From UHGV virus genome UHGV-0038496: 64,000 bases of DNA, one strand, 5' to 3'. How positions within the stretch are numbered: the first letter of the stretch is position 1; each line of letters opens with the position of its first letter. The position numbers and the translations under genes are program-made. Below are positions 1 through 64,000 of the stretch, piece after piece. Source of the stretch: a virus. The notes below the pieces were generated by a model, which made no database searches, was not told the DNA's origin, and was given only the letters and a program-made list of their open reading frames with translations.

Positions 1-231
1 GCATCCCCAACGAAGTGCAATAAACTTACTGATTAATTGTGGGCAAGCAACTGAAGGAGCATAGATCCATGCATACCATTCCGGCAGGGTATCGGTGTAC
101 CCCATGTGCAGGAAGACGATAGTCATGGCAAGCATACCAATGTTGGACCACAACTTAGCCTGAGATACCTTATTGGGATCGTCCGGTGCTGCGACCAGCA
201 TCCACAAAAAGGATTTGATTTTCTTGAACAT
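1..231 (-). CDS. Hypothetical small membrane protein, truncated by window edge
   Basis: Minus-strand ATG at 229-231 (MFKKIKSFLWMLVAAPDDPNK...), 77 codons open to position 1; hydrophobic stretch IGMLAMTIVFL; no family recognised. Confidence 0.35.
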   Translation of the reverse strand, partial: MFKKIKSFLWMLVAAPDDPNKVSQAKLWSNIGMLAMTIVFLHMGYTDTLPEWYAWIYAPSVACPQLISKFIALRWGC

Positions 232-241
232 CACCCCTTCT

Positions 242-1306
242 TTACAATGTCTGTACTGTGATCCATTGACCATTTACCAGTTTCTGGAGTGGAGCGGCCC
301 AATAGCCAGCACCACGCAATTGTTTCTTGTTACCATTCTGCCAACCACGCATTACGTAGCCAGCTCTTACACGGTTATCACCTGTACCGTCTATCAGCAT
401 ACCTCCACAACGAACATCGGAGATAGCTGGTTGCGGTAGCGCTAATGTTAAGTTGCCGTTACCATCTGCTGTGGCACCGTTTACTGACCTGCAAACATGT
501 CTTCCACCTACGACGTGATAATTACCACGGGTTGTGTGACTATCGCAGTTAAAACTGTTGGTATGAAGGTTACCACAAGAGGTCTGGCTTGATACAGAAG
601 CTGTACTCCAGATACTAACAGTGTTACCGTTCATAGAACCAGCACGTAAGTTATCAGCAGCGATAATGTCACCTACTACGGACAATCTACCACGGTTTGG
701 AGAGATAGCACACAGTTTCATCAGTGTGAACAGGCTACCACCTACAGGGTGGAATCTGTAGCGGAACCCTTCTGTACCTGTGTAGTAGGATGCTTCAAGG
801 TCTGCTGTACCGTAGTTGTCGGACATACGAAAATCGAAATAGGTTTTATCCCCACCTTTATACCCAGGGGTATCTGCAATCGTGGAACAGTAAATCGCAC
901 AAGTATCTGTATTGGCAGATGTGAAATTAATCCTTGTAACCCCTAAAGTCATGTTACCTTTCAAGGTATCCCCTGTCAGGTGAACATAACGGTCATCCAT
1001 CTCCGCTATTGTCAGGCAACCAAGATTTTCCCTTGCAGCAGCTTTGTCCGGTATCTCTGCCAGGTTGTTAGCAACTCGTAAAAAACGGTCATCCCACCCT
1101 GGGATGGCCTCTTCGTTCATGTATTTCAGCCAGTTACCAATCATGTTGAACTCAAAATTCATATGCTCAACAGCAATTTTCTGACTGAAGTCCCAACCCG
1201 CTAACCTCCGTTCATCATTGGGCTGGACCTTATTCAATTCTCGTGTGGTGTCAAGCAGTGCATCCTGATATGCCCACACCTCAAGTGGATAAGTCGGTTT
1301 TGGCAT
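242..1306 (-). CDS. Tail fibre tip protein, paralog A
   Basis: 354 aa; GDT(L/M)xG fibre motif; N- and C-terminal ends conserved with 2345..3385, last 34 aa (RGAGYWAAPLQKLVNGQWITVQTL) almost identical. Confidence 0.75.
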   Translation of the reverse strand: MPKPTYPLEVWAYQDALLDTTRELNKVQPNDERRLAGWDFSQKIAVEHMNFEFNMIGNWLKYMNEEAIPGWDDRFLRVANNLAEIPDKAAARENLGCLTIAEMDDRYVHLTGDTLKGNMTLGVTRINFTSANTDTCAIYCSTIADTPGYKGGDKTYFDFRMSDNYGTADLEASYYTGTEGFRYRFHPVGGSLFTLMKLCAISPNRGRLSVVGDIIAADNLRAGSMNGNTVSIWSTASVSSQTSCGNLHTNSFNCDSHTTRGNYHVVGGRHVCRSVNGATADGNGNLTLALPQPAISDVRCGGMLIDGTGDNRVRAGYVMRGWQNGNKKQLRGAGYWAAPLQKLVNGQWITVQTL

Positions 1307-1386
1307 GTTTTCTCCTGACTAAAATTCTTGACATTATTTTAGCACTAAACTCCTCAAAATGCAACCAGAGGCTTCCTTGCCGTTGG

Positions 1387-1701
1387 TTATTTCTCCTTGT
1401 TACTCAGGAGAATCTGGATAATTTGTTGAATGTCGCTCCGCAATCCATTAACGTCACTTTTGACCTCTTTCCTTAACTCGTCAAGGTTATCTTGAATATC
1501 TTTAAGACGCTGGTTCAACACCGCGTCAAGTCTATCTTTTGTAACCATATTGCTTTTCACCAAAATAAGGTCCTTCTCTAAATCATCCAATCTTTTAGAG
1601 ACGGCTTTCCACTTTACGTGCCACTGACCAAAAATCCAGACACCTATCGGGACAATAACGCTCATGATTATCTCAAAAAGCGTACCAAAGTCCAGTTCCA
1701 C
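1387..1701 (-). CDS. Membrane-anchored coiled-coil protein (unknown function)
   Basis: 104 aa; N-terminal hydrophobic helix IIMSVIVPIGVWIFGQW followed by heptad-rich charged region. Confidence 0.45.
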   Translation of the reverse strand: MELDFGTLFEIIMSVIVPIGVWIFGQWHVKWKAVSKRLDDLEKDLILVKSNMVTKDRLDAVLNQRLKDIQDNLDELRKEVKSDVNGLRSDIQQIIQILLSNKEK

Positions 1702-1710
1702 ATTACCTCC

Positions 1711-2328
1711 TTAGAAGGCTGGGCGATCAGGGATATGTATGTTAGGGGCTTTGTTTATATCAATCTCCAGTAGGTGAATCCTGTAAAGTTTCAGTTCCTT
1801 AACAAACTGCTCCTGTTCAGGAGATAGTATATAATCCAAGTCCAGCATGTCGCTGAAAGCTCCAAGCCTTGCTGTAGCCCATTGCAATTCTTCTTCAATG
1901 ATCTGCTGTGCAGCATCGATGTAAGGTTTGTTATCAACAACAAATTTCTCACCATCCCAGCGGTAGGCATTGATCATGTTCTCAATGTCTTCCGGGAACT
2001 CCTCTCGTTTACCGTGCAGGACTTGAAGACCATCACTGGGGAAAATACCTGCGGGATCTGTGGTTACAATTTTCAGTAAACCATCGGATTCTATAACTGC
2101 GAACAGGTATTCTACTCCAGATTCCTGGGCAATTTGCTGTAATTCTCGTGTCTGGGCGTACCAGTCACCGTGCTCATTGCGAAGGAAGTAAGCAGAATAA
2201 CGAGCGTAATCTTCAATCTCCTGCTCTGTTAATTCCAAGGTTTGTGGCTGATCTTCATCGAGAGCCAACACCATCGGGCGAGGCTCTTGCGGATCATACA
2301 GCTCAAAACCTGTAGCCATTTTGATCAT
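1711..2328 (-). CDS. Tail fibre assembly chaperone (Tfa-like)
   Basis: 205 aa directly downstream of fibre gene B; C-terminal motif LKLYRIHLLEIDINKAPNIHIPDRP resembles the conserved Tfa C-terminus (lambda Tfa family). Confidence 0.6.
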   Translation of the reverse strand: MIKMATGFELYDPQEPRPMVLALDEDQPQTLELTEQEIEDYARYSAYFLRNEHGDWYAQTRELQQIAQESGVEYLFAVIESDGLLKIVTTDPAGIFPSDGLQVLHGKREEFPEDIENMINAYRWDGEKFVVDNKPYIDAAQQIIEEELQWATARLGAFSDMLDLDYILSPEQEQFVKELKLYRIHLLEIDINKAPNIHIPDRPAF

Positions 2329-2344
2329 AATATGTAACCCTCAA

Positions 2345-3385
2345 TTATAGTGTCTGAACGGTAATCCACTGTCCGTTAACAAGTTTCTGTAGCGGAGCTG
2401 CCCAGTAACCTGCACCACGGAGTTCTTTTTTGTTACCGTTAGCCCATCCTCTCATAACATAACCCGGACGTACCCTATTATTAGAAACCCCATCGATCAA
2501 CATACCGCCGCAGCGAATATCCTGAACGCCTGAAGCTGGGATACTGATAGTCAAGTTACCATTACCATCCGCGTTCACACCGTTGACTGAACGAACTACA
2601 TGGCGACCACCAACCACACAATACTGGCTACGGACTGTCATGTTATCGACGTTGGAACCACCGTTAGCATAGAAGCTACCTGTGGTCAACTGGCTCGATA
2701 CGCTGACGTTACCGAAGGAAGCTGTACCAGTAATGGTGACTGTGTTGGAACGCACGTTGTCCTGTGCTTCAATGTTACCAATGACTTTGAGAAGTGCACG
2801 GTTAACAGAGATAGCATTCAGATGCATCAGTGTAAACTCTGGGTTGATATCCGGTTGTGTAGGTTGGAATCTCCAACGGAAAGCATCAACTATGGAAGTA
2901 CCACCATCGTCGAATGAACCAACGTTATCCATCAAGCAGAAGTCTAACAAGGTTTTATCTGGACTGATTGTGGTTTCTATCCACGCCGCATCTGTTTCCG
3001 CTGCCGCAAAGTTAATGCGTTGCAATCCCAGAGGACCTGTCATTGTGTCACCAGTGATCTTGACGTAACGTGCGTCAGTCTCAGCTTTAGTAACAATGCC
3101 GAGGTTTTTACGGGCAATCTCTACATTCAAAAGATCGCTCAAGTTGTTGTCCTTAATAAGATAACGTCCTTCCATAGACGGGATCTGATCTTCGGAAATG
3201 TATTTGGCCCAGGTAGCCAGCATGTTGATGAGGTAGTTCAACTCTTCACATGATGGTTTCTGCCCTTTATCCCAACCTTTTCTCCAGAGATCGTCAATAG
3301 GACGCATCTTATTCTGTTTATGGGAGTTGGGGAGGATTTGATCCTCCGCAGCCCATATCTCTAAAGGAAAACTAGGTTTAGCCAT
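2345..3385 (-). CDS. Tail fibre tip protein, paralog B
   Basis: 346 aa; ITGDTMTGPL motif; shares N- and C-terminal blocks with 242..1306. Confidence 0.75.
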   Translation of the reverse strand: MAKPSFPLEIWAAEDQILPNSHKQNKMRPIDDLWRKGWDKGQKPSCEELNYLINMLATWAKYISEDQIPSMEGRYLIKDNNLSDLLNVEIARKNLGIVTKAETDARYVKITGDTMTGPLGLQRINFAAAETDAAWIETTISPDKTLLDFCLMDNVGSFDDGGTSIVDAFRWRFQPTQPDINPEFTLMHLNAISVNRALLKVIGNIEAQDNVRSNTVTITGTASFGNVSVSSQLTTGSFYANGGSNVDNMTVRSQYCVVGGRHVVRSVNGVNADGNGNLTISIPASGVQDIRCGGMLIDGVSNNRVRPGYVMRGWANGNKKELRGAGYWAAPLQKLVNGQWITVQTL

Positions 3386-3398
3386 TTATTTCTCCTGA

Positions 3399-5477
3399 TT
3401 ATGAAAGGTCTGGTGGTGTCACATCTTCTGTGTAGCTTTTAAGGGCTGTCTGCCCCATGTGAACAACAGTTGACTCTTTCGCACTGAATGTGATACTATC
3501 ATTCATAAGTTGAGGATAAGCCCATACGTACTGCTGTACTTCTGGGTAATGATACTCAGTGGTGCAGATATTACCACAGATCATTCTCCACAAAAATTCC
3601 TGATAGTTCTTCTCTGGGTCATAGCCATACACCGGAGCTAAATCTTTACCTGGTACAAACCCTGCGAGGTAGTGGATTTCGTTCCTGTTCCACCCCAAGG
3701 TTTTACGAGGATGTTCGATAGCTTCGAATGAACGTTCTATTTTCCCATTCATAACCCAATCATAGCATTCTGAACAGAAGAAGTCAAGTACTCCTGACTC
3801 TTTCTTGTACTCATCCGGCAGGTTAAGTTTTTCCATCACTGTACCAACAATGGTGGGATAGAAAACAAGGACTGTAACCTGAGCGCCAGGGAATGCTGCT
3901 TTAATTCCGGCAGAGATTGTTGCAATTCTCTGACCGAATTTTTTACGACAGAATGCGATGTACCTGTCATAAACACCACCAGTTAATGGTTTGTCAATGG
4001 TGCCCATGTCAAGTGCATACTCTCCTGTTTCCCTGTAGAACAGCTCTTTTGTGGTGTAGTCGTAAATACAAGGCTTGCGAGAGTCTGTATTGTACCACCA
4101 CCACGGTTCGCCAATCTGCATAATAACAGGAAGGTTTTTACTTTTCAAGATCTGAGCGAAGTTTTTAAAGACGCTCAGCAGGAATGTCATACCCCCTTCG
4201 ATACAAGGCGATAACAGGTAGCTGCAAGGTGTATACCCTGTCTTAGCGTAGCTATCGTCCCATTCGCGTTGAGTCCATTCCAGAGGACAGGCATCACTAT
4301 AAAGCTCCATGCTGACAGAGAACATTGCATCAGTGAATCCGTAACGAGTCAAATTGTAAGCAAAGTCATCATGCCATGCTTTGGCAGCTTTGTTCAGAGT
4401 ACCTGATCTGTCGATTTCCCATTTGTGAGTTGAGCTTCCCCATGAGTAATTATAATAGTGACTCATACCGCAATAGTGGTTGATTCTACCACGGTAGCCA
4501 AGTTTCTGGAGGTTGTAAAGAACACGCGCTGGGGAAACATTCCACATATCATCGTATGCAGTGCAAGCCCTTAAATCGTGACCTTCTACAGTCAGATCAT
4601 TAAGCTGCATGTATTTCCAGCCAGTGTCCGGCTCCAGCATATCAATGCGAAGTTCACAGTCAACATTAGTTGTGCGAACGTCTGTGCTGTTGGCAACATA
4701 ATCCTTAGGCATTAACGGGATCAGGATCTTGCGAACCTGACGAGGGTCAACTGCCACCAAGTAATTATTTTTGTCAACACCCAGACAATCCTCAAAATTG
4801 AGGTGAATATCTGCTGTGGTTTTATCAGCAGAAATGTTAGAAGCATAGTCCGACATACGGACGTAAACTATTGTACCATCAACAAGAGTGATAGTAATTG
4901 TGGCCTGACCTGGGGTTGTAAAGTCAAGAGCGTTGGTGAACTTGACCCTGAACCACAGCTTGGTATTACGCATCTCATAATGATCATCATATCCTACACC
5001 AAAATGGTCGTATGTGTCAACTGTTTCCCAGATTGCTCCAGACATACCCCCCATCGTACGTGAAGTCATTGTGACAATCACTGTGGAGTTGTCTGACTTG
5101 ATCGATGTACTCTCAGTCGGCTGGCAATTTGTTACCCAGTAGCGTGGGTGGAACATTCGTTCTTCTCGTGTTCCCCATTCAAGTCTGCTCAAATCTTCTC
5201 GTGAAATGATCGTGCATTTTGCTTGTTTGGTCCCAATTACCGTCCCCTGTGAGGGGGTATGGAACTGCATATAGAAGCTACGAGGCAGTCTGTTAGGTTT
5301 TTTATCCACAATATTAACAGGGATATCCACAAAAGCAGAATCCACTGGGATGATCGCCTTGCCTTCGACGTGAGTGTAATCACGCCCAGGCACAGCGGTA
5401 TCTGCCAGGGTGTTATACATAAATTCTGCCTGGAGTGTGGTGTAATCCCTGTAAGTTCTGAATACAGCGGTTGCCAT
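3399..5477 (-). CDS. Large tail/baseplate-associated structural protein
   Basis: 692 aa ORF in tail-fibre/baseplate block, Trp/Tyr-rich; function not recognisable. Confidence 0.5.
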   Translation of the reverse strand: MATAVFRTYRDYTTLQAEFMYNTLADTAVPGRDYTHVEGKAIIPVDSAFVDIPVNIVDKKPNRLPRSFYMQFHTPSQGTVIGTKQAKCTIISREDLSRLEWGTREERMFHPRYWVTNCQPTESTSIKSDNSTVIVTMTSRTMGGMSGAIWETVDTYDHFGVGYDDHYEMRNTKLWFRVKFTNALDFTTPGQATITITLVDGTIVYVRMSDYASNISADKTTADIHLNFEDCLGVDKNNYLVAVDPRQVRKILIPLMPKDYVANSTDVRTTNVDCELRIDMLEPDTGWKYMQLNDLTVEGHDLRACTAYDDMWNVSPARVLYNLQKLGYRGRINHYCGMSHYYNYSWGSSTHKWEIDRSGTLNKAAKAWHDDFAYNLTRYGFTDAMFSVSMELYSDACPLEWTQREWDDSYAKTGYTPCSYLLSPCIEGGMTFLLSVFKNFAQILKSKNLPVIMQIGEPWWWYNTDSRKPCIYDYTTKELFYRETGEYALDMGTIDKPLTGGVYDRYIAFCRKKFGQRIATISAGIKAAFPGAQVTVLVFYPTIVGTVMEKLNLPDEYKKESGVLDFFCSECYDWVMNGKIERSFEAIEHPRKTLGWNRNEIHYLAGFVPGKDLAPVYGYDPEKNYQEFLWRMICGNICTTEYHYPEVQQYVWAYPQLMNDSITFSAKESTVVHMGQTALKSYTEDVTPPDLS

Positions 5478-6166
5478 TAAGCCTCCGTAACGATAGTTGC
5501 GTCAACAACAATATTTTCACACCAAACAGTGGTGGAACCCCAATCAGGCCGTTCATCCGGTACATAAACCAGAGTAGCAATACCGTCTACCCCGAACTGC
5601 TCATCGTCCCAGACTGATCCAAATCCAGCAGCTGTATCATCTCCAGCAAAACCAAATGCCCTGCCCTGTGATTCTGTCAATCTCAGGTGAGTTGGCAGCG
5701 GCATCATATCAAGGATCTGATCAACTGCCTGACTAATGTCGAAGCAAGTTTTCCTGACGTTAATGTCGAATCGGAAGTTGTCCCCAGCCCATGTATCGAA
5801 ATTGTTTCTGCCCAGCAGCTGTTGTAGCGTAGAGATCACATCCTCACGCGTACCACCACGGGACAAAGATGCCTGTTGAATAATAAGTGTAGCACGATAG
5901 TCTGCATCTTGCAAGCCATTTCTTTTTATGCCAAACTGCTTACCAATCTCATCAAAATATTTACCGCTGGCATTGTTAAGTAGACGGCCTTCTGCAAGAG
6001 CAACTAACATCTCATCAACAGTCTGCAACCTTTTAAGGTAGATAGACAGGAACGTTGTCAGGTCTTCTTTCTCTCTCAGAAAATCGCCGGGGAGGTAATC
6101 CAGACCTCCCTCAACGAAATCTGGCAGAGTGTGAATGTGGTTAACATCTATTTTCTTCTCTGCCAT
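5477..6166 (-). CDS. Hypothetical baseplate-module protein
   Basis: 229 aa, start overlaps upstream stop (operon coupling). Confidence 0.5.
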   Translation of the reverse strand: MAEKKIDVNHIHTLPDFVEGGLDYLPGDFLREKEDLTTFLSIYLKRLQTVDEMLVALAEGRLLNNASGKYFDEIGKQFGIKRNGLQDADYRATLIIQQASLSRGGTREDVISTLQQLLGRNNFDTWAGDNFRFDINVRKTCFDISQAVDQILDMMPLPTHLRLTESQGRAFGFAGDDTAAGFGSVWDDEQFGVDGIATLVYVPDERPDWGSTTVWCENIVVDATIVTEA

Positions 6167-6175
6167 AACTCCACC

Positions 6176-7666
6176 TTAAATGATTTGCTGGAATGTGATG
6201 TTGTTTTCATCAAGGTCAAACACCTCTGACATTGCAGCTGTAATGTCAGTAGCTGTATAAGCCTCATCTGAAGCACCAATCGGTTTCACATGGATGCTCA
6301 ATTTGTTAAAACGACCGATACTAACAGCAGCAGAAGCAGCACCTACAAGCTGAATGTTGTAAAGCGTATCTGCAATATCGAGGCCGTTAACAACTGCCAT
6401 CATGGCATCTATGATTGATTCTTTTTCGGTAGCAGAAAGTGCCACACCGGAATACGTTACCTTAACGTCCAGACGGTAAGTATTTGCTTTGGAGTAGTAA
6501 ATTCTTTCCACCTGACCATCTGAGGTGTTGATATCGTAGAACAGGTTACCGTAAGTCCTGTTCGTACAAGCAACCGTATCATACAGAGCCTGACAAATAT
6601 CAGCAGTGGAGCCACCAAACACAACCACCTGGAACTTATAAGGCGGGATGCCTAAGTTGTTAGTCTTATCTGTGTTGTTGGTGAATACCCTGACTTTACT
6701 TACCCCAGCCACATTGTGAATCGCACTCAGGATCGCAGGACGAGTAGCTTTAGCAGTTACCGTGTTGGTGCTTGTAGCTCTCAGGCGATACTCAGCGTCT
6801 GTCTCTACGTTTGTACCTTCGTTGAACATCTCTCTGTTGGTGAGGGAGATGAAACCACTAGGTGTCGGAGAGATCGTGGTAACAGTGTTTGCTTCACGGG
6901 ACATTTCACCTGCTTCAGAAGCGATGACTTCCAGCACGACTGTACGTTCACCAACAATCGGAGAAATACGGAAGTCAACTTTACTGTTCAGGCCTACACG
7001 TTCAAGAGTGGCATCATAGCCAATCCACAACGTACCTGTGGACATATCCACTTGAATCAAATCTTCGTTCAAAAGCGTGGAGTTGTCAACAATAAATTGC
7101 TTGATCTCACCATAGAAACTAACAAGGTCTGTGGAATCCAGTGCCTTATCAGTAAGAATCATGGTTTTGGTAAAAATAGTGCCATCAACCTGATTGGTCA
7201 TCTGGAATATGTATTTACCAATTCTGAGATCCGGTGCTGTTATCTTGTGAGCAATTATGTTGCCTGCTACCTGTGCATTACTTGCGAGTTTGAAGTTACC
7301 ACTGTCAATGCTATAAGTTTCTGTGTCGTAAATCATATTATAAGGGACAGTACTGTTGATTGTCAACTGGCACTGACCAGAAGCCTTAGTACGCCCTCTA
7401 CGATAAACACCTTGTCTCCCCAGTAATTCATCAAGGTAGATGCCTTCTGCCCCGTACAGCGTCTGGGAGGCGTATACAGCAGCCATCATGAGGATTAACT
7501 GGTATTCACGTTCGTTAAAGATTGTGGTGAGCTTGTCAGCAACCGAGTTGCTCTGGACGTTGAAATTATCCCCGAACGCCCTGATCAAGCTCTGCTTAGT
7601 TTCAACGATCAAATCGTTAAGTGTGGGCAATATAAACCCAGCATCTGTTAAACCATATTTAGCCAT
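6176..7666 (-). CDS. Baseplate structural protein (putative)
   Basis: Start set at MAKYGL (codon 22 of the called ORF) with GAGG Shine-Dalgarno; 496 aa. Confidence 0.5.
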   Translation of the reverse strand: MAKYGLTDAGFILPTLNDLIVETKQSLIRAFGDNFNVQSNSVADKLTTIFNEREYQLILMMAAVYASQTLYGAEGIYLDELLGRQGVYRRGRTKASGQCQLTINSTVPYNMIYDTETYSIDSGNFKLASNAQVAGNIIAHKITAPDLRIGKYIFQMTNQVDGTIFTKTMILTDKALDSTDLVSFYGEIKQFIVDNSTLLNEDLIQVDMSTGTLWIGYDATLERVGLNSKVDFRISPIVGERTVVLEVIASEAGEMSREANTVTTISPTPSGFISLTNREMFNEGTNVETDAEYRLRATSTNTVTAKATRPAILSAIHNVAGVSKVRVFTNNTDKTNNLGIPPYKFQVVVFGGSTADICQALYDTVACTNRTYGNLFYDINTSDGQVERIYYSKANTYRLDVKVTYSGVALSATEKESIIDAMMAVVNGLDIADTLYNIQLVGAASAAVSIGRFNKLSIHVKPIGASDEAYTATDITAAMSEVFDLDENNITFQQII

Positions 7667-7738
7667 ATTTCCTCTCAGTTGGGAGAAACCCTTGTGACCT
7701 ATTTTACCAAAAAACAGCAAAATAGTCAATTACAGATA

Positions 7739-7761
7739 CAAAAAACCCCGCCGAAGCGGGG
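7739..7761 (-). terminator. Rho-independent terminator (minus strand)
   Basis: Hairpin CCCCGC-TTCG-GCGGGG followed by T-run on minus strand. Confidence 0.5.
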
Positions 7762-7786
7762 TAATGTATCAGGAGAAACTTGAATT

Positions 7787-8233
7787 TTATTCTTCCTTGT
7801 TACGCAGTTTTTCAACCACCTGTGTAAGCTCTGCAAGGCTTTTCTCAAGTTCTTGCAAACTTGACACTTGTTGTTCCAGCTCAGCAATCCTGTTCTGTGC
7901 TTCAATCAGTTTAGCTTCCTGCTCTGCAATCAGTAATTGTTCTGTGCTTGGCTCTACAAGCTCTGGTTCTTCCATTTCCAGAGATAGAGGCATAATTGCA
8001 GCTTCCATTGCTTCATCAAAATAATCCACCAAAGCCCATTCTTCCAGCTCAAAATCGAAAATTGCCATCTGGCCTTCAGGAATTACATCCGGCGGGGCAA
8101 TTGTTGTGCACAGTGCAGGCAATCCGGTGTGAGGTGGAATTTGGATATCCACTTCGTTCACGAAGGCAAATGTGTCATTTGTCACATTGTAAACGTGAAC
8201 AACTTGCATTTCATCTGACATTTCAAAAGCCAT
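7787..8233 (-). CDS. Hypothetical acidic coiled-coil protein downstream of long fibre gene (possible fibre chaperone)
   Basis: Start at MAFEM with GAGGG Shine-Dalgarno; C-terminal coiled coil. Confidence 0.4.
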   Translation of the reverse strand: MAFEMSDEMQVVHVYNVTNDTFAFVNEVDIQIPPHTGLPALCTTIAPPDVIPEGQMAIFDFELEEWALVDYFDEAMEAAIMPLSLEMEEPELVEPSTEQLLIAEQEAKLIEAQNRIAELEQQVSSLQELEKSLAELTQVVEKLRNKEE

Positions 8234-8318
8234 AGTTTTAACCCTCATGATTGAAGCGTTTGTTAATCTCTGCAACAGCAGAGAGGATTAACGTTTTCAT
8301 GCAATCCTCTCTTTTCTG

Positions 8319-11300
8319 TTACGCTAAACGCACAATATAGTTAAATGCAACGTTCTTAACGGTGTTTTCCGTATTACCCGCAGCATTAACCGTGATTGTG
8401 TGGCTGTGTGCACCAATACCAACTGTATGACTGTGTGAGCCGATACCTACGGAGTGGGTGTGAGTACCATTCCCGTCGATAGATCCACTCAGTGAGTGTG
8501 TGTGGGCACCATCCCAAGAAGTTTTAGCCGCCCTCGACACAGCTGTTTTACCAGTAAACGAGCTACTGGTAAGTTTCCACAAAGTCTGTGAACCCTCAGT
8601 AGTGTAACCATCCTGGAAAGTACTAGCACCTGCACCATCCTGGACCTGACAACCGGAACGAGCGTGTTGGTGAGAACCACCAGAACCAACGCTACCCTTG
8701 AGACTGTGACCGTGCCAGCCACTTTCGCCAGTAGTTTTACTACCATAGTTGAAACCAGAAGTGGTTTTAGTACCAAGATCCACACTGTTGGAACTTGCAC
8801 CGTGGGTGTGTGATTTGATACCGTCAGCTTCGGTTGACAGAACATCACGACCAGTGGCTGGTTTACCTTTAATGGTCTGACCACGCATGTCAGGGAGAAC
8901 CCCGCTCGGATACGCAGCAGCCAGTTTAGGATAAGCAGCTTTGTCGAATCCCTGACCAGCCATGATAGCATAACCAGAAGGTGCTGTGTCAGTAGGCCAC
9001 GGTAGCGGAACACCAACCGGAACTCCTGTTTCAGCAAGGTTAACACCATCCATAGTCAGGAACTGGTTTGCTGTAACAATATTACCAGTAATGTTACCGT
9101 TTACTGAGAAATATTTATGCAAGTTATCTTCAGCTGTACCACAGTGGAATACCCAATCGGAAACACCCTGCTCGATATCGGTAGTATCTAAGATTTGGAA
9201 TTCCAAAACGTTCTTACGAGTACTTCCGTTACCCCAATAGTACAATCTGCCGTTATTAGCAGGTAAATTGGAGTTGTTGCTAGGATTGTCAGAACCACCA
9301 ACATGAATGAGCAACTCTTTATCTGTTTCGTCAACATTACGATTCGAGCGTAACTGGATAGCTTTACCAGAATCGTGCCGCCAAACTTCCCACATGTAAG
9401 TTGACCCAGTTCTATCCATGTTACCAACACGGGTATATCTGTCACCAAAACGTGTGATGTACTCCTGTACGCAGCCTTTCGGATTGTTTGCATTGTTCTG
9501 GTAAACAATCAGAGTACCAGCGTACGGTGCTGGGTAATGCCTTTCAGTTGTACAGTCAGCATCTTTTGGTTGGTGGTAAATACCCTCACGAGTACCATCG
9601 TAAGTGTTCAGGTCTGTAGCGTCAAGGCCTACACCTTTATGAGTTAAGATCCTGTTCCATGGTCTGTGATAACCAGCTTCAATGGATCTTGTATACATCT
9701 GGTCAAGGCGACCAGCCATCTGGAAAGCATAGTTTCCAGAGAATGATACAGATATACCACCAACAACCATTGAACCTTCAGGCCCGTTGGTGCTGCCAGC
9801 CATCACTTTGCACGGATTGTTAGCCCCGAACTGGTTGTTCCAGTCACCACTTGTATGGCATACAAAACCACTAGGTGAGTGGAGAGTACCGTCAGCATTA
9901 AAGTTCCAGAATTTATGAGCAGAACCTGTCATATCCCGGACAATAACCTGACCACCAGAACCTGCTGCACGGAATTCAGCCTGACCTAAGTTACCGCATT
10001 TAGAGGTGAACGTACAGTTGATTAAATCTTCTGTACCCTCGGATCTTGTCAGGAAGCCTGCGTTAGATTCAAGAGCTTTACGGGTTGTCTGGCTACCTGG
10101 GCAGATGTATTTCAGACCATTGAACCAGAGTTCTGTTTCACCCATCTCTGTTTTGTTCTGCAAGAACCATTTTTCTCTGGAACCACGATACATCCATTGG
10201 TTACAGTAGAAACCGCTTACACCACCTGTAAAGTCGAAGAGTGCACGCGTGTTGGTTATGCCGTCACCCAATAATGCCTCTTTAAGGCTGGTGATACCTG
10301 CTTTGTATACAACCCCATCGTTATTTTCCGTAGGAGTACCGGATACAAAGTCGTTAGCATAAGTACGAACATCTGTTACTACAGAACTTGCATAAACATA
10401 GACAGGGAACGCTTTTTCATGGACATAGATGGCAGCATATTGCTGATTGCCACGAGTAGGAACAAGCAACCCCAAAATGGACGCTTCATTCTGGTAAAAG
10501 TTGATAATACCGTAGGCAGAATCACCTCTGTCTGTCCAACCACCAGTGCGATACCAACATCTCAGGGTGGAACAGTTCATAGGTTCACTACCCATCGCAG
10601 ATCTGGTATGAATGAGGAGGTCTGTACCAATTGTACCGTTTACCGAAGGTGTGTTGATAATAACAGGATAATATTTATCCTCTTCCGCACCATCAGGTTT
10701 CTGAATTACGAAAGGTGTCGTGTTTACAGCAGAACCACCTGTACCAGTGCTGCTACCACCGCCTTCACCACCGGAGATACCTATGCGTTCTAACCATGCT
10801 TTAACTTCGGTATCAGATACACAGCCTGTACCACCTTTTTCTACTGGGAGTACACCTGTGATCTTATCATCGGTTAAACCAACAGAATCCATTTTACCTA
10901 AAGCACGACCACCGAGGTTAGTCCATGCAGTGGCTGGATCTTTGGCACCAGTACCACCATTGGCAATAGGAAGTGGGATAGTACCTAGACCTTTAGAAGA
11001 ATAACATCCCCAAGCGTCACCACCAGTATTTACGTACAAATACGCAGTACCTGCTTTATTACAAAGCTGAGTCTCACCACCAGTTGTCTGAGTCAGACGA
11101 TCAACCGAAAGGTTGACACGAGCATCAGCAACGGTTCTCGCACCTGTACCGCCTTGGGAGATACTCAAAGGTTGCCAGTTACCAATTTTAGGGTTAAATG
11201 CCCCCCACTGACCGTCAGCATCAACCTGTAAGTAGCAGCCGTTAGCTTGAACGTCAGTAGAACAAACGATAGTCCTTGTATCGGTGGAACGGATGAAGCG

Positions 11301-13187
11301 GGTTAACTTCAAGCTAGTTTTCAAACCGTCGAGACTGTTTGCACCTGTACCACCTTTAGCCACAGGCAGCACACCAGTGATCTTGCCATCTGTCAACGCA
11401 ATGCTATCAAGTTTACCCAGAGCTTTACCACCCAAGTTAGCCCATGCGGTGTTCGCATCTCTTGCACCAGTACCACCCTGACCGATTGCCAGCGGGATGT
11501 AAGAGCTGTTGGCAATATCATAAGCACCCCAGAGTTTACCCTCTGTAATGATCAGTTTGGCAGTGTTTGTTGGGTTGTTGACGGCAGTTTCAGAACCTGC
11601 CTGTACAAGTCTGTTAACCTGTAAAGTATTACGGGTTGTATTCAGATCACGTACAGTAAAGGTGTTACAAGCAACAGTATACGGAACTTCAAAGTTACCG
11701 TCCTCGTTGAAACCCAGGTATCTGTGAATCTGGTTACCTTCTGGACCTTTTTTCAGGTGCAGGGTTAACCATGTTTTATTATCGTTACGGACTTCTGAGT
11801 AAATACGGAAACCGTGTTCTTCTGTCGTACCGTTAGCTTTGTATTTAGTACCATTCAGAATACCTGAAGGACCAACGTTGTTACTTACAGCTCTCAGATA
11901 CAGATTGCTAAAACTGGGTGAATTACCTGCACCAATCCCTATCCACTCACGGAAGCCGTTCGTGTTCACAGGTCTTGACCAGGTTACCCATTGCTGCCAG
12001 GTTTTTTCACCTGCATTATACCAGCGAGAATAATAGGTATCTTCGGTGTTGAACGGATGATATTCCTGACGGCAACCATCTCCCCCGTTCACGTTGTTCT
12101 GCAATACAATCAGTACACCTGCCTGTTGGCAAGGATAACCGTTAGCAGCAGTAGCAAGAGCTGACACTGGTTGATAGTAAACACCAGCTTCATTACCTTT
12201 CAGGTTATTGATATTGAAATTAGCTTCCAGTGCAGTATGGGATCTGTGGAATACCGCAAAGTTACGACGGAACGAAGCAGCATCACGAACACCTGTACCA
12301 CCCTGTTCTACACCCAGAGGTTGCCAGTTATTAGCAGTAGGGTTGTAATACCCCCAACGACCAGAAGTATCCAGTTGCAGGTACGGGACATTACCAATGT
12401 CTTCACCAGAGAAAATAGCCGTACGAGACGGATTAGTCTGGTCAAAACGGTTGAATTCAGATTTTAATGCATGTCTGTGGCATACCGCTTTGTGAGTTTC
12501 TTTGGAAACACGGATGGTGTAGATCGCACCAGTTTTGCCACCCTGCATAATAGCTTCGTACACGTTGGAAGTGGAGGTTTCCGCAACTTTCGATACGAAA
12601 CCATTTAAAGTGCCTTCACCTCTTGCAACATCAGGGAACTGAACAGTTGCTTTTTCATCCATTACGATGTGGCCTGCATAGCCTTCGAGGTAGTTAGCAT
12701 TTGATACAACAGTTACCCTTTCGAAGCTCAGGCCGTTCAGCACACGTACAGCTTCAAAAGCAGCATCAATAGCTTCATCCATAGTATCCTGAATGGTTCT
12801 ACCATCTTCAGTCAATACCAGGGAAGCACCGATTGTGGAACCTAACTCGTCACGTAAAGACGGGTCAGTGTAAACCGACCATGCACCATCAGTTACGCCA
12901 CCATCTTCGTAGGGACTTGACAATGAAGGTACAGTATGCGGGTATCCACCTGTCCAGCGTAAGTATAAATCTTCTTCCTCGTAGTAGCAGAAGTCCATCG
13001 GACCATTCAGGGTGCCACCGTCATGGAAGTTGACAACGTGGGAGAGAGTCGGATCACCTGCCATCAGATCTTTCACTGAAGTTCTGCGGGTGAGGTCTGG
13101 TTGCTGAACGATCAGATAGTCTTCTTCTTTGTTGACTTCTGTGGTTACAGGCAAAGACTCAATCCTGACAAGTTTCACATCTGCCAT
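8319..13187 (-). CDS. Long tail fibre protein
   Basis: Start at MADVKLV with AGGAG Shine-Dalgarno; 1622 aa; repeated (I/A)xGGTGA(R/K)...WxNLG modules typical of phage fibre repeats; C-terminal His-rich HxH repeats. Confidence 0.75.
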
Positions 13188-13222
13188 TGTTTCTCCTGTT
13201 AGGAGGGCCGAAGCCCTCCAGA

Positions 13223-15811
13223 TCAAATATACAAGTTGCGATATTGAGCGTAAAGGCCCAGACCTCTCAGTATTTCACCGGAGTGGAAACCTACAGGATC
13301 TGAGTTAGCCCAACAGCCGTTAAGGATATTAGTGCCATTGACAAAATAATGTCTCTGTAAGTCATTCATGCAGGCTTCAACTACTGGGTCAATCTGTGCC
13401 CATGTGTAACCTGCCAAACCTGCATAACAACAACCAGCTAACCATTCAGCGGTGATCCATTGTCTGTCACCTCTGTCCTGATTGGAATAGCCACCTGTCG
13501 TACTGAAATCTGTGGGTAATCTGCCACCATTCGCTGACTGGAATCTGTTCAGGAAAGCAATCCATTTCTGGCAATACTGTTCCAGACGTTCATCCACAGG
13601 TTTTTTATTTTTCTTCAATTCGTAAAGTGCTCTGCAACCAGCAAGGAATGCTCTGCTTTGCATTTTAGAATTGTCCAGCATCATGAACCCACCAATCAGG
13701 CTACCTTTCTGCCAGTTGTAAGCTGTGTAGACAGGACCTTCTGTGCGAAATACGACTGAATATTGCTGCTGAGCATCATACAGGAATTTAACACAGTTAG
13801 TAAGCTCTGCAAGATCTGTAGGTTCTTCACCCATACAGAATACCGCAGGGTACTGTTCGCCAGCTACCGGATAGGCAGGTCTTTCTTCCAGCAAATAATT
13901 GTCTGGATCAGCAACCTTACCTGTAGGCCATGCCCCTGGTGCATAGTTCAGGCTGTCAAATTTGTAATCTGCGACATAGCAATCACCAAGTTTAGCAGTT
14001 GCTGCCACACGGGATGCGAGATGCATTGAGAATCTTACGATGTAAACATCACCTACAAAGTTAAAGAACTCTGGTAAATTGTTTACACAATATAGATTGA
14101 AAATGCCATCGCCAATCTTAGTAGTTGCCAGCTTAATGGTGATCTGAGTCACCTCTTTCAGGTTGGCAAAGAACGGTTTCACTTCATCAGCAGTGTGATT
14201 AGGCTGCGTAGTTTCAAGCAGAAAATCACCAATTGACAAGTTTTCAGTGACCCAGTTTGCACCTGTGCCATGTAGATCAGTATACCATAACCAGCCATCT
14301 TTATCAAGGAAATTAATCCTGACAATATCTGCTGTGCATTGATAAGTAATGGAACGCAGTGCTCTCGTGCCATTAAAATCAAAAACAACCTGACCGCTTG
14401 AGATATTCAACGAAGCGTAGTTATCGCTGTGGCCTAGCAAGGTACTGGAGTAGCCCATGCTCAGAACAGCACCACCACTGGCTGTTAATCTTTCTTCTTT
14501 TGGCAGAAGATAGGATTCACCGAACTCTGGAGATACCCTTACGAAGTCGCGGATCTCAAAAGTGTTGGTCTGCATACCTGTTCCACCGAACGGAACACCA
14601 ACACGGTACTCTATGTTTTTACCATAACCATCATCAATGGTGAAATATGGCTGGAACAGAACATTATCACCACCGAATTCGATTACTATGGCAGAATCCC
14701 TGTTCACTTTATACGTAAGACCGCGTTGAACAACTTCACAAGGTTTACGTGCCCCCATACCAATGTTGATATAACCTTCGGCATCACGGGTGAGTGTAGG
14801 TCTGTTACCTGTGATTGTCACATTACCATCTGCAAAAGGCGCTCTAATCTCCGTGGTGCGTCTGCAAATCATATCATAGGCATTTGGGTTACAGTACGCT
14901 AATAGCTCGCTGTGGGCCTTCTTATAGGCCTCAAAATACTTGCTTTCGTAAGTGATCGAATAAAGTGCATAGCAAGCATCACACCACATTGCCAGTGCGT
15001 CAACAGGTTCTGGCTGATCAGGTGCTGTCACGTTGCATGGAGAAGTGATCACCGGATCATAGCGTTTGATCTCTTTACCGCCCTGTGCAACAGGTAGACG
15101 TACTGCATAGTTTAATTTGTGTGTGCCGTTAACCGAAGTGCTGGCTAACTGAACAGTACCGTACTCAGAAGCAGCATGTCCTGTATCAGCGATAGTGCCG
15201 TTGGCCCAGTAACGATTACCATCCCAGGCTATGTACCAATCAACAGGGTATTTCGTACCAGATGCATACCAGTTCGGAGCAGCATCTGTACCTGCATACA
15301 CATCAGAATTCATAGAATTACGACCTAAAGCACCATCGTAGGCCATAACTGCAACATCAAGATACTCACCCCAGGTAGGTGAGCCAGAGGGAATTTTAGC
15401 TCTCCCTTTGCTGAAAGAGATGTTCACCCCTTTAAAACCACCATGTTGTGGAATACCGTCATCTGTTAATGGGTAGTGGGAAATACGATTGCATTTTCCT
15501 TCTACTGCAAAGTTACCTGTTAAATGTTTATCATAAGCATCCCAGCAGGCTTTTGCTCTGGCTAACCAGAACTCATCCTCTGTTGCTCTGTATACCTCTA
15601 CGTAACCCAGGATCAACACAGCCTGAGCCTCTGGAGTCGTCCAGTCATTGTTGATAGTGGAACCCTTCCAACCGCTGGCGATCAGATGTTCAGGATCAAC
15701 AAGAAAGTTCTGACTATTCGGGCTAACTGTAAGGCCAGTGTTTTTATCGAGGCACGTCCTGTGCCCCTCTATCATCTGGTATACGTTATCAATGCCGTGT
15801 TGAATACGCAT
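13223..15811 (-). CDS. Large baseplate/tail-spike-like protein
   Basis: Start at MRIQHG with AGGAG Shine-Dalgarno; 862 aa; no catalytic motif confidently recognised. Confidence 0.5.
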
Positions 15812-15812
15812 A

Positions 15813-16481
15813 TTACCTAGCTCCTGCAATGATTAGTGAGCCGTACCACGTTAATCCGTTATCATACGTCTCAAGTTTAAAAATGTCTGTAGCACCCTGG
15901 GTAAAGGTAAGAATAGGTTTTCTACCAAATGCCCAACGGATGTTATCAGGCCAGTAAATTTTACTGCCACCTGCGGTCTGTGTGACTACAACCGTAACAG
16001 AACGTGCTGTACCTTCAACACCTTCTGTCTCATTGTCAAAGACTAATGTGGTGTCAGTAGTCAGGCGAACAATGAAAGTATCTGCAACTTTAAGGTCAAG
16101 TTCCAGTGTACCACCAATGGCACCATAGTCAATTATGCCACCAGAAGCAGTTACCGGAAGTTCACCGAAGACTGCCCATGCACCAGCTCTCACACCACCA
16201 GCTCCTTCCAACGTGGAGTCCGGCAGGATTACTTTCGGATACTCGCCGTTCCAGGTGTAGTAGCGGTTAGTCTCAGTATCATAGGCAAGGTCTTTTTTGC
16301 TATCTAAATGACCACCTTCGTTAAAATAGACAATCTTCGCAATGCCGATATCATTCAGCATATCATTAATTTTGGCCTTACGTGTGCCATCTGACTGGTT
16401 GACAACTAAGAAGTCATCTGTCAATACTGTAGACACATCATCAAGGTCTGGGATAGGAATTGTAGGATAAGCTACAGCCAT
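15813..16481 (-). CDS. Hypothetical baseplate protein
   Basis: 222 aa ORF with Shine-Dalgarno, in baseplate block. Confidence 0.5.
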   Translation of the reverse strand: MAVAYPTIPIPDLDDVSTVLTDDFLVVNQSDGTRKAKINDMLNDIGIAKIVYFNEGGHLDSKKDLAYDTETNRYYTWNGEYPKVILPDSTLEGAGGVRAGAWAVFGELPVTASGGIIDYGAIGGTLELDLKVADTFIVRLTTDTTLVFDNETEGVEGTARSVTVVVTQTAGGSKIYWPDNIRWAFGRKPILTFTQGATDIFKLETYDNGLTWYGSLIIAGAR

Positions 16482-16491
16482 AAGATCTCCA

Positions 16492-17208
16492 TTAGTTCAC
16501 ATCAATACCACGGTCAGATTGGTTAGCGATAGCTTCGCCATCTGTTGTCGAAATAACACCAGAAAATTCACGTTCATCAACAACAGTTTTGAAATTGTTT
16601 CTGTTGATCGTTTGATCAGCATCCGTAAGCAGCAGGTCTTTGTTCTGTGCAAGCAGAGAACCAACTGGGATTGGGTTTTCCATTTCAGGACCAGACCATT
16701 CGCTCCACCATGTAGCATCACCAGTACGCGGTAGACGGAAGTTGATCAGATAGTAAAGTTTGTTAGCCCACTTGATCCAACCATCGTCATCACACAGGGA
16801 TGTAGAGCCAGCTTCTGGTTGTGGGTATTCAAACTGGTCGAAGCCTATGAATGCAATCCTGACGATCTCATTCTCTTTGGTAACCACCTCAAAGAATGCC
16901 TGATAGGTACGGGATCTGCGATCCATTGTGGATTCGAAGTTAATAATGTTCAAAACATCCGGTTCTTCACGGGCAATGGAACGAATCTTGTTATCAAGAA
17001 TGGTTTTCATTACCTTTTTGCCAATGTAATCGAGATATGGGAAACCGAACGTCTCGTCCCAATACCACGACCCTTTCCATGTGTTGAACCTCATCCAAAG
17101 CCTTTGTCGTAGGCTTATCTGGTTTGACTCTATCACCTGAAGACCAGAACGTATGTCCAGGTCCCCCGTAACAGGGTCCATTAAGAAATCTGAATACAGT
17201 GTTGACAT
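16492..17208 (-). CDS. Hypothetical baseplate protein
   Basis: Start at MSTLYSDF with AGGAG Shine-Dalgarno; 238 aa. Confidence 0.5.
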   Translation of the reverse strand: MSTLYSDFLMDPVTGDLDIRSGLQVIESNQISLRQRLWMRFNTWKGSWYWDETFGFPYLDYIGKKVMKTILDNKIRSIAREEPDVLNIINFESTMDRRSRTYQAFFEVVTKENEIVRIAFIGFDQFEYPQPEAGSTSLCDDDGWIKWANKLYYLINFRLPRTGDATWWSEWSGPEMENPIPVGSLLAQNKDLLLTDADQTINRNNFKTVVDEREFSGVISTTDGEAIANQSDRGIDVN

Positions 17209-17219
17209 TTCTTCTCCTG

Positions 17220-17903
17220 TTAACCGGGTGTAGAAGTGCGACCGCCATGAGGACAAGCATAAGTGTGGGCTTTGTATTCCTGATAGAAACTATCAAGGTC
17301 AACGCCGTTGGCAGTGATCATTCTCCCTTCAGGAGTGACCTTTGCCCCATTCATCACGATGTTACCATCTGTCTTAGCAGTCAGGCTTGCTGCCCCGTTG
17401 TTGAAGCTAAACTCACCAGATTGATCCACAACCAAAGTACCAGCCGGAGTCTGCAATGTAAAGTCTCCGTTCGGTGTCATTGTGAAATGCACTTGGTCAT
17501 TATACAGCTCAACGTTCTCCGGGTCAATAGGCATTGCATTACCATCTGAATGGACAGAAGTAATCGCCCATCCAGGGAACAGGCCATGAGTTTGCATATC
17601 GTCGTTGTTGTTCTCATTACGTTCAGAGAACTGCAAACCAACGATATCCCCAGGCTTGATTGGTAACGTCAGCCTTGCCTTACCACCATTGGCAGATACC
17701 ATTTGAAGCGGAACATCGTAAATCAGTGGAAAGCGATCCACATCGTCATCTTCAAAATATGTCTCAGCCAGAGGCTGGACAGAAGCAGAAGGAATGGAGT
17801 AGTCCACAGAGACAACTCTTGCTCTCACAGAAGTGTGAAAGCCTCGCATCGTCTCCTCGATGAAACTACGAAACGCTGCATCTTTTCTGGCAAGTGTTCC
17901 CAT
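17220..17903 (-). CDS. Hypothetical baseplate protein (spike/hub-like)
   Basis: 227 aa; strong AGGAGG Shine-Dalgarno. Confidence 0.5.
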   Translation of the reverse strand: MGTLARKDAAFRSFIEETMRGFHTSVRARVVSVDYSIPSASVQPLAETYFEDDDVDRFPLIYDVPLQMVSANGGKARLTLPIKPGDIVGLQFSERNENNNDDMQTHGLFPGWAITSVHSDGNAMPIDPENVELYNDQVHFTMTPNGDFTLQTPAGTLVVDQSGEFSFNNGAASLTAKTDGNIVMNGAKVTPEGRMITANGVDLDSFYQEYKAHTYACPHGGRTSTPG

Positions 17904-18568
17904 TATTCCTCCTGACTGTCATCAACTAGTAGAGAATCTCTGTAAGAAATTGCGTCAGATAGGTCTTTAAACTGCCTTCTTCTCTTCCCCGGAACTTGAA
18001 CTCTCCACCTGCCACGTTCTTTAGCAAAACGGATATATTTTTCTCCAGACAGATTATCAGACCTTGCTCTTACCTTAATCTTAGGTGCTATACCTGAGGC
18101 AATATCCTCCTCCGCTCGTTCCCTGGCCTCCACAGCTTCTTCAAAAGTATCAAAACTTCCAAGGCTATATTTATGGTTACCATGCACTACCGCTGCTTTC
18201 CACTTGTGCTTAGTATTGCAATAGTGGACACCCGCGACACCTGAAGTGTTATTAATATTTAAATTTTTTCTTTTAATACAAGAGGTGTTCACAGCAGGTG
18301 TGACCAGCTCTAAATTCTCAATGCGGTCATCCCCCCGAATGCCGTTTATGTGGTTAATAACCAACCCTTCTGGGATAGGGCCATTGAACATTTCCCAGAC
18401 AACCCTATGTCTGTAGAAACGTTCATGACCTACACCAACATGCCAGTACCCGTGCCCCGAATCGCACCCAACTTTTGCCCCTGTGTAATGCCCGTTGCGG
18501 CTGGTTTTCCAGAACAACTCCCCATCTACATATAGAAAATGCTCATGAAAATTAATCATCGCTTCCAT
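17903..18568 (-). CDS. Free-standing HNH homing endonuclease with AP2-type DNA-binding domain
   Basis: 221 aa; VINHINGIRGDDRIENLELVTPAVN HNH motif; C-terminal GVAGVHY...WKAAV AP2-like module; inserted between baseplate genes. Confidence 0.75.
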   Translation of the reverse strand: MEAMINFHEHFLYVDGELFWKTSRNGHYTGAKVGCDSGHGYWHVGVGHERFYRHRVVWEMFNGPIPEGLVINHINGIRGDDRIENLELVTPAVNTSCIKRKNLNINNTSGVAGVHYCNTKHKWKAAVVHGNHKYSLGSFDTFEEAVEARERAEEDIASGIAPKIKVRARSDNLSGEKYIRFAKERGRWRVQVPGKRRRQFKDLSDAISYRDSLLVDDSQEE

Positions 18569-19601
18569 CCTCTATAACACCAGCGTAACACTCCCCAAGG
18601 CCCAATTCTGTAATCCAATCACCTCCTTCAACTTGCCCTTTGTGGTGAACTGTAATCACTTTGTAGAAGCCTGTGTACCGTCTACTTTTCAGGTAGATTG
18701 TTGATTCAGGGATAATTGCACCATTCAGCACCGTGGTCACCGTCAGGCCAACATCCTCTTTTGGATTTTTCTTTTTCTTTTTCTTACCAGTTACACCAGC
18801 TTGTTCATCTGTGATCGGGCTTTTACCTTCTTTGCCACCACCTTTGGCAGCAGCTTTTGCTTTACGTTTTTTAGCAGGTTCTGGGTTCTTAGGTGTGGGA
18901 GAACCGTGCATACCAGTCTCTGCACTGATCTCGTAGACTGAATCTTTAAACCGTTTACCAGTCTTAGTCCAGTAGACTGCGCCATCCTGAACGCTGAAAT
19001 TAGAGTTGGTAAGACGTGCAAACTTCCTAAGGTTCTCAGCCGTGTTGCCGGAGAAAGCCATAGAATATTGCAAAGTCTGATTCCCGAACTTAACCACACG
19101 TCCACGGGGCAGGTTCATATCGTTCAAAAGATCATTCAACACCGTATCCATCGGAGTACCTTTGGCATACGATCTTGTTGTCTGGCATTTGATAATGTTC
19201 TCTGTACCATCACCGAAGATCAGTTTAGTCTTACGGGTTGGACCATCCCACGTATCTTCCACAAACTCAACTGTGCCGGAGAAGATAACCTGGTTATCGT
19301 TATCATAGCCTGCTTCAAGCAGAACAGCAACGGCATCTGCTTGATGGGCATCAAGATAGTTCACTGTATCATCTGACAAGTTGTAGACAATCACATAGCC
19401 TTTGTTTGGCTCTTTGGAATTATCTTTCTGCAAATCAAACTCGATGTTGGCGAATCCGGTATCGGAGCTGATCTCATAGACACCGGAATCTGATTCACTA
19501 CGCTTTTGAACTGCTTTCGGGATATCCACCTTCGTTTTCCCTTTAGCGACCACACATCTACCGAAGAGTAATCGCCAGGTTCTGTGTCTGTACTCAGCCA
19601 T
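18552..19601 (-). CDS. Hypothetical baseplate protein with Lys-rich linker
   Basis: 349 aa; internal KKRKAKAAAKGGGK...KKKKKKN low-complexity segment. Confidence 0.5.
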   Translation of the reverse strand: MAEYRHRTWRLLFGRCVVAKGKTKVDIPKAVQKRSESDSGVYEISSDTGFANIEFDLQKDNSKEPNKGYVIVYNLSDDTVNYLDAHQADAVAVLLEAGYDNDNQVIFSGTVEFVEDTWDGPTRKTKLIFGDGTENIIKCQTTRSYAKGTPMDTVLNDLLNDMNLPRGRVVKFGNQTLQYSMAFSGNTAENLRKFARLTNSNFSVQDGAVYWTKTGKRFKDSVYEISAETGMHGSPTPKNPEPAKKRKAKAAAKGGGKEGKSPITDEQAGVTGKKKKKKNPKEDVGLTVTTVLNGAIIPESTIYLKSRRYTGFYKVITVHHKGQVEGGDWITELGLGECYAGVIEDGSDD

Positions 19602-19604
19602 AAA

Positions 19605-19982
19605 TTACTCCATGTAGATTTCATCGTAGAGGCTTGCAGGTGTACCGTACACCAGTTGCAGCTCAGAACGTGCACCCATATTATAGCGACCACAGCGGCC
19701 CCAGAAAAGCTGATCCTTAAAACTCAGGACTATCAGCTTACCTTTTGGTAAGTCATCCCTGTAATGTAGGCCATCGAGAATGTCCTGGCAGGCGCAAACT
19801 TTTCGGCATACCAGAGGATCATCCCCTAATGCACCGAGAGATAACCACCAGGATTCATCCCTCTCATTCCATTGCAGTCGCATTTCGTAGGTTTCATTAT
19901 CAAGCACAACACGCATAGTTTGGTCTGCATATCCATCAATGTCCCACGTAAACGTGATGACACATACTTCTTTGATTTCCAT
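19605..19982 (-). CDS. Hypothetical tail protein
   Basis: 125 aa ORF in operon context. Confidence 0.45.
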   Translation of the reverse strand: MEIKEVCVITFTWDIDGYADQTMRVVLDNETYEMRLQWNERDESWWLSLGALGDDPLVCRKVCACQDILDGLHYRDDLPKGKLIVLSFKDQLFWGRCGRYNMGARSELQLVYGTPASLYDEIYME

Positions 19983-19990
19983 ACGCCACC

Positions 19991-20875
19991 TTATTTGTTG
20001 TCATGCATGTAGTTATTTTGCTCAGAAGGAACGATTGTAGAGTTACCACCATATTCCTGACGATAGGCTTCCTGAACAGTCATACCAGAGTTTTTTAGCT
20101 GGATGTTTTTCTGTCCGTCCCACTTCTGTTTAGCATTGGTGTATGTCGTATCTGCATACGGACTGGCATTAGCAGAGTTACCAACGTTACTGTCCTTCGT
20201 GCAATCGTTAACCGCACCTTTCTGTTTTGATTTATCAACCTTTTTAGGATTTGTGTAGACAGTAGCATTGACCATCTTGTTGAGGACGAAAGTTCTGAAC
20301 TCTGTCAGCTCAACATCGAACACCAAAGCAGCACCTTCACCTGTGCTTTTCTTCGCACTACATTTGGTAACTATGTAGTTTTCAAGGATAGCTTCCTCGG
20401 TTACCAACGTAACCAATTGTCTTCTCTTGATAACTTCACCCATTGCCTGTAATGCAGCTTCAGGCCTTGCAGAGTCTGCTGGTCTTTGTGGGTCAGTGTT
20501 TCTGTCAATGTAGTTTTGTTCGTACACTATGTGTGGTGAAGTATTCACCCTACCTGTGAAGGAGAATACTGCATCCTTGATCACTGCGTGATCCGAAATC
20601 GTAACACGGTCTTCGACCGCAAACTGTGTTTTATCAACACTTCTGTCGAAAGTATAATTCTCAATCTGGTCAAATATGATAGCGATATCGTTGGTGAAGT
20701 TTTTACCCTTCAACTCAATGTTACGACCACCATAATTCAAGCCGCTGATGAACAAAGTAAACTGTACGTCCTCTGTCTCTTTCTCAGCTTCTTCTGCCTT
20801 CTCTGACCTGACCAGCTGAGGTTTATATAGGTCTTTTTCATCGACCACTTTTTCTACACCGGGTGTATATGGCAT
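19991..20875 (-). CDS. Hypothetical tail protein (immediately distal to tape measure)
   Basis: 294 aa ORF. Confidence 0.5.
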   Translation of the reverse strand: MPYTPGVEKVVDEKDLYKPQLVRSEKAEEAEKETEDVQFTLFISGLNYGGRNIELKGKNFTNDIAIIFDQIENYTFDRSVDKTQFAVEDRVTISDHAVIKDAVFSFTGRVNTSPHIVYEQNYIDRNTDPQRPADSARPEAALQAMGEVIKRRQLVTLVTEEAILENYIVTKCSAKKSTGEGAALVFDVELTEFRTFVLNKMVNATVYTNPKKVDKSKQKGAVNDCTKDSNVGNSANASPYADTTYTNAKQKWDGQKNIQLKNSGMTVQEAYRQEYGGNSTIVPSEQNNYMHDNK

Positions 20876-20945
20876 AACCTCTCCAGTTGCTAGTAGTCAC
20901 CATTTCATAATTATACCATAGAAATGGGGTTTTTACAAGTTACAT

Positions 20946-20971
20946 AAAAGAAAAGGGGCCGCGAAGGCCCC
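20946..20971 (-). terminator. Rho-independent terminator (minus strand)
   Basis: GGGGCC-TTCGC-GGCCCC hairpin plus TTTTCTTTT just downstream of tape measure stop. Confidence 0.5.
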
Positions 20972-20979
20972 TTGAAAGG

Positions 20980-22092
20980 TTAGTTAGTAGGACTTGCAAA
21001 CAGGTTAATATCTTTCCAATTTTCCCATTCAAATCTTGCATCCAGCATTTCTTCGAACTGAGCAGCGTCAAACTCGATTGTAATTTTACCCTCACCAACT
21101 TCCAGAGGAATTGGAGGAATTTCGAAGGATGGTAACGGATCCAAAGGTGTACTTGGAGTTGGATTAGCTCTGTAGGTAATCGGGTTAAGCATACGGTAAT
21201 CCAGGCCAAGGAAAGATGAAATGCCGTTAACACCATCGACAAGCCACTGCGGATGTTTGGTCACGTCAGTTTCCTGGTGGTAGTTTTGCATCCAATCATC
21301 CAACATACCAGCACCTTCGTACCCCATGTAGCCCAGAGCTAATGGTCCTTTCCATTTCCACAGTCCACCAAGTAACCGTGCAAACAATCCTTTCTTAGCC
21401 ATGGCTGCTGCACCACCCGCAGCTGCACCACCTGCGGCGGCACCACCGAGAGCACCTGCAACACCTCCGGCAGCTTTAATCATACCCAGGGTTGCGGCAA
21501 CAGCTTTGACGATTCTCAGCAATTTCCATACGGCGTTAACAACAACTAAGATGGAGAAAGCATAGCCTACCCATTTAGCTTTGCTGAATGTTTCATCAAC
21601 AGTGTCACTTGTATCTTTGACTTCTTTTTTCAGCAGACCAAAGTGGTCTTTGACTTGCAACCACCAGATACGGATACTGACAATCGTGTTGTTCAATTCA
21701 CCAACAATGTCGTTCAGACCCTGGATAAATCCAGATACAAACTCACCAGCCTGCATGATCATTGGGGTGAATGTTTCTCCTGTGCGGATCAGGGTGTAAT
21801 AAAACTCGGTGAGTTCATCTGACCATGTGGTGAACAGTTTTTGTTTAGTCAATTCGATGAAAGTTTTCAAACGGTTTTCAGCCAGAACGTTAGATTTCTG
21901 CATACGTTCATAACCAGCAGCTGACGCTTCGTTCATGTACTTAGCAACGTATTTCATCATTTTGGCTGTTTTGACCTGGCCTTTCTGCATCATGTCCATG
22001 AATTGTTCCATAGACAGCTCAGACAGGTTGAAAGCCTCTTTTGTTGCTTTAATGAACGGCTCGTAAGCACCTGGCATTGCTTCAGCTACCAA
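20980..22092 (-). CDS. Tail tape measure protein, 3' exon
   Basis: 370 aa; Gly/Ala-rich hydrophobic segment AAGGVAGALGGAAAGGAAAGGAAA; frame opens only a few codons upstream (stop TAG), continuing the 22907..24142 reading frame after an intron. Confidence 0.7.
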   Translation of the reverse strand: MVAEAMPGAYEPFIKATKEAFNLSELSMEQFMDMMQKGQVKTAKMMKYVAKYMNEASAAGYERMQKSNVLAENRLKTFIELTKQKLFTTWSDELTEFYYTLIRTGETFTPMIMQAGEFVSGFIQGLNDIVGELNNTIVSIRIWWLQVKDHFGLLKKEVKDTSDTVDETFSKAKWVGYAFSILVVVNAVWKLLRIVKAVAATLGMIKAAGGVAGALGGAAAGGAAAGGAAAMAKKGLFARLLGGLWKWKGPLALGYMGYEGAGMLDDWMQNYHQETDVTKHPQWLVDGVNGISSFLGLDYRMLNPITYRANPTPSTPLDPLPSFEIPPIPLEVGEGKITIEFDAAQFEEMLDARFEWENWKDINLFASPTN

Positions 22093-22906
22093 TGTCCAGA
22101 CAGTTCGCTACGCTGTCCCGGTGTGCTAAGACACCCGCCACACATTTCTGTGTGGAGCAGACTATATCTTCTCTGGATAACCAGAGCCAACCATTTCAGA
22201 GGCGCTTGCCTCTTACACCGCTACACTCATCACGGTTAGTCGTTGAGCACATAACTTATAAATCTTTCAGCAGTTTAGACCATGCTTTCTTAGTCTTGAT
22301 TCGAACAATTGCTGATCTGCAAGCACCAAATTCTTCCATCAAATCTGTTGTATTCTCAAACCGCCTGTTATAAATTTCGATAACCTCTTCTGCTGTGAGC
22401 TTATGATTGGCATTTGACTCACCAGAGGCATCATTCAGGCCATTTGCAAAAGCATGTTTCTGATTGCCAGATCGAGTAACATACTCCAGATTATCTTTAT
22501 GGTTGTTTGCTTTATTACCGTCCTTATGGTTAACTTCCATCCCAGGTTGTGGAGGTTCACCAAGGAAAGTAAGGGCAACTATTCTGTGAACAAGATACAA
22601 CACACATTTGCCGTTTACCCGAAAGTAAACGCGTTTGTAACCATTGTGTATTGTCTGCTCAGTCAACTGCTTCCGTGTGTTTCTTCTTGTAGAGAATATT
22701 GCACCGTCCTCTCTACAGAAGTACCCATCGTGACCAGGAACTGGTCGGATTTCTAAGTTACTTCGCTGCGGATTATCCATTGTTACATCCTCCAAACTTT
22801 TTACCATACCCCGAGTAGTTACTTCGGGCCATAAACATGTTACCACATTTATTTGGTATTTGGAAGGCTTTAGGAGCTTCCCGCAATTAGGTTGGTTTTA
22901 TAACAG
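22093..22906 (-). mobile_element. Group I intron in tape measure gene (approximate boundaries)
   Basis: About 810 nt between the two TMP exons; contains HNH ORF; 3' part carries AACGACTA...GATATAGTCTG...GGCGGGTGTCTTAGCACACC core shared with the terminase and nrdD introns. Confidence 0.6.
22256..22780 (-). CDS. Intron-encoded HNH homing endonuclease
   Basis: Start at MDNPQRS with GGAGG Shine-Dalgarno; motifs RIVALTFLG and VNHKDGNKANNHKDNLE. Confidence 0.8.
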   Translation of the reverse strand: MDNPQRSNLEIRPVPGHDGYFCREDGAIFSTRRNTRKQLTEQTIHNGYKRVYFRVNGKCVLYLVHRIVALTFLGEPPQPGMEVNHKDGNKANNHKDNLEYVTRSGNQKHAFANGLNDASGESNANHKLTAEEVIEIYNRRFENTTDLMEEFGACRSAIVRIKTKKAWSKLLKDL

Positions 22907-24142
22907 CTAGTATGTCAACTGTTGTTTTAGTTCCTCAGACATTACCTGTCCTTTACCAAGCATTTGCTGTATCGCCATAATACCACGCTGATATTTTACT
23001 TCATCAGCACCATATGACGCAGCATATTGCGAATAAGCAGAGAACAGATCACGGACTTCCTGCCCTGTCATTTGGTTTTTGGCGTTTACTGCCATTTGAG
23101 AGTAGCCTTGCAGACCTGATTTCAGGTCGAAGCCTAATCTCATAGCTTCACCTTGTACGAATGCAACTTCCGAGTTAGCTTTCGTAGGATCACCCATAAC
23201 GTTGGTAAGAGCAGCACTCGCACCTTCCATCATGTGACCGGATTTGTTAACACTGACAATTGCAGAGAATGCGGTGTACGCTTTAGTCAAATCCATGACT
23301 GTTGTTCTTAATTTATTAAAAGCGGTGCTCAGAGTCATGGTTCCAGCAGCAGCATTAGCAAACCCCTTCTGCATTGCAGCGATCTGGGCGTTGAAAGTTG
23401 ACTTACCTATCAACCCTTTTGCATATTGCTGTTCAACCTGACGGTAGCCACCTAACATATCCCTAAAATTAGCCCCATAACGAGCTGTCAGACGCGTTGA
23501 CATGTTGGTAAGGTGTGTTAGCCTATCCATACCCACATTATTGCGTTTGGGCGTTCCTGAGCTGCCATTTTGCTTGTGCCATCTGTTCATTGCAGCAGTC
23601 TGGGCACGAACAAGTGCTGGGTTGGAAGCTACACCACCCATGTTGGGGTTACCTGGGATATATCTGAAGGTATTTGCTCTGGACAGAGCACGGGGTGAGA
23701 CTGGTTTGTTGGAGAAGTAGGAACTACCTAAGCCACCACTTTTCTTAGCCAGTTTGGATTGTTCCTGATAGAATTTACGCATTCTCACCAATTCAGGATC
23801 TTTGGCAGTCATCTGACCGACAACCTGTTTCCTTCTGGCGTTCTCACGTTTTTCTATCGCAGATCGTACAGCAGCTTCACGTTTAGCCTGGGATACAGCT
23901 TCCTGATGCATACGGCGTTGCTGTTGCAACTGTTTATTCTGTACCCTCTGAACAATCTGACCAGTCTTCTCCATCGATGCTTGCCAGGCTTTCAGAGGAT
24001 TCCCCTTTCCCAAAGAATCGCCCAGCTTTGTAAACTCCCTGCCTAATCCTTTAATTCTTTCAATAGCTTTTTTATAGCTATTGTTATCGATCTCAAATGT
24101 AATTCGGTTTGTGGTTGTGGCAACCACTTTGTTACCAGCCAT
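22907..24142 (-). CDS. Tail tape measure protein, 5' exon
   Basis: 411 aa; TMP-like composition (Ala/Gln-rich, GYSQMAVNA core); ORF ends where intron core begins. Confidence 0.7.
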   Translation of the reverse strand: MAGNKVVATTTNRITFEIDNNSYKKAIERIKGLGREFTKLGDSLGKGNPLKAWQASMEKTGQIVQRVQNKQLQQQRRMHQEAVSQAKREAAVRSAIEKRENARRKQVVGQMTAKDPELVRMRKFYQEQSKLAKKSGGLGSSYFSNKPVSPRALSRANTFRYIPGNPNMGGVASNPALVRAQTAAMNRWHKQNGSSGTPKRNNVGMDRLTHLTNMSTRLTARYGANFRDMLGGYRQVEQQYAKGLIGKSTFNAQIAAMQKGFANAAAGTMTLSTAFNKLRTTVMDLTKAYTAFSAIVSVNKSGHMMEGASAALTNVMGDPTKANSEVAFVQGEAMRLGFDLKSGLQGYSQMAVNAKNQMTGQEVRDLFSAYSQYAASYGADEVKYQRGIMAIQQMLGKGQVMSEELKQQLTY

Positions 24143-24200
24143 ATTCTCTCCTGGTTAGTAATAAAAAAGGGCCGGATCCTTTCGGAACCAGCCCTTTGCT

Positions 24201-24446
24201 TTAACGTCTACGTTTCGCTTTTGCCTGGGCTATCCTGGCTTCTTGCTCTCTCTCAAACTCTTTGTTTTGAACACCGTCAAGGAACTCTTCTATGTCAAGA
24301 TACTCACACAACATCAAGAAGTAGTCCATGTCGGCGCTGTTGAGAGATTCATAGTTCTCACCACGAAACCCTTTCAACACTTTACACCACAGGAAATCGA
24401 ACCAGCTAAGTGAGCTATGCTTCCTTGCCCACTCGCTGGCCTGCAA
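24201..24446 (-). CDS. Putative tail assembly chaperone (distal ORF)
   Basis: 81 aa between tube and TMP; its reading frame stays open upstream into the preceding ORF. Confidence 0.35.
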   Translation of the reverse strand: MQASEWARKHSSLSWFDFLWCKVLKGFRGENYESLNSADMDYFLMLCEYLDIEEFLDGVQNKEFEREQEARIAQAKAKRRR

Positions 24447-24457
24447 TACGACTTTGC

Positions 24458-24922
24458 TTATTCCTGAGTTTCCTGGTCCAGACTGTTGATCTGATGCGCC
24501 ATTTGCAATCCCTGCAACATCGCCATCAGGCCGTCTAAACCTTCTTGCGTGAAAAAAGATCCGTAGTTAACCTCCAGCACTTTACCAGCCAGTTTGAGCA
24601 TTGCAAACAGGTTGCCAGCGAAGAGTGCATCTATGTCTACTTTATCCACGCCATCAACGACAACATCTGCGAACAGGATATCGAACAGTTCGTCAATCGA
24701 TTTATCGTCAAGTTGTTCGAATAAGTACACCAGTGCGGTTGGTAACACTTCTGCGAGGTTTTTACCACCGTTCAACAATTCACCACCAATGGCTCCCATC
24801 GGCACTGCAATAATCCTGCCAATTTTAGGAAGGTTATGCATTGCCTGGCGTGGTCCCCAGTGATTTATAATGAAGTTGTGTCCGACTAAATCTATTTCTG
24901 TAGTAGGTCTGAAGTTTGGCAT
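24458..24922 (-). CDS. Putative tail assembly chaperone
   Basis: 154 aa acidic protein in the canonical position between tail tube and tape measure. Confidence 0.4.
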   Translation of the reverse strand: MPNFRPTTEIDLVGHNFIINHWGPRQAMHNLPKIGRIIAVPMGAIGGELLNGGKNLAEVLPTALVYLFEQLDDKSIDELFDILFADVVVDGVDKVDIDALFAGNLFAMLKLAGKVLEVNYGSFFTQEGLDGLMAMLQGLQMAHQINSLDQETQE

Positions 24923-25024
24923 TTCTCGTTACCCTTAAAGTTAGTTGTCATGCGTTATCGCATAGATTTATTATAGCATTGTACTCACTTTTTGTCAATG
25001 CAAACAGAAAGCCTCCGAAGAGGC

Positions 25025-26563
25025 TTATAACCACTTAGCTCTCCATACCCATTTAATCTTACCACTATCCCACAACCGGATAGCCCCAACCAAATCTTCT
25101 ATCTCCCGCTCTGTACGAGGATCAATAGACTTATCTGGGTTGAAGTCTACATCAGATCTGCCAATCTCCTCCAGACGTTTAGGAATCAATCGACGTTGCC
25201 AGTGTGGTTTCGGACGCAAACCATTAGCAGGGTGGAATACTCTGTAGTCAGGTTTGCCATACGTTTCAGCAACAAATCCCAACACTTCATAAACCCCACC
25301 AGCGAAGTAGTCATTCATACTGAATGAACTAACCTCTTCTGGATTATTCTCCCTGATAAACGTTTTAAACAGTCTAGATGCCCCACCACGAACAGAACAG
25401 CTTGATGCAAATCTTGATAACTCCCATGTTGCCTTAGTCGTACCGTTAGCTCTGGCCTGACCTCTCGTAGTTTTACCGTAGCCGAAGCTCATGATTGCTA
25501 CAATTTCACCTTCTTTCGTTTTCAGAGCCAGATTGATAGGGTTAGGAGAATGGCCCTGCGGGTGGTAAGCGTCGTAAAACTCTTTGCACTCTATTGATTT
25601 TAGATGCACAACTTCACACTCCCTGGCATTTACTTTACGCTCACCATTACACCCCAAAGCATGAGCCAGCAACTGGCTGAACACTTTCTGGTTGTTATCC
25701 CAATCATAGTCCGTGATCTGGATCAGGCGAATACCTTTCTCTTTACAGGCTAACCACTTGTTGTAATGGTAGTCTTTAGACTTATGATTATCACCATGCC
25801 AGAAGACACCGTTAACTTCAATCGCCACACGTTTTGATGGGACAAAGATATCTAACTCTTTGCCATCATCCAAGATAGTGCGGTTAGACTGCTCCGCGTC
25901 TGGACAGATAGATTTTACAAAGTCAAAGACAGATCCTTCCACTTTAGAAGTCAATTTTGCACAATGCCTGCACCCATGACCTCTGTGAATGTGTTCTTTC
26001 ACAGGCTGTTGGAACTCTGATCCACATTTTGTGCATTCAATATTGAGAATGCCTTTCTTCCTTTCATCATAAAACATACTTTTGTAAACGTATTTATCTT
26101 TGTGGACCTCTTTAGCTTGTTCCACAACTTCTTCAAAAGAGTTTCTGCTTTTTCTACCACGAGTCATGTTAGCACAACGAGGGCAGCCCTGTCCTCTCAA
26201 ATGTTTGCTAGGTTTTTGTGAGAACACGCCGTGGTCAGGGCAAATAATGTTCACATTTGTCACTCTATCTTTATACACAACCTCAGAGTAATCGTAACGA
26301 TCACCATGTTTTTCTTTGGCCTTTTCGATAAATTCTTCCCTGTTTCCACGTTTACGCTCAAGGTAACATTCTTTGCACCCCTCCCCTTTTCTGTGAGCAT
26401 TCGCTTCTACCGAAAACACGCCATGTTTTTTGCAAATAATGTTAACTTTTTCTCTGCTACCTTTGTACTCAGTTTGACTGTAATCATACATTTCTTCAAA
26501 CTCAGGGTTTTCTTTGAAGACGGCTGTTAGCCATTCTTCTTTTGTATAACCTTTTCCAGCCAT
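25025..26563 (-). CDS. Free-standing endonuclease: three zinc-ribbon repeats plus Vsr/DUF559-like PD-(D/E)xK domain
   Basis: Start at MAGKGY with AGGAG Shine-Dalgarno; three approx 60-aa repeats YxYS..Y....I(I/E)C..HG.F......H..G.GC..C; then ELDIFVPSKRVAIEVNGVFWHG restriction-endonuclease-like motif. Confidence 0.55.
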   Translation of the reverse strand: MAGKGYTKEEWLTAVFKENPEFEEMYDYSQTEYKGSREKVNIICKKHGVFSVEANAHRKGEGCKECYLERKRGNREEFIEKAKEKHGDRYDYSEVVYKDRVTNVNIICPDHGVFSQKPSKHLRGQGCPRCANMTRGRKSRNSFEEVVEQAKEVHKDKYVYKSMFYDERKKGILNIECTKCGSEFQQPVKEHIHRGHGCRHCAKLTSKVEGSVFDFVKSICPDAEQSNRTILDDGKELDIFVPSKRVAIEVNGVFWHGDNHKSKDYHYNKWLACKEKGIRLIQITDYDWDNNQKVFSQLLAHALGCNGERKVNARECEVVHLKSIECKEFYDAYHPQGHSPNPINLALKTKEGEIVAIMSFGYGKTTRGQARANGTTKATWELSRFASSCSVRGGASRLFKTFIRENNPEEVSSFSMNDYFAGGVYEVLGFVAETYGKPDYRVFHPANGLRPKPHWQRRLIPKRLEEIGRSDVDFNPDKSIDPRTEREIEDLVGAIRLWDSGKIKWVWRAKWL

Positions 26564-26628
26564 CGAAAAACTCCTAGTAGTTTTAAACACAGGGGAACTA
26601 TACCACAAAACATTAGCTTTTGTCAAAC

Positions 26629-26662
26629 CCTATAAACAAGAAAGGCCACCCGAAGGTGGCCT
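26629..26662 (-). terminator. Rho-independent terminator after tail tube gene (minus strand)
   Basis: AGGCCACC-TTCG-GGTGGCCT hairpin followed by T-rich tract on minus strand. Confidence 0.5.
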
Positions 26663-26668
26663 GTAACA

Positions 26669-27142
26669 TTAAATGATACCAGTTAAACCTGCAAGTCCCA
26701 TCATTGCAGATTCAATGTTATCTTTGTTCAACCAGCAATCCAGTACGCCGATTTCCCAGTCCAGTTGTGCAACTTCTGTACCGTAGGTCAGGTCAGGTTG
26801 CTTCTGGATCCAACCGATTGTGGAAATACCAGGACCCTGGCTACCTTCCAGCAGAACAGGGAAGAATACAAGCCCTGTGATAGATGCTTGTTTCTGCCAG
26901 TCTGACAGGTAGGCGTTCCATGCTGCTGTGTTCTGGAGAGATACAGTCATTACACCAGATTGGTTACGGGATAATGCTGCACTCATTTCACCATCCACGC
27001 CTACATGCGGGTAGATGTTATCTTCGTTACGAGAGACAACGATTTTGGTGTCTGCCGCAAAACCTGATACACGCTGACCCATCAAATAAAGTTTTACTTT
27101 TTTCGGGTCATATGCATAGGGTGTTAAAATATCTGTGACCAT
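26669..27142 (-). CDS. Tail tube protein (putative)
   Basis: 157 aa directly downstream of sheath-sized gene; terminator after it. Confidence 0.55.
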   Translation of the reverse strand: MVTDILTPYAYDPKKVKLYLMGQRVSGFAADTKIVVSRNEDNIYPHVGVDGEMSAALSRNQSGVMTVSLQNTAAWNAYLSDWQKQASITGLVFFPVLLEGSQGPGISTIGWIQKQPDLTYGTEVAQLDWEIGVLDCWLNKDNIESAMMGLAGLTGII

Positions 27143-27153
27143 TTACCCTCCTG

Positions 27154-28539
27154 TTACGCAGTCATTGCCTGGGCATTCGTGCTGGTTGTACCAGTTTTAT
27201 CCAGCAATACATTGATGCGGATTTTCACGAAGTGCAGAGCATTGTTGTAAACCATTTCTACTTTAACACCTTCCAGGGTACGAGCAGCCAGCTGGTTAGC
27301 AGGGATGGTAGCACGTTTTGGAACAGTGATAATCGGATCGTAGAATACGCTGTTTTCTTCATCATACCCAGTCAGGATAGCACCGTTACGGATACCAACG
27401 TTGATCGGGTCGTTCATCAGAACAGATTTAATAACAGGCAGGTCGTCATCAGACATTTTCATGCTCATGCCCATGTTGGATCTGCGATGCATGTAGCCAA
27501 ACATAGATTCTTCGGAACGGAATTTGATCCAGTGGGAGAATCTGATTACGTCAGCATATTGGCCTGAAGCGCATTTACCTTCCCAGAAGCAACCAACACC
27601 GTTGATCATTCTGTAGAAGTTCAGGTTGTTGTCCCACAATGCCATTCTCTGACCGACACCCATGTTCGGAGGAGTGATACCTGGCATTTTTTTCAGGTGT
27701 AAGCTGTCACCATAAGACGGGTCATTGGATGCCATTGCACCGATGATACCACCTTCTGGGAAGTCCATGTTAGCACGAGGATCCCACATACCTAAAGTAT
27801 CAAGCTGGAGCTGTTTGAGAGCATAACCAATACCACTTTCTACACCCATTGCATCTTGATCAGCAGTGGAGTAAACGTGAAGTTTGTAGTTAGCTTGTGC
27901 CCATTTTGCAAGAGCTGTGATAGCAGTAACGCTGTGGTCTTCGGAGCACAGGAAATACCAGTTACTGTTTTCATCATTAATGTCATCAACGACTGTCTGA
28001 GGAGTTTCACTGGATTTATTTTCAATTTTGAAATCGCCAGCACCGTAGCCAACGGTAGCACCTTTGATGGTAACTTTACCGGAGTTAGCTTTAGCAGTTA
28101 CACTGGCACCTGACAAGATTTCATCACCAGTAATAGCTGTAGCCAAAGCCTCAGCGATTGTGGAAGCAGCAGTACCACCACCAACTGGAATGACTATGGC
28201 GCGATCATAATTAGGGATTGCTACGTTTACGATAACTTGGGATTCAGCTGGGAATACGCCACCAACAAAGTCAACAACAGTTTCTGTTGCAGCCTGACGA
28301 CCGATGACGATGTATTGCGGCGGGAACTCACCACCGAAAGCGTTAGAAGCGAAGGTGTGAGCAGCACTGCCTGGTGCAAAACCATCGTCAACTAACTGAT
28401 CGAGTTCAGCGTAAACGCGAGCGCGTTCAGTAAAATTATTGTGGATGGCAATAAACAAGGGAGTTTCGAAGCCTACTGTGTCAATCGGCTGTGTACCCAG
28501 GTTTACTTGCACATCGACAACTTTATCATTGTAAGGCAT
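27154..28539 (-). CDS. Tail sheath protein (putative)
   Basis: Start at MPYNDKVV with GAGGAA Shine-Dalgarno; 461 aa; position and size fit a contractile-tail sheath. Confidence 0.6.
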   Translation of the reverse strand: MPYNDKVVDVQVNLGTQPIDTVGFETPLFIAIHNNFTERARVYAELDQLVDDGFAPGSAAHTFASNAFGGEFPPQYIVIGRQAATETVVDFVGGVFPAESQVIVNVAIPNYDRAIVIPVGGGTAASTIAEALATAITGDEILSGASVTAKANSGKVTIKGATVGYGAGDFKIENKSSETPQTVVDDINDENSNWYFLCSEDHSVTAITALAKWAQANYKLHVYSTADQDAMGVESGIGYALKQLQLDTLGMWDPRANMDFPEGGIIGAMASNDPSYGDSLHLKKMPGITPPNMGVGQRMALWDNNLNFYRMINGVGCFWEGKCASGQYADVIRFSHWIKFRSEESMFGYMHRRSNMGMSMKMSDDDLPVIKSVLMNDPINVGIRNGAILTGYDEENSVFYDPIITVPKRATIPANQLAARTLEGVKVEMVYNNALHFVKIRINVLLDKTGTTSTNAQAMTA

Positions 28540-28611
28540 TTGTTTCCTCTTCAATATCTTGTGCACAGGATATTAACAAGCAGCATAATCATTACGCTGC
28601 ATGGAGAACGA

Positions 28612-29160
28612 TTACTGACCAGGGTCGATAACCGCTTGACTGTCATCAGCAGGGTGGAGAACATGAAGCTCAGCTTCGATGCCCTGAAGATCTTCGAACG
28701 CTGCCATGTCAGTCTCAATAAACCTGACGTTAAACGTCATCATTACTGTGGCTCTTACCTCATATGCTTGCTTATTCATCGGGACTCGCAGAGGTGAGAT
28801 TGTAGAGGCCGAAGAATAGGCGTACATAGAACCACCAGGAAAGAATTTATCGTAAAACATCGGAAGGTTTATTGCTTGCAATAATCTGGACAATGCTGCA
28901 TATGCTTTACCACGGTAGGCAGTTAACATATAGGTAACTGTGTAATTGTGGGTAACGTAAGCAACACCCTCTTCGGTCTGGAACTCGTTATCTTCCCAGA
29001 TGTGAGGTTGGATACCCATCGTTTCAAGAAGGATAAACTCACCATCTGGTTTTGGAATGATCTCCTGATCACCCATGATGACACGTCTGCCTGTGGCAAC
29101 TCTTGCCATCTTAGCGACAATTTCCTCCAGATCATTAAAAACTTTTTCAAACTCTTCCAT
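28612..29160 (-). CDS. Hypothetical head-tail joining/completion protein
   Basis: 182 aa ORF, operon context. Confidence 0.45.
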   Translation of the reverse strand: MEEFEKVFNDLEEIVAKMARVATGRRVIMGDQEIIPKPDGEFILLETMGIQPHIWEDNEFQTEEGVAYVTHNYTVTYMLTAYRGKAYAALSRLLQAINLPMFYDKFFPGGSMYAYSSASTISPLRVPMNKQAYEVRATVMMTFNVRFIETDMAAFEDLQGIEAELHVLHPADDSQAVIDPGQ

Positions 29161-29597
29161 CAGATTGTGTCTCCTTCGTTATTTGTGGGTTCTTCCACAA
29201 CATAGGAGCGGTATCTTTCCACACCTGACGTATGATACTGATCGCATTTCAGAACAGTGAACCATGTTAATTCACCATGCAGGTTAGGCAACTGAATCTG
29301 ATCTGCAAGCTGGTATTCCCCTTCATTTGGGCTACGCAGACGTACAGAGGAATAAACCGTATACGCTTCGTATTGTCTACCACCTTCGGGGTTAATTTGC
29401 GAGGAGTAGTCTTTAGCCGCACGGCCTGTTAAAGGCTGCATAACGCATTCTAAAACATCGAACTCTTCTATCTCAAGCTCAACACCTTTGTTAGCAAAAG
29501 GGCTGTTATCGATGCGTTTAAGCGTTCTGTGACGACCTTTGAAAGTCTTCCTAGGAATTAATTTATTTTTACCAATCAATCTGTAGCCTACAGCCAT
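29160..29597 (-). CDS. Hypothetical head-tail joining/completion protein
   Basis: 145 aa ORF, start/stop overlap with neighbour. Confidence 0.45.
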   Translation of the reverse strand: MAVGYRLIGKNKLIPRKTFKGRHRTLKRIDNSPFANKGVELEIEEFDVLECVMQPLTGRAAKDYSSQINPEGGRQYEAYTVYSSVRLRSPNEGEYQLADQIQLPNLHGELTWFTVLKCDQYHTSGVERYRSYVVEEPTNNEGDTI

Positions 29598-29607
29598 TCA
29601 ACCTCCA

Positions 29608-30075
29608 TTAGTCTTTTAATTGTCCGATCTTGAAGGTTGCCGACTCAAGCAACACATCGTAATGACGCATAGCTTCGTTAAAGCCTTTTTCTTGCGCCCA
29701 TTGTTCGCTTACCGTTGGATTGCTGAACATTCCCGCCTCGATAACGAACTTGATGGCCTCGGCCCCGCCTTTACCGATTTGCTTCAGGACAGTATCTGGA
29801 CTTGCCCCGCGCGATAAAGCACGAAGCAGTCGTTCCATCTGCTTGGGGAGTTCCGCATTGTAAAATACGAAAGCTGTTTCCATGAAATTACGAACCGGAA
29901 GACCATTCCAGCCAAAGTTATGAATTGCAGCCAGTGTTGCCATATTCAGGCCGGAGTAATGTTCTTCGTCGTAAAATCCATAGGAGATAGTTTTACTTTC
30001 CAGCTTAATGAGTTCCCTGTGGAACCTTTCAAGCTGCTTAAAATTGGTTTTAGAAGTGCATTTTATTCTAAGCAC
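29608..30075 (-). CDS. Hypothetical head-tail joining/completion protein
   Basis: 155 aa ORF. Confidence 0.45.
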   Translation of the reverse strand: MLRIKCTSKTNFKQLERFHRELIKLESKTISYGFYDEEHYSGLNMATLAAIHNFGWNGLPVRNFMETAFVFYNAELPKQMERLLRALSRGASPDTVLKQIGKGGAEAIKFVIEAGMFSNPTVSEQWAQEKGFNEAMRHYDVLLESATFKIGQLKD

Positions 30076-30137
30076 TTTGCCCCCAATAGATAAATTATAC
30101 CACAGGCTGCAACAATTTTCAATACTAATTTAGCAAA

Positions 30138-30800
30138 TTACCTGCGAGATGGGTATCTTTTTGGTTGTCCAGGTGAACCACTCATAGGTGTGATACCAGA
30201 AACATCAAAGCCACAAACACTGTTACTATGACGTTTAACTCTCTGGAACTCATCTTCACGAACACCACCGATGATAACCAGTCTACCACAGGAATCCAGT
30301 TCAGAGTCAACATAGTCTGGGTTAGCAACCAACCAGTCAAGGAAGTCTCTCCAGCCCTGCCATGTGGTCTGGCCTATGCGAACTTCAACACTTTCATCAC
30401 CGATTTTTTCCATACGGGAACTAATGCTGGACTCACCGCTCGCAACTTCCTGGACCATCAGCCAGCGAACAGCTTGTACCATTGCATCGTATTTGACATT
30501 CGGCAATCTTTCTGGATGATTTTCCAGATCATGTCTCATTACTGCCATTTCAACAAACAAGGCCAGAGTTTCAGGTGGTAACACCTCTTTTGATACATTG
30601 CCCAGCAGGATACGAATAAATGCTGACAACGAATCTTCTCGACCGAACTCAGGATCAATATCATCATCTGGTACAGTTGGCAATTCCGGCTCCGGTTCTG
30701 TTGGTTCTTCAGGTTCAACTGGATCTACTGGTGCTTCGCCTTCACCAGTGCCAGGATCTTGAGAAGTAGGGACTACCTCTTCTTCTTCATACCACGCCAT
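30138..30800 (-). CDS. Hypothetical acidic head protein
   Basis: Start at MAWYEEEE (codon 10 of called ORF) with AAGGAG Shine-Dalgarno; Pro/Glu-rich N-terminus. The ORF frame could not be re-derived from the printed text by 1 nt, so the ORF-track frame is used. Confidence 0.45.
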   Translation of the reverse strand: MAWYEEEEVVPTSQDPGTGEGEAPVDPVEPEEPTEPEPELPTVPDDDIDPEFGREDSLSAFIRILLGNVSKEVLPPETLALFVEMAVMRHDLENHPERLPNVKYDAMVQAVRWLMVQEVASGESSISSRMEKIGDESVEVRIGQTTWQGWRDFLDWLVANPDYVDSELDSCGRLVIIGGVREDEFQRVKRHSNSVCGFDVSGITPMSGSPGQPKRYPSRR

Positions 30801-30855
30801 TCTGTCTCCTTCAAGGATTATGGACACTTAATTATTATACCATGATGACTACAAA

Positions 30856-31548
30856 TTAGCAATGTAGCCATTCAAGAGGCTCAGTAAGCTCCATTTTGTT
30901 ATGTTTTTCAAGATTCATTGCTGCTGGGATAAGCTGCCAGTTCATATGCCAGTGTAAACCACCTTTAGACAGTGGAATCATATGGTCTACGTGCCACTCT
31001 ATCCCAGTTTCTTCCTTACGGATTTCTGCAAGCTCAAACATCTCTTGCAGTACAAAATCATCAAAATCTGAATACCATTTTGGTATAGCGTGCCGTTTTA
31101 TCTCATTTCTGCGAATAGTTGCATTAAGAAACAAATGTTTATTTCGACGATAAGATGCTGCCCTGCGAGCTTTCATCTTCTCTGGGTTAGCCTTCTCCCT
31201 ACGCCTCCTGTTCTCACAGATTCTATCCTTGTTTTTAGCATAGCGTTGTTTATCGTACTCTCTTGCCTTTTCAACATCAGCAGCACGTTTCGCTTTGACC
31301 TTCTCTTTTATCTCTTCACCTTTCCTGGCATAATACTTTTTAGCACGTTGCTTGTGCTCTTCCAACAACTTCTCCCTATTATCAGCATAGTTCTGTCTGT
31401 CTTTCTCGCGGCTGCATTCCAAACATGCTCCGTTAACTGTTAATCTTTCACAAATGTGACCATGTTTGCAAGGCTTACCAGTAAAATAGCGCACCATTCC
31501 ACGTTCTTTAGCAATACTTCTTTGAATGATGTGTAAGTAAAGTTCCAT
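30856..31548 (-). CDS. Free-standing HNH endonuclease with N-terminal zinc ribbon
   Basis: 230 aa; CKHGH...CLEC zinc ribbon, Lys/Arg-rich coiled coil, C-terminal WHVDHMIPLSKGGLHWHMNWQLIPAAMNLEKHN HNH motif. Confidence 0.7.
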   Translation of the reverse strand: MELYLHIIQRSIAKERGMVRYFTGKPCKHGHICERLTVNGACLECSREKDRQNYADNREKLLEEHKQRAKKYYARKGEEIKEKVKAKRAADVEKAREYDKQRYAKNKDRICENRRRREKANPEKMKARRAASYRRNKHLFLNATIRRNEIKRHAIPKWYSDFDDFVLQEMFELAEIRKEETGIEWHVDHMIPLSKGGLHWHMNWQLIPAAMNLEKHNKMELTEPLEWLHC

Positions 31549-31590
31549 AACACCCCCTATCTCATTTCAAAGAAAGTATAACACAACTGA

Positions 31591-31630
31591 ATATAAAAAT
31601 AAAGCCCCAGACCCGAAAAGGTGTGGGGCT
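31591..31630 (-). terminator. Candidate terminator (minus strand)
   Basis: AGCCCCA...TGGGGCT stem followed by TTTATTTTTATATT on minus strand. Confidence 0.4.
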
Positions 31631-31652
31631 AGTAGTGGTGTAATTTTTAATT

Positions 31653-32504
31653 TTACGCTCTAAGAGCTGCTTCGAAATCTTTCATCATGTTGGCGAAAGT
31701 TTTATTTCGAGCTAAGCTCACACCGTATTGTTTAGCGAATGCTTCAAGAGCCACTTTAGAGCCACTCTTGTCTGCTTCGTCTTCTAAAGCAGCAGCTTGC
31801 TGTAGGATGGCATCGACGCTATCGGGAGCAGCTTCTTCCATACTCATTGTCATTATAGCTGGCTCCGCATCCTGTGATTCAGCAGGCGCTGGAGTTTCAG
31901 TTTCACCACTGTCTTCTACAGGCGGTTCAGGTTCTTTCGGTTGTTCCGGTTCTGGCTCAGGATCAGGCTCTGGCGCTGCTGTAGAGATCAGACCTAAATT
32001 TACAACCTGTGAACGTTTCTTAGGCCACCCAATGGTGAAAGTTTGGGTATCCGCTAAATAAACAATGTTGCATTGTTCATCGTTTATAGCCACTTTTTTA
32101 GGCATTCCAACAGGATCCCACAAATAACCTTCTGCCACGGAAACTTTGAAAGCAGCATCTACTTCTTTAAACACTGACGGGGTAAGTGTGATATGAGCAT
32201 CACCACTTTGCAGTGTTAAAGTGCTTTCATCAAGTTTCTCTGTGAAAAACAGAAGAACTGTACCCATACGGATGGTGGAGGCTTTCGTGTCGATTGGCAA
32301 TCCAGTTTGTTCTGCAATCTGTTCGAAGAAATCCACAATTGTTCTGCATGGGAAGTGTTTTTCACCAACAACAAATTCGGTTGGTGGTAATAACGCAGAC
32401 AGGCCTACATTGATTTCTGGATTGGCTTCTGCCAGAAATTCGTAGAAGTCTACCTGGTTATTGAAAATCCGTAATCTCGGATCATATTCAACTGGATAGA
32501 ACAC
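31653..32504 (-). CDS. Hypothetical head-associated protein with PEPEPE linker
   Basis: 283 aa; APEPDPEPEPEQPKEPEPP low-complexity linker. Confidence 0.45.
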   Translation of the reverse strand: MFYPVEYDPRLRIFNNQVDFYEFLAEANPEINVGLSALLPPTEFVVGEKHFPCRTIVDFFEQIAEQTGLPIDTKASTIRMGTVLLFFTEKLDESTLTLQSGDAHITLTPSVFKEVDAAFKVSVAEGYLWDPVGMPKKVAINDEQCNIVYLADTQTFTIGWPKKRSQVVNLGLISTAAPEPDPEPEPEQPKEPEPPVEDSGETETPAPAESQDAEPAIMTMSMEEAAPDSVDAILQQAAALEDEADKSGSKVALEAFAKQYGVSLARNKTFANMMKDFEAALRA

Positions 32505-32524
32505 AAGAGTCTCCTTATAGCCCT

Positions 32525-32559
32525 AAAACAAGAAAGGGGAGAGGGTCCCCCCTCCCCCC
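32525..32559 (-). terminator. Candidate terminator after major capsid gene (minus strand)
   Basis: G/C-rich imperfect hairpin GGGGAGAGGG/CCCCTCCCC plus T-rich tract on minus strand. Confidence 0.45.
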
Positions 32560-32585
32560 TTCGAGGTTAGTCACCGATGTGACGA

Positions 32586-33593
32586 TTATTCACCTGCAAG
32601 AGTGACTTTAACAACCAGTTCAGGACGGGTGTTAACAGCCAACATAGAGGTTTCAGACTCAACTTTTTCTTCACGCAGATAAGCGGAGTGTTTGTACCAC
32701 ATGTACAATTCTTGTGCCGGAGCATTTGCTTCTTGCAGGTCATCTGCCGGAGCAAAGTGCAGCTGGAACATAGAATCGACACCCATCGGTACTAAACGTG
32801 CTTCTTTTGCCGGGATGTTGCCGGAGATATCTTCGATGAAGGTCATACCTTTGTGTTCAAATACACGGTAGACTGAGTTTTCACCGCCAGCACCCAGACG
32901 GCGACGCAGAGGTTCCTGTTGAGAGCCGTAGTAGGTGTAAGCCAGTTCTACCAGCGGATGATGAACCAGTGCACTGAAGAATTCAGGAGAGCACAGGCAG
33001 ATAATGCGGTATGCACCAGCATTGTCACCAGCTTGCAGAGCAATGTGCAGACGGCCTTCTTCGATGACTTCCATCGGGTCCTGAGCAGCATCAGCCGGAT
33101 CGATTTCGATAGCTTTCTGTTCTACGCCCCACAAGGTGTAGTAGTTGTACTGGCAGGTTGCATCGCCAGGAGCATAGGATTGACCCATGATAGCAGCAAA
33201 CAGTGCTTTTTCACGCAGTGCTTCATGAGAAATACGAATGCGACGAACTACACGGGTTACAACGTCTTCTACAGTTTTCGGAGCATCCGGGCTGAAATAA
33301 CGACGGAAGTTCTGAACGTCAGCAGCAGTGATACCTTTGTCGAGAGGGAAAAAAGGTATGTTCAAATTTTTAATCTGTGCACGTTCACTTCCGACGTAGT
33401 TTCTTTCGCCACCACGACGACGAGCAGGAATATCTGCTACAACTTCGTCAACGCGTTCGATTTGTGCGATGGTAGAAGTACCCAGGTGGGTTTCAAAAAG
33501 GTTCATGCCAGTGATCAGACGGAATTGGCGTGGAACCAGTTCAAGAGTTGCACCCAGGTCAACAATACCAAAATCATCTTTACGAGTGATCAT
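32586..33593 (-). CDS. Major capsid protein
   Basis: 335 aa; position between scaffold-like gene and head-completion genes, strong terminator downstream; HK97-fold MCP-like composition; no family recognised by eye. Confidence 0.7.
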   Translation of the reverse strand: MITRKDDFGIVDLGATLELVPRQFRLITGMNLFETHLGTSTIAQIERVDEVVADIPARRRGGERNYVGSERAQIKNLNIPFFPLDKGITAADVQNFRRYFSPDAPKTVEDVVTRVVRRIRISHEALREKALFAAIMGQSYAPGDATCQYNYYTLWGVEQKAIEIDPADAAQDPMEVIEEGRLHIALQAGDNAGAYRIICLCSPEFFSALVHHPLVELAYTYYGSQQEPLRRRLGAGGENSVYRVFEHKGMTFIEDISGNIPAKEARLVPMGVDSMFQLHFAPADDLQEANAPAQELYMWYKHSAYLREEKVESETSMLAVNTRPELVVKVTLAGE

Positions 33594-33616
33594 TATTTTC
33601 TCCAGTATCAGTAAAA

Positions 33617-33994
33617 TTATTCTTGAACTTTGTTACCACGAGCTTCAAGAGCTTCTAAAACAGCTTTAGGAGCTTGTACACCGCCAGCGATAACCAGATG
33701 TTCTTTTGCAAAGGTAACGCCGCGAACAGCAACAACTAGTTTATATTTTTGACCAACAGTCAGCGGTTCAGCGAGGTTTACACGACCGCAGTCATCAGGC
33801 AGTAAAGCACGGTCTACCAGAACACCGAATGCATCAGAGCCATTTGCGTTAGCCAGAGCACCAGTAGCGGTAACTACAGCACCTGCTACATGGTCAGCAG
33901 TCAGTTGGATTTCGATTTCTTTAAAGTTGAAGCCAGCATCGCTTGCATCTACTTTGCCGAGCACGATATCAGAATATTGAGTGGTGATCATCAT
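33617..33994 (-). CDS. Hypothetical head protein (possible decoration protein)
   Basis: 125 aa Gly/Ala/Val-rich ORF immediately upstream of MCP. Confidence 0.4.
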   Translation of the reverse strand: MMITTQYSDIVLGKVDASDAGFNFKEIEIQLTADHVAGAVVTATGALANANGSDAFGVLVDRALLPDDCGRVNLAEPLTVGQKYKLVVAVRGVTFAKEHLVIAGGVQAPKAVLEALEARGNKVQE

Positions 33995-34006
33995 TTTCCC
34001 CTTGAA

Positions 34007-35062
34007 TTATTTGTTAGCTTTTGCAGCGAGAGCTTTCGCTACGTTTTCTGCAAGGATTTCTTCTGCGGATTTTTGAACATCATCCACAGTAGGTTCGCCG
34101 TCTTTACCGTGTTCGGCGGTTGCGAATTCTTCTTTGGTTTTTTCGACTTCGGTTTCAAGTTCAGCAATACGTGCCTGAGCTTTTTCAAGAAGTGCGACAA
34201 CTGCTTCATTAGCTTTTTCTAACATGAAGTCAACCAGCATTTCGTGATCTTCTTCAGTTACAAAGCTAAAAGATTTAGCTTTTTCAAGCATTTCTGCTTT
34301 TTTGAGTTCAACCTGAGCTTTGATGATTGCATCGGCTTCTGCTTGTTTAGCCTGCAATTCTTCAAATTGTTTCAACAGGTCAATGTACTCTTGAGATTTA
34401 GTTACATCTTCCACCGTATTCCCCTCGATATTTGCGGGTTCATTGTTATCAGTATTATCTGGGGTGTTTTCTGGAACTTCTTCCACAGAGTCAACTGGAA
34501 CTACTTCTTCAGGTACAGGTTCCGGTTTCGGCTCTGGTTGAGGTTCAGGTTCCACCACAGGTTCTACTGGGTCTTCGACCGCTTTAATAAGGTTCCCTTC
34601 TGCATCGAAGAGATCAGCGGTTACTTCCTCGAACTTCTGCTGTGCTTTCAGAAGCTCATATTGTTCGACTAAAGTAAGGTCTTTACCTTCCTGAGCAGCT
34701 TTGTGGAGCGTGACAGTGGAGTTTTCTTCTTCCAGCCATTCACGAACCATTTCAGCGTCGGCTTGCGCCCAATCATTGTCTGGGTGTTCTCTAGCGAAGG
34801 CTTCCTCTTCGATTTCAAACCCCAGTAGTGCAGCTAATTTTTTAGCATCATAGGACCACAAACCGAAGAATCTCATGAGGTATTCTTCAAAACTAAGATC
34901 CACCGTGACTTGACGCAGAGCTTTGACGATATCATCCGTCAGTTGTTCTGGTTCAAGATCACTTTTCATCAGCAAAGAGATTGGGCGTTTATTAGCACTG
35001 AAGCCTTGTGCTTCATGGCACAGTGCAATGCCTTTCTCTTGAATTTTGATGGTGTCTGCCAT
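34007..35062 (-). CDS. Scaffolding protein (putative)
   Basis: 351 aa, strongly acidic, coiled-coil, EPEPQPEPKPEPVPEE linker; between portal and capsid genes. Confidence 0.5.
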   Translation of the reverse strand: MADTIKIQEKGIALCHEAQGFSANKRPISLLMKSDLEPEQLTDDIVKALRQVTVDLSFEEYLMRFFGLWSYDAKKLAALLGFEIEEEAFAREHPDNDWAQADAEMVREWLEEENSTVTLHKAAQEGKDLTLVEQYELLKAQQKFEEVTADLFDAEGNLIKAVEDPVEPVVEPEPQPEPKPEPVPEEVVPVDSVEEVPENTPDNTDNNEPANIEGNTVEDVTKSQEYIDLLKQFEELQAKQAEADAIIKAQVELKKAEMLEKAKSFSFVTEEDHEMLVDFMLEKANEAVVALLEKAQARIAELETEVEKTKEEFATAEHGKDGEPTVDDVQKSAEEILAENVAKALAAKANK

Positions 35063-35490
35063 TATTCATCGCCCTCTTCATTTTCCACGATTGTGGCCCC
35101 GAAATTGATATCTGTAATCTCACCTGTCTCTTCGTCAACATGACCTGTGCACTGGATGCTTAAGCCACCGACAATGCCAGCTTTCTTAGCTTCCCACAAG
35201 GCTTCGTTGTTGTATTTGACTTTGGCGACCCATGAGCCAGCCTTGATAGGCTGTCCCGTTTCTGCAACAATCACATCGAATTCTTCCTGAATCCAGGTTT
35301 TTTCGATAGTGAATGCGTTGGTGGAGGTGAGATGGAAAAGGTTTTCTCTGGCGATGCCAGCGGCGTATGCCATATCCCAGCTCTCTTTCGCTTTGCGAAG
35401 AGTTTCTTCGGTCATCCATTCGCCGTGAGCATCTTTGGTGTTTGGTTCGTAGATGATCTCGTACGAAATCATCTCTTCAGTTGTAGACAT
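35062..35490 (-). CDS. Hypothetical head-morphogenesis protein
   Basis: 142 aa ORF between portal and scaffold. Confidence 0.4.
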   Translation of the reverse strand: MSTTEEMISYEIIYEPNTKDAHGEWMTEETLRKAKESWDMAYAAGIARENLFHLTSTNAFTIEKTWIQEEFDVIVAETGQPIKAGSWVAKVKYNNEALWEAKKAGIVGGLSIQCTGHVDEETGEITDINFGATIVENEEGDE

Positions 35491-35556
35491 TTTTACCTCA
35501 TGTAAACTATTCTACCACACTGCAAATTAAAATGCAACCCTGTTTATGAAAATTTT

Positions 35557-37116
35557 TTAATTTTCCATATTTGATACAGAATTATCGCGTGTGGATGACA
35601 TTCTGGACGTGCCATTACCGTTGGTCCCCGCTGCCATACCGTCACCTGACCGACTTACATTCTGACCCAGTATTTGCATTAACTCTTCATTATCAATATC
35701 CTCTTCGACACGGTAGTCAAAACCACCAACTTCAAGGATTTTATTGATAACGCCTGGAGTTTTAGGCAGATAACCAACTGCACCGATACGCTGTACGAAT
35801 TTGGAGAACTCTTCCATGTCAACTTTTTCAGTCAACCCTGGTTTGAGTTTCGGCATATCCTCGTTGGAGAGGTAGATACCGTTCAGCGCCAGCATCTGAG
35901 GAATGAAGTCTTTGTTGAAAGCCTCAACAATAATGTCAATATCACGGTTAACGAAGTGACCATGTAAGGACTGTTTGGACTCAGACAACGAATAAGAACC
36001 AACGTTGTCGTTACCCAAGTTAATGAAACCAGCACCAAATCTATCAAGGATAGCTTTCTTACGTGCATCAACAAGATCTTTGGTGGAGTATTGTTTACCA
36101 GCACCATTGATCCCTTTCAGGTCCATAGAATACTGTTCTTTACCTGATTTATCACGATCCGATGGGAGAATAAAGAAACTCTGTTCACCGGAGTGGGCAT
36201 TTGCAGCATCTGCCATCAGGTTAGCAACCATCTGACCTTCCATAGAGGTGGGGTCGATACTTGCTTTATTCAGAATGTTGGATGGTATTTTCAGCTCAAG
36301 TACACCACCAAGGTCTTTAGAGCAACCAACCACTTCGAGGTTTTCAATCAGCACTTTCTCACGGAAGGATCTGTAACAACCGATCATGGGTGAAACACCT
36401 GCCGGATTGGACTCTGTACCGGAGAGAGTCATGATCATGATTTTCTTAGCAGGAATGAAAATTTCTTCCCCATTGAAGTCTGCCGGGGCAGAAAGCAGTG
36501 GGCCAGCGTATTTACCTTTCTTAGCTCCAGAGAACGCTGCGGGGTCCTGCCATATACCTTCAAGTTTGCGACTGTTTTTATCAAACTGGAACGGGTTACT
36601 GCGGGACAGGCTCGCTTGAGGCCTGAATGCAAACTTGTCGATAACTAATTTACCAGCGTACTCACCTTCCTGTTCACGACGGTAAACTTTCTCAAATACT
36701 GAGAAGCCGTATTCGTTAAAAGTGGCTGCACTTCTTGCGATATCGCGGAGTGTTTGCTGGTTAGCGAGATTACGCAAAGCATAATCAATAAAGGCTGCTG
36801 CTTTCTTAGATTCTTCACTCTCTTCGTTGCAGAGAATTTTGAAATCGTTGAAGGCTTTGGTGATCAGTACGTATTTAGAATCCAGAGCGGTAGCTACTGT
36901 TGAGTCGCATTTCATCGTCTCTACGGTAGCAATAAGGTTGGGCCAACGCAATTCCTCAACCATCATCTGCTGAGATTCAAATTGGATCTGAGCCAGTGCA
37001 CCGGAACCAATCTCTCCCAGACGAACATTATGCACCTGGGCATCTTGATTTCCAGCTTTTTTCACAGCCCTTACTTTGGCTGCTGCGTTGTTTTTCCTAC
37101 GGCTTTTCTTGGACAC
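35557..37116 (-). CDS. Portal protein
   Basis: 519 aa with GTG start and GAGGGT Shine-Dalgarno; directly downstream of terminase; size and position typical. Confidence 0.7.
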   Translation of the reverse strand: MSKKSRRKNNAAAKVRAVKKAGNQDAQVHNVRLGEIGSGALAQIQFESQQMMVEELRWPNLIATVETMKCDSTVATALDSKYVLITKAFNDFKILCNEESEESKKAAAFIDYALRNLANQQTLRDIARSAATFNEYGFSVFEKVYRREQEGEYAGKLVIDKFAFRPQASLSRSNPFQFDKNSRKLEGIWQDPAAFSGAKKGKYAGPLLSAPADFNGEEIFIPAKKIMIMTLSGTESNPAGVSPMIGCYRSFREKVLIENLEVVGCSKDLGGVLELKIPSNILNKASIDPTSMEGQMVANLMADAANAHSGEQSFFILPSDRDKSGKEQYSMDLKGINGAGKQYSTKDLVDARKKAILDRFGAGFINLGNDNVGSYSLSESKQSLHGHFVNRDIDIIVEAFNKDFIPQMLALNGIYLSNEDMPKLKPGLTEKVDMEEFSKFVQRIGAVGYLPKTPGVINKILEVGGFDYRVEEDIDNEELMQILGQNVSRSGDGMAAGTNGNGTSRMSSTRDNSVSNMEN

Positions 37117-37134
37117 AAGATTACCCTCAAGTTA

Positions 37135-37164
37135 GACAAAAGAAATAGCCCTCCGAAGAGGGCT
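37135..37164 (-). terminator. Candidate terminator/attenuator between terminase and portal (minus strand)
   Basis: AGCCCTC-TTCGG-AGGGCT hairpin followed by ATTTCTTTTG. Confidence 0.4.
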
Positions 37165-37216
37165 TAGTTATGCTCTATAGATTATTGTAACACATTCATC
37201 TAAAATTGGCAACTAC

Positions 37217-38002
37217 TTAAATCATCCTCTTATACATAGAGGGTGAAACAATCTTCGGAATAACACATGGCATCGCAACTTCCTCTTTTTCAAGGTAGTT
37301 GATTGCAGAAGCAATGGAGTCGGCCCAGTCATCTTTACGGCTAAAGGTTGACCGTTCGCCGTTGAATTTCTCCAGCTCTGTCAAAAATGCTTCCAGTGTA
37401 TCAGGGTCGAAACTTGACCTGACAAGCCGAACCATACCCTGTTGGGCAAGGTTGGCAAACGGTGAGAAACGGGTGAGTTTTGATTTGTTAGACGGCATTG
37501 GGTCTTCTTCCACCCTGAAACCTCCAGCAAGGAGTTTGCGGGATGAAGTAAGAAACTCACTCTTACCTGCCTGACCGGGGTCCACAGAGAAGACAATCAC
37601 ACAATCTTCACCATCAAACTCTGCCTGTTTCCTGATAATAACATCGCGTTCACCAGCTTTCTTGCAGAACTTACCGCTCAAGCCTGTGGAATACCTGCCA
37701 TCATCTACGTTTTCAGGACAATAGTCACCAGAGATGTAGTAGTAACCATCGCTATCCTTGCTGACTTTGATACTGGCTGTATAGTCGGGGAATTTGTTGC
37801 CAGAGGTACGTTCTGTACCAGCTTTATCCCACGCTCTTACAGAAACTGCTCCTAGGGGGACATGATCCGCATCTTTCAAGAATGTGCGACTGAAATAGTT
37901 TGCGCCTTCCGGTTTAGCGAACCAGTTACCATAGAGAAGTTGTGCTTTTTCCAGTTCTGGCAGACCTTCTAGGAATGCAAGATATTCTGGGTTATCACGC
38001 AA
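37217..38002 (-). CDS. Terminase large subunit, 3' exon (nuclease domain)
   Basis: 261 aa beginning LRDNPEYL; upstream frame closed by TGA a few codons earlier, so this is not a complete gene; intron core immediately upstream. Confidence 0.75.
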   Translation of the reverse strand: MRDNPEYLAFLEGLPELEKAQLLYGNWFAKPEGANYFSRTFLKDADHVPLGAVSVRAWDKAGTERTSGNKFPDYTASIKVSKDSDGYYYISGDYCPENVDDGRYSTGLSGKFCKKAGERDVIIRKQAEFDGEDCVIVFSVDPGQAGKSEFLTSSRKLLAGGFRVEEDPMPSNKSKLTRFSPFANLAQQGMVRLVRSSFDPDTLEAFLTELEKFNGERSTFSRKDDWADSIASAINYLEKEEVAMPCVIPKIVSPSMYKRMI

Positions 38003-39009
38003 GCAGATAGGGTTATCGTGTCCTGGTGTTCAGGGCCGGACGCAACTCCGACCCCCGTTGGTTCCATCCACCGCATCCATGCTCGGCTGCATGTTACCAT
38101 GCAGAGCAGACTATATCACGATCCTGTTTCTCACAGGACCCTTCGCTTTTCGAGCACCATCAGCTTGTGCCCTACTCCCTTTCGGGATAGTCGTTGAACT
38201 ACAATTACCAATCATAATTGTTTGAAATGTAAGTATAAGTTTTCCTTTCCTTGATACTTTTCACTGTACGGTGAGAAACCCCCCACAATCTTGCCACCGC
38301 ACCAACGGATAAGCCTTTTTGTAAATCTTCGCAGATACCAATCACCTTGTGCTCACTTATTCTGTTAGCTGAAGGTATTTCCCTAAAGTGAAACTCCGCA
38401 GAGATATCTGGGTATACTGATCCATTCTTTATACCACTTACAAGGGTTTGATTGACACCGAACATCTGACAGATATCTTTTACCCTTGCACCTTGCTCTA
38501 ATAGCCTGCATATTTCAAGGGCAGTGGCATCATCCAAATACCTGTATTTATTTACATAATCTTTTTTAAGTCCAGTTTCATGGGCGTGGTGTGTGTTTTC
38601 CTCTGGGGTTGTCCACTCAAGGTTCCATGCGGCGTTATTCAACTTATTACCGTCCAAGTGATTTACTTGGGTTTTCACGCTAGGATTATCATTATCAACA
38701 AAAACCTCAGCAACAACTCTGTGAACAAGCACTTGGAACTTTTTGCCGTCCTCACACAGGGAAACCACAGCATAGCCTGTCTTTTTATGCGTAACAGGTT
38801 GAAGGAATTTATTAGAATACAAACTATAAATTCTGCCATCATATGTCACGCAATAGTGTGGGTAACCTAAAAATCCTAAATTCTTCATTTCAAACACTCC
38901 CTACTACAGTTTCGGAAGAATAATTATAGCTGCTGATTATCTGAAAGTCAATCAGATTTTCCAGCAATTAACGAAGTTATTCGACGTGCATTACTGCACG
39001 AAGCCACTA
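38003..39009 (-). mobile_element. Group I intron C in terminase gene, carrying HNH ORF (approximate boundaries)
   Basis: 3' part (38003-38204) contains AACGACTATCC...GATATAGTCTGCTCTGCATGGTAACATGCAGCCGAGCATGGATGCGGTGGATGGAACCAACGGGGGT, about 50/51 nt identical to nrdD intron 2. Confidence 0.6.
38205..38897 (-). CDS. Intron-encoded HNH homing endonuclease (NUMOD-like N-terminus)
   Basis: 230 aa; QVLVHRVVAEVFV, VNHLDGNKLNNAAWNLEW HNH motif; C-terminal helix-turn-helix-like region. Confidence 0.8.
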   Translation of the reverse strand: MFEMKNLGFLGYPHYCVTYDGRIYSLYSNKFLQPVTHKKTGYAVVSLCEDGKKFQVLVHRVVAEVFVDNDNPSVKTQVNHLDGNKLNNAAWNLEWTTPEENTHHAHETGLKKDYVNKYRYLDDATALEICRLLEQGARVKDICQMFGVNQTLVSGIKNGSVYPDISAEFHFREIPSANRISEHKVIGICEDLQKGLSVGAVARLWGVSHRTVKSIKERKTYTYISNNYDW

Positions 39010-39327
39010 CAGATTAATGGTTGCACCAATAAAGGCGATAGAGAGGGGTTTTGGAACTATCTCAACACCTTTACCGTTAACATACGTGTACTTCTCGATC
39101 AACTCTTCTGGCGTATCGCCGAAGATAAATTCCCCATCCCTACGGATGAAATAACGCTTAACGCCACACTTACTTTCATCGGGGTAGCCTTCGTCATCAA
39201 GCCACCAACGAACAAGTTTGGCTAAATAATGTTCAGAATCGGGGTTACAGCTGATCACCATTCGCGAAGAGTATTTTGATTTCGACCTCATACGGGAAAT
39301 CAGGTAGTCGATTTGCTCCCATTCGAA
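39010..39327 (-). CDS. Terminase large subunit, internal exon (approximate boundaries)
   Basis: Frame FEWEQIDYLISRMRSKSKYSSRMVISCNPDSEHY...IVPKPLSIAFIGATI; ISCNP resembles ATPase motif III; ends just before a DNP-type motif that continues in the 3' exon. Confidence 0.55.
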
Positions 39328-39684
39328 CTGAGTCGTTTGTGTTCAGGCAAGGTCGCTAATCTTGCCCCGCCACCATGTGGCAGCTGCATGTCTCCATGCA
39401 GACCAGACTATATCTTATAAGCGGTAACAACCGCCTATCCTCCCGTTTCGGCAGTCTTAAAAGACTGTGGGTTTCCCCAGCCGCTTGGCCCTAACGCCCG
39501 TAAGCGATAGTCGTTGAGCACACATCCTATCAGGATGCTTCGCTGCGGATTATCTAAATCAACACACTATTACCATACCTTCGGTCTTTCTCCAAAGCCA
39601 ATATTATGTTACCATAATAGATTGGTGGTGTCAATAGTAAAGATTTCCCCGCAATTAGGGAGGTTTTACGAGAGCTACCAACTA
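39328..39684 (-). mobile_element. Group I intron B in terminase gene, ORF-less (approximate boundaries)
   Basis: Contains CAACGACTATCG...GATATAGTCTGGTCTGCATGGAGACATGCAGCTGCC...CCTGAACAC core elements (minus-strand sense). Confidence 0.5.
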
Positions 39685-39735
39685 ACCCTCGTCAAAGCAT
39701 ATTAAAGTATATTCCACTTTTGTCCCGCCGGATCG
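39685..39735 (-). CDS. Terminase large subunit mini-exon encoding Walker B motif (approximate boundaries)
   Basis: Minus-strand frame ...TKVEYTLICFDEG then TAG; LICFDE fits the hhhhDE Walker B consensus at the expected distance (about 100 aa) after the Walker A in the 5' exon. Confidence 0.5.
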
Positions 39736-39975
39736 CTACTCCGACGCGGTGTGCTAAGACACCCGCCACATATTACCATGTGGAACAGACTATCTCTTCC
39801 ATCCTTGGCGTGCCGTTTGGATCACCAATCGCTTGTGATTCTACTCCCCTACACTCATCGGGGATAGTCGTTACACTCGGTTTCAATTAATCCTTTAACC
39901 GTAGCTCGGTATTGTCCTTTTGTCAAGGAGTTTCACCGAATTAGGCACGAAGGGCAGGTTTGTTTACCCTTGATG
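39736..39975 (-). mobile_element. Group I intron A in terminase gene, ORF-less (approximate boundaries)
   Basis: Contains GTAACGACTATCCCC...GAGATAGTCTGTTCCACATGGTAATATGTGGCGGGTGTCTTAGCACACC core, paralogous to the tape measure intron. Confidence 0.45.
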
Positions 39976-41079
39976 ATTCAGCTTATCTTGGACGTATTCC
40001 ATGTGGCAGTACTTGATTACCGCACCATCCCTTTTCTTATTCCACTTACCTGTCTTTGCATCGTAATATGGAAAAGTAAACTTATGATCTTTCTCCCTAA
40101 ATTTTGGCCTCATATATTCAGGAAGATCCAGATACACACTTAGTGCTTTAGGCCACAGACCGCCTTCACCTTCCAGTTGTGGGGTTGTCCTACGGAACAT
40201 CACCACAGAGGTGTTTGGGTCATCTATCATCTTTAGTGGGAGAAGCTGCAAAAGAAAGGATTTACCACTGTTGCCTGTCACTGCAATGCAGTTTTCCAGT
40301 CTGGTGATAAAATAGCCTGTTGTGGTAGCAAAACAATATTTGTAACCATCTTCCGGCTCAAACTCTTCGAACGTTGCATCGTTATTAAGAGCAATCGTAC
40401 CTGCACGTTCGTTGGAGAACACAACTTTGTAACCCTTTTCGAAGAAGATCTGTGCATTGAATCCCAGAGATGATCCGAGGTATTGCAAGAAATCAGCCTG
40501 TTCTTTCGTTGGAACAACGTAGACATGCGAGTCATTACCGTTCAGGTAAATCTCATACCAGATCTGCAACAACTGGCGACGATCACAGTTATACCATTCA
40601 TCTGTGAATTTGTAATATCTTGCCTTTTCTTTCAGCTCTTCGTCAGAAATATCAAGGCCAGTACCACCCATGTTCACAAACGTGGTTTGCATACGCATTG
40701 CCAACTCATCGTTAGCATGTTGTTCGGCCACTTCACTGAAACAAAGTGTACCGTAATCTGTTCCGTCTTCTGGTACATACAGGACTGTGTGCTCGTCAGA
40801 CAATTCCTGACAAATACCATCCTGCACAACCCTGGTCAATTTATCGCATTCCAGCTTAACAAACTCTTCAGGCTGGATAAACATAGCCTTACCAGTTTCT
40901 TTATCAAACTGGAGGATATCTTGACCATCCCAGTCTGAGATTCTGATCCAACCGTTAGGTGTCATCACCTCATGTCGCATTGACAAACAACCCGCTGCCC
41001 CACCAATGATCAGGAAGTCGGCATCATTTTCCAGAATCATTTGTTGTTTACGGGAGCATGGGCCATACATTTTAGCCAT
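39964..41079 (-). CDS. Terminase large subunit, 5' exon (ATPase N-terminus with intein in P-loop)
   Basis: ORF as called (371 aa); extein sequence IIGGAAG / SGKSFLL reconstitutes Walker A GAAGSGKS once residues 31-270 are removed; the true 5' splice site lies somewhere before the in-frame stop at 39964. Confidence 0.75.
   Translation of the reverse strand: MAKMYGPCSRKQQMILENDADFLIIGGAAGCLSMRHEVMTPNGWIRISDWDGQDILQFDKETGKAMFIQPEEFVKLECDKLTRVVQDGICQELSDEHTVLYVPEDGTDYGTLCFSEVAEQHANDELAMRMQTTFVNMGGTGLDISDEELKEKARYYKFTDEWYNCDRRQLLQIWYEIYLNGNDSHVYVVPTKEQADFLQYLGSSLGFNAQIFFEKGYKVVFSNERAGTIALNNDATFEEFEPEDGYKYCFATTTGYFITRLENCIAVTGNSGKSFLLQLLPLKMIDDPNTSVVMFRRTTPQLEGEGGLWPKALSVYLDLPEYMRPKFREKDHKFTFPYYDAKTGKWNKKRDGAVIKYCHMEYVQDKLNHQG
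40270..40989 (-). mobile_element. Intein (mini-intein, about 240 aa) in terminase Walker A motif
   Basis: Begins CLSMRHEVMTPNGWIRISDW (intein block A pattern) and ends ...ENCIAVTGN followed by +1 Ser; flanking exteins form an intact P-loop. Confidence 0.7.
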
Positions 41080-41375
41080 TAATTCTCCTTATTGAATAAA
41101 GATTTTACATAATCCTGCAAGATGATTAATTTGGCACGATCATTGCTACAGGAGAGATTGTTCTGCCTCATAATTGCAGAGTTCTCCGCATCTGGTGCAC
41201 CTTTCACCAGAGGGATAGCTTTTGCTGGTGGGATCATAGCTGCCGCAGGAGCCTCTACAGCGAGTTGTTCAACTTTCTGCGGTGCAACTGTGACTGTCGT
41301 ATTTTTAGGTGAGCTACAACCTACCAAGGACATAGAAAACGTAAGTGCAATAGCTAATGCAAGTAACCACCTCAT
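41079..41375 (-). CDS. o-spanin-like outer-membrane lipoprotein
   Basis: 98 aa; signal peptide with lipobox SLVG-C; Pro/Ala-rich mature part; start overlaps the stop of the i-spanin-like gene by 4 nt. Confidence 0.55.
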   Translation of the reverse strand: MRWLLALAIALTFSMSLVGCSSPKNTTVTVAPQKVEQLAVEAPAAAMIPPAKAIPLVKGAPDAENSAIMRQNNLSCSNDRAKLIILQDYVKSLFNKEN

Positions 41376-41791
41376 TGCTGCACCTCCGAATTAATACTTT
41401 CGTTGTAGATATCGATCACTTTATCTGGGATCTGGCTCTGTTGCCCTTCAGGAGATGACTGGAACTGCTGTTGTGTAGCCCCACCAAAAGCTCCTGGAGA
41501 GTTCATGGCGTTCTGCATATTAGCCAGCTTCTGCTCAAGCTCCCTGACTTCATAAGCGTGTTCCAGCTTCGTCTGGTTTGCTTGCAGCTTCTGCTCCATC
41601 ATCAACTTATCCCATTTCTGCTCAGTTACAGCGACTCCTTCGTTGTAGGCATTCTGTATCTGGGTGTTGTACCAACTGTGCACTCCAGCGCAGGCTACAA
41701 CCAGTAAGACAGCCGCGATAGTCCATTTTATCACGCGCTTGTATTTTATCAGGAATGCAAGTACTGCTGGCACGAAACCTCCAGAATCCAT
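41372..41791 (-). CDS. i-spanin-like protein (N-terminal TM helix plus periplasmic coiled coil)
   Basis: 139 aa; TM segment WTIAAVLLVVACAGV; coiled-coil EQKWDKLMMEQKLQANQTKLEHAYEVRELEQKLANMQ. Confidence 0.5.
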   Translation of the reverse strand: MDSGGFVPAVLAFLIKYKRVIKWTIAAVLLVVACAGVHSWYNTQIQNAYNEGVAVTEQKWDKLMMEQKLQANQTKLEHAYEVRELEQKLANMQNAMNSPGAFGGATQQQFQSSPEGQQSQIPDKVIDIYNESINSEVQQ

Positions 41792-41828
41792 AAATAAAAA
41801 AACCCCGTGACCATTTCAGTCAACGGGG
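41792..41828 (-). terminator. Rho-independent terminator (minus strand)
   Basis: CCCCGTTGAC-TGAAATG-GTCACGGGG hairpin followed by TTTTTTTATTT on minus strand. Confidence 0.55.
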
Positions 41829-41896
41829 CGGGTTAAAACTTATAAACCAATGAAAGGAGATGTATCAATGAAACTGATTACGAACTGAAAACCACC

Positions 41897-42163
41897 TTAG
41901 TTGAACTGAACACGATGAATGATACGGACTGTAACAGCATTTTCATTCATTAGGTAAGCAGAAGTGTCATCATAAATGTAGACCTTCTGTTCACCATCCA
42001 TTACCACAGCAATGATACCTTCCTGATTTGGTTCATAGAAGATAACATCTGTGTTTTTATTCATGTCATAGTATGACTCGCGGAGATACGGTTTCGATGG
42101 GATGTTGGTATCTTCCGGTTCACCTTCTGGCATTACACGTTCTACGATTTTTAATGTATACAT
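41897..42163 (-). CDS. Hypothetical protein
   Basis: 88 aa ORF next to the tRNA. Confidence 0.4.
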   Translation of the reverse strand: MYTLKIVERVMPEGEPEDTNIPSKPYLRESYYDMNKNTDVIFYEPNQEGIIAVVMDGEQKVYIYDDTSAYLMNENAVTVRIIHRVQFN

Positions 42164-42206
42164 AGTATAAGTTCCTTTAAGTAAGTAGTGTTTTGGTTAA
42201 AAGTGT

Positions 42207-42282
42207 TGGCACCCCGTACAGGACTCGAACCTGTAACCTATGGCTTAGAAGGCCACTGTTCTTCCATTTGAACTAACGGGGC
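42207..42282 (-). tRNA. tRNA-Arg (anticodon UCU), CCA encoded
   Basis: 76-nt cloverleaf on minus strand: acceptor GCCCCGT/ACGGGGT, D stem GTTC/GAAC, anticodon stem GTGGC/GCCAT with loop CTTCTAA, T arm ACAGG-TTCGAGT-CCTGT, discriminator G, 3' CCA. Confidence 0.85.
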
Positions 42283-42351
42283 ACTGTTGAGCGGTGTTTC
42301 CAGTGCTTACCGCCCAAGCACTCTTCTCTCTTCAAGGAGACACAACAACGA

Positions 42352-42699
42352 TTACTGATCGTTGATCGGGATAATCTCTGTAGTAAACGGAGAGAACGGT
42401 GTTGGGGTCGCATCTACAACCGTAGATTCTTCTTCCTCTTCCCCGAACATTTCATCGTACTCTTCCTGCATGGAAGCAGCTTTCTCCAGAACGTATGTTG
42501 CGATGCCCTGACGAATGTTTTCTTTCGTTTTCGGGTTATTCATCATATCGCGGAGAACTTTGTGTGCTTCTGGAATCATTGCAATGAACGCTTCTTTCAT
42601 CTCAATAAGATTTTTATCAAGTTGGATAGCGTTTGATTCCTCTTTCAGAGGTCTGCCCCTGCGACGACGTTTTTTCGCTTTCTCTTTTTTGTCCACCAT
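42352..42699 (-). CDS. Small basic DNA-binding protein with AT-hook-like motif
   Basis: 115 aa; N-terminal KKEKAKKRRRRGRPLK (RGRP core); acidic C-terminus; sigma70-like promoter TTGACA-N17-TAAACT upstream on minus strand. Confidence 0.45.
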   Translation of the reverse strand: MVDKKEKAKKRRRRGRPLKEESNAIQLDKNLIEMKEAFIAMIPEAHKVLRDMMNNPKTKENIRQGIATYVLEKAASMQEEYDEMFGEEEEESTVVDATPTPFSPFTTEIIPINDQ

Positions 42700-42996
42700 A
42701 TAACCTCCAGAACAGTTGATAGGTCGAGTTTATCACGTATTCTGGAGATTGTCAATAGATTGCTGGTCCGTCCCCAGCACTTTCAAGCCCTCTATGGGAT
42801 AGGGGCAAGCCATTACCGCACTCAGGCTCGACCTTATTACAGGTTGCCGGAACCCTACGCGTCCGTAGCCCCCACGTTCCTACCATTTTTCAGTGTGGTG
42901 CACTATCAAGCCCTCTAGGGGGAACACTGTAAGTATAGCGTTTTAACTTAACATTGTCAAGCTAAAAGCCATCAAATTCGTCTCTCATGGCGCTCC

Positions 42997-43239
42997 TTAT
43001 TGCAATACACAGAAGAACAATACATATTTCACATGTCTGCATTCTGGATCCGGGTAAAAATAGAAGATTTTGCTTTTATCTATTTGTGCACCTCCTTCCC
43101 AGAACTCCAATCCGTAACCTGTGTTCTCGCAGGCAATATCGTTTGCAACTTCAAAGGCATCATCAAAGAATCTGTGTTCAGATTCGTGTTCTAAGTAATC
43201 TCCTTCTAAGGATCTGAAAACGAGCTTAACCTTAAACAT
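42997..43239 (-). CDS. Hypothetical early protein
   Basis: 80 aa ORF in divergent early region. Confidence 0.35.
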   Translation of the reverse strand: MFKVKLVFRSLEGDYLEHESEHRFFDDAFEVANDIACENTGYGLEFWEGGAQIDKSKIFYFYPDPECRHVKYVLFFCVLQ

Positions 43240-43318
43240 AGCATTTCCTGTAGACCTCTCAAACTAAAATTGTTTACCTCACCTCATGCTTCAATCTTAC
43301 CAAACAAACCGGGTATTG

Positions 43319-43519
43319 TCAACAAATTCTTGCAGCTTTCGCTCTTTCTGCATATTCTCTAATCGCAATCTCTTGAGCGTTATCTGCCAGGTCTTCCAGT
43401 TCATCTTCGAAGTACTCTTCAAGTCCTTCATCTAAATCTGGACACCAACCTTTCTTCCGATCAGCATGAGTTGCAGCCTTGTTAAACTTGTTGCAGTTTT
43501 TAGCAACAGGATTATTCAT
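43319..43519 (-). CDS. Hypothetical early protein
   Basis: Start at MNNPVAKN with AAGGAGG Shine-Dalgarno; 66 aa. Confidence 0.4.
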   Translation of the reverse strand: MNNPVAKNCNKFNKAATHADRKKGWCPDLDEGLEEYFEDELEDLADNAQEIAIREYAERAKAARIC

Positions 43520-43577
43520 GATGTACCTCCTTTCGATAAGAAGAATATTAGCATGTTCGGTTGTGTTTGTCAATCAT

Positions 43578-43910
43578 CTAAACCAGGTACTCAATAAAAT
43601 TGTACACCTGTTGCAAATCTTTATCGCCTCTGAAAACCGTATCTATCTCTTCGTCTAAGCACATCGGGTCTTCATGTGCGTCTTCTTTTGCCTGGTCAAT
43701 TGCCTGCTGGTATTTTTCAATATACTCATCCCTTCTCCTGCTGCTCAGTCCGAGGTAGATGAGATGGTCCATTCCTCTACCAGATACAGAAAGATAGATG
43801 GATGGGTCTTCAGGGTCATTCTGATGGCGAGGGTTTGGTATGCAACATACATCACACCCCTCACGGATGAATGCCAGTGCCATATCGTGTACTGTTTCTT
43901 GACTAATCAT
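43578..43910 (-). CDS. Hypothetical early protein
   Basis: Start at MISQETV with GGAGG Shine-Dalgarno; 110 aa. Confidence 0.4.
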   Translation of the reverse strand: MISQETVHDMALAFIREGCDVCCIPNPRHQNDPEDPSIYLSVSGRGMDHLIYLGLSSRRRDEYIEKYQQAIDQAKEDAHEDPMCLDEEIDTVFRGDKDLQQVYNFIEYLV

Positions 43911-43986
43911 GTTGTGCGTCCTCCATTTATCCGCTTGTGGGCGAACGATAACATATTCTGATCTCGTTGTCAATACTATTTTATTC

Positions 43987-44015
43987 TTGACTCCTACAAC
44001 GAGGTGTGGTATGTT
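43987..44015 (+). promoter_or_regulatory. Sigma70-type early promoter
   Basis: TTGACT-N17-TATGTT, followed by AGGAGG Shine-Dalgarno and ATG at 44038. Confidence 0.5.
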
Positions 44016-44037
44016 TTGCACATAGGAGGAAACCACC

Positions 44038-44196
44038 ATGAGAAGAATCGTTTTCTACAGCGTTCAAACGTTCTGTGACGAAGAGAAGGTGTACATGCTC
44101 CCAATCCTGAGGGCGTACCCACAAATTCGCTGTAGCGTTCTTTTTATGACGTTTAAAGATGCATTACTCCTGATGATTGAAGCTGATAACAAGTGA
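44038..44196 (+). CDS. Small early protein (52 aa)
   Basis: ATG with AGGAGG Shine-Dalgarno 7 nt upstream; not in ORF track because under 60 aa. Confidence 0.4.
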   Translation: MRRIVFYSVQTFCDEEKVYMLPILRAYPQIRCSVLFMTFKDALLLMIEADNK

Positions 44197-44204
44197 GGTG
44201 GCAC

Positions 44205-44324
44205 ATGCGTGGCGTTGAATACGTTGTTTATCGTTACTACTATAAAGAGGCACTTCTGAACAAACATTATGATGATGCAAGGAGATTCTTCGAGCAGATG
44301 ATAAAAGCATTACGTGATGAGTAA
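44205..44324 (+). CDS. Small early protein (39 aa)
   Basis: ATG with GAGGTGG Shine-Dalgarno; Tyr-rich. Confidence 0.35.
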   Translation: MRGVEYVVYRYYYKEALLNKHYDDARRFFEQMIKALRDE

Positions 44325-44327
44325 ACA

Positions 44328-44356
44328 TTGACAGCAGGCCTTGTGCCTGCTATACT
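44328..44356 (+). promoter_or_regulatory. Sigma70 consensus early promoter
   Basis: TTGACA-N17-TATACT upstream of the 44385 gene. Confidence 0.55.
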
Positions 44357-44384
44357 CTGTTAAAAACAGAAGAAGGTAACAGAG

Positions 44385-45062
44385 ATGGCAGAACAAGAGA
44401 TCAAAGCAAGTGTACTGGAGAACTGGTTCAACAAAAACATCTGCTTTGGCAATGATGATTGCTACCGGAAGGTTGACAACCTGTTTGCTGTGTGGGTGAA
44501 AAATCCTGATGCTGTGACCAACAGGAAAGATTTCGATAAGCGAAGAATCCCTGAGGCGGGTAGTGTGTGGGCAGAAAAAAGCTGCCTGTTTCTGACCAAC
44601 ATTGATAAGGCAGTACTGAGTCATCTTGCTGACCAGAACAGAATCCAGTTCAAGTGCTACCAGATTCGTAAGCAGACAAGCTACGAAGATATGCACAGGA
44701 ACAACTGGTGCGGTGATTCCACACATGTGATCGCCATGGAAGCAGGGTTGCCGTACGACAAGAACCACAACAGGAACCGGAAGGTGGCAGAGAGTATCAA
44801 ATTCCTAGAGTCAATCGGCCTTGTGATTAGCAAACCACATGCACGGAGATTAGCGACTATTGATGAAATATCCACACACGAAGACGTGGAATATTTTCTT
44901 CTGCACCCTTCTAAAGACAGAACTTTAAGATCTGTTTTCAGCAGCAGAGCAGGTTTCCTGAAATGGGTAGAAGAAAACAGAGGTTGTGGATACAGCCAGT
45001 TACCTTACCAAGAGCATCATATTGACACGGATGTTCTCTTGTGGTATCCTTGTTACGATTAA
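44385..45062 (+). CDS. Hypothetical early protein
   Basis: 225 aa ORF directly downstream of consensus promoter. Confidence 0.5.
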   Translation: MAEQEIKASVLENWFNKNICFGNDDCYRKVDNLFAVWVKNPDAVTNRKDFDKRRIPEAGSVWAEKSCLFLTNIDKAVLSHLADQNRIQFKCYQIRKQTSYEDMHRNNWCGDSTHVIAMEAGLPYDKNHNRNRKVAESIKFLESIGLVISKPHARRLATIDEISTHEDVEYFLLHPSKDRTLRSVFSSRAGFLKWVEENRGCGYSQLPYQEHHIDTDVLLWYPCYD

Positions 45063-45079
45063 AAACAGGAGATGGGCTT

Positions 45080-45478
45080 ATGACAAATTTAGGGCAGTAC
45101 CACAAAATCTACTGGGAGATGACAGAGATAAAATACATCAGAAACAAGAAAGATGGTGGAGTAATCAGAGTAAAATCTGCACACATTTTAATCTACTCAT
45201 ACCTCCGTAGCTGTTTTGAAAAATATCTCAAAGCTATCAAGTTACGCAAAAACCAAGGTATGAAGGTTGTTCGGGCAGAGTTATGTGAGAAAGCAATGGT
45301 TGACAAATCTGTAGTCTGCAAAACTCTTAACGACCTTTCAGATGCTGGGTTGATATCTTTAATGAGTAACTCTGGTAAAAGGGGGTACGTATTCAATTTT
45401 GTAGCGGATGTTGAGTCTTTCTACAAAGCAGCAGTTGATGAGGATGGAGAGTCTATCTATGCAGTGGATACAGAGTGA
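45080..45478 (+). CDS. Putative winged-helix DNA-binding protein (candidate iteron-binding initiator/regulator)
   Basis: Start at MTNLGQYH with AGGAG Shine-Dalgarno; 132 aa; immediately followed by iteron array. Confidence 0.45.
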   Translation: MTNLGQYHKIYWEMTEIKYIRNKKDGGVIRVKSAHILIYSYLRSCFEKYLKAIKLRKNQGMKVVRAELCEKAMVDKSVVCKTLNDLSDAGLISLMSNSGKRGYVFNFVADVESFYKAAVDEDGESIYAVDTE

Positions 45479-45515
45479 TTATGACTGGTGCATTTTTGGC
45501 GGTTATAACCTCTCA

Positions 45516-45646
45516 TCAGTATGGAAACCATACCGTTTATCGGTATGGAAACCATTCATTATCGGTATGGAAACCGAAGAAAAAAGTGCGGTTTTATTTT
45601 TAAGAATATACCGATAAGAGGCGGTTTTCATACCAATAAGAGGTGG
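45516..45646. repeat. Iteron array: three direct 14-bp repeats plus inverted copy and a second duplicated motif
   Basis: CAGTATGGAAACCA, CGGTATGGAAACCA, CGGTATGGAAACCG at about 23-25 bp spacing; inverted TTTTCATACC; CCGATAAGAGGCGG / CCAATAAGAGGTGG. Confidence 0.6.
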
Positions 45647-45659
45647 AAATCGCCTAAAA

Positions 45660-46030
45660 ACTCCAGAATTATCTTTATAAATCCTAGGGTTAAGTGCTGA
45701 CAGATCAGATCAGATCAGGGATAGTAACTTCGTTAGCATTCCCTCTAACTCGTTACTATGTAGTACTAAGCTCGTACTCTCGCTTACTACCGTAAGCTCG
45801 GTACTCACTAAGTACTACCATAAGCAATGTCTTGCTTAATTAATTTATCAATTAATTTTATCAGTACAAAATCAATCAATAAATTAATTAATCAATCCAT
45901 TGATACCACTAAGTTCGTTCCTCACTAAGTGGTATACATGCTGATAGCATTCCCTCTATCAGATGATACTAAGTTCACACTTCGTATCCACTCGTGTTCA
46001 CTAAGTATCATTGATCCATTATTGCTCAAA
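45660..46030. repeat. AT-rich repeat field (candidate origin/regulatory region)
   Basis: Multiple CACTAAGT copies, duplicated AGCATTCCCTCTA (near 45725 and 45945), TTAATTAAT palindromes, DnaA-box-like GTATCCACT; no credible ORF. Confidence 0.4.
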
Positions 46031-46391
46031 TTTATTTTTTCTTTTCCCACAAATATGGCGCTCCTTTTACCGCTCGCTCGCGCTCGGCGGGTCGCGCCTG
46101 ATCATCGTCTGCTATCAACAAGTGGGCCTGTGGCAACAGAGCTGCCTGAGTTGTGTGGGAAGATCACCGACCGTAAGGGAGGTGCTAATGTGGGGATGAC
46201 GGTGAAAAGCGAAGCTGCCGAGAGGAACCGTCGAATTGTCTGCGCCGCCGCTTCAACCATACCCAGATACCAGAAATCAGTTTTGAGGCCTCTGGTAGCT
46301 TCTGTGGTTAGCTAATAGTGCCTGATGGCTACAGTTGCATTACTAAACTATCAACATCGTTACAGAGCGTTTGAGAGCGTTTAAATTAGTA

Positions 46392-46420
46392 TTGACAGCA
46401 GATGAAAATTATGTTATTGT
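46392..46420 (+). promoter_or_regulatory. Sigma70-type promoter
   Basis: TTGACA-N17-TATTGT upstream of the 46462 gene. Confidence 0.45.
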
Positions 46421-46461
46421 TCGCCTACTGGTAAAAGTATGCATGAGAAGAGAGGTGCTAC

Positions 46462-46935
46462 ATGCAAGACGGTCGTAAAATGCGTGAAGAGAAAATGCTG
46501 ATCGTTCAGCTTATCCCTAAACCGTTGTGGGGAGTAGCAGGACGTGAAGCTATTGGTCGTAGCTTGTGGGATAAAGCTCGTAAACGCTGCTATAAAGAAG
46601 CAGAGTACAGATGCGAAGTCTGCGGTGGTAAAGGGCCTAAACACCCTGTGGAAGCCCATGAGTTGTATCTGTTTGAAGATCACAAGATCACCTGTGTGGG
46701 GCTGATCGCATTATGCCCAGACTGCCATATGAGCGTGCATCCTGGACGCTGCAACTGCCTCGGCAGAGATGTTTACCTCAAGGCAAGAAAGCATTTTGCT
46801 GACGTAAACTGGTTGACAGAACAGCAGGCACAGGAGTATTATGAAGAGTGTTTCGAAGAGTGGAGAGAACTAAGCAAGATCAAGATCTGGGAAACTGATT
46901 TTTCATGGTTGGAGAATTACGCAAAAGGTAACTAA
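46462..46935 (+). CDS. Small cysteine/histidine-rich protein (possible HNH-like zinc-binding nuclease)
   Basis: 157 aa; CEVCGG...HPVEAHE...CPDCH pattern; AGAGAGG Shine-Dalgarno. Confidence 0.4.
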   Translation: MQDGRKMREEKMLIVQLIPKPLWGVAGREAIGRSLWDKARKRCYKEAEYRCEVCGGKGPKHPVEAHELYLFEDHKITCVGLIALCPDCHMSVHPGRCNCLGRDVYLKARKHFADVNWLTEQQAQEYYEECFEEWRELSKIKIWETDFSWLENYAKGN

Positions 46936-46936
46936 G

Positions 46937-47215
46937 ATGAAACTGAAAGATCTCGAAGGAGACTTCGTGTTCGGTGGACAATTCGCTGCGCTGAAGGGCA
47001 TTGTTCAGGATATTGAACACAAGTTTGATGAAAAATTGTACTTTGATACCTGTGTGGTGAATGGTAGTAACTGGCGTAATGTCTGTGTAGGCCTGCACGG
47101 TGATCGTAACTTGATCAACCTTGTGGTGATCCGATTTATCAGCTGGCAACATATGAATGTACGTTACGATGATTGCCACTTGTTAGTTTACCCTGTTGAG
47201 GAGTTACCGGAATGA
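46937..47215 (+). CDS. Hypothetical early protein
   Basis: 92 aa, tightly packed operon. Confidence 0.4.
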   Translation: MKLKDLEGDFVFGGQFAALKGIVQDIEHKFDEKLYFDTCVVNGSNWRNVCVGLHGDRNLINLVVIRFISWQHMNVRYDDCHLLVYPVEELPE

Positions 47216-47481
47216 AATTTGAACTGATTAAACCGATTGAAGCACACCAGTTTGATGGATCAAGCACAAGCGTGTCTGAATTGCAACACTGGCATGATAC
47301 TGAGGTGTTTGTTCGTCATGCTGTACGGACGAGAGATATCCGACCACAAGCCCTCATCTATGACGATTTTGGTGGGTATGTCCTCCATCGTGGTGACTGG
47401 TTGGTGAATTTCTTCGGGGATTTTTTGGTGATGAGCGATGAATCGATGCACCAGATATTCAAGGAGGTGGAAGATGCCTAA
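47212..47481 (+). CDS. Hypothetical early protein
   Basis: 89 aa, start overlaps upstream stop. Confidence 0.4.
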   Translation: MKFELIKPIEAHQFDGSSTSVSELQHWHDTEVFVRHAVRTRDIRPQALIYDDFGGYVLHRGDWLVNFFGDFLVMSDESMHQIFKEVEDA

Positions 47482-47767
47482 GGCAAAACAGCCGAAGAAA
47501 GCGCCTTTTGATAAAACAGCTTTTGTGTTTGATACCCCGCTCGATGATATTATTGCTGGTATGCAGAAGCTGTACCGAAAAGCAGAAGAGGAGAAGCTGA
47601 CAGAGAGTGAGCTGTATTGGCTTGGCTGGTGGGAACTAAATCTTCCGATAGCACAAGCCTACGGTCTGAAAACAGTCAAAACATGTGCCCAGGAGAACGC
47701 TGCTCTCGATATCTACCACAAACGCCGCAGAGCTACGAAGAAAGTGGCAAGGAAATCTGCAAAATAG
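47474..47767 (+). CDS. Hypothetical early protein
   Basis: Start at MPKAKQPKK with AAGGAGGTGG Shine-Dalgarno; basic termini. Confidence 0.45.
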   Translation: MPKAKQPKKAPFDKTAFVFDTPLDDIIAGMQKLYRKAEEEKLTESELYWLGWWELNLPIAQAYGLKTVKTCAQENAALDIYHKRRRATKKVARKSAK

Positions 47768-47784
47768 GGAGAAGGGGTGTATAG

Positions 47785-47982
47785 ATGTTTGTAAAATGTA
47801 CGAAAACACCAGCAATAGGTGATTACCTGTTCTCAACAGGTGGTGTTTACTACGCTTACCTCGAAGGTTGGGACTTAATGGTGGATTCACCCAATGGTGG
47901 TCTGGCGATCCGGTTGATAGATCTCGTGGTCGCCGGATACGAGTTCGAGGAAGAAAACGGTGCAGCTTGCCCGGAGGAGTAA
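47785..47982 (+). CDS. Hypothetical small protein
   Basis: 65 aa ORF. Confidence 0.35.
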   Translation: MFVKCTKTPAIGDYLFSTGGVYYAYLEGWDLMVDSPNGGLAIRLIDLVVAGYEFEEENGAACPEE

Positions 47983-48001
47983 TCCTCCGGGCTATTTCCA
48001 C

Positions 48002-48031
48002 TTGACAATGCATGGATGTTTTGGGTATAAT
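48002..48031 (+). promoter_or_regulatory. Sigma70 consensus promoter
   Basis: TTGACA-N18-TATAAT upstream of the 48061 gene. Confidence 0.55.
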
Positions 48032-48060
48032 TGATAATCACACAGAATAAGGAGAGTAGC

Positions 48061-48345
48061 ATGTACACGTATAGAGTTCACCACCTTGAATCTGATGATA
48101 TTAAAGAGATTTCTCATGGCCTGAGCACTATGGTAATAGCTCTGAAGCGCAAGAAAGGTCTGCATGAGGTTTACATCCAGCCGAACGATGTTCTCCAGCT
48201 GGGAGATATGAAAGGGGTTAAAGTGAACCAGGTGGCAGGTGTGGATCAGAAAAGGTTTGTGAAAGGAAGCAAATGGAACGTAGTCTTCTTGTGTGCAACA
48301 AGTGAAGAAGCGTTGTACTACACAGTGACAGAATTTTGGTATTAA
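48061..48345 (+). CDS. Hypothetical early protein
   Basis: Start at MYTYRVHH with AAGGAGAG Shine-Dalgarno; 94 aa. Confidence 0.45.
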   Translation: MYTYRVHHLESDDIKEISHGLSTMVIALKRKKGLHEVYIQPNDVLQLGDMKGVKVNQVAGVDQKRFVKGSKWNVVFLCATSEEALYYTVTEFWY

Positions 48346-48359
48346 CAGGAGCACCACGC

Positions 48360-49637
48360 ATGAATCAAGTAAAAACAACCCTCTATGCACTCAACCGTGA
48401 CGGAAGCGTACAGCGGTGGAAAGTGTTTACAGAGGGTGAAAAAGTAATAGTTGAGTTCGGTAAGAAAGACGGTAAAATGCAGTACAAGGAGACGATCTGC
48501 AAAGCTAAAAACGTAGGCCGTGCCAATGAGACTACTCCAGAGCAACAGGCCGTTCTGGAAGCAACCAGTAAGTGGGAGAAGCAAGTTCGCCTGGGTTATG
48601 TTGAAGATGAAAGCAATCTTGTGGTGGAAGAAAATCTGATTCCGATGCTGGTCCATGATTACCTGAAACGCGGTAAATCACTTATTCTGCCGTGCTGGGG
48701 ATCACACAAGCTGGATGGTCTGCGGCTGCTGGTAAACTTCGAAGGGGATACTCCTGTGTTTATCTCACGCGGTAACAAATCGTATCCTATCGAAGGGGAC
48801 ATTATCAAACAACTTAAACAGCTCCGTATCCGCACTGGATTCAGCCGTTTTGACGGTGAGATTTACATTCATGGTCTGCCGTTGCAGAAAATAGTGTCTC
48901 TGGCGAAACGCTGGCGCACACAGGAAGAAATTCAGGCCGAGATCGATAAAGACTATGCCGCCGACATAAAACGCCGTCAGGCAGCGATTAAGGCAGGAAA
49001 ACCGACGTATCTGAACTTCAACAAAGAAGAGTTTCCTGTTGAAGTCGAACCTGTGCGTGATGACATGCGTTACGGTGGTTACTCAAGCTACGATCTGCAA
49101 TACCACATCTTCGATATTCCGAGTAACAAAGTATGGTGGGATCCTGAAACAGAGCAAGGGCGTTGTGCAGATCTTCTTGGCATCAAAGATTTCATTGAAG
49201 ATCTTGACCACATCTTCACTGCTGAGCCGGAACTGTTCCACACGGTTGAAGAGTGTGAAGAATCGGTGGGACGCTACATGGCTGAAGGTTATGAAGGTAC
49301 AGTACTGCGTAATTTCTGTGGTGAATATGAATACGGTCAACGTTCATGTAATGCTTTGAAATGGAAGAAATTTAACACGGATGAGGCCAAAGTTGTCGGT
49401 GCTGAAGAAGATAAAAACGGTGAAGGTGTATTGATTTGCCAGCTGAAAAATGGTAAAGTATTTAAGTGCAAAATGAAAGGCACACATGGTGAACGGTTGT
49501 ACTGGAGGATGGCTAATCTGAAAGGTAAATTTATCACGTTTAAGTACCAGGCTCTCACAGAAGACGGTCTTCCTAGTTTCCCTACAGGTATAGCGGTACG
49601 GGATGTAGACCCAATTACCTGGGAGGTTTTAGAATGA
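48360..49637 (+). CDS. ATP-dependent DNA ligase
   Basis: Start at MNQVKTT with AGGAG Shine-Dalgarno; adenylation motif I SHKLDGLR (KxDG); size 425 aa typical of phage ligases. Confidence 0.8.
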   Translation: MNQVKTTLYALNRDGSVQRWKVFTEGEKVIVEFGKKDGKMQYKETICKAKNVGRANETTPEQQAVLEATSKWEKQVRLGYVEDESNLVVEENLIPMLVHDYLKRGKSLILPCWGSHKLDGLRLLVNFEGDTPVFISRGNKSYPIEGDIIKQLKQLRIRTGFSRFDGEIYIHGLPLQKIVSLAKRWRTQEEIQAEIDKDYAADIKRRQAAIKAGKPTYLNFNKEEFPVEVEPVRDDMRYGGYSSYDLQYHIFDIPSNKVWWDPETEQGRCADLLGIKDFIEDLDHIFTAEPELFHTVEECEESVGRYMAEGYEGTVLRNFCGEYEYGQRSCNALKWKKFNTDEAKVVGAEEDKNGEGVLICQLKNGKVFKCKMKGTHGERLYWRMANLKGKFITFKYQALTEDGLPSFPTGIAVRDVDPITWEVLE

Positions 49638-50278
49638 AAAAGAGAAATAGAAAACCTGTAGAGTGGTATTTGTTAGATTTTGACTTTAAATTCAGAGATG
49701 GTACATGGTGCAACTGTACTGAAGTTGTTGTAGGTGATAAATCTTACAAAGTTTTAACAAAAGCAGGTATGATATGGTTTAATATCAAACAGAGAACAAG
49801 GTTGGGGTCAGCTTACCAGAAAAATAAGCCCACTTATGCTGGAGTAAAAAATTGTTTTAAGGATTTTCAAGATTTTTGTGATTTTTGCCAAACAGCCCCA
49901 GGGTATCACATGAAGGATAAGTATGGTAGAAACTATGCTTTAGATAAAGACATTCTTGATAGAAGTGGTAGAAAAGAGTATAGTAGAGACACCTGTTGCT
50001 TTGTTCCTTTGGATGTAAATAATATGTTGTTAACTAGAGGAGGTAAAAAGGCTTCAGACTGTCCACCAGGTATATGTATGACTTCTTGTAAAAAATATGT
50101 AGTTCGTGATGGTCGTGGTAAAAGCAAAGTCTGTAATACGTTAGAGGAAGCCATAGCTGTTAAAAATAAGTTAAAAGCCGAGAGAATCTTGAGCAAGGTG
50201 GAAAGTGGTTATCTCGATTATGACAAAAGGATAGCTTTGCGTTTAACGGAGATAGCTGAAGATCTTCTAGGAGGGTAG
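49634..50278 (+). CDS. Cysteine-rich putative DNA-binding/endonuclease-like protein
   Basis: 214 aa; several Cys clusters (CNC, CDFC, CCF, CPPGIC); basic; family not resolved. Confidence 0.35.
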   Translation: MKKRNRKPVEWYLLDFDFKFRDGTWCNCTEVVVGDKSYKVLTKAGMIWFNIKQRTRLGSAYQKNKPTYAGVKNCFKDFQDFCDFCQTAPGYHMKDKYGRNYALDKDILDRSGRKEYSRDTCCFVPLDVNNMLLTRGGKKASDCPPGICMTSCKKYVVRDGRGKSKVCNTLEEAIAVKNKLKAERILSKVESGYLDYDKRIALRLTEIAEDLLGG

Positions 50279-50282
50279 TCAA

Positions 50283-50783
50283 ATGGCTATAATAGATCGG
50301 ATGCCGATGCTGCAAAAAGCATTGCTGTACATACTGATTTTCACGCTGTGTAACATTGCGGTTGGTGTTTGGGGATGGTTGGTTATCCCGATAACGACTT
50401 CTTGCTGTGTTGCTGCAAACATGTTTCTGCGTGACAACGTGATCCACCAGTATGGAGCATTCTGGTCTATAAGCATGGTGGCAATAGCTGGTATGGTTAC
50501 AGCAGCTGTATCTCCTGTTGCCACACAGGCCGCGATAGGTTGCTTTGTGGCTGTTGTAGCAAGCTGCGGCGCTGCTAACATACTTTATAGATTCACAGAT
50601 AACATAGTGGTTGTTAATATCTGCACTGCTGCTGTAGATGCATTGATATTCAGTCCGGTTGCATTCCTGGAGATTATGCCAGGTGTTATGGCTATGCAGT
50701 TTGGGGTGAAATGCATTGCGGTTGTGCTGGTTGGGGTACTGATTGCTAAACTTGAACGAAGAGAGGCTCACAACAATGATTAA
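50283..50783 (+). CDS. Polytopic inner-membrane protein
   Basis: 166 aa with about four hydrophobic helices. Confidence 0.5.
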   Translation: MAIIDRMPMLQKALLYILIFTLCNIAVGVWGWLVIPITTSCCVAANMFLRDNVIHQYGAFWSISMVAIAGMVTAAVSPVATQAAIGCFVAVVASCGAANILYRFTDNIVVVNICTAAVDALIFSPVAFLEIMPGVMAMQFGVKCIAVVLVGVLIAKLERREAHNND

Positions 50784-51480
50784 ACTGTACCGTAAGCTGG
50801 AAGAACTTTCACTTAGTAATAACTTCGTATGGGCTGCTGACCACGTACGAGACTGGAACCTCACTGCTGCACAGGCCAAAGGTGGTAAGTTTACACCTCT
50901 GGATCTGCAACTAAGTTTTGTGGAAGAAGAGTTCAACGAGGTGCTGGAAGCAATTGACGAAGGAAATATTGATCATCTGATGAAAGAGGCTTGTGATCTC
51001 TTCGTGGTGACAAGCTATGCCGGATACTTGCTCCGTGAAACATTGGTCTGGAGGGATTTATTCGAGCGTGACACAGAAAGCAAGTTTGAAATCGGAACGT
51101 TTATGCATCTCCTGAGTCGTGCGATGGTTGGTGATCATCAGTCAATGAACGTTGCTAAACTTTGCCGTATGTCAACTGCTCTGCTGTTCCAGCTCCGTGG
51201 CGATACTGAAGGCATGATGAAAAAAGTTCTGGAATCAAACGACAGTAAGTTTGCCACATTACAGAAACTTCGTGCAGCACACGGTGTTCCTGCTGTGCAG
51301 GTAGATATTCCGTCACTGATAGGTTTGGAGCTAAAAGAGTTGACAAACCGCTTCGAAGGGCGTTATACTGGTTTCACTTGCTCAGAAGTCGTCTACAAAG
51401 GTGAAAAACGCTTCGTCTTCCTTGACGGAAAAGGTAAGATCATGAAGCCTTCGAGCTTTGTAGATGTTGATGAACTGTAA
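50776..51480 (+). CDS. MazG-like nucleoside triphosphate pyrophosphohydrolase (putative)
   Basis: Start at MIKLYRK with GAGAGG Shine-Dalgarno; EEEFNEVLEAIDEGNIDHLMKEACDLFVV resembles the all-alpha NTP-PPase metal-binding helix. Confidence 0.45.
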   Translation: MIKLYRKLEELSLSNNFVWAADHVRDWNLTAAQAKGGKFTPLDLQLSFVEEEFNEVLEAIDEGNIDHLMKEACDLFVVTSYAGYLLRETLVWRDLFERDTESKFEIGTFMHLLSRAMVGDHQSMNVAKLCRMSTALLFQLRGDTEGMMKKVLESNDSKFATLQKLRAAHGVPAVQVDIPSLIGLELKELTNRFEGRYTGFTCSEVVYKGEKRFVFLDGKGKIMKPSSFVDVDEL

Positions 51481-51539
51481 CAACAATCGCCAGGGCTAGT
51501 CCCTGGCTTTGATCGTTGAAACTGCACACGGAGACTACT

Positions 51540-52103
51540 ATGAAAGTGACAGACGATAAAGATCGTGAAGAACTTGCCAAAAAATACGAAATCCCAGGTA
51601 AAACGTTCACATGGACACACGGTTATCAGAGAAACCATTCTGATATTAATGACCGTAAACACCCTGATTTGTGGTTGAAACCTCCTGTACAAGAGGAGGA
51701 GAAGAAACACGAAACAGTTACCCCACGCAAAGATGGTAACTACATTAAGTGTGGTAAATCATCCACACAGAAAGAGGGCTATGCCCTTGATGAGGTGTTG
51801 CATGATGTAGAAACTGTTGTTGATGAGCGCAAACAGCTGATGCTGCAATGGTATCAGAAAGGTTTCTTTGATATGCAAGCTATCAGGAAAGTTTGTGATG
51901 TTAAGAAATCTCAATACGATGATGACTCATTGCATCGTGCACTAAAACACTACGCAGAGCGCTACGGTATGGCTTTGGTTGAACTTGATAAAACAGTACT
52001 GTACCCGCTTGAAGCGATTGCTGGCAGGTTTGGTGATGCTTACGGCGAGATGCTTGGCAACGGGGACGATGTGCTGTTCAATAAAATTTATAGCGGCAAA
52101 TAA
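51540..52103 (+). CDS. Hypothetical protein
   Basis: Start at MKVTDDKD with GGAG Shine-Dalgarno; 187 aa. Confidence 0.45.
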   Translation: MKVTDDKDREELAKKYEIPGKTFTWTHGYQRNHSDINDRKHPDLWLKPPVQEEEKKHETVTPRKDGNYIKCGKSSTQKEGYALDEVLHDVETVVDERKQLMLQWYQKGFFDMQAIRKVCDVKKSQYDDDSLHRALKHYAERYGMALVELDKTVLYPLEAIAGRFGDAYGEMLGNGDDVLFNKIYSGK

Positions 52104-52115
52104 CAGGAGGATACT

Positions 52116-53255
52116 TTGAGAGACTACCCATTACTTACCTCTATTGAGGAGTTAAAAGATCTTCTTGAACCTGATGCTAAAATCTACTACGACTTTGATC
52201 AGGTGGCTTATCAGGCTGCTGCAAGCTGTGAGAAACGCACCATCGAGGTCACTCACAAAGCGTCAGGACACAAGAAAGAGTTCAAGACCAGAACAGAGTT
52301 CTGGGGCAGACAGAAAAAAGCTGTAGGTGGTTGGCTGAAAGCTGAGAATGCTAACCGTGAAGCACGTTGCAAGAAAGCTGGTAAAGAGTTCGTACCCTGG
52401 ACCCGCGATGATTTTGATGTGCTGGATATACAGACACCTGAGCCTGTTGAGAATTGCCTCCACACACTGAAATGCAAAGCTAACGCAGTGCTCAACCACC
52501 TCGGTATCCCAGTTGAAAGATGTGTTGGCGTGCTCGGTGGGGAAGGGAACTTCCGTCTGGATCTCCCTATGCCGGAACAGTACAAGGCCAACAGGGCTGA
52601 CATGCTGCGACCCCTGATGCTGCCGGATGCACGTAGATACCTGCGAGAGCACTTCAACGCACAAGTGATCGACGGTATGGAAGCCGATGACTGGTTGGCA
52701 ATCCAGCAGTATTCCGGTTGGCTACATTACCAACAGACAGGTAAATTCGACAAACTGGTGATCAGTATCGATAAAGATCAACGCCAGACTCCTGGCCTGC
52801 TGTTTGATCCGATGCGTAATGACAAAGGTGATTTTGTTCGTGAAACACCGATGCTGATCGACGATTCCATAGGCCACATCTTCATGAAGCCGAACGGGGA
52901 TGTTGGTGGCTGGGGCCAGATGTTCTTCCATTACCAAATGTTGTGTGGGGATACCGCTGATAACATCAAACCCTATCAGGGGTTGATTGCTAAAGGCCGT
53001 TTTGGTGATGCTTCTGCATTCCAGCTGTTATCCGTATGCGAGAGTGAACTGGAGCTGTGGGAAGCAACGATCCAGCAGTATAAAGAGTGGTTCCCAGATG
53101 GGCGGGTGAAATACACCGACTTCAACGGCATTGATCGGGACATTTCGGTTGGTCAGTGGATGGGCGTTATTTTCGATGCTGTCTATATGAAGCGTGTTTT
53201 CAATGACAAAACTTCTTTATCTTCGACTTTACGTCGAGTGGGGATTATCAAATGA
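52116..53255 (+). CDS. 5'-3' exonuclease / flap endonuclease (FEN/RNase H-like)
   Basis: 379 aa; VIDGMEADDWLAI (xEADD motif) and CGDTADNI (GDxxDNIPG-like). Confidence 0.65.
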   Translation: MRDYPLLTSIEELKDLLEPDAKIYYDFDQVAYQAAASCEKRTIEVTHKASGHKKEFKTRTEFWGRQKKAVGGWLKAENANREARCKKAGKEFVPWTRDDFDVLDIQTPEPVENCLHTLKCKANAVLNHLGIPVERCVGVLGGEGNFRLDLPMPEQYKANRADMLRPLMLPDARRYLREHFNAQVIDGMEADDWLAIQQYSGWLHYQQTGKFDKLVISIDKDQRQTPGLLFDPMRNDKGDFVRETPMLIDDSIGHIFMKPNGDVGGWGQMFFHYQMLCGDTADNIKPYQGLIAKGRFGDASAFQLLSVCESELELWEATIQQYKEWFPDGRVKYTDFNGIDRDISVGQWMGVIFDAVYMKRVFNDKTSLSSTLRRVGIIK

Positions 53256-53584
53256 ATAAAATCGATGGCGGTGACTTAGCAATTATGGCAGCAGTGTTCG
53301 AAGACGAACATAAAGTTGGTGTAACACAGCTTAAGCCGACGTTCATCGTAGCCACAGGGATGTGGCGTTTGTACGATGAAAATGACTTTGCTTTCATCCT
53401 TTGTACAGATGATTTTGCGAGTGATCGTGTTTTCGCATTGACTCTGAATAAGGATTGTGAGATAATTGAGGGTGAAAACTTATGTGTGTTCACCAGTGTG
53501 CAGGAAGATGCGACTGGTCCAGCATATTCTCTGGTACTTTTCAAAGAAAAAGCGTGGGATGGTGAGGAGGTTCCCGAAGAATGA
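53252..53584 (+). CDS. Hypothetical protein
   Basis: 110 aa, translationally coupled. Confidence 0.4.
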   Translation: MNKIDGGDLAIMAAVFEDEHKVGVTQLKPTFIVATGMWRLYDENDFAFILCTDDFASDRVFALTLNKDCEIIEGENLCVFTSVQEDATGPAYSLVLFKEKAWDGEEVPEE

Positions 53585-54135
53585 AATTCGTAACAGCAGA
53601 TCTACACCTATTGCATAAAAATATCCTGAATTTTGATTCATCGCAAAAACACAGGGGTATGTACAAAGGTAATCTGGACTCCATGCACAGGGGAATTATC
53701 ACTACGTGGAATGATCAAGTGTCTCCTGATGATACTGTGTTCCTTCTGGGGGACATTTGTTGCGCTAAGGATAAAGATATCGCACACGATCTGCAATACT
53801 TTTTGGATATTATGAACGGTCATATTATTCTTGTCCGTGGGAATCATGATACCGAAACCACAGTGCGGATCATGAAAGAGTTTGGTCATGAAGTGGTTGA
53901 CTACTACGAATGCCGGGACTTCGAAGATCTGATCTGCATGAGCCACTACCAGTTTGCTACATGGAATAAGAAACGCTACGGTGCAAGGCAGCTGTACGGG
54001 CATGATCATGGTACGGGGACTGAGTGCTACGGCAGGCAGATGGATTGCGGCTGGGATCTGTGGGGCAGACTGTTAACGCTGGAGGAGGCCTACAACATGA
54101 CAGGCGCACTTCCGGTATGGAATAAACATTGTTAA
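53581..54135 (+). CDS. Calcineurin-like metallophosphoesterase
   Basis: 184 aa; LLGDICCA and VRGNHD metallophosphatase signatures. Confidence 0.6.
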   Translation: MKFVTADLHLLHKNILNFDSSQKHRGMYKGNLDSMHRGIITTWNDQVSPDDTVFLLGDICCAKDKDIAHDLQYFLDIMNGHIILVRGNHDTETTVRIMKEFGHEVVDYYECRDFEDLICMSHYQFATWNKKRYGARQLYGHDHGTGTECYGRQMDCGWDLWGRLLTLEEAYNMTGALPVWNKHC

Positions 54136-54144
54136 GGAGAACAA

Positions 54145-54879
54145 ATGATTAATTTCTTCTTTAATGATAATTTCCCATTTTGGTACAAAGATGGGGAGTT
54201 GATTTGGACAAAGAATCACTACAGAGGTAGAGGCAAAAGTCAACTCTTTATAAAAGCTGGCACAAAAGCGGGTTGTAAAGATAGGCAAGGGTATATCGGT
54301 ATTAAATCCTCAGAGGTTCGTGAGAGGAAACGTCATAGAATAATTTATGATATGTTTTATAACTCCTTAACAAAAAACTTTCTTGTCAGGCATTTAAATG
54401 ACATAAAAGGTCAGGATAACATAGAAAATCTCGCTATGGGCACGTACAGCGAGAACAATAAGGATCGCATAAGAAATAATTTACTACAGAAAAATAACTT
54501 GTACGGTCACGCAGGTGTTCATAAGAAACGTGAGAACGGTTTATGGTACGCAGAATATAACACCCTTGCGGGAGGGACAAGATTTGCTGGGTATTTTAAG
54601 ACCAAAGACGAGGCTGTAGAGGCAAGGAAACAGCTAGTTTCAGGCACTTACAAAGGCAAAACACTTAAACTCAATAACACATCTGGGTGTACAGGTGTTA
54701 AATGGAGACATGACACAGGCAAGTGGCAAGTTCAGATTGCTGAAAACAGCAAAAGGTATCACTTAGGGCAATACGCAGAGTGGTGGGACGCTGTATGTGT
54801 CAGAAAATCAGCAGAATATGCAAAACATAATGGTTTGTTGGAAGAGTGGTTGATTGGAGGTTCGAATGAAATTGAATAA
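54145..54879 (+). CDS. Free-standing HNH homing endonuclease with AP2 domains
   Basis: 244 aa; VRHLNDIKGQDNIENL HNH motif; two AP2-like modules (GHAGVHK...WYAEY and GCTGVKW...WQVQI); paralog of 17903..18568. Confidence 0.75.
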   Translation: MINFFFNDNFPFWYKDGELIWTKNHYRGRGKSQLFIKAGTKAGCKDRQGYIGIKSSEVRERKRHRIIYDMFYNSLTKNFLVRHLNDIKGQDNIENLAMGTYSENNKDRIRNNLLQKNNLYGHAGVHKKRENGLWYAEYNTLAGGTRFAGYFKTKDEAVEARKQLVSGTYKGKTLKLNNTSGCTGVKWRHDTGKWQVQIAENSKRYHLGQYAEWWDAVCVRKSAEYAKHNGLLEEWLIGGSNEIE

Positions 54880-55345
54880 AGATAAGCAATTAAGAGCATT
54901 TTTTCGTCTTATTTCGTTCAGCGAGGGGACCGACCGTTATGGTGGAGAAGATGCTTCGTACCACATCCTGGTTGGTGGAAAGTACATAAGGGATCTCAGT
55001 AAGCACCCCGGTATCTATGTTAAACTGCGTCCAGGCTTAACGTCATCAGCATTCGGCAGATACCAGATCTTGGAGAAATATGCCAAGCATTATATGAAAC
55101 AACTTGGCTTAAAAGATTTTGGTCCGGCGAGTCAGGATGCTATAGCAAAACAACTGATCCGTGAATGTAAAGCCCTTGATGACATATATGAAGGAAGGAT
55201 CCGTTCAGCTATCTACAAATGCCGTAGCCGTTGGGCAAGTTTCCCACCGCCTCCTGGTTCTGGTAAACTTTATGATCAGCGGGTTGAGGATGTTGAAAAA
55301 ATGTTGAAAATCTTCCGCGATGCTGGAGGTGTGGTCACGGATTAA
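54866..55345 (+). CDS. Endolysin, lambda R-like lytic transglycosylase
   Basis: Start at MKLNKDKQ with GGAGG Shine-Dalgarno; SEGTD (catalytic Glu), GRYQ, KQLGLKDFxPxSQDA, RWASFP align with lambda R. Confidence 0.8.
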   Translation: MKLNKDKQLRAFFRLISFSEGTDRYGGEDASYHILVGGKYIRDLSKHPGIYVKLRPGLTSSAFGRYQILEKYAKHYMKQLGLKDFGPASQDAIAKQLIRECKALDDIYEGRIRSAIYKCRSRWASFPPPPGSGKLYDQRVEDVEKMLKIFRDAGGVVTD

Positions 55346-55351
55346 GTTTAT

Positions 55352-55380
55352 TTGACAGCCTGCTTTGTTTTTGGTATACT
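55352..55380 (+). promoter_or_regulatory. Sigma70 consensus promoter
   Basis: TTGACA-N17-TATACT upstream of the 55408 gene. Confidence 0.5.
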
Positions 55381-55407
55381 TCGGTTGTTGATAAAAAGGA
55401 GGGCACT

Positions 55408-55611
55408 ATGAAAACACTGTGGGCTGTCTTTATTTCTGCTATGATGTTTGCTTCTGGTTCTGCATGGGCAGGTGATACAGCTTACCTTGTGGACACTTAT
55501 CGTGGCAACGGGCAGAAAGTTTGTATCTATGAAACGAGCCAAGGTGAAGTGTACGAACTGGTGAAACAGGGTGAGGCTGGTAGTTGCCCACGTACACATT
55601 ATTTTGACTAA
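55408..55611 (+). CDS. Small secreted protein with signal peptide
   Basis: 67 aa; MKTLWAVFISAMMFASGSAWA cleavable signal peptide (AWA-G); two Cys in mature part; AAGGAGG Shine-Dalgarno. Confidence 0.5.
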   Translation: MKTLWAVFISAMMFASGSAWAGDTAYLVDTYRGNGQKVCIYETSQGEVYELVKQGEAGSCPRTHYFD

Positions 55612-55628
55612 TATACAGGAGCGGGATC

Positions 55629-56066
55629 ATGAACCCACAAGATATGGCGAGCATTGAGGATGCTTTGCTATTTGTGAAGGGGGCTTCTGAGATCCTCGAA
55701 CTTGATGAAGAGCAGAGGGTAAACCTGTTGTGCAGAGTGCAGCAGGCTTACAATCTTCCTCAAATCCTGCTTCGGGATGATGAGCTATATAAAGAACCAG
55801 ATCCACAACTGATTCCTCTGGAGACAATCCTCCACCGGATGGGTTGGAGTCGTTCAAAGATTGCCAATAACATTGTGCTGGCTTTTCAGCATCTGGTGAA
55901 CAAAGGGGCTATGGTGCTTACGCAACAAGGCTTCTGCCTCACAGAAGAATCTGAGATTGGTCTGGGAAAGAATTTGTACGATGACGGGGCTGTACATCCA
56001 CGATTCTACGAAGATCAAATGAAAATTATTATCAATTTGCTGCGGGATTTCGATCCTGTAGTATAA
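55629..56066 (+). CDS. Hypothetical protein
   Basis: 145 aa ORF. Confidence 0.45.
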   Translation: MNPQDMASIEDALLFVKGASEILELDEEQRVNLLCRVQQAYNLPQILLRDDELYKEPDPQLIPLETILHRMGWSRSKIANNIVLAFQHLVNKGAMVLTQQGFCLTEESEIGLGKNLYDDGAVHPRFYEDQMKIIINLLRDFDPVV

Positions 56067-56076
56067 GGAGTTGACA

Positions 56077-56688
56077 GTGATTTTACTTTCTGTTGACCAA
56101 TCACTAACACATTCGGCCTGCTGTATATGGCAGGATGGTGTTCCGGTGCACAAAGCCGTCTTTAAGACAGCAGATAGCTGTGCCAAAGAGGTGAAGAAGG
56201 GGGCTTATCAAGCCCATTTTACCGTTGAGCGTATACAGTGGTTATGCGAACAAATAGCTGCACTTGCTGAAGAGTGGAAAATAGACCACTTTGTGATGGA
56301 AGACTTACCTTTCAACCTTGCCCGTGGCAACGCTGGCAAGGATTTGGCAGGTCTGTTCTATGCTATTGAGCTTGCCATGTTGAAGACGCTCGGAGACATA
56401 TCGAAAATTCACACAGTGAACGTAACTGCCGCTAAGAAGCAGGCTCACAGCTTTTTACCACCAGAACTTGCCTTTTATGAAGAAATAAAGGTTGACAAAC
56501 GTTCCGGTAAGGAGCATACTATTACGAAGCAAGTGAAAATGGATAAGAAACTTATGATCGCCGCTGCTGAAAGTAAGTGGCCTGGGTTTCTTGACGGTAT
56601 GAACTTGACTATGGGCAAGGCTGACGTAGCGGATGCTTTGTGGATAGGCTATTGTTGGTGGGAGGGTATATCAGGAAGCGCAAGGTAA
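56077..56688 (+). CDS. RuvC-like Holliday junction resolvase (putative)
   Basis: GTG start 6 nt after TAAGGAG; LSVDQSLTHSA resembles the RuvC first acidic motif; about 200 aa. Confidence 0.5.
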   Translation: MILLSVDQSLTHSACCIWQDGVPVHKAVFKTADSCAKEVKKGAYQAHFTVERIQWLCEQIAALAEEWKIDHFVMEDLPFNLARGNAGKDLAGLFYAIELAMLKTLGDISKIHTVNVTAAKKQAHSFLPPELAFYEEIKVDKRSGKEHTITKQVKMDKKLMIAAAESKWPGFLDGMNLTMGKADVADALWIGYCWWEGISGSAR

Positions 56689-57221
56689 AAGCAAGGCGTA
56701 AGGCTGTGAAAGCCCCTGTGACGGGCAGGTGGTTGAAGGATTCGAAAGAAATTGCAGCTTTGCGTGAAGAAATGTCTGAGGAACAGGGTGGTCTGGATCC
56801 TGTACTTGGCGAGCCACTTCGCAAACCAGTACTCGACCATGACCATGCAGACGGACACTGTAGAGGTGTTTTATCACAGTGTGTGAATACCTGGGAGGGG
56901 TATATCACGAAATACTGGATGAAATACGTTGCAGAGTACACAGATTGCAGTCTATCAGAGGCGTTGCGCCGGATGGCTGACTATCTTGAAAATGACTACA
57001 GTGATCTCCCGTTCCACAAGAATTACAGAGATGATATGACTAAGTTCTTAAGGCGCTGTTCTAAGGCCACAATCATCGCCAGAGCGAAGAAAGACCTTAA
57101 TCTGGACATACCTGAGGACTTAACCAAACATGAAGCCATAGAGGCTTACATGAAGGAATTTATTAAGTATACAGAGGAGAGAGACTTTTATGTCGGAGAT
57201 CAGAGAGAAACCCGTGTTTAA
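56640..57221 (+). CDS. Endonuclease VII-like zinc-binding nuclease (putative)
   Basis: 193 aa; LDHDHADGHCRGVLSQCVN matches the Endonuclease_7 DHDH...C...C pattern; start uncertain (overlaps upstream gene). Confidence 0.45.
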   Translation: MDRLLLVGGYIRKRKVKARRKAVKAPVTGRWLKDSKEIAALREEMSEEQGGLDPVLGEPLRKPVLDHDHADGHCRGVLSQCVNTWEGYITKYWMKYVAEYTDCSLSEALRRMADYLENDYSDLPFHKNYRDDMTKFLRRCSKATIIARAKKDLNLDIPEDLTKHEAIEAYMKEFIKYTEERDFYVGDQRETRV

Positions 57222-57420
57222 ACCATGTGAATCAGTTGTACTAAGATTTCTTTACCGTAACTACAAAGGTAAATACTCTGATCGGATAGTCACAGAACCA
57301 CAAATCTGGTTCGGACATACAGAATGGCATCCTGAAGATTGTTACCTGATGCACGCTTTTGACATAGAGAAAGGCGAGTATCGGGACTTCAAGGTTCAAG
57401 ATATCGTACGATTCTACTAA
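57190..57420 (+). CDS. Hypothetical small protein
   Basis: 76 aa ORF. Confidence 0.35.
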   Translation: MSEIREKPVFKPCESVVLRFLYRNYKGKYSDRIVTEPQIWFGHTEWHPEDCYLMHAFDIEKGEYRDFKVQDIVRFY

Positions 57421-57430
57421 GGATAACGAA

Positions 57431-58414
57431 ATGGCTGATTTAACAGTAGAAAAAATCGTAGAGCTTAAGACTCAGGGTTGGACCAATAGGCAGATAGCTC
57501 GTGAGTTATTAGGTAAAGAATCCCGTGAAAGCTGGGTTCGTCTACAACTGAAAAAAGCCCAGGCTAACTTCAATGAGATTGCTGGCGAAGCTGCTGAGCG
57601 TTTCATGGAAGAGAACCGTGGTGCTAAAATCTGGATTTACGATACAGAAACCTCTCCAACCTGTGGGTGGTTTTTCGGTCACTATAAAACAAACATCCAA
57701 CCTGCTGGTATTGAAATATTACCATACATGCTGACGTTTGCAGGTAAATGGCTGGACAGTCCTACTGTTGTAGACTGTGGTTTGCCAGACTACCCTATGT
57801 GGCAGCAGGATATACACAACGACCACGATTTGATTGAAGATTTGTGGTATTACATGGATGCTTGTGATATAGCTGTGGCCCATAACGCCCCATTTGACGA
57901 TGGCTGGGGCAATATGCGGTTCGCTTTTCACAACATGCCACCAGTATCGCCGTACAAAGAAGTGGATACTTTGAAGATGATCAAGAAAGCATTCCACTTG
58001 AACGCCAACACACTGGAATATGCTTGCAAGTACTTCCAGCTTGAGCGTCAGAAACTGATGGATCATACTTTCCAGATGTGGGTAGATTGCGTGCACGGTG
58101 ATTTGAATGCGTTTGCCAAAATGCGTGAGTACAACGTAGGTGATATTCTTTCTCTGGAAGGGTTATACCTGCTTGCACGTCCGTTTGCGAAACAGCATCC
58201 AAACCTGTCGCTGTATTATCAGGACGAAGAACCTGTTCTGCGTTGCCCACGCTGTGGTGGTGTACACTTGACCAAGCAAGATGGTGTTCATGCTTACACC
58301 CAGATAAGTAAGTTCGAAGTGTATCGTTGTGAAGATTGTGGTTCAGTTGCCCGTGATCGTCGCAACATCCGTTCACGCGAAGAAATGAAAGAAACGTTGA
58401 TTCAGATCATCTAA
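57431..58414 (+). CDS. Putative DEDD-type exonuclease with C-terminal zinc ribbon
   Basis: 327 aa; IWIYDTETSP (DxE), later HNAPFDDGW; C-terminal CPRCGG...CEDCGS. Confidence 0.4.
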   Translation: MADLTVEKIVELKTQGWTNRQIARELLGKESRESWVRLQLKKAQANFNEIAGEAAERFMEENRGAKIWIYDTETSPTCGWFFGHYKTNIQPAGIEILPYMLTFAGKWLDSPTVVDCGLPDYPMWQQDIHNDHDLIEDLWYYMDACDIAVAHNAPFDDGWGNMRFAFHNMPPVSPYKEVDTLKMIKKAFHLNANTLEYACKYFQLERQKLMDHTFQMWVDCVHGDLNAFAKMREYNVGDILSLEGLYLLARPFAKQHPNLSLYYQDEEPVLRCPRCGGVHLTKQDGVHAYTQISKFEVYRCEDCGSVARDRRNIRSREEMKETLIQII

Positions 58415-58452
58415 TAGAAGATGGAGGGGCTTAGGCCCCTCAGGAGCGGGTA

Positions 58453-58620
58453 ATGTTGAAAGCAAAATGCCTCAAAGAAGATGCCGATAAAACTTTGCAG
58501 ATCGGTTGTGTCTATTTGGTTGAGCAGGTCGGTTGTGATGTGCTGGTATATCTTCCCCACGGTATGAACAGATACCTCGGTATGTTTCCGGCATCATGGT
58601 TTGGAGTTGTTCAGCAGTAG
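58453..58620 (+). CDS. Hypothetical small protein (55 aa)
   Basis: ATG with Shine-Dalgarno-like AGGAG upstream; below ORF-track size cutoff. Confidence 0.3.
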   Translation: MLKAKCLKEDADKTLQIGCVYLVEQVGCDVLVYLPHGMNRYLGMFPASWFGVVQQ

Positions 58621-58629
58621 GAGATTGTT

Positions 58630-59259
58630 ATGGATGTGATTGTTTTGAATGCTCCGATGAAGTCAGGTAAAGACTACCTTGCAGATCTGCTGGTAGGTAT
58701 CATGGATCAGAATGGTATTCCTGCTGCTCATCGTGAAGTGAAAGAAATGTTGTTCTCTGTAGTAATCAAAGCTGCTGGGATTACCCCACAACTATGGGCT
58801 GCGATCTATGATCGCCATTATAAAGAGGAGCCTTGCCCCTATTTGATGATTGATGGCAAGCATGTTTCCCCACGGGAGTGGATGATCCACTGCTCTGAAG
58901 ATTTGATTAAGCCCCTATTTGGTAATCATGCCTTCGGGGACGCAGCGGTCAACTCTCTGAGAAAAGATTATCCTGAAGGTGATGGAGTAATCATCTATTC
59001 AGACGGTGGCTTCATAGAAGAGGTTGAGCGTATTTCTGAGTATGCTTACAGCACTGGCGGTGATTTCATGCTGGTCCGTGTGCACAGAAAAGGTTACGAT
59101 TGGGGTATTGACTCACGCTCATACCTGAATTTAGCCTTAAATAATGTGCGTGGATATGAAATGGATATTGACAACAAGGAGGGATGTGCGTTAGAATGTG
59201 CGGAAACGATAGCAGAAGTCTTCTTCGCAGTTAAAGAGGGGACACAATTCGAGGAGTAG
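58630..59259 (+). CDS. Deoxynucleoside monophosphate kinase (putative)
   Basis: 209 aa; N-terminal P-loop-like VLNAPMKSGKDYLADLL resembling phage dNMP kinases. Confidence 0.55.
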   Translation: MDVIVLNAPMKSGKDYLADLLVGIMDQNGIPAAHREVKEMLFSVVIKAAGITPQLWAAIYDRHYKEEPCPYLMIDGKHVSPREWMIHCSEDLIKPLFGNHAFGDAAVNSLRKDYPEGDGVIIYSDGGFIEEVERISEYAYSTGGDFMLVRVHRKGYDWGIDSRSYLNLALNNVRGYEMDIDNKEGCALECAETIAEVFFAVKEGTQFEE

Positions 59260-59263
59260 CAGT

Positions 59264-59866
59264 ATGTTAATAGGCGTTGATGTTGATCTCACACTTGTTC
59301 CTACAGATGGTGCATGGTGGAACTGGATGGAAGCAATGTACAGGGTGAATGGTGATTTCACTCTGCCAGAAGAGCCTCCTAAGAATGGCAGATTGTTCTA
59401 CGACCTTGGCAAATACTTCCCTGAGCCAGGTAAGCACATGCTGAAGCCTAAAGATTTCTGGGAAGATCCGTATTTGTATGATCGTCTTCGCCCGTATGGT
59501 CATGCAATGGATGTTCTTAAGAAATGGGTTAAACAAGGCCATCAGATTGCGTTTATCTCGATGTGCAACAAAGGTCATCAGGCTTCAAAAGTTCGCTTCT
59601 TGAAGCGTTGGACTCAGGATTTCATGGACTTGGATGATCACTCGCAAGGACACGGTTTCTATGCCACACATTTCAAAGGCAACATCAACTGTGATGTGAT
59701 GATAGACGACCGTAATGAGTTCCTTAACCAGTTTAATCCGGCTAAAACGATCCTGATTAAAATGAAAACTCCGTACGAACAGTATCATGAACTGACTAAC
59801 CCTGTTGACTGCTTGGCAGATGACTGGTATGATATTGAAGACTTCATGGACACTATTCTGGAGTAG
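59264..59866 (+). CDS. HAD-family 5'-deoxynucleotidase (putative)
   Basis: 200 aa; N-terminal GVDVDLT (DxDxT HAD motif I). Confidence 0.5.
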   Translation: MLIGVDVDLTLVPTDGAWWNWMEAMYRVNGDFTLPEEPPKNGRLFYDLGKYFPEPGKHMLKPKDFWEDPYLYDRLRPYGHAMDVLKKWVKQGHQIAFISMCNKGHQASKVRFLKRWTQDFMDLDDHSQGHGFYATHFKGNINCDVMIDDRNEFLNQFNPAKTILIKMKTPYEQYHELTNPVDCLADDWYDIEDFMDTILE

Positions 59867-59868
59867 TC

Positions 59869-60075
59869 ATGAGTCGGTGTGCTAAAGGTGGTGATCTTGT
59901 AGTGCATGAAGGTGACTGGCTGGAAGTGCGGGATAAGGACGGAAAGCTGGTCTTTGCCAACAGGATCAATCACGACATGTGTCAAGAAATGCTCAATCGC
60001 TACTTGGTGTTTAAAGCAGACATTGACATGACAAAAGATAAAGAGTATCATATCAGGGTAAGGAAATGCCAATAG
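59869..60075 (+). CDS. Hypothetical small protein
   Basis: 68 aa ORF. Confidence 0.35.
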   Translation: MSRCAKGGDLVVHEGDWLEVRDKDGKLVFANRINHDMCQEMLNRYLVFKADIDMTKDKEYHIRVRKCQ

Positions 60076-60181
60076 GCAAAACCTTACCCAGCGATAGATA
60101 ATTTGTAATTGATAAACCACAAGATATAGTGTAAAATAGAAGTTCGTCTCGCCCAAAAGACGGCTTCAAGGAGAGACAGAA

Positions 60182-60646
60182 ATGAGCGATATGATGACAC
60201 CTAAGAAAGTATTTATCTCTGTGACCCTTGATTTTCTGGCACAGTTGCCAGGTGTTAATCTTAAGACAAGAAACGGGCTACGAGCTGCACTCTATGCTGT
60301 AGGCTTTGACCTCAAGAACATAGATGTGATGAAAGGTAAGAACGTCCGTTGTAAAAACAAAACCACACATTATCGTAAAGCAGATATCTTTGCTGGTGCA
60401 ATGCGTAAAGATTTCCTGTATCCAGAAATTTATCATGGTGTGGATATTCTTGACGTAGAAGAAGTACCAGAAGATGCATTACTGGTTTCTGATCTGCCGT
60501 ACGATATTCCGGTTGAAGACCGCGTGAATGTTCGTAAGTACACAAAACGCCAGGACAAAGAGCAACAAATGTCTATAGGCGAAGATGAACCTTTCGACAT
60601 TGACGATTTCAAACGTCTGGAAAAATTGTTTGGACTTGAAGCATAA
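60182..60646 (+). CDS. Hypothetical protein upstream of nrdD
   Basis: 154 aa ORF, promoter-like TTGATA...TAAAAT upstream. Confidence 0.4.
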   Translation: MSDMMTPKKVFISVTLDFLAQLPGVNLKTRNGLRAALYAVGFDLKNIDVMKGKNVRCKNKTTHYRKADIFAGAMRKDFLYPEIYHGVDILDVEEVPEDALLVSDLPYDIPVEDRVNVRKYTKRQDKEQQMSIGEDEPFDIDDFKRLEKLFGLEA

Positions 60647-60659
60647 TACAGAGGGCAAA

Positions 60660-60905
60660 ATGAGTAAAAAATGGGAAGAAAGAGGTTTTGGTAGTCGTGC
60701 AGAATACGTCGGATGGTTGTGGTTTAATGGCCTCACTGATGACAACCGACTACGTGACGATGTTTATTTTGATGAATTTAAAGGAAAAGTCATCAATATA
60801 ATGGAAGAACTTGACAGACAAGAGCTGGAAGCTCAAATACGGGACGCCGATGTTGATATTGCCGAAAAAGAGTTTGGCATTGGTGATCCGAAAGATTATC
60901 AATGA
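60660..60905 (+). CDS. Hypothetical small protein
   Basis: Start at MSKKWEER with GAGGG Shine-Dalgarno; 81 aa. Confidence 0.35.
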   Translation: MSKKWEERGFGSRAEYVGWLWFNGLTDDNRLRDDVYFDEFKGKVINIMEELDRQELEAQIRDADVDIAEKEFGIGDPKDYQ

Positions 60906-60926
60906 TAAAATTAGAGGAGTTTTGCT

Positions 60927-61430
60927 GTGTTAAACGTAATCAAGAGAGATCTGACAACAGAACCTTTTGATGCTCGTAAAATAGTGGTAGCTGCACAAAA
61001 AGCCCTGGAGGCATCCGGGGCTGATGTGACAAGAGCATTTCATGCTGCACATTTTATTGCTGACGAGATTGTTTCTGAATTGGAGAGCTATGCTCAACAT
61101 GAAGAGGAGATAACAGTACCTGAAATCCACACAATGGTGGAAAACGCTTTGATGCGTTATGGTTATCTGGATGCTGCCCGTGCTTATATTGAGTACCGTA
61201 AAACCCGTGATAACAACCGTGAAGCTGCTGGTAAACTGCTGGCAGATGTTAATGGTTTCCTTGACCAATCCTGTGATGAATTCACTAAGGAGAATGCTAA
61301 CAAACCCACCAAGCATGTGCACACTCATCGTGATTTACTGGCCGGGATTCTAAGTAAGCACTTAGCTGTTACACAGATCCTACCGGAACATATTTCGAAG
61401 GCACATACTGATGGTTTTATACATGTCCAT
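60927..61430 (+). CDS. nrdD: Anaerobic ribonucleoside-triphosphate reductase NrdD, exon 1
   Basis: GTG start with GAGGAG Shine-Dalgarno; ATP-cone (VIKRDLTTEPFDARKI) then ENANKPTKHVHTHRDLLAGILSKH...GFIHVH, colinear with T4 NrdD up to the intron. Confidence 0.8.
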
Positions 61431-62392
61431 GAACAACATCGTGGCCTTACTGAGTGATCAGTATTGAATAACTCTGTTAACGCTAATTGCAAAGCGGTGT
61501 GCAGCGAAAAGCTGTGCTAACGGTTCAGAGGCAGGTGACTGCATTATGAGTAAGGGAGCCTAAACCCTTTGGACTAGGGGCAAGGTAATACCGTGCTAAG
61601 AATAGTGGCATCCTCTTAACTAGGAGGATGGTATGAATTTAGAATATGTTGATTGTGGGGATTACACAATCTATGAAGACGGTTATGTGGTTGACCATAT
61701 AGATGGCTATTGTGGTTGGGGGTACAGAAACGGTGGATACAGAGAAGCCTATGTTTACATAGGTGGAGAAAAGAGAAGAATGAAAGTTCACAGGTTAGTA
61801 GCTATGGCTTTTATTCCAAACCCTCTGAATTTGCCAGTTGTTAATCATCTGGATGGGAATAAGATGAACAACCACAGAGACAATCTTGAGTGGTGCACAC
61901 AAGGTCGTAACAATATACATGCAATTGAGACAGGATTAAGAAACGTCGCTGAATCGAACAGTAAGAGGTGGGATGACTCTGCATTCAGAGAAAGAACGGC
62001 TTCCAGAATAAGTGCGACACAAAAAGAACGCGGGACAACCGCTGGTAGGAATAATCCTCGTTTCAAGTATGAGATTGTTAAAGACGGAGATGTGTACACG
62101 GCTCCAGAGTTCTTCAATAAATTCAAAGATGTTTATGGTTTAAAACATTTGGAAAATCTGATAGGTAATTGTTGTGCATACCTCAAGCACAACTTGAAAA
62201 GAAAATTCTGGCTTAAAGTTGGAGCAGAGCCACGCTACGCCAAGAAAGAGTAAAACCTTCGGATGCCACTATTTATGTGTATCGACTATCCCGTAAGGGA
62301 GTAGGTGGGAGATGCTCCCCATCCAAAAGCAGAGGATCTCTAACTAGAGATCGTGATATAGTCATTGCCTACAGAAATGTAGGAGAATCAAG
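61431..62392 (+). mobile_element. Group I intron 1 in nrdD with HNH ORF
   Basis: 962 nt; 5' exon ends in U, intron ends in G; 3' part contains GATCGTGATATAGTC, identical to the start of the terminase intron C core; splicing restores HVH-DLDYIISPLTNCCLV. Confidence 0.65.
61633..62253 (+). CDS. Intron-encoded HNH homing endonuclease
   Basis: 206 aa; AGGAGG Shine-Dalgarno; HRLVAMAFIPNP and VNHLDGNKMNNHRDNLEW. Confidence 0.8.
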   Translation: MNLEYVDCGDYTIYEDGYVVDHIDGYCGWGYRNGGYREAYVYIGGEKRRMKVHRLVAMAFIPNPLNLPVVNHLDGNKMNNHRDNLEWCTQGRNNIHAIETGLRNVAESNSKRWDDSAFRERTASRISATQKERGTTAGRNNPRFKYEIVKDGDVYTAPEFFNKFKDVYGLKHLENLIGNCCAYLKHNLKRKFWLKVGAEPRYAKKE

Positions 62393-63055
62393 GATTTAGA
62401 TTACATAATTAGTCCATTAACGAACTGTTGTCTTGTAAATTATCCAGACATGCTGGAGCATGGATTTACAATAGGTAACGCAACCATAGGAACACCAAAT
62501 TCTATTAATGTAGCTGCAACAGTTCTTTCACAAATTTCAGCTGCTGTTTCTGGTGGGCAGTATGGTGGGCAGACGTACAGTCACATAGACCGCTACCTTG
62601 TCCCCTATGTAGAAAAAACACATAATAAAAACTTATCTTTCTGTAAAAAACACGGTTTGCCGGAAAGCGTTGCTGATGAAATGACAGAGAAAGATGTATA
62701 TGATAGTATGCAATGTTTTCTCTATCAAATCAACACCTTAACCAGCACCAACGGGCAAACTCCGTTTTTGACTATCAGTTTAGGTCTTGATACTTCTAAA
62801 TTTGGGAGGATGATCACTAAAAACTATCTTATGGTTCATAAAGGTGGCATTGGTGAAGACCATATAACCCCAGTATTCCCTAAAGTCTTGTTCTTCCTTG
62901 AAGAAGGGGTGAACATGAACCCAGGTGACCCAAATTACGATTTGAAACGCCTGGCTTTGGAATGCTCAGCAGAGCGAATTTACCCAGACTTCGTTTCTGT
63001 GCCTTTGAACAGAAAAGTGACAGGATCTACTGCTGGCGATGTTACAAGCATGGGT
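62393..63055 (+). CDS. nrdD: NrdD, exon 2
   Basis: 221 codons in frame; TNCCLV...GFTIGNATIGTPNSINVAA...QYGGQTYSH...NGQTPFLTISLG...DPNYDLKRLALECSAERIYPD colinear with T4 NrdD. Confidence 0.8.
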
Positions 63056-63833
63056 AAACTACTATTGCTCATGTAAAACCTATCTAAACGGGGGAACTCT
63101 CTACGGAGAAAATCCCGTGCTAAACGTAACAGAACTCCCGGAGAAAAGGAGTCCTGAAATGAGAAAACAAATTCGTGATTTTGAAGGGTATGAAATTGAC
63201 GAGATGGGAAATGTTTATTGCACCCGCTACGAAAAGGAAAGAATCATCCATCCGTGGGAAGAAATAAACACAGGCTACCTTCTTGTCAGGATACGCAAGA
63301 ACAAGAAAACTGTTTGCCTGAGGGTTCACAGACTTGTTGCTGAAGCGTTTTTACCGAATCCAGACAATTTGCCCTATGTTAAGCATAAGGGTGACAACAA
63401 GAAAGATAACAGCGTATACAATCTTGAGTGGGGTGCTTGCCCAGATAATACCCAGGAAGGTTACGACAACAACTGTTATACTTTTTACACAAGGTGTCAC
63501 GGTGTGAAAGCTACCAACAAACTGACTGGTGAAGTTTTCCACTTTAAGAGTCTGAGATGCTGTGCTGATACTTTAGGGGTGGATAGAAAAAGAATATCTG
63601 CTATCCTGAAGCGTGGAGCACCTAATAACTATGATTACGAGTTCTGTTACGAAATGCCGAACGACTAACCGTGATGAATGTAGCGGTGTAGGGTGCAAGC
63701 CTATGGCACTCCAAAAGATAGGCACACGAAAGTGTGAAGATATAGTCTGATCTGCATGGTGACATGCAGCCGAGCATGGATGCGGTGGATGGAACCAACG
63801 GGGGTAGTGTTGCGAGCTACTCTGAACACAATG
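63056..63833 (+). mobile_element. Group I intron 2 in nrdD with HNH ORF
   Basis: 778 nt; splicing joins ...VTSMG to CRSFLSKYN (T4 NrdD has SPMGCRSFLS at this point); 3' core about 50/51 nt identical to terminase intron C. Confidence 0.65.
63159..63668 (+). CDS. Intron-encoded HNH homing endonuclease
   Basis: 169 aa; AAGGAG Shine-Dalgarno; HRLVAEAFLPNP and VKHKGDNKKDNSVYNLEW. Confidence 0.8.
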   Translation: MRKQIRDFEGYEIDEMGNVYCTRYEKERIIHPWEEINTGYLLVRIRKNKKTVCLRVHRLVAEAFLPNPDNLPYVKHKGDNKKDNSVYNLEWGACPDNTQEGYDNNCYTFYTRCHGVKATNKLTGEVFHFKSLRCCADTLGVDRKRISAILKRGAPNNYDYEFCYEMPND

Positions 63834-64000
63834 TGTAGAAGTTTCTTGAGTAAATACAACGATCCTGTAACAGGTGAAGAGAAATATCTCGGTCGTTTCA
63901 ACTTAGGTGTGGTAAGCCTGAACCTACCTATGATTGCAGCTCGTTCCAAAGCTGAACAGGTAGATTTCTTCAAACTGCTTGACGAGTATCTTGAACTGGC
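63834..64000 (+). CDS. nrdD: NrdD, exon 3 (continues beyond window)
   Basis: CRSFLSKYNDPVTGEEKYLGRFNLGVVSLNLPMIAARS matches T4 NrdD GRNNLGVVTLNLPRIAL region. Confidence 0.75.

Follow-up and report, generated by a model that had tools for sequence, protein, structure and literature searches.

The window (the whole 64,000-nt stretch of virus genome UHGV-0038496 analysed here) carries at its start a block of genes on the minus strand, two of which are, as first described, intact open reading frames for fibre proteins: copy B (346 aa, positions 2345..3385), a short tail fibre orthologous to rV5 gp33, and copy A (354 aa, 242..1306), a second short tail fibre orthologous to rV5 gp30 in position and in its N-terminus. 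Both match PHROG 4465 “tail fiber protein” at full length, B with residues 1-345 (E = 1.1e-149) and A with residues 1-353 on profile positions 1-341/342 (E = 2.5e-114), and both keep a strong Shine-Dalgarno sequence (TCAGGAGAAA). Neither fibre gave a significant match in Pfam or NCBIfam, the informative searches being those against PHROGs and that of a family profile against the PDB. The last 59 codons plus stop (2345..2524 in B, 242..421 in A, minus strand) encode a Mu S-like distal tip in B and the same tip module in A, and delimit the concerted-evolution zone discussed below.

Directly downstream of B, as the preliminary description had stated, lies the gene of a tail fibre assembly protein (Tfa, 205 aa, 1711..2328, minus strand), an rV5 gp32 orthologue and the sole Tfa of the module, with a Caudo_TAP domain at residues 115-204 (Pfam PF02413, 28.7 bits for a cutoff of 22.1) and a PHROG 136 match (E = 6e-20). 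Copy A is followed not by a Caudo_TAP chaperone gene but by that of a small membrane protein (1..231, minus strand, running from 231 to <1 and truncated by the window edge; rV5 gp29 homologue; PHROG 1322 “membrane protein”, E = 1.3e-26). A further gene absent from that description sits between Tfa and A (1387..1701, minus strand); its 104-aa product has an N-terminal transmembrane segment and a coiled coil, is homologous to rV5 gp31 (PHROG 5345, E = 1.7e-34), and its position is also kept in genera with a single fibre copy. Directly upstream of B, a minus-strand gene encodes a 692-aa protein of the fibres or baseplate periphery (3399..5477, rV5 gp34 homologue; Pfam NCTSP TIM barrel E = 1e-76, NCTSP_N E = 4.7e-15), which BASEL labels a lateral tail fibre carrying deacetylase as well as glycosidase domains. 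Beyond it, also on the minus strand, are a baseplate protein (5477..6166, rV5 gp35 homologue; PHROG 4056 “baseplate protein”, E = 2.3e-94) and a baseplate wedge subunit (6176..7666, rV5 gp36 homologue), the presumed docking partner of the fibre N-termini. Promoter and terminator scans gave no excess over shuffled sequences in this block and no terminator between genes, which is neutral as to separate regulation of the two fibres.

Judged by its sequence, the window appears to encode in this block the baseplate and tail fibres of an uncultured myovirus of rV5-like (Vequintavirinae) type. It represents a new sister lineage and thereby a divergent addition to the rV5-like phages. A megablast of positions 1-6200 against 50,697 phage records returned no close relative (the one match, of 136 bp, was to Salmonella phage 40), and relatives were therefore sought through protein searches, which recovered eight metagenomic genomes and, with the window, gave a lineage set of nine. 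All nine carry the two-fibre, one-chaperone module, the relatives' copy A orthologues being 83-90% and their Tfa 91-94% identical to those of the window. The order of the locus (wedge, baseplate protein, gp34-like protein, short tail fibre, Tfa, 104-aa protein, short tail fibre, membrane protein) is that of rV5 and Bas49, on the same strand, and for rV5 the identical order and orientation span gp36 to gp29 (PMC8594841, S5D Fig). At the amino-acid level, rV5 gp33 is 74% identical to B at the same locus position and gp30 47% identical to A overall, with orthologous N-termini, and the remaining products range from 45% (gp32 and Tfa) and 51% (gp31 and the 104-aa protein) to 67% (gp34), 76% (gp35), 79% over 496 aa (gp36) and 81% over 75 aa (gp29).

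The order B, Tfa, 104-aa protein, A, membrane protein is common to the window, rV5 and all Vequintavirus, and two fibre gene sites per genome were found only in Vequintavirus, vs. one in Avunavirus, Seunavirus and phi92. An N-terminal tree (110 columns) places A beside rV5 gp30 with 82% bootstrap support and B beside gp33 with 100%, the latter pair also forming a clade in the middle-region tree (99%), and the first 96 residues of A are 57% identical to gp30 vs. 43% to gp33. The duplication of A and B is older than the split from rV5; the great age first proposed for it is thus borne out by this gene order and by the N-terminal groupings. A 157-aa ORF occupying the slot of A in the single-copy genera, considered as a possible fibre remnant, turned out to encode a polytopic membrane protein that is unrelated to the fibres and lacks homologues in the window.

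Copies A and B are ~51-52% identical in amino acids along their full length (BLASTP, E = 8e-121), which corresponds to homology of the whole genes rather than to a short shared motif. On the codon alignment, identity reaches 86% over the last 59 residues, 32/34 over the last 34 and 100% over the last 24, vs. 45% outside the last 59 residues and ~41-44% in the middle regions, while the GDTxTG motif originally given as common to both is found in B (GDTMTG) and not in A (GDTLKG). The DNA behind the shared C-terminus differs extensively, as had been noted: pS and pN between the copies are 0.885 and 0.057 over the last 34 codons and 0.91 and 0.12 over the last 59, the direct repeat formed by the two tips (D1) is 71% identical over 184 nt, and nucleotide identity between the genes is unbroken for at most 10 nt. 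At identical residues, the two genes share a codon no more often than expected if each codon were drawn independently according to the usage of the phage; the synonymous sites in the tip are saturated. Across the nine genomes, non-synonymous change in A runs at about three times the rate of B (pN 0.062 vs. 0.020), the pN/pS ratio being 0.17 in A vs. 0.06 in B, and the A reading frame is intact, with a strong Shine-Dalgarno sequence, in all nine as well as in all Vequintavirus. These ratios correspond to purifying selection on each copy and, together with the strong Shine-Dalgarno sequences, indicate that both are functional.

Comparison with characterized fibres suggests how the two proteins are organized. 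Positions 1-88 of the family profile match residues 1-85, the joint docking on the wedge, of the short tail fibre of Pectobacterium phage phiTE (9cuy_c, E = 4e-24), as does the N-terminus of copy B alone (E = 3e-19); A and B are complete short tail fibres with phiTE-like N-termini, and not the “tip genes” they had been called. The phiTE protein (PDB 9CUY/9MJN), which sits on wedge 1 (PMC11972413), is also homologous to the window fibres at its extreme C-terminus, but it is 554 aa long, contains Ig-like domains and a long coiled coil, and has been proposed to bind flagella. At the other end, the profile matches residues 429-503 of Mu fibre S (5yvq_A; hmmsearch against PDB, domain E = 1.8e-8, whole-sequence E = 4.5e-15), which are homologous to the C-terminal ~65 residues of the window fibres; an AlphaFold2 monomer of B built on 37 aligned sequences was of poor quality (pLDDT 62, pTM 0.32), and Foldseek with this low-confidence model gave 5yvq_A as its sole significant match (E = 7e-6, TM 0.18), the rest being noise. 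The C-terminus of the Mu fibre is involved in cell-surface binding (PMC7432712), its distal part is bound by TfaMu (PMC9608196), and a resemblance to the Mu fibre has been described for the short tail fibre C-terminus of Vequintavirinae (PMC12143355). Given this homology of the conserved end, the divergent middle of A and B more likely represents a shaft than a receptor-binding tip.

The parallel with Mu, whose fibre S (gp49) and chaperone U (gp50) are known from PDB 5YVQ, extends to the placing of a Caudo_TAP chaperone gene after a fibre gene, although the N-terminal and middle parts of the fibres are unrelated, save for a weak similarity of shaft repeats. Whereas inversion of the G segment in Mu switches both C-termini and chaperones (S/U, S'/U'), in the window both genes are complete, point the same way and have near-identical C-termini, and there is one chaperone and no invertible segment. 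A Mu/P1-type invertible switch was rejected since the genes are direct repeats and inverted repeats in positions 1-3500 are imperfect and at most 19 nt long; the block also holds no invertase gene. In phi92, a homologous short fibre and Tfa (gp147, or fibre III, and gp148) follow the baseplate wedge genes as in the window, but the fibre is single-copy and aligned with copy B over 39% only, at 43% identity (tblastn). This gp147 forms a trimer that sits on wedge protein gp145, points downward and is proposed to act in irreversible adsorption (PMC13450770). For the Vequintavirinae class of short fibre to which A and B belong, density has been reported in Bas49 and Bas54 (PMC12143355). The resemblance to T4 gp12, a baseplate-attached short tail fibre that binds the LPS core irreversibly (PMC8594841, PMC13450770), is a functional analogy only, with no sequence similarity found to the window fibres and with gp57A rather than a Tfa as chaperone.

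It is possible to sketch the pair as follows. Each fibre would be a trimer, the N-terminal ~90 residues of which would dock on the baseplate wedge, a role for the gp36 homologue suggested by phi92 gp147 on gp145 and by the phiTE fibre on wedge 1. The body would consist of a shaft with the GDT motif and a beta-rich middle, and the last ~60-70 residues would form a distal tip of the Mu GpS type. The single Tfa, equivalent to gp32, would fold both fibres by binding their tips and may remain attached, and the tip would most likely contact a conserved LPS-core sugar, leading to irreversible adsorption.

The history of the tips appears to differ from that of the rest of the genes. In a tree of the last 59 codons, the A and B copies of the window lineage group together (98% bootstrap), with A monophyletic in 17% of bootstraps and B in 0%, and A and B have in common 10 derived residues in the C-terminal 60 columns, vs. 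0 in the N-terminal 96, that gp33, gp30 and the three outgroups lack. Identical A/B tracts occur in the relatives, of 110 nt in L005 (permutation P = 5e-5) and 59 nt in L014 (P ~5e-4), as well as of ~30 nt in L004, L011 and rV5 (P across all tracts 5e-5 to 0.02), and the two longest indicate recurrent gene conversion. The window's own pair displays no conversion tract, and its saturated synonymous sites and longest identical run of 10 nt indicate that its last conversion is old. Mean pS between A and B is nearly the same within a genome (0.64) as between different genomes (0.67), so that recombination of tip alleles between phages may add to conversion within genomes. Taken together, the data point to concerted evolution of the tips, with gene conversion and then purifying selection at work, and we put at about 75% the probability that the locus encodes two paralogous rV5-like short tail fibres served by one Tfa, with tips homogenised by short conversion tracts in both directions. 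Since the split from rV5, the last 59 codons have been homogenised repeatedly and held under strong purifying selection, and the N-terminal and middle parts have diverged independently. The C-terminal ~60 residues of both fibres act as a single module, exchanged between the paralogues by recombination, with copy-specific sequence in the N-terminal and middle parts.

What drives this is a more tentative matter. Both fibres may have to fit one chaperone, the same receptor, or both, and it is conceivable, if somewhat doubtful, that a single Tfa and/or a single LPS-core receptor keeps the 59-codon tips interchangeable by conversion, leaving the docking and shaft parts free to diverge. The rV5 gp30 and gp33 tips are 43% identical over the 59 codons, vs. 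86-93% for A and B within the window lineage, and still share one Tfa, which indicates that near-identity is not strictly required for sharing a chaperone and weakens the proposed driver. In most respects the locus is largely ordinary: Vequintavirinae are already known to have a pair of paralogous short tail fibres and a chaperone, whose homologues in Mu are GpS/GpU (Maffei et al., 2021; PMC8594841), and the new detail is the concerted evolution of the Mu-like tips by gene conversion. We found no description of chaperone-linked, single-domain concerted evolution for this fibre family in the searchable literature. As Vequintavirinae are candidates for therapy and biocontrol, such exchange could be relevant to engineering and to host-range prediction.

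The strong purifying selection on the C-terminus put forward in the preliminary description was confirmed, yet not the simple retention of that sequence since the duplication. Had purifying selection alone kept the two ends near-identical, with rV5 gp30 as the copy that diverged, one could understand both the saturated synonymous sites and short identical runs of the window and the greater closeness to its tips of the outgroup tips (49-59%) than of rV5 gp30 (34-41%), but not the 10 derived residues common to A and B only, the failure of the copies to be reciprocally monophyletic in the C-terminal tree, or the tracts of L005 and L014; this reading is largely refuted by these observations and we regard it as very improbable. 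The high pS of the tips (0.91) could also stem from a selective pressure to keep the direct repeats dissimilar in nucleotide sequence, as identical repeats could recombine with loss of the Tfa gene. The same codon is indeed used at 13 positions of the last 60 codons vs. 19.3 expected (P = 0.03), and the same-codon fraction of the window (0.28) is the lowest of the nine genomes. However, this effect is marginal, seen in one of several codon segments and uncorrected for their number, the lower tail of run lengths is not significant (P = 0.19), and identical runs of 59-110 nt persist in sister genomes. With so marginal a signal, we reject such recoding as a claim and give it very little credence.

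A host-range module of dual specificity, in which divergent middles bind different receptors and the shared C-terminus serves structure or assembly only, is not favoured either and seems unlikely. The divergence of the central regions stands (~41-44% identity), the faster non-synonymous change of A could be read in its favour, and the middle of A differs from one relative to another (window and L005 being 76% identical there). The receptor-binding reading of these regions, however, fits poorly with a conserved C-terminus homologous to the end of Mu S that binds both the cell surface and Tfa (PMC7432712, PMC9608196): it is the tip that is conserved and, more likely than not, the shaft that is divergent. 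Vequintavirus paralogues also lack considerable allelic variation, every phage tested depends on the same glucose of the LPS core, and published phenotypes point to one common LPS-core receptor for Vequintavirinae (PMC8594841), while the pN/pS of 0.17 for A corresponds to purifying rather than diversifying selection. For Mu-type fibres, whose tip is the C-terminus, a conserved end and a divergent middle need not mean that the middle sets receptor specificity. We likewise regard it as very improbable that copy A is a redundant or decaying duplicate left out of the virion: it has no Tfa of its own, evolves faster than B, and its slot in single-copy genera holds an unrelated membrane-protein gene, but this hardly agrees with its low pN/pS or with a reading frame and strong Shine-Dalgarno sequence maintained throughout the nine genomes and all Vequintavirus.

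Every gene in positions 1-7700 of the window lies on the minus strand; in transcription order these are a baseplate wedge subunit (7666-6176, 496 aa; 79% amino acid identity to rV5 gp36), baseplate protein (6166-5477, 229 aa; 76% to gp35), gp34-like protein (5477-3399, 692 aa; 67% to gp34), short tail fibre copy B (3385-2345, 346 aa; 74% to gp33), tail fibre assembly chaperone Tfa (2328-1711, 205 aa; 45% to gp32), a transmembrane and coiled-coil protein (1701-1387, 104 aa; 51% to gp31), short tail fibre copy A (1306-242, 354 aa; 47% to gp30) and a small membrane protein (231 to <1, partial and extending beyond the window; 81% to gp29). This is exactly the order of the annotated rV5 and Bas49 (EmilHeitz) loci (gp36 wedge, gp35, gp34, gp33 fibre, gp32 Tfa, gp31, gp30 fibre, gp29 membrane protein), which at the sequence level shows the block to be homologous to, and syntenic with, the short-fibre module of rV5. 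The neighbours named in the preliminary description were also recovered, with a Tfa after copy B (PHROG 136, and a Pfam match to Caudo_TAP that exceeds the threshold; the one Caudo_TAP gene of the module) and a membrane protein after copy A (PHROG 1322). Both copies carry TCAGGAGAAA upstream of the start codon. In a consensus scan of the block no terminator separated the genes, and promoter-like sites were no more frequent than in shuffles; the simplest reading is that these genes are co-transcribed as one late structural operon.

When either copy was searched against 50,697 phage records (tblastn), ~400 records matched, at two places in every Vequintavirus (rV5-like) genome and at one in other genera. 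Megablast of the 6.2-kb block retrieved no nucleotide-level relative among deposited phages, and the window thus represents an undescribed sister lineage; the sole match (window 6065-6200, 136 bp at 84.7%) was to Salmonella phage 40 (KR296694, a 63-kb record), under two hypothetical proteins. Eight more lineage members, on contigs of up to 140 kb, came from Logan, ENA and IMG/VR assemblies (L003-L005 and L011-L015), all with the same locus. Vequintavirinae sensu stricto have been described as encoding a pair of paralogous short tail fibres together with a tail fibre chaperone (Maffei et al. 2021, PMC8594841, S5D Fig); these genes share homology with the phi92-like locus and, ultimately, with GpS/GpU of Mu (PMC8594841). 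The two-fibre feature is therefore known for rV5-like phages, and is found here in a new, uncultured lineage.

In the single-copy genera Avunavirus and Seunavirus, the short tail fibre and Tfa genes are followed by the 104-aa protein, a 157-aa polytopic membrane protein (L006 5949-6422, L007 5994-6467, L008 6087-6560, L010 6020-6493) and the gp29-like protein, whereas rV5 and the window lineage have copy A in the slot of the 157-aa gene, whose product is not related to the fibres and lacks any homologue in the window. Phi92 likewise has one short tail fibre and Tfa, but a different gene next downstream. The N-terminus of B/gp33 is closer to the single-copy fibres (55%, vs. 39-50% for A/gp30) and B has kept its adjacency to Tfa, so that B is, on sequence grounds, probably the parental copy.

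Copies A and B are homologous across their full length (BLASTP 51% identity, E = 8e-121), rather than over a short motif. The GDTxTG motif attributed to both is not found in copy A, which reads GDTLKG. In a codon alignment with Nei-Gojobori counts of synonymous and non-synonymous differences per site (pS and pN), the last 24 residues were all identical (24/24; pS 0.89, pN 0), as were 32/34 of the last 34 (pS 0.885, pN 0.057), which bears out the near-identical C-terminus with many synonymous differences noted earlier. Identity was 86% over the last 59 residues, hereafter the tip (pS 0.91, pN 0.12), vs. 45% over the rest of the protein (pS 0.69, pN 0.38). The same codon was used at 75 identical residues across the whole gene, vs. 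69.5 expected from independent draws on phage codon usage, and the longest nucleotide run identical between the two copies was 10 nt. With synonymous sites saturated and so short a run, the C-terminal identity in this genome does not stem from a recent DNA copy. The tip (242-421 vs. 2345-2524) in fact exceeds the saturation level (pS 0.91 vs. ~0.75), and same-codon use in the last 60 codons was below random (13 vs. 19.3 expected, P = 0.03), a marginal signal that may be due to chance or may hint that recombination between the direct repeats is avoided.

Simple retention of the tips from the duplication onwards predicts the same pattern in rV5, yet gp30 and gp33 are only 43% identical over the same 59 codons. 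Across 96 N-terminal columns, 23 residues were shared by A and gp30 only, 31 by B and gp33 only, and none by A and B to the exclusion of rV5 and outgroups, whereas across 60 C-terminal columns these counts were 1, 5 and 10, the last including positions in RC-GGMLI, NRVR, VMRGWxN and the terminal QTL. Neighbour-joining trees agreed: the N-terminus grouped A with gp30 (82% bootstrap) and B with gp33 (100%), and never A with B of the window lineage (0%), confirming that the duplication is old, while the C-terminus grouped window-lineage A and B (98%, vs. 0% for both orthologous pairings), with neither copy monophyletic and L005_A next to L005_B. Within-genome tip pS ranged from 0.39 to 0.91 across the nine genomes, and the longest identical A/B runs fell inside the tip in every genome but the window itself, reaching 110 nt in L005 (P = 5e-5, permutation within the tip), 59 nt in L014 (P about 5e-4), 30 nt in L004 (P = 0.01) and 29 nt in L011 (P = 0.02). 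Codon patterns indicate transfer both ways, with a B-type stretch in L003_A and an A-type stretch in L004_B.

Taken together, the region trees, shared derived residues and identical tracts demonstrate, at the sequence level, concerted evolution confined to the last ~59 codons, through repeated gene conversion over short stretches. Swapping of tip alleles by co-infecting phages may contribute as well, since mean A/B pS is alike between (0.67) and within genomes (0.64). A 30-nt gp30/gp33 run over QKLVNGQWIT (P = 5e-5) and shared lineage-specific terminal residues (..YA) point to micro-conversion at the extreme C-terminus in Vequintavirus too. The preliminary description rightly proposed an old duplication and a selected C-terminus but missed this conversion and saw purifying selection alone, because A and B have diverged further in the window than in any of the other eight genomes, using the same codon at just 28% of their identical residues. 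We found no description of concerted tip evolution in the searchable literature, which leaves out most subscription journals, and regard it as a modest new detail.

Both copies are under purifying selection, as judged from orthologues across the nine genomes: all 18/18 fibre ORFs are intact, and pN/pS was 0.17 (A) and 0.06 (B) outside the tip, and 0.16 and 0.10 inside. Non-synonymous change is ~three times faster in copy A than in B, and despite this the codon comparisons place A clearly under constraint.

A profile of 37 fibre-family members (alignment A1), run against PDB sequences, matched the phiTE short tail fibre at positions 1-88 (residues 1-85 of 9cuy_c, E = 4e-24), an N-terminus that forms the joint holding the fibre on wedge protein 1 (PMC11972413), and Mu tail fibre S at positions 290-357 (residues 429-503 of 5yvq_A, a chaperone complex, E = 1.8e-8). 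[quoted passage not shown] An AF2 monomer of B was poor (pLDDT 62), as expected for an intertwined trimer, and this low-confidence model had 5yvq_A as its only significant Foldseek match. By homology to Mu S and phiTE, the nearly identical stretch corresponds to the Mu-type distal tip and the divergent middle to shaft or body, reversing the earlier placement of receptor specificity in the middle and making dual specificity through that region unlikely. For the Mu fibre, secondary sources describe the C-terminus as the end engaged in cell-surface binding (PMC7432712) and TfaMu as bound to the distal part and retained in the virion (PMC9608196). The single phi92 homologue, gp147 or "fibre III", sits on wedge gp145 as a trimer pointing downward and has been proposed as the mediator of irreversible adsorption (PMC13450770). 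RBPseg reports that this fibre class (TC1) has cryo-EM density in Bas49 and Bas54, and a Mu-like C-terminus probably dependent on an assembly protein (PMC12143355). By analogy with phi92, phiTE and Mu, A and B would be trimers on the baseplate wedge, Tfa would act on the tip to fold both and may stay bound, and the tip would contact a conserved LPS-core sugar. It is tempting to speculate that sharing one chaperone and/or one receptor would favour homogenised tips; rV5, which keeps one Tfa despite a much more divergent gp30 tip, speaks against alike tips as a strict requirement of such sharing. The last 67 residues of B alone (280-346, nt 2345-2548) also match, at ~50% identity, tail-fibre genes of ~52-kb Salmonella/Escherichia phages (yarpen, brunost, CF2, SE13), so that the Mu-like tip behaves as a mobile module common to unrelated phage groups.

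Several neighbouring features were also recorded. The 104-aa protein (1387-1701, minus strand) combines an N-terminal transmembrane segment with a long coiled coil, belongs to PHROG 5345, which has no assigned function, and directly follows Tfa in all Vequintavirinae genera examined, single-copy ones included; fibre assembly, a lysis/spanin-like role or superinfection exclusion are possible functions. The 692-aa gp34 homologue (3399-5477, minus strand) matches the TIM barrel (E = 1e-76) and the N-domain of the Pfam family "non-contractile tail sheath protein", which is odd for a contractile-tailed phage, with a weak Calx-beta match besides; in BASEL its homologue is labelled as a lateral tail fibre bearing glycosidase and deacetylase domains. 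The gp29-like protein has 117-126 aa in relatives (L003 9076-9432, L004 6024-6404, L005 9067-9447) vs. 88 aa in rV5, and the window gene (1-231, minus strand) is truncated at the window edge. Finally, GC skew flips from negative to positive at ~44000 of the window, which suggests a coding-strand switch between divergent transcription blocks at ~44 kb.

Follow-up and report, generated by a model that had tools for sequence, protein, structure and literature searches.

Two adjacent ORFs with the character of a tape measure protein (TMP), separated by an endonuclease gene, raise the question of whether this locus encodes two proteins or a single protein from an interrupted gene. The window, which is the whole stretch of 64,000 nucleotides analysed from the virus genome UHGV-0038496, was assigned to an rV5-like myophage. 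The DNA search of GenBank phages found no close relative of the window, the best matches being Vequintavirus phages with approximately 76% identity. The two minus-strand ORFs at 22907..24142 (411 aa) and 20980..22092 (370 aa) were confirmed, with 814 nt between them. The first-pass annotation had described both as TMP-like and had placed an HNH endonuclease ORF in the gap, and the ORF list together with a Pfam HNH_3 match agreed with it. It had also proposed that the TMP gene is split by an HNH-bearing group I intron, which was supported by the colinearity of the two ORFs with a single-gene TMP, a Pfam TMP_3 domain spanning the junction, intronless alleles, a covarying RNA structure and a match with RF00028. 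As read from the sequence, the locus very probably carries a mobile self-splicing group I intron, IA2-like, inserted in phase 1 of the Leu410 codon of the TMP gene.

Alignment showed that exon 1 matched residues 1-415 of the single-gene TMP of Escherichia phage EduardKellenberger, one of these Vequintavirus phages, and that exon 2 followed on colinearly with residues 415-778. The ORF of exon 1 ran 3 codons into the intron (...SEELKQQ-L-T-Y-stop). The TTG called as the start of the second ORF was situated within the last 4 bases of the intron, giving (M-V-)AEAMPGAYEPF as the beginning of the predicted protein. The frame of exon 2 had been said to be open for a few codons only above this TTG, and it was indeed open for 5 codons with a TAG just beyond. 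No Shine-Dalgarno sequence was found ahead of the TTG or of the first ATG of the second ORF. A single junction (...CAG U|UGACAU ... CAUUGG|UA GCU...) restored the reading frame while also leaving U as the last base of exon 1 and G as the last base of the intron. By this junction, exon 1 spans 24142..22918, the intron covers 22917..22089 and exon 2 extends over 22088..20980. The coordinates given before were those of the gap between the ORFs (22093..22906), and the real boundaries of the intron were slightly wider. The features of the locus were as follows.

22918..24142, minus strand: TMP exon 1, codons 1-409 and the first base of Leu410, ending ...AAACAACAGT
22089..22917, minus strand: predicted group I intron, 829 nt, starting UGACAUACUAGCUGUU and ending ...GGACAUUGG, with the terminal G at 22089
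22256..22780, minus strand: HNH_3 homing endonuclease ORF, 174 aa, with the ATG at 22780, 8 nt after GGAGG
20980..22088, minus strand: TMP exon 2, from the second base of the Leu410 codon to codon 777 and the stop, beginning UAGCUGAAGCAAUGCC

Joining 22918 to 22088 produced an ORF of 777 codons (approximately 84 kDa; the separate halves are approximately 45 and 40 kDa), and the joined TMP of 777 aa was 56% identical, end to end, to the 778-aa single-gene TMP of EduardKellenberger. In this alignment the splice junction fell in a block that was 100% conserved (EELKQQ-L-AEAMPGA), and the conserved sequence of this single-gene TMP at the site was ...GKGQVMSEELKQQLAEALPGAYEPF... The predicted ligated-exon sequence was ...AAACAACAGT|TAGCTGAAGC... 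and the predicted junction peptide of the spliced TMP was ...EELKQQLAEAMPGAY..., ...EELKQQLAEAMPGAYEPFIK..., KQQLAEAMPG. On the spliced TMP, Pfam TMP_3 (PF20155) covered residues 304-474 with 68.4 bits (cutoff 41) and crossed the junction at 409/410, and phrog_5255 covered residues 2-773 (E=1.2e-236). The TMP gene followed the tail tube and chaperone genes, and the gene order was the same as in EduardKellenberger and in the contig L010. An additional minus-strand ORF of 533 aa with repeated Cys-x2-Cys motifs was situated at 25025-26626, between the tail tube and tail chaperone genes. It matched Pfam DUF4379 here and its homologs were recorded as DUF723. The position of this ORF was empty in EduardKellenberger; L010 and L014 had kept the ORF and in L015 it was duplicated, and it may be a free-standing homing-endonuclease-like gene.

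A 214-aa segment spanning the junction was matched by approximately 119 close GenBank relatives, and in all of those among the matches listed the segment was one contiguous piece. None of these listed relatives had the segment divided over two separate genes, the arrangement that would have spoken against an interrupted gene. Close relatives in IMG/VR comprised one intronless and three intron-bearing contigs. The intronless contig L002 (92% identical) aligned to the TMP coordinates 1-1227 and 2057-3163 of the window, with exactly 829 nt absent; a 2-nt overlap in this alignment is an alignment ambiguity. Another intronless contig from a distant lineage, L006, likewise lacked exactly 829 nt. All copies used for the comparison were metagenomic contigs and none were isolates. 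Exact-pattern scans of IMG/VR found no intron-bearing contigs beyond the three from the TMP protein search, and gene callers had split the TMP in all related contigs.

Within these boundaries, the core motifs AAUUGCGGG...UAAUCCGCAGC and GCUCAACGACUA...AAGAUAUAGUC were found and the P3/P7 pseudoknot was present. The helices, identified by inspection and by folding with the P6a loop taken out, were located as follows.

22902..22907, minus strand: internal guide sequence (IGS) GCUGUU, the 3' strand of P1, read from the sequence, with P1 pairs invariant in 7 copies
22895-22890, minus strand: P3 5' strand, within the block 22776..22895
22885-22880, minus strand: P4 5' strand
22875-22776, minus strand: P5/P5a/P5b/P5c extension (three-way), P5b with a GUAA tetraloop
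22089..22258, minus strand: 3' half of the ribozyme
22258-22251, minus strand: P6a 3' strand
22249-22247, minus strand: P6 3' strand
22241-22237, minus strand: P7 5' strand, GACUA
22236-22217, minus strand: P7.1, ACCGU/GCGGU
22213-22198, minus strand: P7.2, AGAGGC/GCCUCU
22192-22187, minus strand: P3 3' strand, GGUUGG
22186-22171, minus strand: P8
22164-22160, minus strand: P7 3' strand, UAGUC
22155-22138, minus strand: P9, with a GAAA loop
22135-22120, minus strand: P9.1
22118-22098, minus strand: P9.2

P1 consisted of AACAGU, the last 6 nt of exon 1, paired with GCUGUU, and the U at 22918 formed the U·G pair of the 5' splice site. For P10, the CUA adjoining the IGS (22908-22910) can pair with UAG, the first bases of exon 2. 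The other core helices were CCAACC/GGUUGG for P3, UGCGGG/UCCGCA for P4, GCG/UGC for P6 and GACUA/UAGUC for P7, and P6a (GUAACUUA/UAAGUUAU) closed the loop with the ORF. A P2 helix was not present, the gap between P1 and P3 being 6 nt only. P7.1 and P7.2 were inserted between P7 and the 3' strand of P3, which is a hallmark of IA2 introns. The intron ended with ...CAUUGG, its terminal G being at 22089, and ligation at this point restores the TMP frame. Folding of the ORF-deleted core yielded the helices in both the MFE and centroid structures, with an MFE z of -4.3.

The covariance-model scan that the first-pass annotation had suggested produced a local RF00028 match at 22138..22927 with 24.8 bits (E=6.6e-4 for a search space of 1.2 kb), although the Rfam gathering threshold of 50 bits was not reached. 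P1, P4, P5, P6 and P9 were placed correctly in the alignment and P7 was misplaced inside the ORF. An Rfam search of the whole window at the gathering threshold reported the terminase intron at 39384..39720 only and left the TMP intron unreported. We read the sub-threshold score as a technical failure and not a biological one, because the model cannot span the ORF-bearing insertion of approximately 490 nt in P6a and misaligns P7. The ORF-deleted core of the TMP intron was 68% identical to the terminase intron of the window that matched RF00028 with 80 bits.

Seven copies of the intron (window, L005, L015, L003, L004, L010 and L014) were aligned with the ORF loop trimmed. The copies in L003, L004 and L014 were of a variant B, in which P7.2 and P8 were replaced by another module. 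All 94 proposed pairs were standard in all seven copies (657 of 657 cells), and full pairing in every copy would not persist unless folding were under selection. Changes on both sides were present in 16 pairs, located in P5a', P5b, P5c, P7.2, P8, P9 and P9.2. In P5a', P5b and P5c, 8 pairs differed among the window, L010 and L014 by compensatory changes of both bases, and the comparison of P7.2 with variant B showed one compensatory pair and two one-sided changes. None of 500 shuffles reached the observed pairing and covariation, and shifting the 3' partners by 1-3 columns resulted in 34-41% pairing with at most one double-change pair. P1, P3, P4, P5, P5a, P6, P6a, P7, P7.1 and P9.1 were invariant among the seven copies; for the predicted core helices P1, P3, P4, P6, P6a, P7, P7.1 and P9.1, the support within the family is conservation only. 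Across related introns, P4 varied as UGCGGG/UCCGCA vs UGCUGG/UCAGCA and P7 as GACUA/UAGUC vs GACCA/UGGUC vs GAUCA/UGAUC. The introns in this P4 and P7 comparison included the experimentally spliced TMP introns of Vibrio phage ICP1, with terminase introns 1 and 3 and the intron of contig L013 left out for having no pattern match or a spurious P7. P3 showed compensatory changes against the terminase intron (CCAACC/GGUUGG vs CCUCCC/GGGAGG).

For the endonuclease, the ORF list gave a longer frame from a GTG (22256..22846), but the ATG at 22780 is the likely start, and the gene calls in relatives were also 174 aa. The GGAGG Shine-Dalgarno sequence (22793-22789) was situated inside the 3' strand of P5a, where UUUGGAGG pairs with CUUCCAAA. 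The ORF started just upstream of the 3' strand of P4 and its frame covered this strand, P6 and the 5' strand of P6a, with the bulk of the ORF forming the P6a loop and the stop codon falling within the 3' strand of P6a. Pfam HNH_3 (PF13392) matched with 50.3 bits (E=1.9e-13; cutoff 24.8) and phrog_59 with E=6.7e-43. The match with I-HmuI (PDB 1U3E) covered residues 10-158 with E=7e-13, with the HKDGNK...NN...NLE motif aligned. The ORF was intact in all four copies tested with dN/dS of 0.08-0.13, and a ratio of approximately 0.1 indicates that it is under purifying selection.

In close relatives, the intron was 96-98% identical compared with 80-94% for the exons, and exon 1 of the intronless L002 was closest to that of the intron-bearing L003 (97.6%). 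A protein search with exon 1 returned exon-1-sized proteins of 431-432 aa which were 38-39% identical and had the same ...EELKQQLTY end. This word-based search missed full-length TMPs of 56% identity and returned exon-1-sized proteins only, hence it is not a census. The contigs L010 and L014 carried TMP exon 1, an HNH_3 gene (174 aa) and TMP exon 2 as in the window. The TMP of L010 was approximately 38% identical to that of the window in amino acids, and DNA similarity to the TMP gene of the window was present only at TMP coordinates 1144-2097 (92%) and in one 68-nt stretch of exon 1. The span 1144-2097 corresponded to the intron with approximately 80 nt upstream and approximately 43 nt downstream. 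An intron identity of 92% amid a near-absent DNA similarity of the surrounding gene points to recent homing. The two lineages, with TMPs approximately 38% identical, each held intron-bearing and intronless alleles, and the gap was exactly 829 nt in both. All seven intron-bearing alleles had the common flanks AAACAACAGT|...|TAGC, unlike the three intronless alleles, which had AAGCAACAGCTTGCT, AAACAGCAATTGGCT and AAACAACAATTAGCA at the flanks. The shared flanks would fit co-conversion as well as the needs of P1 pairing. The intronless target sites were ...GAACTAAAACAGCAATTGGCTGAGGCA... for the L002 type and ...AAACAACAATTAGCAGAGGCA... for the L006 type.

A third lineage was represented by L013 (Logan SRR9302962, 2930-4010), with a TMP that was 29% identical and a different group I intron. 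This intron had P4 as UGCUGG/UCAGCA, P7 as GACCA/UGGUC and an HNH_3 ORF of 227 aa, and was inserted 13 codons upstream of the site in the window (...IQQMLG|KGQIMAEELKGQLAEAIPG). Downstream of its TMP gene, L010 had more HNH_3 genes interspersed with those for the baseplate (11646-13299), one of them with a weak AP2 match.

The intron core had been described as shared on the basis of a 49-mer at 22120..22168. The whole 49-mer was found as a single copy, with none expected by chance, and was thus unique in the window, but parts of it did recur. One part, AGATATAGTC, had 3 occurrences compared with 0.09 expected, and the 24-mer TGTGGCGGGTGTCTTAGCACACCG recurred exactly at 39747..39770 in a terminase intron. 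This corresponds to P9-P9.1, where 24 nt were identical between the TMP intron (22119-22142) and terminase intron 1 (39747-39770, minus strand). The variant-B module of L004 was the same as that of terminase intron 2 of the window (39384-39720), exactly over 48 nt. The presence of identical peripheral modules in different introns suggests recombination between introns.

The terminase large-subunit gene of the window (38087-40028, minus strand) was apparently interrupted by three group I introns. Two of them, with RF00028 matches at 39766-40028 (44.7 bits) and 39384-39720 (80.3 bits), had no ORF and were separated by a very short exon. The halves of the third were at 38666-39026 and 38087-38395, split by an ORF with HNH_3 and HTH (38205-38897), and an ORF further downstream (37217-38002) matched Terminase_6C. 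The NrdD gene (62450-63800, plus strand) was also broken by a group I intron. Its ORF at 62450-63076 matched Pfam NRDD (E=3.9e-47), the intron carried an HNH_3/I-HmuI-NUMOD-like ORF (63039-63668) and a 3' core at 63663-63769 (RF00028, 34 bits), and nrdD-like coding sequence picked up again near 63,800. A tRNA gene was located at 42210-42282 on the minus strand (Rfam tRNA, 68.3 bits).

An HNH gene could also have been inserted without splicing, in which case the 411- and 370-aa halves would be translated apart and assembled post-translationally. The halves were called as separate ORFs with a possible start each, and such cases are on record, as in the NrdA of Aeromonas phage Aeh1 split by mobE (cited in PMC7344957) and in one non-splicing HNH insertion in phage CB7 (PMC7344957). 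For the present locus this is highly improbable, given that the ORF is enclosed by a complete covarying group I ribozyme, the split falls within a single Pfam TMP_3 domain and the homologous arrangement in ICP1 splices (PMC10448857). In addition, the TTG of exon 2 lies inside the end of the intron and neither it nor the next ATG has a Shine-Dalgarno sequence. The chance that the intron is inactive or in decay, or that the insertion arose in assembly, leaving the TMP as a pseudogene in a defective genome or in a chimeric contig, is close to negligible. The window and all intron-bearing relatives are uncultivated contigs and the Rfam score was under the gathering threshold, but the insertion and its boundaries were identical in seven sequences from IMG/VR, ENA and Logan assemblies. 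Moreover, the helices were all intact in these seven copies, the endonuclease ORF was under purifying selection and the exons were in frame and conserved.

A functional intron, besides being selfish, may also have been co-opted to regulate the expression of the TMP or the endonuclease, either through sequestration of the endonuclease ribosome binding site in P5a, which would link its translation to the folding of the RNA, or through a splicing efficiency that times the TMP supply. This extends the main explanation and does not replace it. The GGAGG of the endonuclease in the 3' strand of P5a and the start codon just before the 3' strand of P4 speak for such a role, whereas intronless alleles coexist in both lineages and the GenBank relatives listed have no intron, therefore the intron is dispensable for TMP expression and the co-option is rather unlikely. 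Other candidates were rejected. In-frame stops and the arrangement with an ORF of its own excluded an intein, a group II intron was excluded by the presence of group I motifs with no reverse transcriptase or domain V, and a programmed frameshift was excluded by the 829 nt with stops in all frames.

With a mobile self-splicing intron as the preferred reading, the late TMP transcript would carry the intron and the ribozyme would fold with P1 formed by the last six bases of exon 1 (AACAGU) and the internal guide GCUGUU. An external guanosine would attack at the 5' splice site (22918|22917), directly 3' of the U in the U·G pair, and the 3'-OH of exon 1 would attack after the terminal G (22089) to produce the ligated mRNA and one TMP of 777 aa, so that tail length would be set as in the intronless relatives. 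In mixed infections, the endonuclease would introduce a nick or cut close to the conserved EELKQQLAEA-coding site of TMP alleles that have no intron, and repair off intron-bearing genome copies would transfer the intron with short exon flanks (homing). Such homing has indirect support in the intron polymorphism of two lineages, in an intron better conserved than its exons, in the common flanks and in the dN/dS of the ORF. The assignment here of splicing and catalysis, of an endonuclease activity and of its cleavage site comes from membership in the well-studied group I intron and I-HmuI-type HNH families.

Introns in genes for tail length had been called uncommon, a statement that needs qualifying since they are documented in TMP genes of Bacillus cereus-group prophages and of ICP1. 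Tourasse & Kolstø 2008 described group I introns at three positions (IVS1-3) in TMP genes of B. cereus-group prophages, with presence/absence polymorphism among strains (PMC2504315). These are of the same kind as the intron of the window, i.e. polymorphic group I introns in TMP genes at alternative positions. The likeness is by kind only, as the prophages are Gram-positive temperate siphophages with TMPs of more than 1200 aa.

[quoted passage not shown] 2023, with an HNH-3 endonuclease in the middle intron, and was described by these authors as 'another frequently interrupted gene' (PMC10448857). Like the source phage of the window, ICP1 is a myophage with structural genes annotated as rV5-like and group I introns with HNH_3, and both have intron-split terminase genes. 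Exon 1 of the ICP1 TMP aligned to residues 284-402 of the window TMP and stopped at ...NQVMA, where the same conserved motif is interrupted, and three tandem group I cores were found after exon 1 within this motif. The best GenBank relative of the window endonuclease was encoded by TMP intron 3 of the ICP1 isolate 1992_Ind_M4 (40% identity, 97% coverage), which is organised like the window intron in having its ORF in P6a and an extension of the P5abc type. Based on P1 pairing, the site of ICP1 intron 3 would be 5 nt downstream of that in the window (...GQLG|EVMP vs ...QQ(L)AEAMP), i.e. a neighbouring site. ICP1 differs in having three tandem introns and four exons, compared with one intron in the window, and the two TMPs were approximately 28% identical over the matched stretch. 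No significant DNA similarity was found between the window intron and the ICP1 introns, with a 25-nt core match only. The motif ...IQQMLGKGQxxxEELKxQLAEAxPG... looks like a hot spot with at least five insertion points (one in the window, one in L013 and three in ICP1).

Among other known systems, the terminase, polymerase and nrd genes of the Certrevirus phage CB7 contain introns that are spliced, and its TMP gene has none (PMC7344957). The IA2 phage introns of T4 td/nrdB/nrdD, SPO1 DNA polymerase and Felix O1-like nrdD have the same core motifs, P7.1/P7.2 and an ORF looped out of a peripheral helix. The window intron differs from them in having a structural host gene instead of one for nucleotide metabolism or replication, and in having no P2. 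Introns of Felix O1-like and RB49-like phages shared approximately 80% identity with positions 674-760 of the window intron (3' core), and those of SPO1-like Bacillus phages approximately 72% with positions 19-157. In the GenBank phage DNA search, no record covered more than 17% of the intron. I-HmuI, an HNH nicking endonuclease of SPO1, has 174 aa as does the window enzyme and both are encoded by group I introns, with an identity of approximately 35% or less and different target genes. The intron is the first rV5-like example that we could find, with a sequence absent from GenBank phages, whereas TMP introns and the same target motif are already experimentally documented in ICP1.

Overall, the annotation of the locus would change from TMP fragments and an HNH gene to one spliced TMP of 777 aa and an intron-encoded endonuclease, and an enterobacterial-type rV5-like lineage would join the few phages whose tail-length gene is known to contain an intron. 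The current understanding of group I intron and TMP function is unchanged. The locus provides a clean natural data set on mobility, with matched intron-bearing and intronless alleles in two distant lineages, introns 92% identical between them, compensatory changes and swapped peripheral helices. Of greater interest are the spread across lineages, the insertion sites that seem to form a hot spot and the modules swapped with terminase introns. We lean slightly towards regarding the movement of the same intron between TMP lineages approximately 38% identical, the hot spot in a motif of approximately 25 codons and the module exchange with terminase introns as parts of a natural chimeric-ribozyme system put together by intron-intron recombination.

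Follow-up and report, generated by a model that had tools for sequence, protein, structure and literature searches.

The window, that is, the whole 64,000-nucleotide stretch of the viral genome UHGV-0038496 that we analyzed, comes from a Vequintavirinae (rV5-like) myovirus. It contains exactly six group I intron cores, three in the large terminase gene (TerL), one in the tape-measure gene (TMP) and two in nrdD. Each reads in the same direction as its host gene, and both strands are represented. A preliminary description of this DNA had reported six introns in three genes on both strands, always in host-gene sense, and we confirmed this. It had also called the three host genes essential, a word that is loose for nrdD. 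In T4, nrdD is dispensable for aerobic growth. Intron boundaries were set by tblastn against uninterrupted homologues (KB57 TerL, the rV5 tape-measure protein and Murica NrdD). In-silico removal of all six introns yielded continuous single ORFs that are collinear with these three proteins.

Terminase locus

The TerL gene is on the minus strand. Its exon 1 (39966..41079) was matched by tblastn to KB57 TerL residues 1-30 and 25-131 and includes a probable intein. This exon is followed by terA (39717..39965), an ORF-less IA2 intron of 249 nt at TerL residue 131/132 (KB57 numbering) that is 97% identical to an intron of UViG_133607 and is also present in TH18 and L075. Between terA and the next intron, terB, is a micro-exon of 32 nt, tggaatatactttaatatgctttgacgagggt (39685..39716), that encodes part of L-EYTLICFDEG; the region matches residues 132-142 of KB57 TerL, LQYTFVGFDEG. 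In relatives without terA or without terB the micro-exon is contiguous with the neighboring exon, and the arrangement of terA, micro-exon and terB is also found in L075. The ORF-less IA2 intron terB (39334..39684, 351 nt) has complementary helices and is inserted at residue 142/143. It is precisely missing from UViG_133607 and UViG_159287, and the same site is occupied in rV5. The intron at this site in relatives carries an EndoVII-type ORF in P8, which is truncated in one of them, so loss of an ORF is plausible for terB; to this extent the earlier proposal that two introns had lost their endonuclease ORF can be followed.

Exon 3 (39017..39333) matched KB57 residues 144-224 in tblastn and was checked in the spliced ORF. 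Next is terC (38022..39016), an IA2 intron of 995 nt at residue 241/242, a site also occupied in rV5, PDX, UViG_133607 and TH18. The P6 loop of terC contains an ORF (38205..38888) for an endonuclease with HNH_3 and HTH domains (Pfam HNH_3, E = 1.8e-6; HTH_23, E = 3.1e-8). Exon 4 (37217..38021) is 71% identical to KB57 residues 242-507 by tblastn.

We also observed, in TerL exon 1, a probable intein of 234 aa (40288..40989) that keeps the reading frame and splits the P-loop (Walker A) precisely. The candidate junctions are GGAAG|CLS...AVTGN|SGKS, and the penultimate residue is Gly where His is usual. This probable intein had no Pfam or PDB sequence match.

Tape-measure gene and nrdD

The tape-measure gene is also on the minus strand, with exon 1 (22918..24142) ending at T22918 and exon 2 (20980..22088) placed by homologue alignment and the spliced ORF. 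The group I (IA2) intron between them is 829 nt long (22089..22917) and ends at G22089; the junction obtained by tblastn with the rV5 protein is ...ELKQQL | AEAMPGAY. Helices P1-P9.2 of the TMP intron are complementary, with the P6 strands at intron positions 157 and 660, and the P6 loop holds an HNH_3 homing-endonuclease ORF (22256..22780; Pfam HNH_3, E = 2.3e-13). The likely start codon of this ORF is an ATG at 22780 that follows GGAGGA and overlaps P4'. The intron is missing from UViG_140627 and rV5 and present in three close relatives, and no homologue of the whole intron was found among deposited phages.

The nrdD gene is on the plus strand. Its exon 1 (60927..61430) encodes an ATP-cone domain and the start of the NRDD domain (Pfam) and aligned with Murica NrdD residues 1-165 in tblastn. 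The intron nrdD1 (61431..62392), an IA2-like intron of 962 nt at NrdD residue 164/165, is more divergent than the other five and contains an HNH_3 endonuclease ORF in its P6 loop (61633..62253; Pfam HNH_3, E = 2.1e-8). Its site is empty in every relative examined, and no homologous intron was found among deposited phages. After exon 2 (62393..63055; 78% identity to Murica NrdD by tblastn) comes nrdD2 (63056..63833), a td-like IA2 intron of 778 nt at residue 387/388 (SMG|CRS). The ORF in its P6 loop (63159..63668) encodes an I-HmuI-like HNH protein (Pfam HNH_3 and I-HmuI_NUMOD-like) and runs through P6', with the stop codon within the P7 5' strand (GACTAA). An intron is also present at the nrdD2 site of phi92, of A147 and of several viral contigs; the three closest relatives lack one there. 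Exon 3 starts at 63834 and runs off the end of the window (63834..64000; Murica NrdD residues 388-442 by tblastn).

Group I fold

All six introns were found to fold into a group I core, as the preliminary description had supposed. The last base of the 5' exon is T (U in the RNA) and the last base of the intron is G in six of six, and this terminal G was found at boundaries fixed independently by alignment with uninterrupted homologues. P1 pairings of 4-8 bp that end in U.G are present in all six. P1, P3, P4, P6, P7, P7.1, P7.2, P8 and P9 are in canonical order and complementary in every intron, with the P3-to-P4 assignment ambiguous in nrdD1. P2, P5, P9.1 and P9.2 were assigned in only some introns, and nrdD1 is without P9.1 and P9.2. 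Across a family alignment of 21 sequences, P7, P7.1 and P9 were 95.5% paired and had compensatory changes at 10 of 15 pairs; none of 500 shuffles reached the observed percentage paired, compensatory cells or covariation score. A P7.1/P7.2 helix pair is present between the P7 5' strand and the P3 3' strand in all six, and P7.1 covaries. The td, nrdD (sunY) and nrdB IA2 introns of T4 likewise have P7.1/P7.2 between P7 and P3', and they resemble the window introns in the P9 hairpin CUGCAUGGUGACAUGCAG and in a P9.2 with an (A/G)CGA-type loop. In our structural models, the architecture of all six is that of subgroup IA2 (T4 td-like).

A motif scan of the window returned six complementary P7 pairs. 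A custom covariance model run on the window with filters off gave six matches of 50-83 bits (TMP 82.6, terC 80.6, nrdD2 77.4, terA 70.7 and nrdD1 54.7) and a runner-up of 15 bits, scores that are partly circular because the training alignment included five of the six cores. With Rfam RF00028, only terB (80.3 bits) was above the gathering score of 50 bits. Scores below this threshold were obtained for terA (44.7), nrdD2 (34), terC (28.6, with a second match at 21.9) and TMP (24.8), and nrdD1 had no Rfam match at E <= 1. Scores of this kind are depressed by large ORF insertions.

We considered whether each interruption could be a free-standing endonuclease insertion, with the pieces of the gene translated separately, as in nrdA/mobE of Aeh1. 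Gene splits without splicing do occur in phages (PMC7344957), and most of the six are below the Rfam threshold. However, every interruption contains a full group I core, has a U.G pair at its 5' splice site and ends in G, two contain no ORF, the 32-nt micro-exon is not translatable alone, and RT-PCR has shown splicing of the TerL intron in CB7, a related phage (PMC7344957). Such gene splitting is therefore extremely unlikely, and we treat all six interruptions as introns.

Distribution and endonucleases

The window was compared with six relatives that are 87-93% identical to it. Every intron site is precisely present or absent among them, each independently of the others, a pattern that points to movement of the introns from genome to genome. 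Some introns are also better conserved than the exons beside them. Identity is 97.6% for the TMP intron compared with 89-92% for its flanks, and in the comparison with A147 it is 91% for the HEG region of nrdD2 and 73-78% for the exons. Four sites hold matching introns in other phages, namely terB and terC in rV5, nrdD2 in phi92 and A147, and terA in TH18.

As the preliminary description had noted, two introns (terA and terB) have no endonuclease ORF and four have an HNH ORF. Pfam HNH_3 was found in all four intron ORFs (TMP, terC, nrdD1 and nrdD2), and an I-HmuI_NUMOD-like domain in that of nrdD2. Pairwise identity between the HNH proteins of the introns is ~30-44%.

Shared sequence blocks

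Two strings that had been quoted as shared between introns are real: CTGCATGGTRACATGCAGCCGAGCATGGATGCGGTGGATGGAACCAACGGGGGT is present in terC and nrdD2 and GGCGGGTGTCTTAGCACACC in the TMP intron and terA, with none expected in shuffles in either case. The copies of CTGCATGGTRACATGCAGCCGAGCATGGATGCGGTGGATGGAACCAACGGGGGT (54 nt; 38051-38104 on the minus strand and 63752-63805 on the plus strand) are identical at 53 of 54 positions and differ only at R. The minus-strand position first given for this string was ~10 nt off. GGCGGGTGTCTTAGCACACC occurs exactly at 22120-22139 and 39748-39767, both on the minus strand. Self-BLAST of the window gave inter-intron blocks between 63739-63829 and 38026-38117 (89% over 92 nt), 39721-39799 and 22093-22171 (82% over 79 nt), 63660-63700 and 22204-22244 (90% over 41 nt), 63737-63770 and 39383-39416 (94% over 34 nt), and 39383-39414 and 38086-38117 (91% over 32 nt). 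In this search nrdD1 had no block in common with any other intron. Thus, near-identical blocks exist, but they are pairwise and not common to all six introns as had been claimed.

The exact or near-exact blocks of 20-54 nt between introns of different genes, together with the single structural subgroup, could be taken to mean that one intron recently multiplied in this genome to six sites and that two copies then lost the endonuclease gene. This had been the preliminary interpretation. Outside the short blocks, however, the ribozyme sequences are no more alike than shuffled controls, with a pairwise match of the ORF-less cores of 0.57-0.73 compared with 0.62 +/- 0.03 in the controls. P1, P2, P3, P8 and P7.2 differ between the introns, and the endonuclease at the terB site of relatives is of another family (EndoVII type) and in another loop (P8). 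A recent burst of one intron is largely refuted by this divergence of the cores, by that of the HNH proteins and by the matching introns that rV5, phi92, A147 and TH18 have at the same positions, and we consider it very improbable.

Judged from sequence matches elsewhere, much of the common sequence is conserved across the whole intron family. GATATAGTCTGNTCTGCATGGTGACATGCAGC, which is part of the quoted identity, also occurs in phiKZ-like phages and in the td and nrdD introns of T4, and exact copies of GGCGGGTGTCTTAGCACACC are present at 16 loci with divergent flanks in diverse viral contigs. In view of these recurrences, the common blocks might be due solely to purifying or convergent selection on functional RNA modules, without any sequence having passed between introns, and this has to be weighed against the comparison with relatives.

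Probable module exchange between introns

Recombination among intron copies, the other part of the preliminary interpretation, was supported by that comparison. Window terC matches its closest orthologue, in UViG_133607, at 110/119, 93/100 (upstream) and 28/30 (downstream) positions in the flanks and at only 12/34 in P9.1. The 34-nt P9.1 module of window terC (38052..38085, minus strand) is identical at 34/34 positions to that of window nrdD2 (63771..63804, plus strand), and each matches the intron at nrdD residue 387 of UViG_163358 at 32/34. The nrdD2 module would be the probable donor and the terC module a gene-conversion patch. In UViG_133607, terC carries a P9 loop and P9.1 of the terB type. 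AGCACGTAAAGGTGCGG is common to rV5 terC and the A147 nrdD intron, and a form that differs by one base, AGCACGTAATGGTGCGG, is found in phi92. In UViG_133607 and UViG_159287 the TMP intron has a P7.2 that is ~41/42 identical to that of window terB, with the rest of the intron 98-100% identical.

These observations make selection alone an unlikely source of the blocks. The identity between terC and nrdD2 includes loop and linker bases, while introns at the same sites elsewhere match at 12/34 to 16/34. There are three alternative types of terC P9.1, each matching a different co-occurring intron type, and the P7.2 of terB type was transplanted into a TMP intron that is otherwise nearly unchanged.

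We also asked whether the identity between terC and nrdD2 could be an assembly or polishing artefact from a collapsed repeat. The close relatives are metagenome assemblies, and exact repeats of ~54 nt can confuse assemblers. However, the patch is internal, with terC-type sequence resuming on both sides and continuing into TerL exon 4, so an artefact would need two crossovers within ~35 nt. Analogous swaps are also seen in genomes that were assembled independently and in phages grown in culture, such as rV5 and PDX. An artefact is thus hardly credible.

We conclude that co-resident introns in different genes of this phage lineage probably swap P9.1, the P9 loop and P7.2 by gene conversion seeded in the core; the six relatives show at least three swaps, one nrdD intron of chimeric make-up and two introns with only a 32-nt exon between them. 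Parsimony over a handful of genomes suggests that P9.1 of window terC was most likely copied from nrdD2. This exchange could have occurred between co-infecting genomes instead of within one genome.

Discussion

The window very likely carries six distinct IA2 (T4 td-like) self-splicing introns that represent old site-specific lineages, are mobile and occasionally swap modules. Their activity is predicted from structure and from published relatives, namely the annotation of rV5 (PMC3606486) and RT-PCR in phage CB7 (PMC7344957). Each intron would be transcribed as part of the host mRNA and excised by the standard two-step, guanosine-initiated transesterification, with the U.G wobble in P1 marking the 5' splice site and the terminal G the 3' splice site. 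Excision would restore the TerL, tape-measure and NrdD reading frames. The polymorphism among relatives suggests that the I-HmuI-like HNH genes in four P6 loops would drive homing into intron-less alleles during mixed infection with related phages. The ORF-less introns terA and terB would move by ordinary recombination or by co-conversion with neighboring elements. The common blocks would have two sources. One is family-wide conservation of core and peripheral modules. The other is occasional homologous recombination (gene conversion) between co-resident introns, which would start from the conserved core and exchange peripheral modules, P9.1 and P7.2 among them.

Among the closest known systems is the large terminase gene of rV5, which has two introns (Kropinski et al. 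2013, PMC3606486) and whose TerL is a three-piece join in DQ832317. The rV5 introns are at the same codon positions as terB and terC (KB57 142/143 and 241/242) and are ~80-82% identical to them; terC has the same type of HNH ORF and terB is ORF-less there too. By contrast, the window adds terA, only 32 nt upstream of terB, and the probable Walker A intein, and the P9.1 module of rV5 terC is unlike that of the window. Of the T4 introns, that in nrdD is 77% identical to the nrdD2 core over 102 nt. It is inserted near residue 273, whereas the window introns are at 164/165 and 387/388, and it encodes I-TevII, a GIY-YIG enzyme, downstream of P9, whereas the window introns encode HNH proteins in P6. 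Domain-shuffling recombination between T4 introns was reportedly shown experimentally by Bryk and Belfort in Nature in 1990.

The nrdD intron of phi92 and A147 is at SMG|CRS and is annotated as a 'spliced variant' in NC_023693. The A147 intron is at the same site as nrdD2 and is 84-91% identical to it in the 5' core, HNH gene and catalytic core. Unlike the phi92 and A147 introns, nrdD2 has a tail (P9.1, P9.2 and 3' end) like that of an nrdD intron without an ORF in UViG_163358 (32/34 and 28/29), which indicates that nrdD2 is itself a chimera.

Staphylococcus phage Twort and the SPO1-like phages (I-HmuI) have multi-intron genomes. Another such genome is that of Pectobacterium phage CB7 (Vequintavirinae), where splicing was shown by RT-PCR (PMC7344957). 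Like the window, these phages have several group I introns with HNH genes, located in TerL and in genes of nucleotide metabolism, with inteins and free-standing HNH genes alongside. CB7 differs in that its TerL has a single intron and its nrdD and tape-measure genes have none, and the host genes and sites are different. Group I introns also interrupt the tape-measure genes of Bacillus cereus-group prophages (Tourasse and Kolsto 2008, PMC2504315), but those phages, which are Gram-positive siphovirus prophages, have no relationship to this one, and neither do their insertion positions. Only the 32-nt micro-exon between two ribozymes and the nrdD1 intron at its site are without a described counterpart.

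TerL, the tape-measure gene and nrdD of this phage group need spliced annotation; unspliced, the three genes look like 11 fragment ORFs plus HNH ORFs. Homing cycles, the loss of endonuclease genes and the shuffling of domains from intron to intron could be studied in the relatives, which make up a compact natural data set. Exchange of modules means that the introns of one genome would evolve partly in concert. The picture gained is one of old IA2 introns that are independently gained and lost among near-identical phages and that sometimes appear to trade small structural modules.

Six introns in three genes

Nucleotide identity of the window region was ~76-79% to Vequintavirus genomes, Escherichia phage rV5 among them, and no deposited phage was closer than this rV5/Vequintavirus level. 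Closer relatives, 87-93% identical, were viral contigs of IMG/VR sample 3300045988 and one ENA metagenome contig (NODE-16, called L075). Upstream of the terminase region there is a single tRNA gene (42210-42282, minus strand; Rfam, 68 bits), at a place where rV5 has a six-tRNA cluster. The rV5-like phages carry nrdA, nrdB and a glutaredoxin gene followed by nrdD; by ORF inspection only, the window seems to have other genes ahead of nrdD (57431-60900). An imperfect 78-nt palindrome (45825-45902, 77% self-complementary) lies in the region that divides the minus-strand structural genes from the plus-strand early/metabolic genes and in which both gene orientation and GC skew change over. A 134-nt direct repeat with 75% identity (10825-10958 and 11344-11477) inside a 1635-aa ORF (8319..13226) is probably an internal repeat of a tail-fibre-like protein.

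We set intron boundaries by tblastn with uninterrupted homologues (KB57 TerL, rV5 tape-measure protein and Murica NrdD) and the rule that the 5' exon ends in U and the intron ends in G. This gave one intron in the tape-measure gene (TMP, 22917..22089, minus strand, 829 nt), three in TerL on the minus strand (terA, 39965..39717, 249 nt; terB, 39684..39334, 351 nt; terC, 39016..38022, 995 nt) and two in nrdD on the plus strand (nrdD1, 61431..62392, 962 nt; nrdD2, 63056..63833, 778 nt). A 32-nt micro-exon (39716..39685, minus strand) between terA and terB encodes the conserved (L)EYTLICFDEG. Exons joined in silico yielded single ORFs collinear with their homologues. The ORFs of the TMP, terC, nrdD1 and nrdD2 introns contain HNH_3 endonuclease domains (Pfam) and are all placed in P6 loops; terA and terB are ORF-less. 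The TMP ORF starts upstream of P4', and the nrdD2 ORF passes through P6' to a stop codon within the 5' strand of P7. There is also a free-standing 221-aa endonuclease ORF with HNH_3 and AP2 domains between tail/baseplate genes (17903-18568, minus strand), with no ribozyme core near it.

The introns form one structural family

A preliminary description had proposed that one intron family occupies all six sites. Helix-by-helix verification recovered the group I core helices in canonical order in all six (P1, P3, P4, P6, P7, P7.1, P7.2, P3', P8, P7', P9), with a U.G pair in P1 at each splice site. The P7 strands read (C)GACUA(U/A) ... (A)UAGUC in 6/6 introns, and a scan of the window for complementary P7 pairs returned exactly six, all sense to the host gene. 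P2, P5, P9.1 and P9.2 could be assigned in some introns only, with nrdD1 having neither P9.1 nor P9.2, and the P10 pairing of terA is weak by eye. Two features place the six predicted introns in subgroup IA2: their P7.1/P7.2 insertion and a resemblance in sequence to the td and nrdD introns of T4. The P3/P7 pseudoknot is not representable in unconstrained MFE folding, which for this reason paired terA and terB in non-canonical ways and was replaced by the helix-by-helix verification.

At the gathering threshold, Rfam model RF00028 detected only terB (80.3 bits). At E <= 1 it matched five of the six introns, the other four below threshold and terC with a split second match; nrdD1 had no match at this cutoff. 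Since Rfam was not sensitive enough for the six, we built a family-specific covariance model from an alignment of 21 members (window, relatives, T4 and unrelated viral contigs). Over these members P7, P7.1 and P9 were 95.5% paired, with double (compensatory) changes in 10 of 15 pairs. None of 500 shuffles matched the observed percentage paired, compensatory-cell count or covariation score, and slid controls fell to 29-44% paired. With filters off, the model gave six matches in the window at 50-83 bits and the next at 15 bits; five of the six introns were training sequences, so this run mainly shows the absence of a seventh copy.

Recent spread within the genome is not supported

Two strings shared between introns had been taken to imply recent intragenomic spread or recombination among intron copies. 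Both are real: a 54-mer occurs at 38051-38104 (minus strand) and 63752-63805 (plus strand) with one base different and 0 expected by chance, and a 20-mer occurs at 22120-22139 and 39748-39767 (both minus strand). Self-BLAST of the window found five inter-intron blocks of 32-92 nt with 82-94% identity, none of which involved nrdD1.

The evidence from ribozymes, HNH proteins, site occupancy and the shared strings themselves is all contrary to recent spread of one intron. With ORFs removed, the ribozymes match pairwise at 0.57-0.73 of positions versus 0.62 +/- 0.03 for shuffled sequences in a permissive global alignment; with free end gaps this measure is uninformative, and we used it solely as evidence against recent duplication. 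P1, P2, P3, P8 and P7.2 differ among the six introns, and the HNH proteins are ~30-44% identical over their cores. Four sites hold matching introns in other phages. The terB and terC introns are the two previously described, at the same sites, in rV5 TerL (PMC3606486). Both phi92, which has an annotated spliced variant, and A147 have an intron at the nrdD2 site (SMG|CRS). Escherichia phage TH18 carries terA, as do three related records. The string GATATAGTCTGNTCTGCATGGTGACATGCAGC also occurs in the td and nrdD introns of T4 and in phiKZ-like phages. The 20-mer GGCGGGTGTCTTAGCACACC is a P9.1 hairpin with exact copies at 16 loci in diverse viral contigs, often two to a contig and with divergent surroundings. 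Both strings are modules of the family at large and no sign of recent copying. The six introns form one structural family, for which recent intragenomic spread is not supported.

Introns have exchanged modules

Comparison of the window terC with that of the related contig UViG_133607 gave matches of 110/119 in the 5' core, 93/100 in P6'-P7', 17/19 in P9, 12/34 in P9.1 and 28/30 from P9.2 to the 3' end. The window P9.1, CCGAGCATGGATGCGGTGGATGGAACCAACGGGG, is identical to that of nrdD2 (34/34) and matches at 32/34 an ORF-less intron at NrdD 387/388 (nrdD387) of contig UViG_163358. This last allele, 2 nt different, was found by protein-anchored search; no viral contig matched when the window-type P9.1 and its flank were searched as an exact pattern. 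The terC of UViG_133607 has a P9 loop of terB type (GGAGAC) and a terB-like P9.1 (CTGCC...GGCGGGG). In rV5, the terC P9.1 is AGCACGTAAAGGTGCGG, with one-base variants in PDX and UViG_173923, and this element also occurs in nrdD387 introns, identical in A147 and one base off in phi92. On these alignments, terC has three alternative P9.1 modules, each matching a different type of intron found in this phage group, and a simple vertical history cannot yield this pattern.

Outside the HNH ORF, which is ~96% identical, the TMP introns of UViG_133607 and UViG_159287 match the window TMP intron at 98-100% except in the P7.2-P8 block, where their P7.2 is about 41/42 identical to P7.2 of the window terB. 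The nrdD2 intron is a chimera as well: its body resembles that of A147 and its tail that of UViG_163358. Recombination among intron copies, which the preliminary description had offered beside recent spread, holds for terC P9.1, TMP P7.2 and the chimeric nrdD2, and we consider it real from this sequence evidence. The exchange breakpoints adjoin the P9 hairpin and P7.1 with GTAG, elements under strong conservation, and this position fits homologous recombination that starts from the shared core; such recombination would swap modules between introns. Parsimony points to nrdD2, in the lineage of the window, as donor of the terC P9.1 patch. The exchange may have taken place during co-infection.

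Occupancy varies among close relatives

Occupancy varies among close relatives at every site. All six introns are present in the window. UViG_159287 has TMP and lacks the three TerL introns, UViG_140627 has terB and lacks TMP, terA and terC, and UViG_133607 has TMP, terA and terC, lacks terB, and carries an nrdD intron near residue 546. UViG_157310 has TMP, lacks terA, terB and terC, and has a TerL intron at 472/473. Its nrdD (contig L034, IMGVR_UViG_3300045988_157310, 1800-6292) is interrupted at least five times, more than that of the window, near residues 198, 222/223, 287/288, 387/388 and about 546-555. In the three closest relatives nrdD is uninterrupted at both window sites. L075 (ENA ERZ1026772 NODE-16), ~90-92% identical to the window, carries terA and terB around an identical 32-nt micro-exon (L075 positions 7896-8760), and it lacks terC.

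The introns often exceed their surroundings in conservation. Between the window and UViG_157310, identity is 97.6% in the TMP intron versus 89-92% in the flanking exons, and terA is 97% identical to the terA of UViG_133607. In nrdD2, identity to A147 is 84-91% across the 5' core, HNH gene and catalytic core, with adjoining exons at only 73-78%. Overall, terC is 82% identical to rV5 versus 78% to the closest relative, whereas in exon 4 the order is reversed (73% versus 90%). The nrdD exon next to nrdD2 (62906-64000) is 75-78% identical to the closest relatives versus 90-95% further upstream, and the last 150 nt of nrdD exon 2 are 91% identical to a different relative. Such mosaic exons around nrdD2 are consistent with the expected product of co-conversion during homing. 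At the terB site, the terB-less contig L016 (2377-2392) reads GAC GAG GGG ACC and the spliced window junction (39685/39333) GAC GAG GGT|ACT. These differences are synonymous, lie exactly at the insertion site and include the U required for P1; they could reflect co-conversion or target-site resistance.

Endonuclease ORF loss

Two copies had been described as having lost their endonuclease ORF. This is plausible for terB: at this site, two rV5-like contigs (L047 and L048) have a 196-aa endonuclease VII-type ORF in P8 with its 3' end overlapping P7', L075 has a truncated 143-aa version in P8, and the window has a clean P8 hairpin, a pattern that would fit the degeneration phase of the homing cycle. 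For terA, only ORF-less versions were seen. Elsewhere in the window, a 193-aa ORF (56640-57221, plus strand) has a recombination endonuclease VII domain, of the same enzyme family as the P8 ORFs of relatives.

A putative intein in TerL

An in-frame 234-aa insertion (40288-40989, minus strand) splits the Walker A motif of TerL (GGAAG|CLS...AVTGN|SGKS). It occurs in all close relatives and Av-05, apparently also in TH18, where exon 1 is longer, and is absent from rV5 and KB57. The insertion has no sequence match in Pfam or PDB. It is probably an intein, with Gly as the penultimate residue in place of the usual His. If so, TerL production would require three rounds of RNA splicing and one of protein splicing.

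Relation to known introns

Domain shuffling of T4 introns was reportedly shown by experiment by Bryk and Belfort in 1990. Pectobacterium phage CB7, a related member of the Vequintavirinae, has HNH-bearing introns in TerL, DNA polymerase and nrdA/nrdB that splice by RT-PCR (PMC7344957). Group I introns are known from Bacillus prophages, where they lie in tape-measure genes (PMC2504315), and from mycobacteriophages, where they lie in capsid and tail genes (PMC3706429). In the collections searched, we found no described counterpart for the nrdD1 intron and its site, for the TMP intron as a whole, or for the intron pair around a 32-nt exon, which occurs in the window and L075 only. The six introns are of a known kind and provide a natural example of module swapping between introns.

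Follow-up and report, generated by a model that had tools for sequence, protein, structure and literature searches.

We conclude that the region between the tail tube and tail assembly chaperone genes of the virus genome UHGV-0038496 probably carries a free-standing homing endonuclease gene of the Hef-like/EDxHD type, held in a self-contained cassette (a −10 box, a ribosome-binding site, the ORF, and a terminator). The gene lies, like all features given below, on the minus strand, at 25025..26563 of the 64,000-nucleotide stretch of DNA that was analyzed (hereafter referred to as the window); it runs from an ATG at 26563 to a stop codon at 25025-25027 and codes for a protein of 512 aa (hereafter the window protein), which matches PHROG 559 (4.9e-103) and PHROG 3339 (1.9e-70), both over the full length. 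The protein consists of three domains, i.e. a zinc-finger array, a Vsr-like nuclease, and a Mom-like GNAT domain, and its AF2 model has a mean pLDDT of 88.9. The initial annotation of this DNA had read the gene as a mobile endonuclease, and this reading is supported by the site-exact presence and absence of the gene, by its divergent alleles, and by the Vsr-like nuclease. No paralogue was found within the 64-kb window by tblastn, which returned only the gene itself and chance-level matches.

The endonuclease gene is its own promoter-to-terminator cassette. It is flanked upstream by the gene of the tail tube protein (26669..27142, 157 aa; 89-90% identical to the sheath-adjacent virion structural protein of rV5/FFH2, with PF11681 Phage_Tube_PhiTE matched in relatives) and downstream by that of the tail assembly chaperone (24458..24922, 154 aa; PHROG 3840, 3.1e-55, with PF21822 matched in relatives). 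As the initial annotation had stated, the ORF is preceded by its own Shine-Dalgarno sequence (AGGAG, 26571..26575, 7 nt ahead of the ATG), and a terminator-like hairpin, AGGCCACCTTCGGGTGGCCT followed by a T-rich tail (26643..26662), which is also seen in the empty-site phage rV5, separates it from the tube gene. The promoter of the endonuclease gene is σ70-like (26597..26626, TTGACA-18-TATAGT with a TG, 11/12 matches) and is a hybrid, in that its −35 box comes from the conserved backbone and its −10 box from the cassette; homology with relatives carrying other alleles ends at 26620, just past the TTGACA, and the same GGTTTTGACA occurs in the empty site of rV5. At the other end, a second terminator-like hairpin (25009..25026) overlaps the endonuclease stop codon and is followed by the promoter of the tail assembly chaperone operon (24970..24998, TTGACA-17-TATAAT, 12/12 matches), which is equivalent to P51 of rV5. 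Both promoters and the second terminator had been missed in the initial annotation.

At the tube-chaperone junction, the gene is missing from over 200 rV5-like phages, rV5 and FFH2 among them, and from all more distant relatives. This comparison with relatives lacking the insertion, which had been proposed as a check, together with the divergent alleles seen elsewhere, bears out the view of a free-standing gene that interrupts the tube-chaperone order. The chaperone-to-tube span is 1316-1317 bp in the 60 listed of 225 Vequintavirinae-type records, phage JEP1 excepted, and 2892 bp in the window. The cassette is inserted ~40 nt downstream of the tube-gene terminator, right after the conserved TTGACA and before the chaperone-operon promoter. 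When JEP1 is compared with rV5, a clean insertion of 1645 bp is seen to replace 6 bp directly after GGTTTTGACA, so that its position coincides with that of the insertion in the window; the flanks of this insertion are 96-97% identical to rV5, and the protein it encodes shares 34% identity with that of the window. We detected no co-conversion tract beside the JEP1 insertion, the mismatches to rV5 being evenly spread, and this counts against homing. The idea that the −35 box was duplicated by the insertion was rejected: two TTGACA boxes, with a spacing of 34 nt, are present in rV5 even though its site is empty, and the cassette lies in between.

Closer relatives, defined here as those with a tube protein at least 94% identical, carry alleles of the gene. 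All eight close-relative loci that were found without using Hef as the query have a Hef-like gene at the site, and no empty-site genome was seen in this clade among L008-L011 and L034-L037; as a consequence, there is no pair of empty and filled sites from which the target of the window allele (allele A) could be read. In relatives with other alleles, a block of 1617 bp (25003..26619) is replaced as a whole, and in blastn comparisons of the window with L008 and L011, homology stops at 26620 and restarts at 25002. A smaller block, comprising the zinc-finger array (25943..26595), has been exchanged alone between the window allele and that of L005-L007: nucleotide homology between the window and L005 breaks at 26596 and restarts at 25942, and the two proteins are 43% identical in the zinc-finger array, 86% in the nuclease, and 97% in the Mom-like domain. 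The alleles of the close clade thus comprise A, A′ with a different zinc-finger array, B with three or four fingers, a B/A chimera with four fingers (which belongs to L036), and a finger-less variant. Identity among the alleles at the site is 34-93%, against 90-97% for the backbones that carry them. Each of the three domains is subject to strong purifying selection, with dN/dS values of 0.03-0.13 at dS 0.4-0.7 (0.05-0.13 in the nuclease and 0.03-0.10 in the Mom-like domain), and neighboring structural genes gave similar values. Fixation in the close clade and strong purifying selection would also fit a gene that is beneficial to the phage.

The N-terminal part of the window protein contains three tandem repeats of ~60 aa, as initially described; they align over residues 7-70 (module 1, 26354..26545), 73-134 (module 2, 26162..26347), and 141-205 (module 3, 25949..26143). 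Repeats 2 and 3 are 39% and 23% identical to repeat 1, respectively, and 13 columns are invariant in all three. The pattern HG.F......H..G.GC..C given in the initial annotation is exact in repeats 1 and 2, but repeat 3 has the variant CG.EF......H...GHGC..C. Likewise, each repeat does have a Cys/His cluster, but with four metal ligands, one more than had been listed: Cys-44, His-47, Cys-63, and Cys-66 in module 1; Cys-108, His-111, Cys-127, and Cys-130 in module 2; and Cys-177, Cys-180, Cys-198, and Cys-201 in module 3. The ligand positions are invariant among homologues. The window protein scored 37.3 bits against Pfam DUF4379 ("probable treble clef zinc finger"; cut-off 24.5), with the best stretch in module 3, and 15.5 against DUF723 (cut-off 20.9), a family matched by 43 of the 48 homologues; CapR is matched by 15 of the 48. 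In the AF2 model, ligands 1 and 2 lie in a β-hairpin knuckle, and ligands 3 and 4 at the N terminus of a helix. Because of this layout, the modules are, as modeled, treble clefs of the DUF4379/DUF723/CapR type and not classical zinc ribbons ("zinc ribbon" being the term used in the initial annotation). Phage homing endonucleases are reported to use modules of these families as DNA-binding domains that occur in repeats and can be exchanged (PMC10448857), and by analogy with that description, the array would bind zinc and, in a sequence-specific manner, DNA.

The array is followed by a Vsr-like EDxHD nuclease domain (residues ~206-305, 25649..25948) with conserved Glu-209, Asp-238, Glu-249, His-256, Asp-258, and Lys-269, in which the motif ELDIFVPSKRVAIEVNGVFWH spans residues 236-256. 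Glu-209, Asp-238, and His-256 are invariant in 48 homologues with a mean identity of 40%. The nearest relative of the domain, by sequence and by fold, is I-Bth0305I, the prototype of the EDxHD homing endonuclease family (PMC3239194): its structure (PDB 3r3p) was the sole sequence match of the family profile against the PDB (E 8.8e-8) and the first hit of a Foldseek search with the nuclease-domain model (E 1.9e-5, TM 0.64-0.72), in which 1vsr came ninth. The crystallized construct carries the engineered alanine substitutions D196A and H213A (PMC3239194), and these two positions of I-Bth0305I align exactly with Asp-238 and His-256 of the window protein. The column of Asp-222, the last Asp of the EDxHD motif, holds His-266; the nearby Asp-258, at least 90% conserved in homologues, may stand in for the missing residue. 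The initial assignment to a Vsr/DUF559-type nuclease was correct as to the Vsr-like fold and the motif, but not as to DUF559, which matches just three of the 48 homologues (E about 0.04). Nor is the protein a Vsr repair enzyme, as the thresholds of the family models were missed (Pfam Vsr, 16.1 bits versus 27; TIGR00632, 16.5 versus 97.85); what it shares with Vsr is the fold superfamily and not membership. The label of PHROG 559, "HNH endonuclease," was rejected as well, since no HNH family was found in Pfam or NCBIfam scans; the label is a misnomer, a point also made in PMC11878797, where only a VSR signature is given for P559.

The architecture, considered unusual or less common in the initial annotation, turned out to be common. 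PHROGs 559 and 3339 consist of full-length homologues; a search of metagenome proteins returned 2495 at E ≤ 1e-5, and tblastn matched 941 phage records, in 138 of which the match covers 80% or more of the length. Many of the matching records are annotated as "homing endonuclease" or "Hef-like homing endonuclease" (full-length homologues), and Campylobacter phages have up to 11 copies per genome. Within the phage collection, no protein exceeds 41-42% identity to the window protein. PADLOC returned only a generic "HEase," and a known defense-system component was rejected. Taylor et al. placed "Hef type" endonucleases in the EDxHD family (PMC3239194), and by its homologies, the window protein is one more member of this already annotated Hef-like/EDxHD family. 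For the Hef of phage U5, endonucleolytic cleavage of nrdB has been described; kinship to this experimentally studied enzyme is suggested by the placement of Taylor et al. together with database annotations.

For the window protein, we infer cleavage, a target sequence, and homing along the following lines. If a cell is coinfected by a related phage whose site is empty or occupied by a different allele, the protein would be made from its own promoter, and its three treble-clef modules would bind a long stretch of target DNA close to the tube-chaperone junction. The Vsr-like domain would then cut the target, with Asp-238 as a metal ligand and His-256 as the general base, probably as a dimer and thus with a double-strand break as the outcome, as shown for I-Bth0305I. 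Recombinational repair from the cassette-bearing genome would finally copy the cassette into the cut genome. Both the site-exact presence and absence of the gene and the replacement of one allele by another are consistent with homing that follows site-specific cleavage of the allele lacking the element.

The initial annotation had described zinc fingers and a nuclease, both of which stand, but it had missed the third domain, a Mom-like GNAT domain (residues ~310-512, 25028..25636) of ~200 aa, which makes up 40% of the protein and is conserved among homologues. In a Foldseek search of the PDB, chains A and B of Mu Mom (8bv8) were the top two hits (E 1.1e-5, probability 1.00), followed by other GNATs. 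Alignment with the Mom family profile by hhalign gave a probability of 93% (E 2.8e-7); only 3.5% was reached when the family alignment was compared with Mu Mom as a single sequence. Pfam Mom (PF25680) matched 17 of the 48 homologues at E ≤ 0.1 (best 1.3e-8), and the window protein itself had no match to it at E ≤ 1. Residues His-58, Arg-111, Ser-124, and Tyr-159 of Mom align with His-334, Arg-384, Ser-396, and Tyr-425, all of which are invariant or at least 90% conserved, so that counterparts of the essential Arg-111 and Ser-124 are kept, and the domain retains the residues assigned in Mom to cofactor binding and adenine recognition. The essential Asp-149 and Arg-151 of Mom, in its invariant ADERCG motif, and Tyr-59 correspond to Met-416, Asp-418, and Pro-335, and the motif reads SMNDYF. 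Because the counterparts of Asp-149, Arg-151, and Tyr-59 are missing, we call the domain Mom-like and do not file it as a member of the Mom family.

The Mom-like domain is constrained and clearly functional. It may modify DNA and thereby shield the carrier genome, recognize a flipped base, or mediate dimerization. Homing as such does not call for a GNAT domain in a typical endonuclease, and its presence counts against a reading of the protein as a homing enzyme only. We regard it as a possible, though unlikely, scenario that the domain is an active DNA-base acyl- or aminoacyltransferase that shares the zinc-finger array with the nuclease and marks the carrier genome at or near its own target. 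If this were true, Hef-like proteins would be homing endonucleases with built-in, modification-based self-immunity, each a selfish restriction-modification unit in one polypeptide whose specificity is reprogrammed by swaps of finger modules, and alleles A, A′, B, the chimera, and the finger-less variant would be a natural series for such reprogramming.

Unlikely, too, in our estimation, is that the protein serves as a single-chain weapon resembling a restriction-modification system, with the Mom-like domain acylating the phage's own adenines and the nuclease degrading unmodified DNA of the host or of competitors. This proposal, which is not exclusive of homing, has a precedent in the Mom-REase fusions of jumbo phages, read as a modification-restriction pair by Iyer et al. 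2021 (PMC7824862), and a "putative homing endonuclease" of phage PA5oct matches the whole model structurally (E 3.5e-31 over 376 columns). The four retained Mom residues, the low dN/dS of the Mom-like domain, and the fixation of the gene in the close clade sampled would all fit. However, the ADERCG motif with its two essential residues has given way to SMNDxF, and the window protein falls below the Pfam Mom threshold. A sequence-reading array of three modules and a site-exact insertion polymorphism with allele replacement point, moreover, to a rare-cutting, locus-linked enzyme and away from general restriction, and the free variation of the array beside a conserved remainder would uncouple the specificities of cutting and protection unless the Mom-like domain used the same fingers.

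We consider it very unlikely that the protein is a domesticated relative of such endonucleases that now acts mainly as a DNA-binding regulator of the chaperone/tape-measure operon. There are precedents for regulators of this kind in CapR of PLE satellites and in the autorepression of I-TevI. The location of the cassette between the tube terminator and the 12/12 chaperone-operon promoter would suit this role, as would its presence, under purifying selection, in all the close relatives that were sampled, and fingers of the CapR type are a known case of a repressor module that originated in homing endonucleases (PMC10448857). Yet the catalytic residues are invariant in the 48 homologues, and the nuclease is itself constrained; the DNA-binding array, which should be conserved if it served one fixed promoter, is the most variable part of the protein (swapped, expanded, or absent), and the same operon is expressed in over 200 relatives that have no such gene. 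Finally, the initial annotation had named, as the reading that would overturn its own, a conserved protein with a structural or assembly role; for the tail module, this reading has only the position inside the tail gene block in its favor and is refuted by synteny, given that the gene is missing at this site from rV5, FFH2, over 200 other phages, and all more distant relatives, that its alleles diverge far more than their backbones, and that all three domains have folds of nucleic-acid enzymes or DNA-binding proteins.

With the homing endonuclease cassette as the preferred explanation, the gain for annotation is an ordinary one, i.e. one more Hef-like gene in a phage group rich in such elements, together with the correction of two labels ("HNH" for PHROG 559 and "zinc ribbon + DUF559" in the initial annotation). 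Of wider relevance is that the same proteins appear in two literatures, called Hef-like homing endonucleases in one and, in the other, Mom-REase fusions that are read as putative restriction-modification units; the only mention we found of a tie between Hef-like enzymes and Mom domains is a general remark in PMC7824862. The biochemistry of Mom was solved only in 2026, and the Mom-like domain keeps four of its key residues without two essential ones. Further, the locus is a natural comparison series, in which backbones are near-identical, arrays have been exchanged, expanded, made chimeric, or lost, and the catalytic core is 86-97% identical. The allele series provides material for understanding how modules set target specificity and for the idea that the boundaries of phage recombination are marked by nuclease genes.

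Several known systems can be compared with the window protein. I-Bth0305I (PDB 3r3p; Taylor et al. 2011, PMC3239194) resembles it in the Vsr-like fold with aligned catalytic Asp and His, in a DNA-binding region N-terminal to the nuclease, and in being a phage-borne selfish element. I-Bth0305I differs in that it is encoded by an intron in recA, whereas the window gene is free-standing; in that it uses two NUMOD/HTH motifs instead of zinc fingers; in that its nuclease forms the C-terminal end, with no GNAT domain; and in the residue of the Asp-222 column, which is His-266 in the window protein. The Hef-like endonucleases of T4-related, ViI-like, Campylobacter, and Klebsiella phages (PMC2988022, PMC3296691) are likewise free-standing between conserved phage genes and variably present, and that of LIMEstone1 also adjoins the tail tube gene. 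GenBank entries named "Hef-like" are full-length homologues of the window protein, the Mom-like domain included, from which the window protein is set apart by its distance (identity to any protein in the phage collection not exceeding the 41-42% given above). As has been reported for hef/mobE, different endonuclease genes take one another's place at a single locus here too. Mu Mom (PF25680; PDB 8bv8), a tRNA-dependent adenine-modifying GNAT enzyme (PMC13219725, PMC7261163), is, among solved structures, the one that the C-terminal domain matches best, with a profile probability of 93%, but Mom is a stand-alone enzyme, whereas the Mom-like domain is part of a nuclease and lacks the A-D149-E-R151-C-G motif and Tyr-59. 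In the Mom-REase fusions of jumbo phages (PMC7824862), a nuclease of the restriction fold is fused to a domain of the Mom family, and the PA5oct protein is a strong structural match; unlike these, the window gene is carried by an rV5-like phage of ~140 kb and shows a locus-specific insertion polymorphism. Lastly, the T5orf172 and GIY-YIG homing endonucleases (Barth et al. 2023, PMC10448857) belong to another nuclease class and have no Mom-like domain, but they share with the window protein the repeated, exchangeable zinc fingers of the CapR/DUF723/DUF4379 type and the location of their genes at boundaries of genetic exchange.

The 512-aa ORF (minus strand; ATG at 26563, stop at 25025-25027) carries AGGAG 7 nt 5' of its start codon, and between it and the tail tube gene lies a GC-rich hairpin (26662-26643) followed by a T-rich tail; in these features (reading frame, Shine-Dalgarno sequence and terminator) the initial annotation was correct. 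It had also proposed that the gene interrupts the usual tube-chaperone order, and comparison with relatives bears this out. The window comes from an rV5-like (Vequintavirinae-type) myovirus whose DNA is ~75% identical to that of cultured members, and in phages FFH2 and rV5 the chaperone gene lies directly next to the tube gene; among the 60 listed of 225 matching records, the interval is 1316-1317 bp in all but phage JEP1, compared with 2892 bp in the window. In JEP1, a clean 1645-bp insertion takes the place of 6 bp of rV5 directly after GGTTTTGACA, with flanks that are 96-97% identical between the two phages, and no co-conversion tract was seen beside the insertion in this comparison. The JEP1 protein (540 aa) has the same three-part architecture but only 34% identity to the window protein. 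The site-exact insertion polymorphism occurs in two backbones ~25% apart in DNA. When the window was compared with relatives that have another allele, DNA homology was lost right after the same TTGACA as in JEP1 (26620) and regained at 25002, directly in front of the chaperone operon's 12/12 promoter, leaving a variable block at 25003-26619. Because the homology border directly follows the conserved TTGACA, the cassette borrows a -35 box that was already in place, whereas the -10 box, ribosome-binding site, ORF and terminator come with it.

Three tandem repeats (residues 7-70, 73-134 and 141-205) fill the N-terminal 205 residues; repeats 2 and 3 are 39% and 23% identical to repeat 1, and 13 invariant columns are common to all three. 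The repeats and their Cys/His clusters had been recognized previously, as a triplicated zinc ribbon, but each repeat has four metal ligands (C44/H47/C63/C66, C108/H111/C127/C130 and C177/C180/C198/C201), one more than noted, all of them invariant or nearly so in 48 homologues. Because the AF2 model (mean pLDDT 88.9) places the first ligand pair in a β-hairpin knuckle and the second at a helix N-terminus, the predicted fold is a treble clef rather than a classical zinc ribbon. Pfam DUF4379 (“probable treble clef zinc finger”) passes the threshold in the window protein, and DUF723/DUF4379/CapR modules have been reported to serve phage homing endonucleases as DNA-binding domains that are repeated and can be exchanged (PMC10448857). 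The ELDIFVPSKRVAIEVNGVFWH motif lies in a nuclease domain that has the Vsr-like fold expected from the initial annotation; the Vsr and DUF559 family models themselves are not matched at their thresholds. The profile of the 48 homologues matches one solved structure only, the catalytic domain of the EDxHD homing endonuclease I-Bth0305I (3r3p; E 8.8e-8), and when residues 200-312 were modeled on their own with AF2 (pLDDT 84.3), 3r3p was again the top PDB fold match (E 1.9e-5, TM 0.64-0.72), with Escherichia coli Vsr ranking ninth. The 3r3p crystal construct bears D196A and H213A (PMC3239194), and these engineered alanines align exactly to D238 and H256 of the window protein, thus providing an independent check of the alignment.

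A third domain (residues ~310-512), overlooked beside the fingers and the nuclease, is conserved to the same degree as the remainder of the protein, and R314, H334, Q336, G337, R384, G393, G394, S413, Y425, Y440, K452, E485, R496 and D499, among others, are invariant in the 48 homologues. Pfam Mom (PF25680) matches 17 of these homologues (best E 1.3e-8); among solved structures, the whole model is matched best by phage Mu Mom (crystal structure 8bv8; E 1.1e-5, probability 1.00), ahead of ordinary GNAT acetyltransferases; and the domain profile matches a profile of 33 Mom proteins with 93% probability (E 2.8e-7). In this alignment, Mom residues H58, R111, S124 and Y159 are retained as H334, R384, S396 and Y425, whereas Y59 aligns to P335 and the invariant A-D149-E-R151-C-G is replaced by S-M416-N-D418-Y-F. 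In Mom, R111, S124 and R151 are reported to be essential, and D149A to be strongly impaired (PMC13219725; PMC7261163). Because the D149/R151 motif, a defining feature of the family, is lost, we class the domain on its sequence as Mom-like and not as a Mom enzyme. As candidate roles, the domain may modify DNA for self-protection, recognize a flipped adenine, or mediate dimerization; Mom itself is a dimer.

To sample close relatives (tube protein at least 94% identical), we used the tube protein to query IMG/VR and metagenomes, so that the sample was not biased towards occupied sites. A Hef-like gene was present at the tube-chaperone site in 8 of 8 close relatives (loci L008-L011 and L034-L037), among which no relative with an empty site could be paired with allele A; in the more distant relatives of the sample, the site was empty in all. 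Allele A (window, L004, L009 and L010) has a mutual identity of 90-93%. Allele A' (L005-L007) is 86% identical to the window protein in the nuclease and 97% in the Mom-like domain but only 43% in the zinc-finger array, and DNA homology breaks exactly at the array borders, 26596 and 25942. Allele B proteins are 35-37% identical to A and 62-65% to the JEP1 protein, with three fingers in L011 and L035 and four in L008 (a count that excludes L037). L036 encodes a chimera in which an A-like core is joined to four fingers, two of them B-type, and in L034 a helical N-terminus of ~58 aa is fused straight to an A-like nuclease. Exchange is thus seen both of entire cassettes and of the DNA-binding array by itself. 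Among A alleles, dN/dS is 0.03-0.13 in each of the three domains (dS 0.4-0.7), compared with 0.06-0.14 for the sheath, tube and chaperone genes; purifying selection therefore keeps the gene functional, its Mom-like domain included.

The neighboring chaperone gene (24458-24922) is mosaic: the window protein is 97% identical to that of L005 and 88-90% to those of L004 and L008-L011, whereas the window finger array is of the L009/L010 type, not the L005 type, which implies that recombination break-points lie where the endonuclease gene borders on its neighbors. The same hot spot holds small ORFs with no PHROG match, one of 112 aa after the Hef gene in L004 (7642-7980) and an acidic one of 109 aa before the Hef-B gene in L008 (5577-5906). 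Elsewhere in the window, the tape-measure gene (20980-22092 and 22907-24142, minus strand) is split by an 829-nt insert (22089-22917) encoding an HNH endonuclease ORF (22256-22846, PHROG 59). The Rfam group I intron model spans 22138-22927 end to end, below the gathering score (24.8 bits, E 6.6e-4); U precedes the 5' splice site, G is the last intron base, and joining 22918 to 22088 recreates the exact EELKQQLAEAMPGAY of the uninterrupted gene in L005. L009-L011 and L035 carry the insert, and L004-L006, L008 and L036 lack it; the sequences of L007, L034 and L037 do not extend as far as this site. A 230-aa ORF with a Cys-rich N-terminus (30856-31548, minus strand; PHROG 1035, “endonuclease VII” type) separates two head/neck genes adjacent in FFH2 and is the third nuclease-type insertion in ~10 kb of the structural module. 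Further, parts of 26600-51000 match 8 phage records at 95-99% and 45 records at 90-95% identity, compared with ~75% for the backbone, and could be a recently exchanged segment, e.g. another mobile gene or tRNA genes.

Taken together, the domain identities, conserved catalytic residues, cassette structure, site-exact polymorphism, replacement of alleles and arrays, and purifying selection make it most likely that this is a free-standing homing endonuclease gene of the Hef-like/EDxHD family, and the core of the earlier proposal, a mobile endonuclease, is upheld. From what is known of the family, the zinc-finger array would read a long target near the tube-chaperone junction, the nuclease would cut as a dimer, like I-Bth0305I, and the cassette would be copied by recombinational repair. 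That the gene benefits its phage, e.g. by excluding competitors, also fits its fixation in the close clade and its strong constraint; such a benefit is compatible with homing. The label “HNH endonuclease” of PHROG 559 is a mislabel, because its members, including the window protein, are Vsr-like EDxHD nucleases with no HNH motif.

The architecture, described initially as less common, is neither rare nor unannotated: PHROG 559 and PHROG 3339 are made up of full-length homologues, and “Hef-like homing endonuclease” is the annotation of many records from Campylobacter, Klebsiella, Salmonella, Dickeya and Xanthomonas phages, a single genome holding as many as 11 copies. The significance is modest and rests on the Mom-like domain and on the zinc-finger-array variants, which form a natural series at a single locus. 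In our literature search, we found no paper testing either the homing or the modification-restriction reading for the three-domain proteins. In phage LIMEstone1, a Hef-like gene adjoins the tail tube gene, and Taylor et al. (PMC3239194) count the “Hef type” within the EDxHD family. Independently, Iyer et al. (PMC7824862) describe Mom domains of jumbo phages fused to restriction-fold nucleases, read as modification-restriction pairs, and cite PA5oct. Because a PA5oct protein annotated “putative homing endonuclease” strongly matches the model of the window protein in structure, the literature on Hef-like endonucleases and that on Mom-nuclease fusions describe the same proteins.
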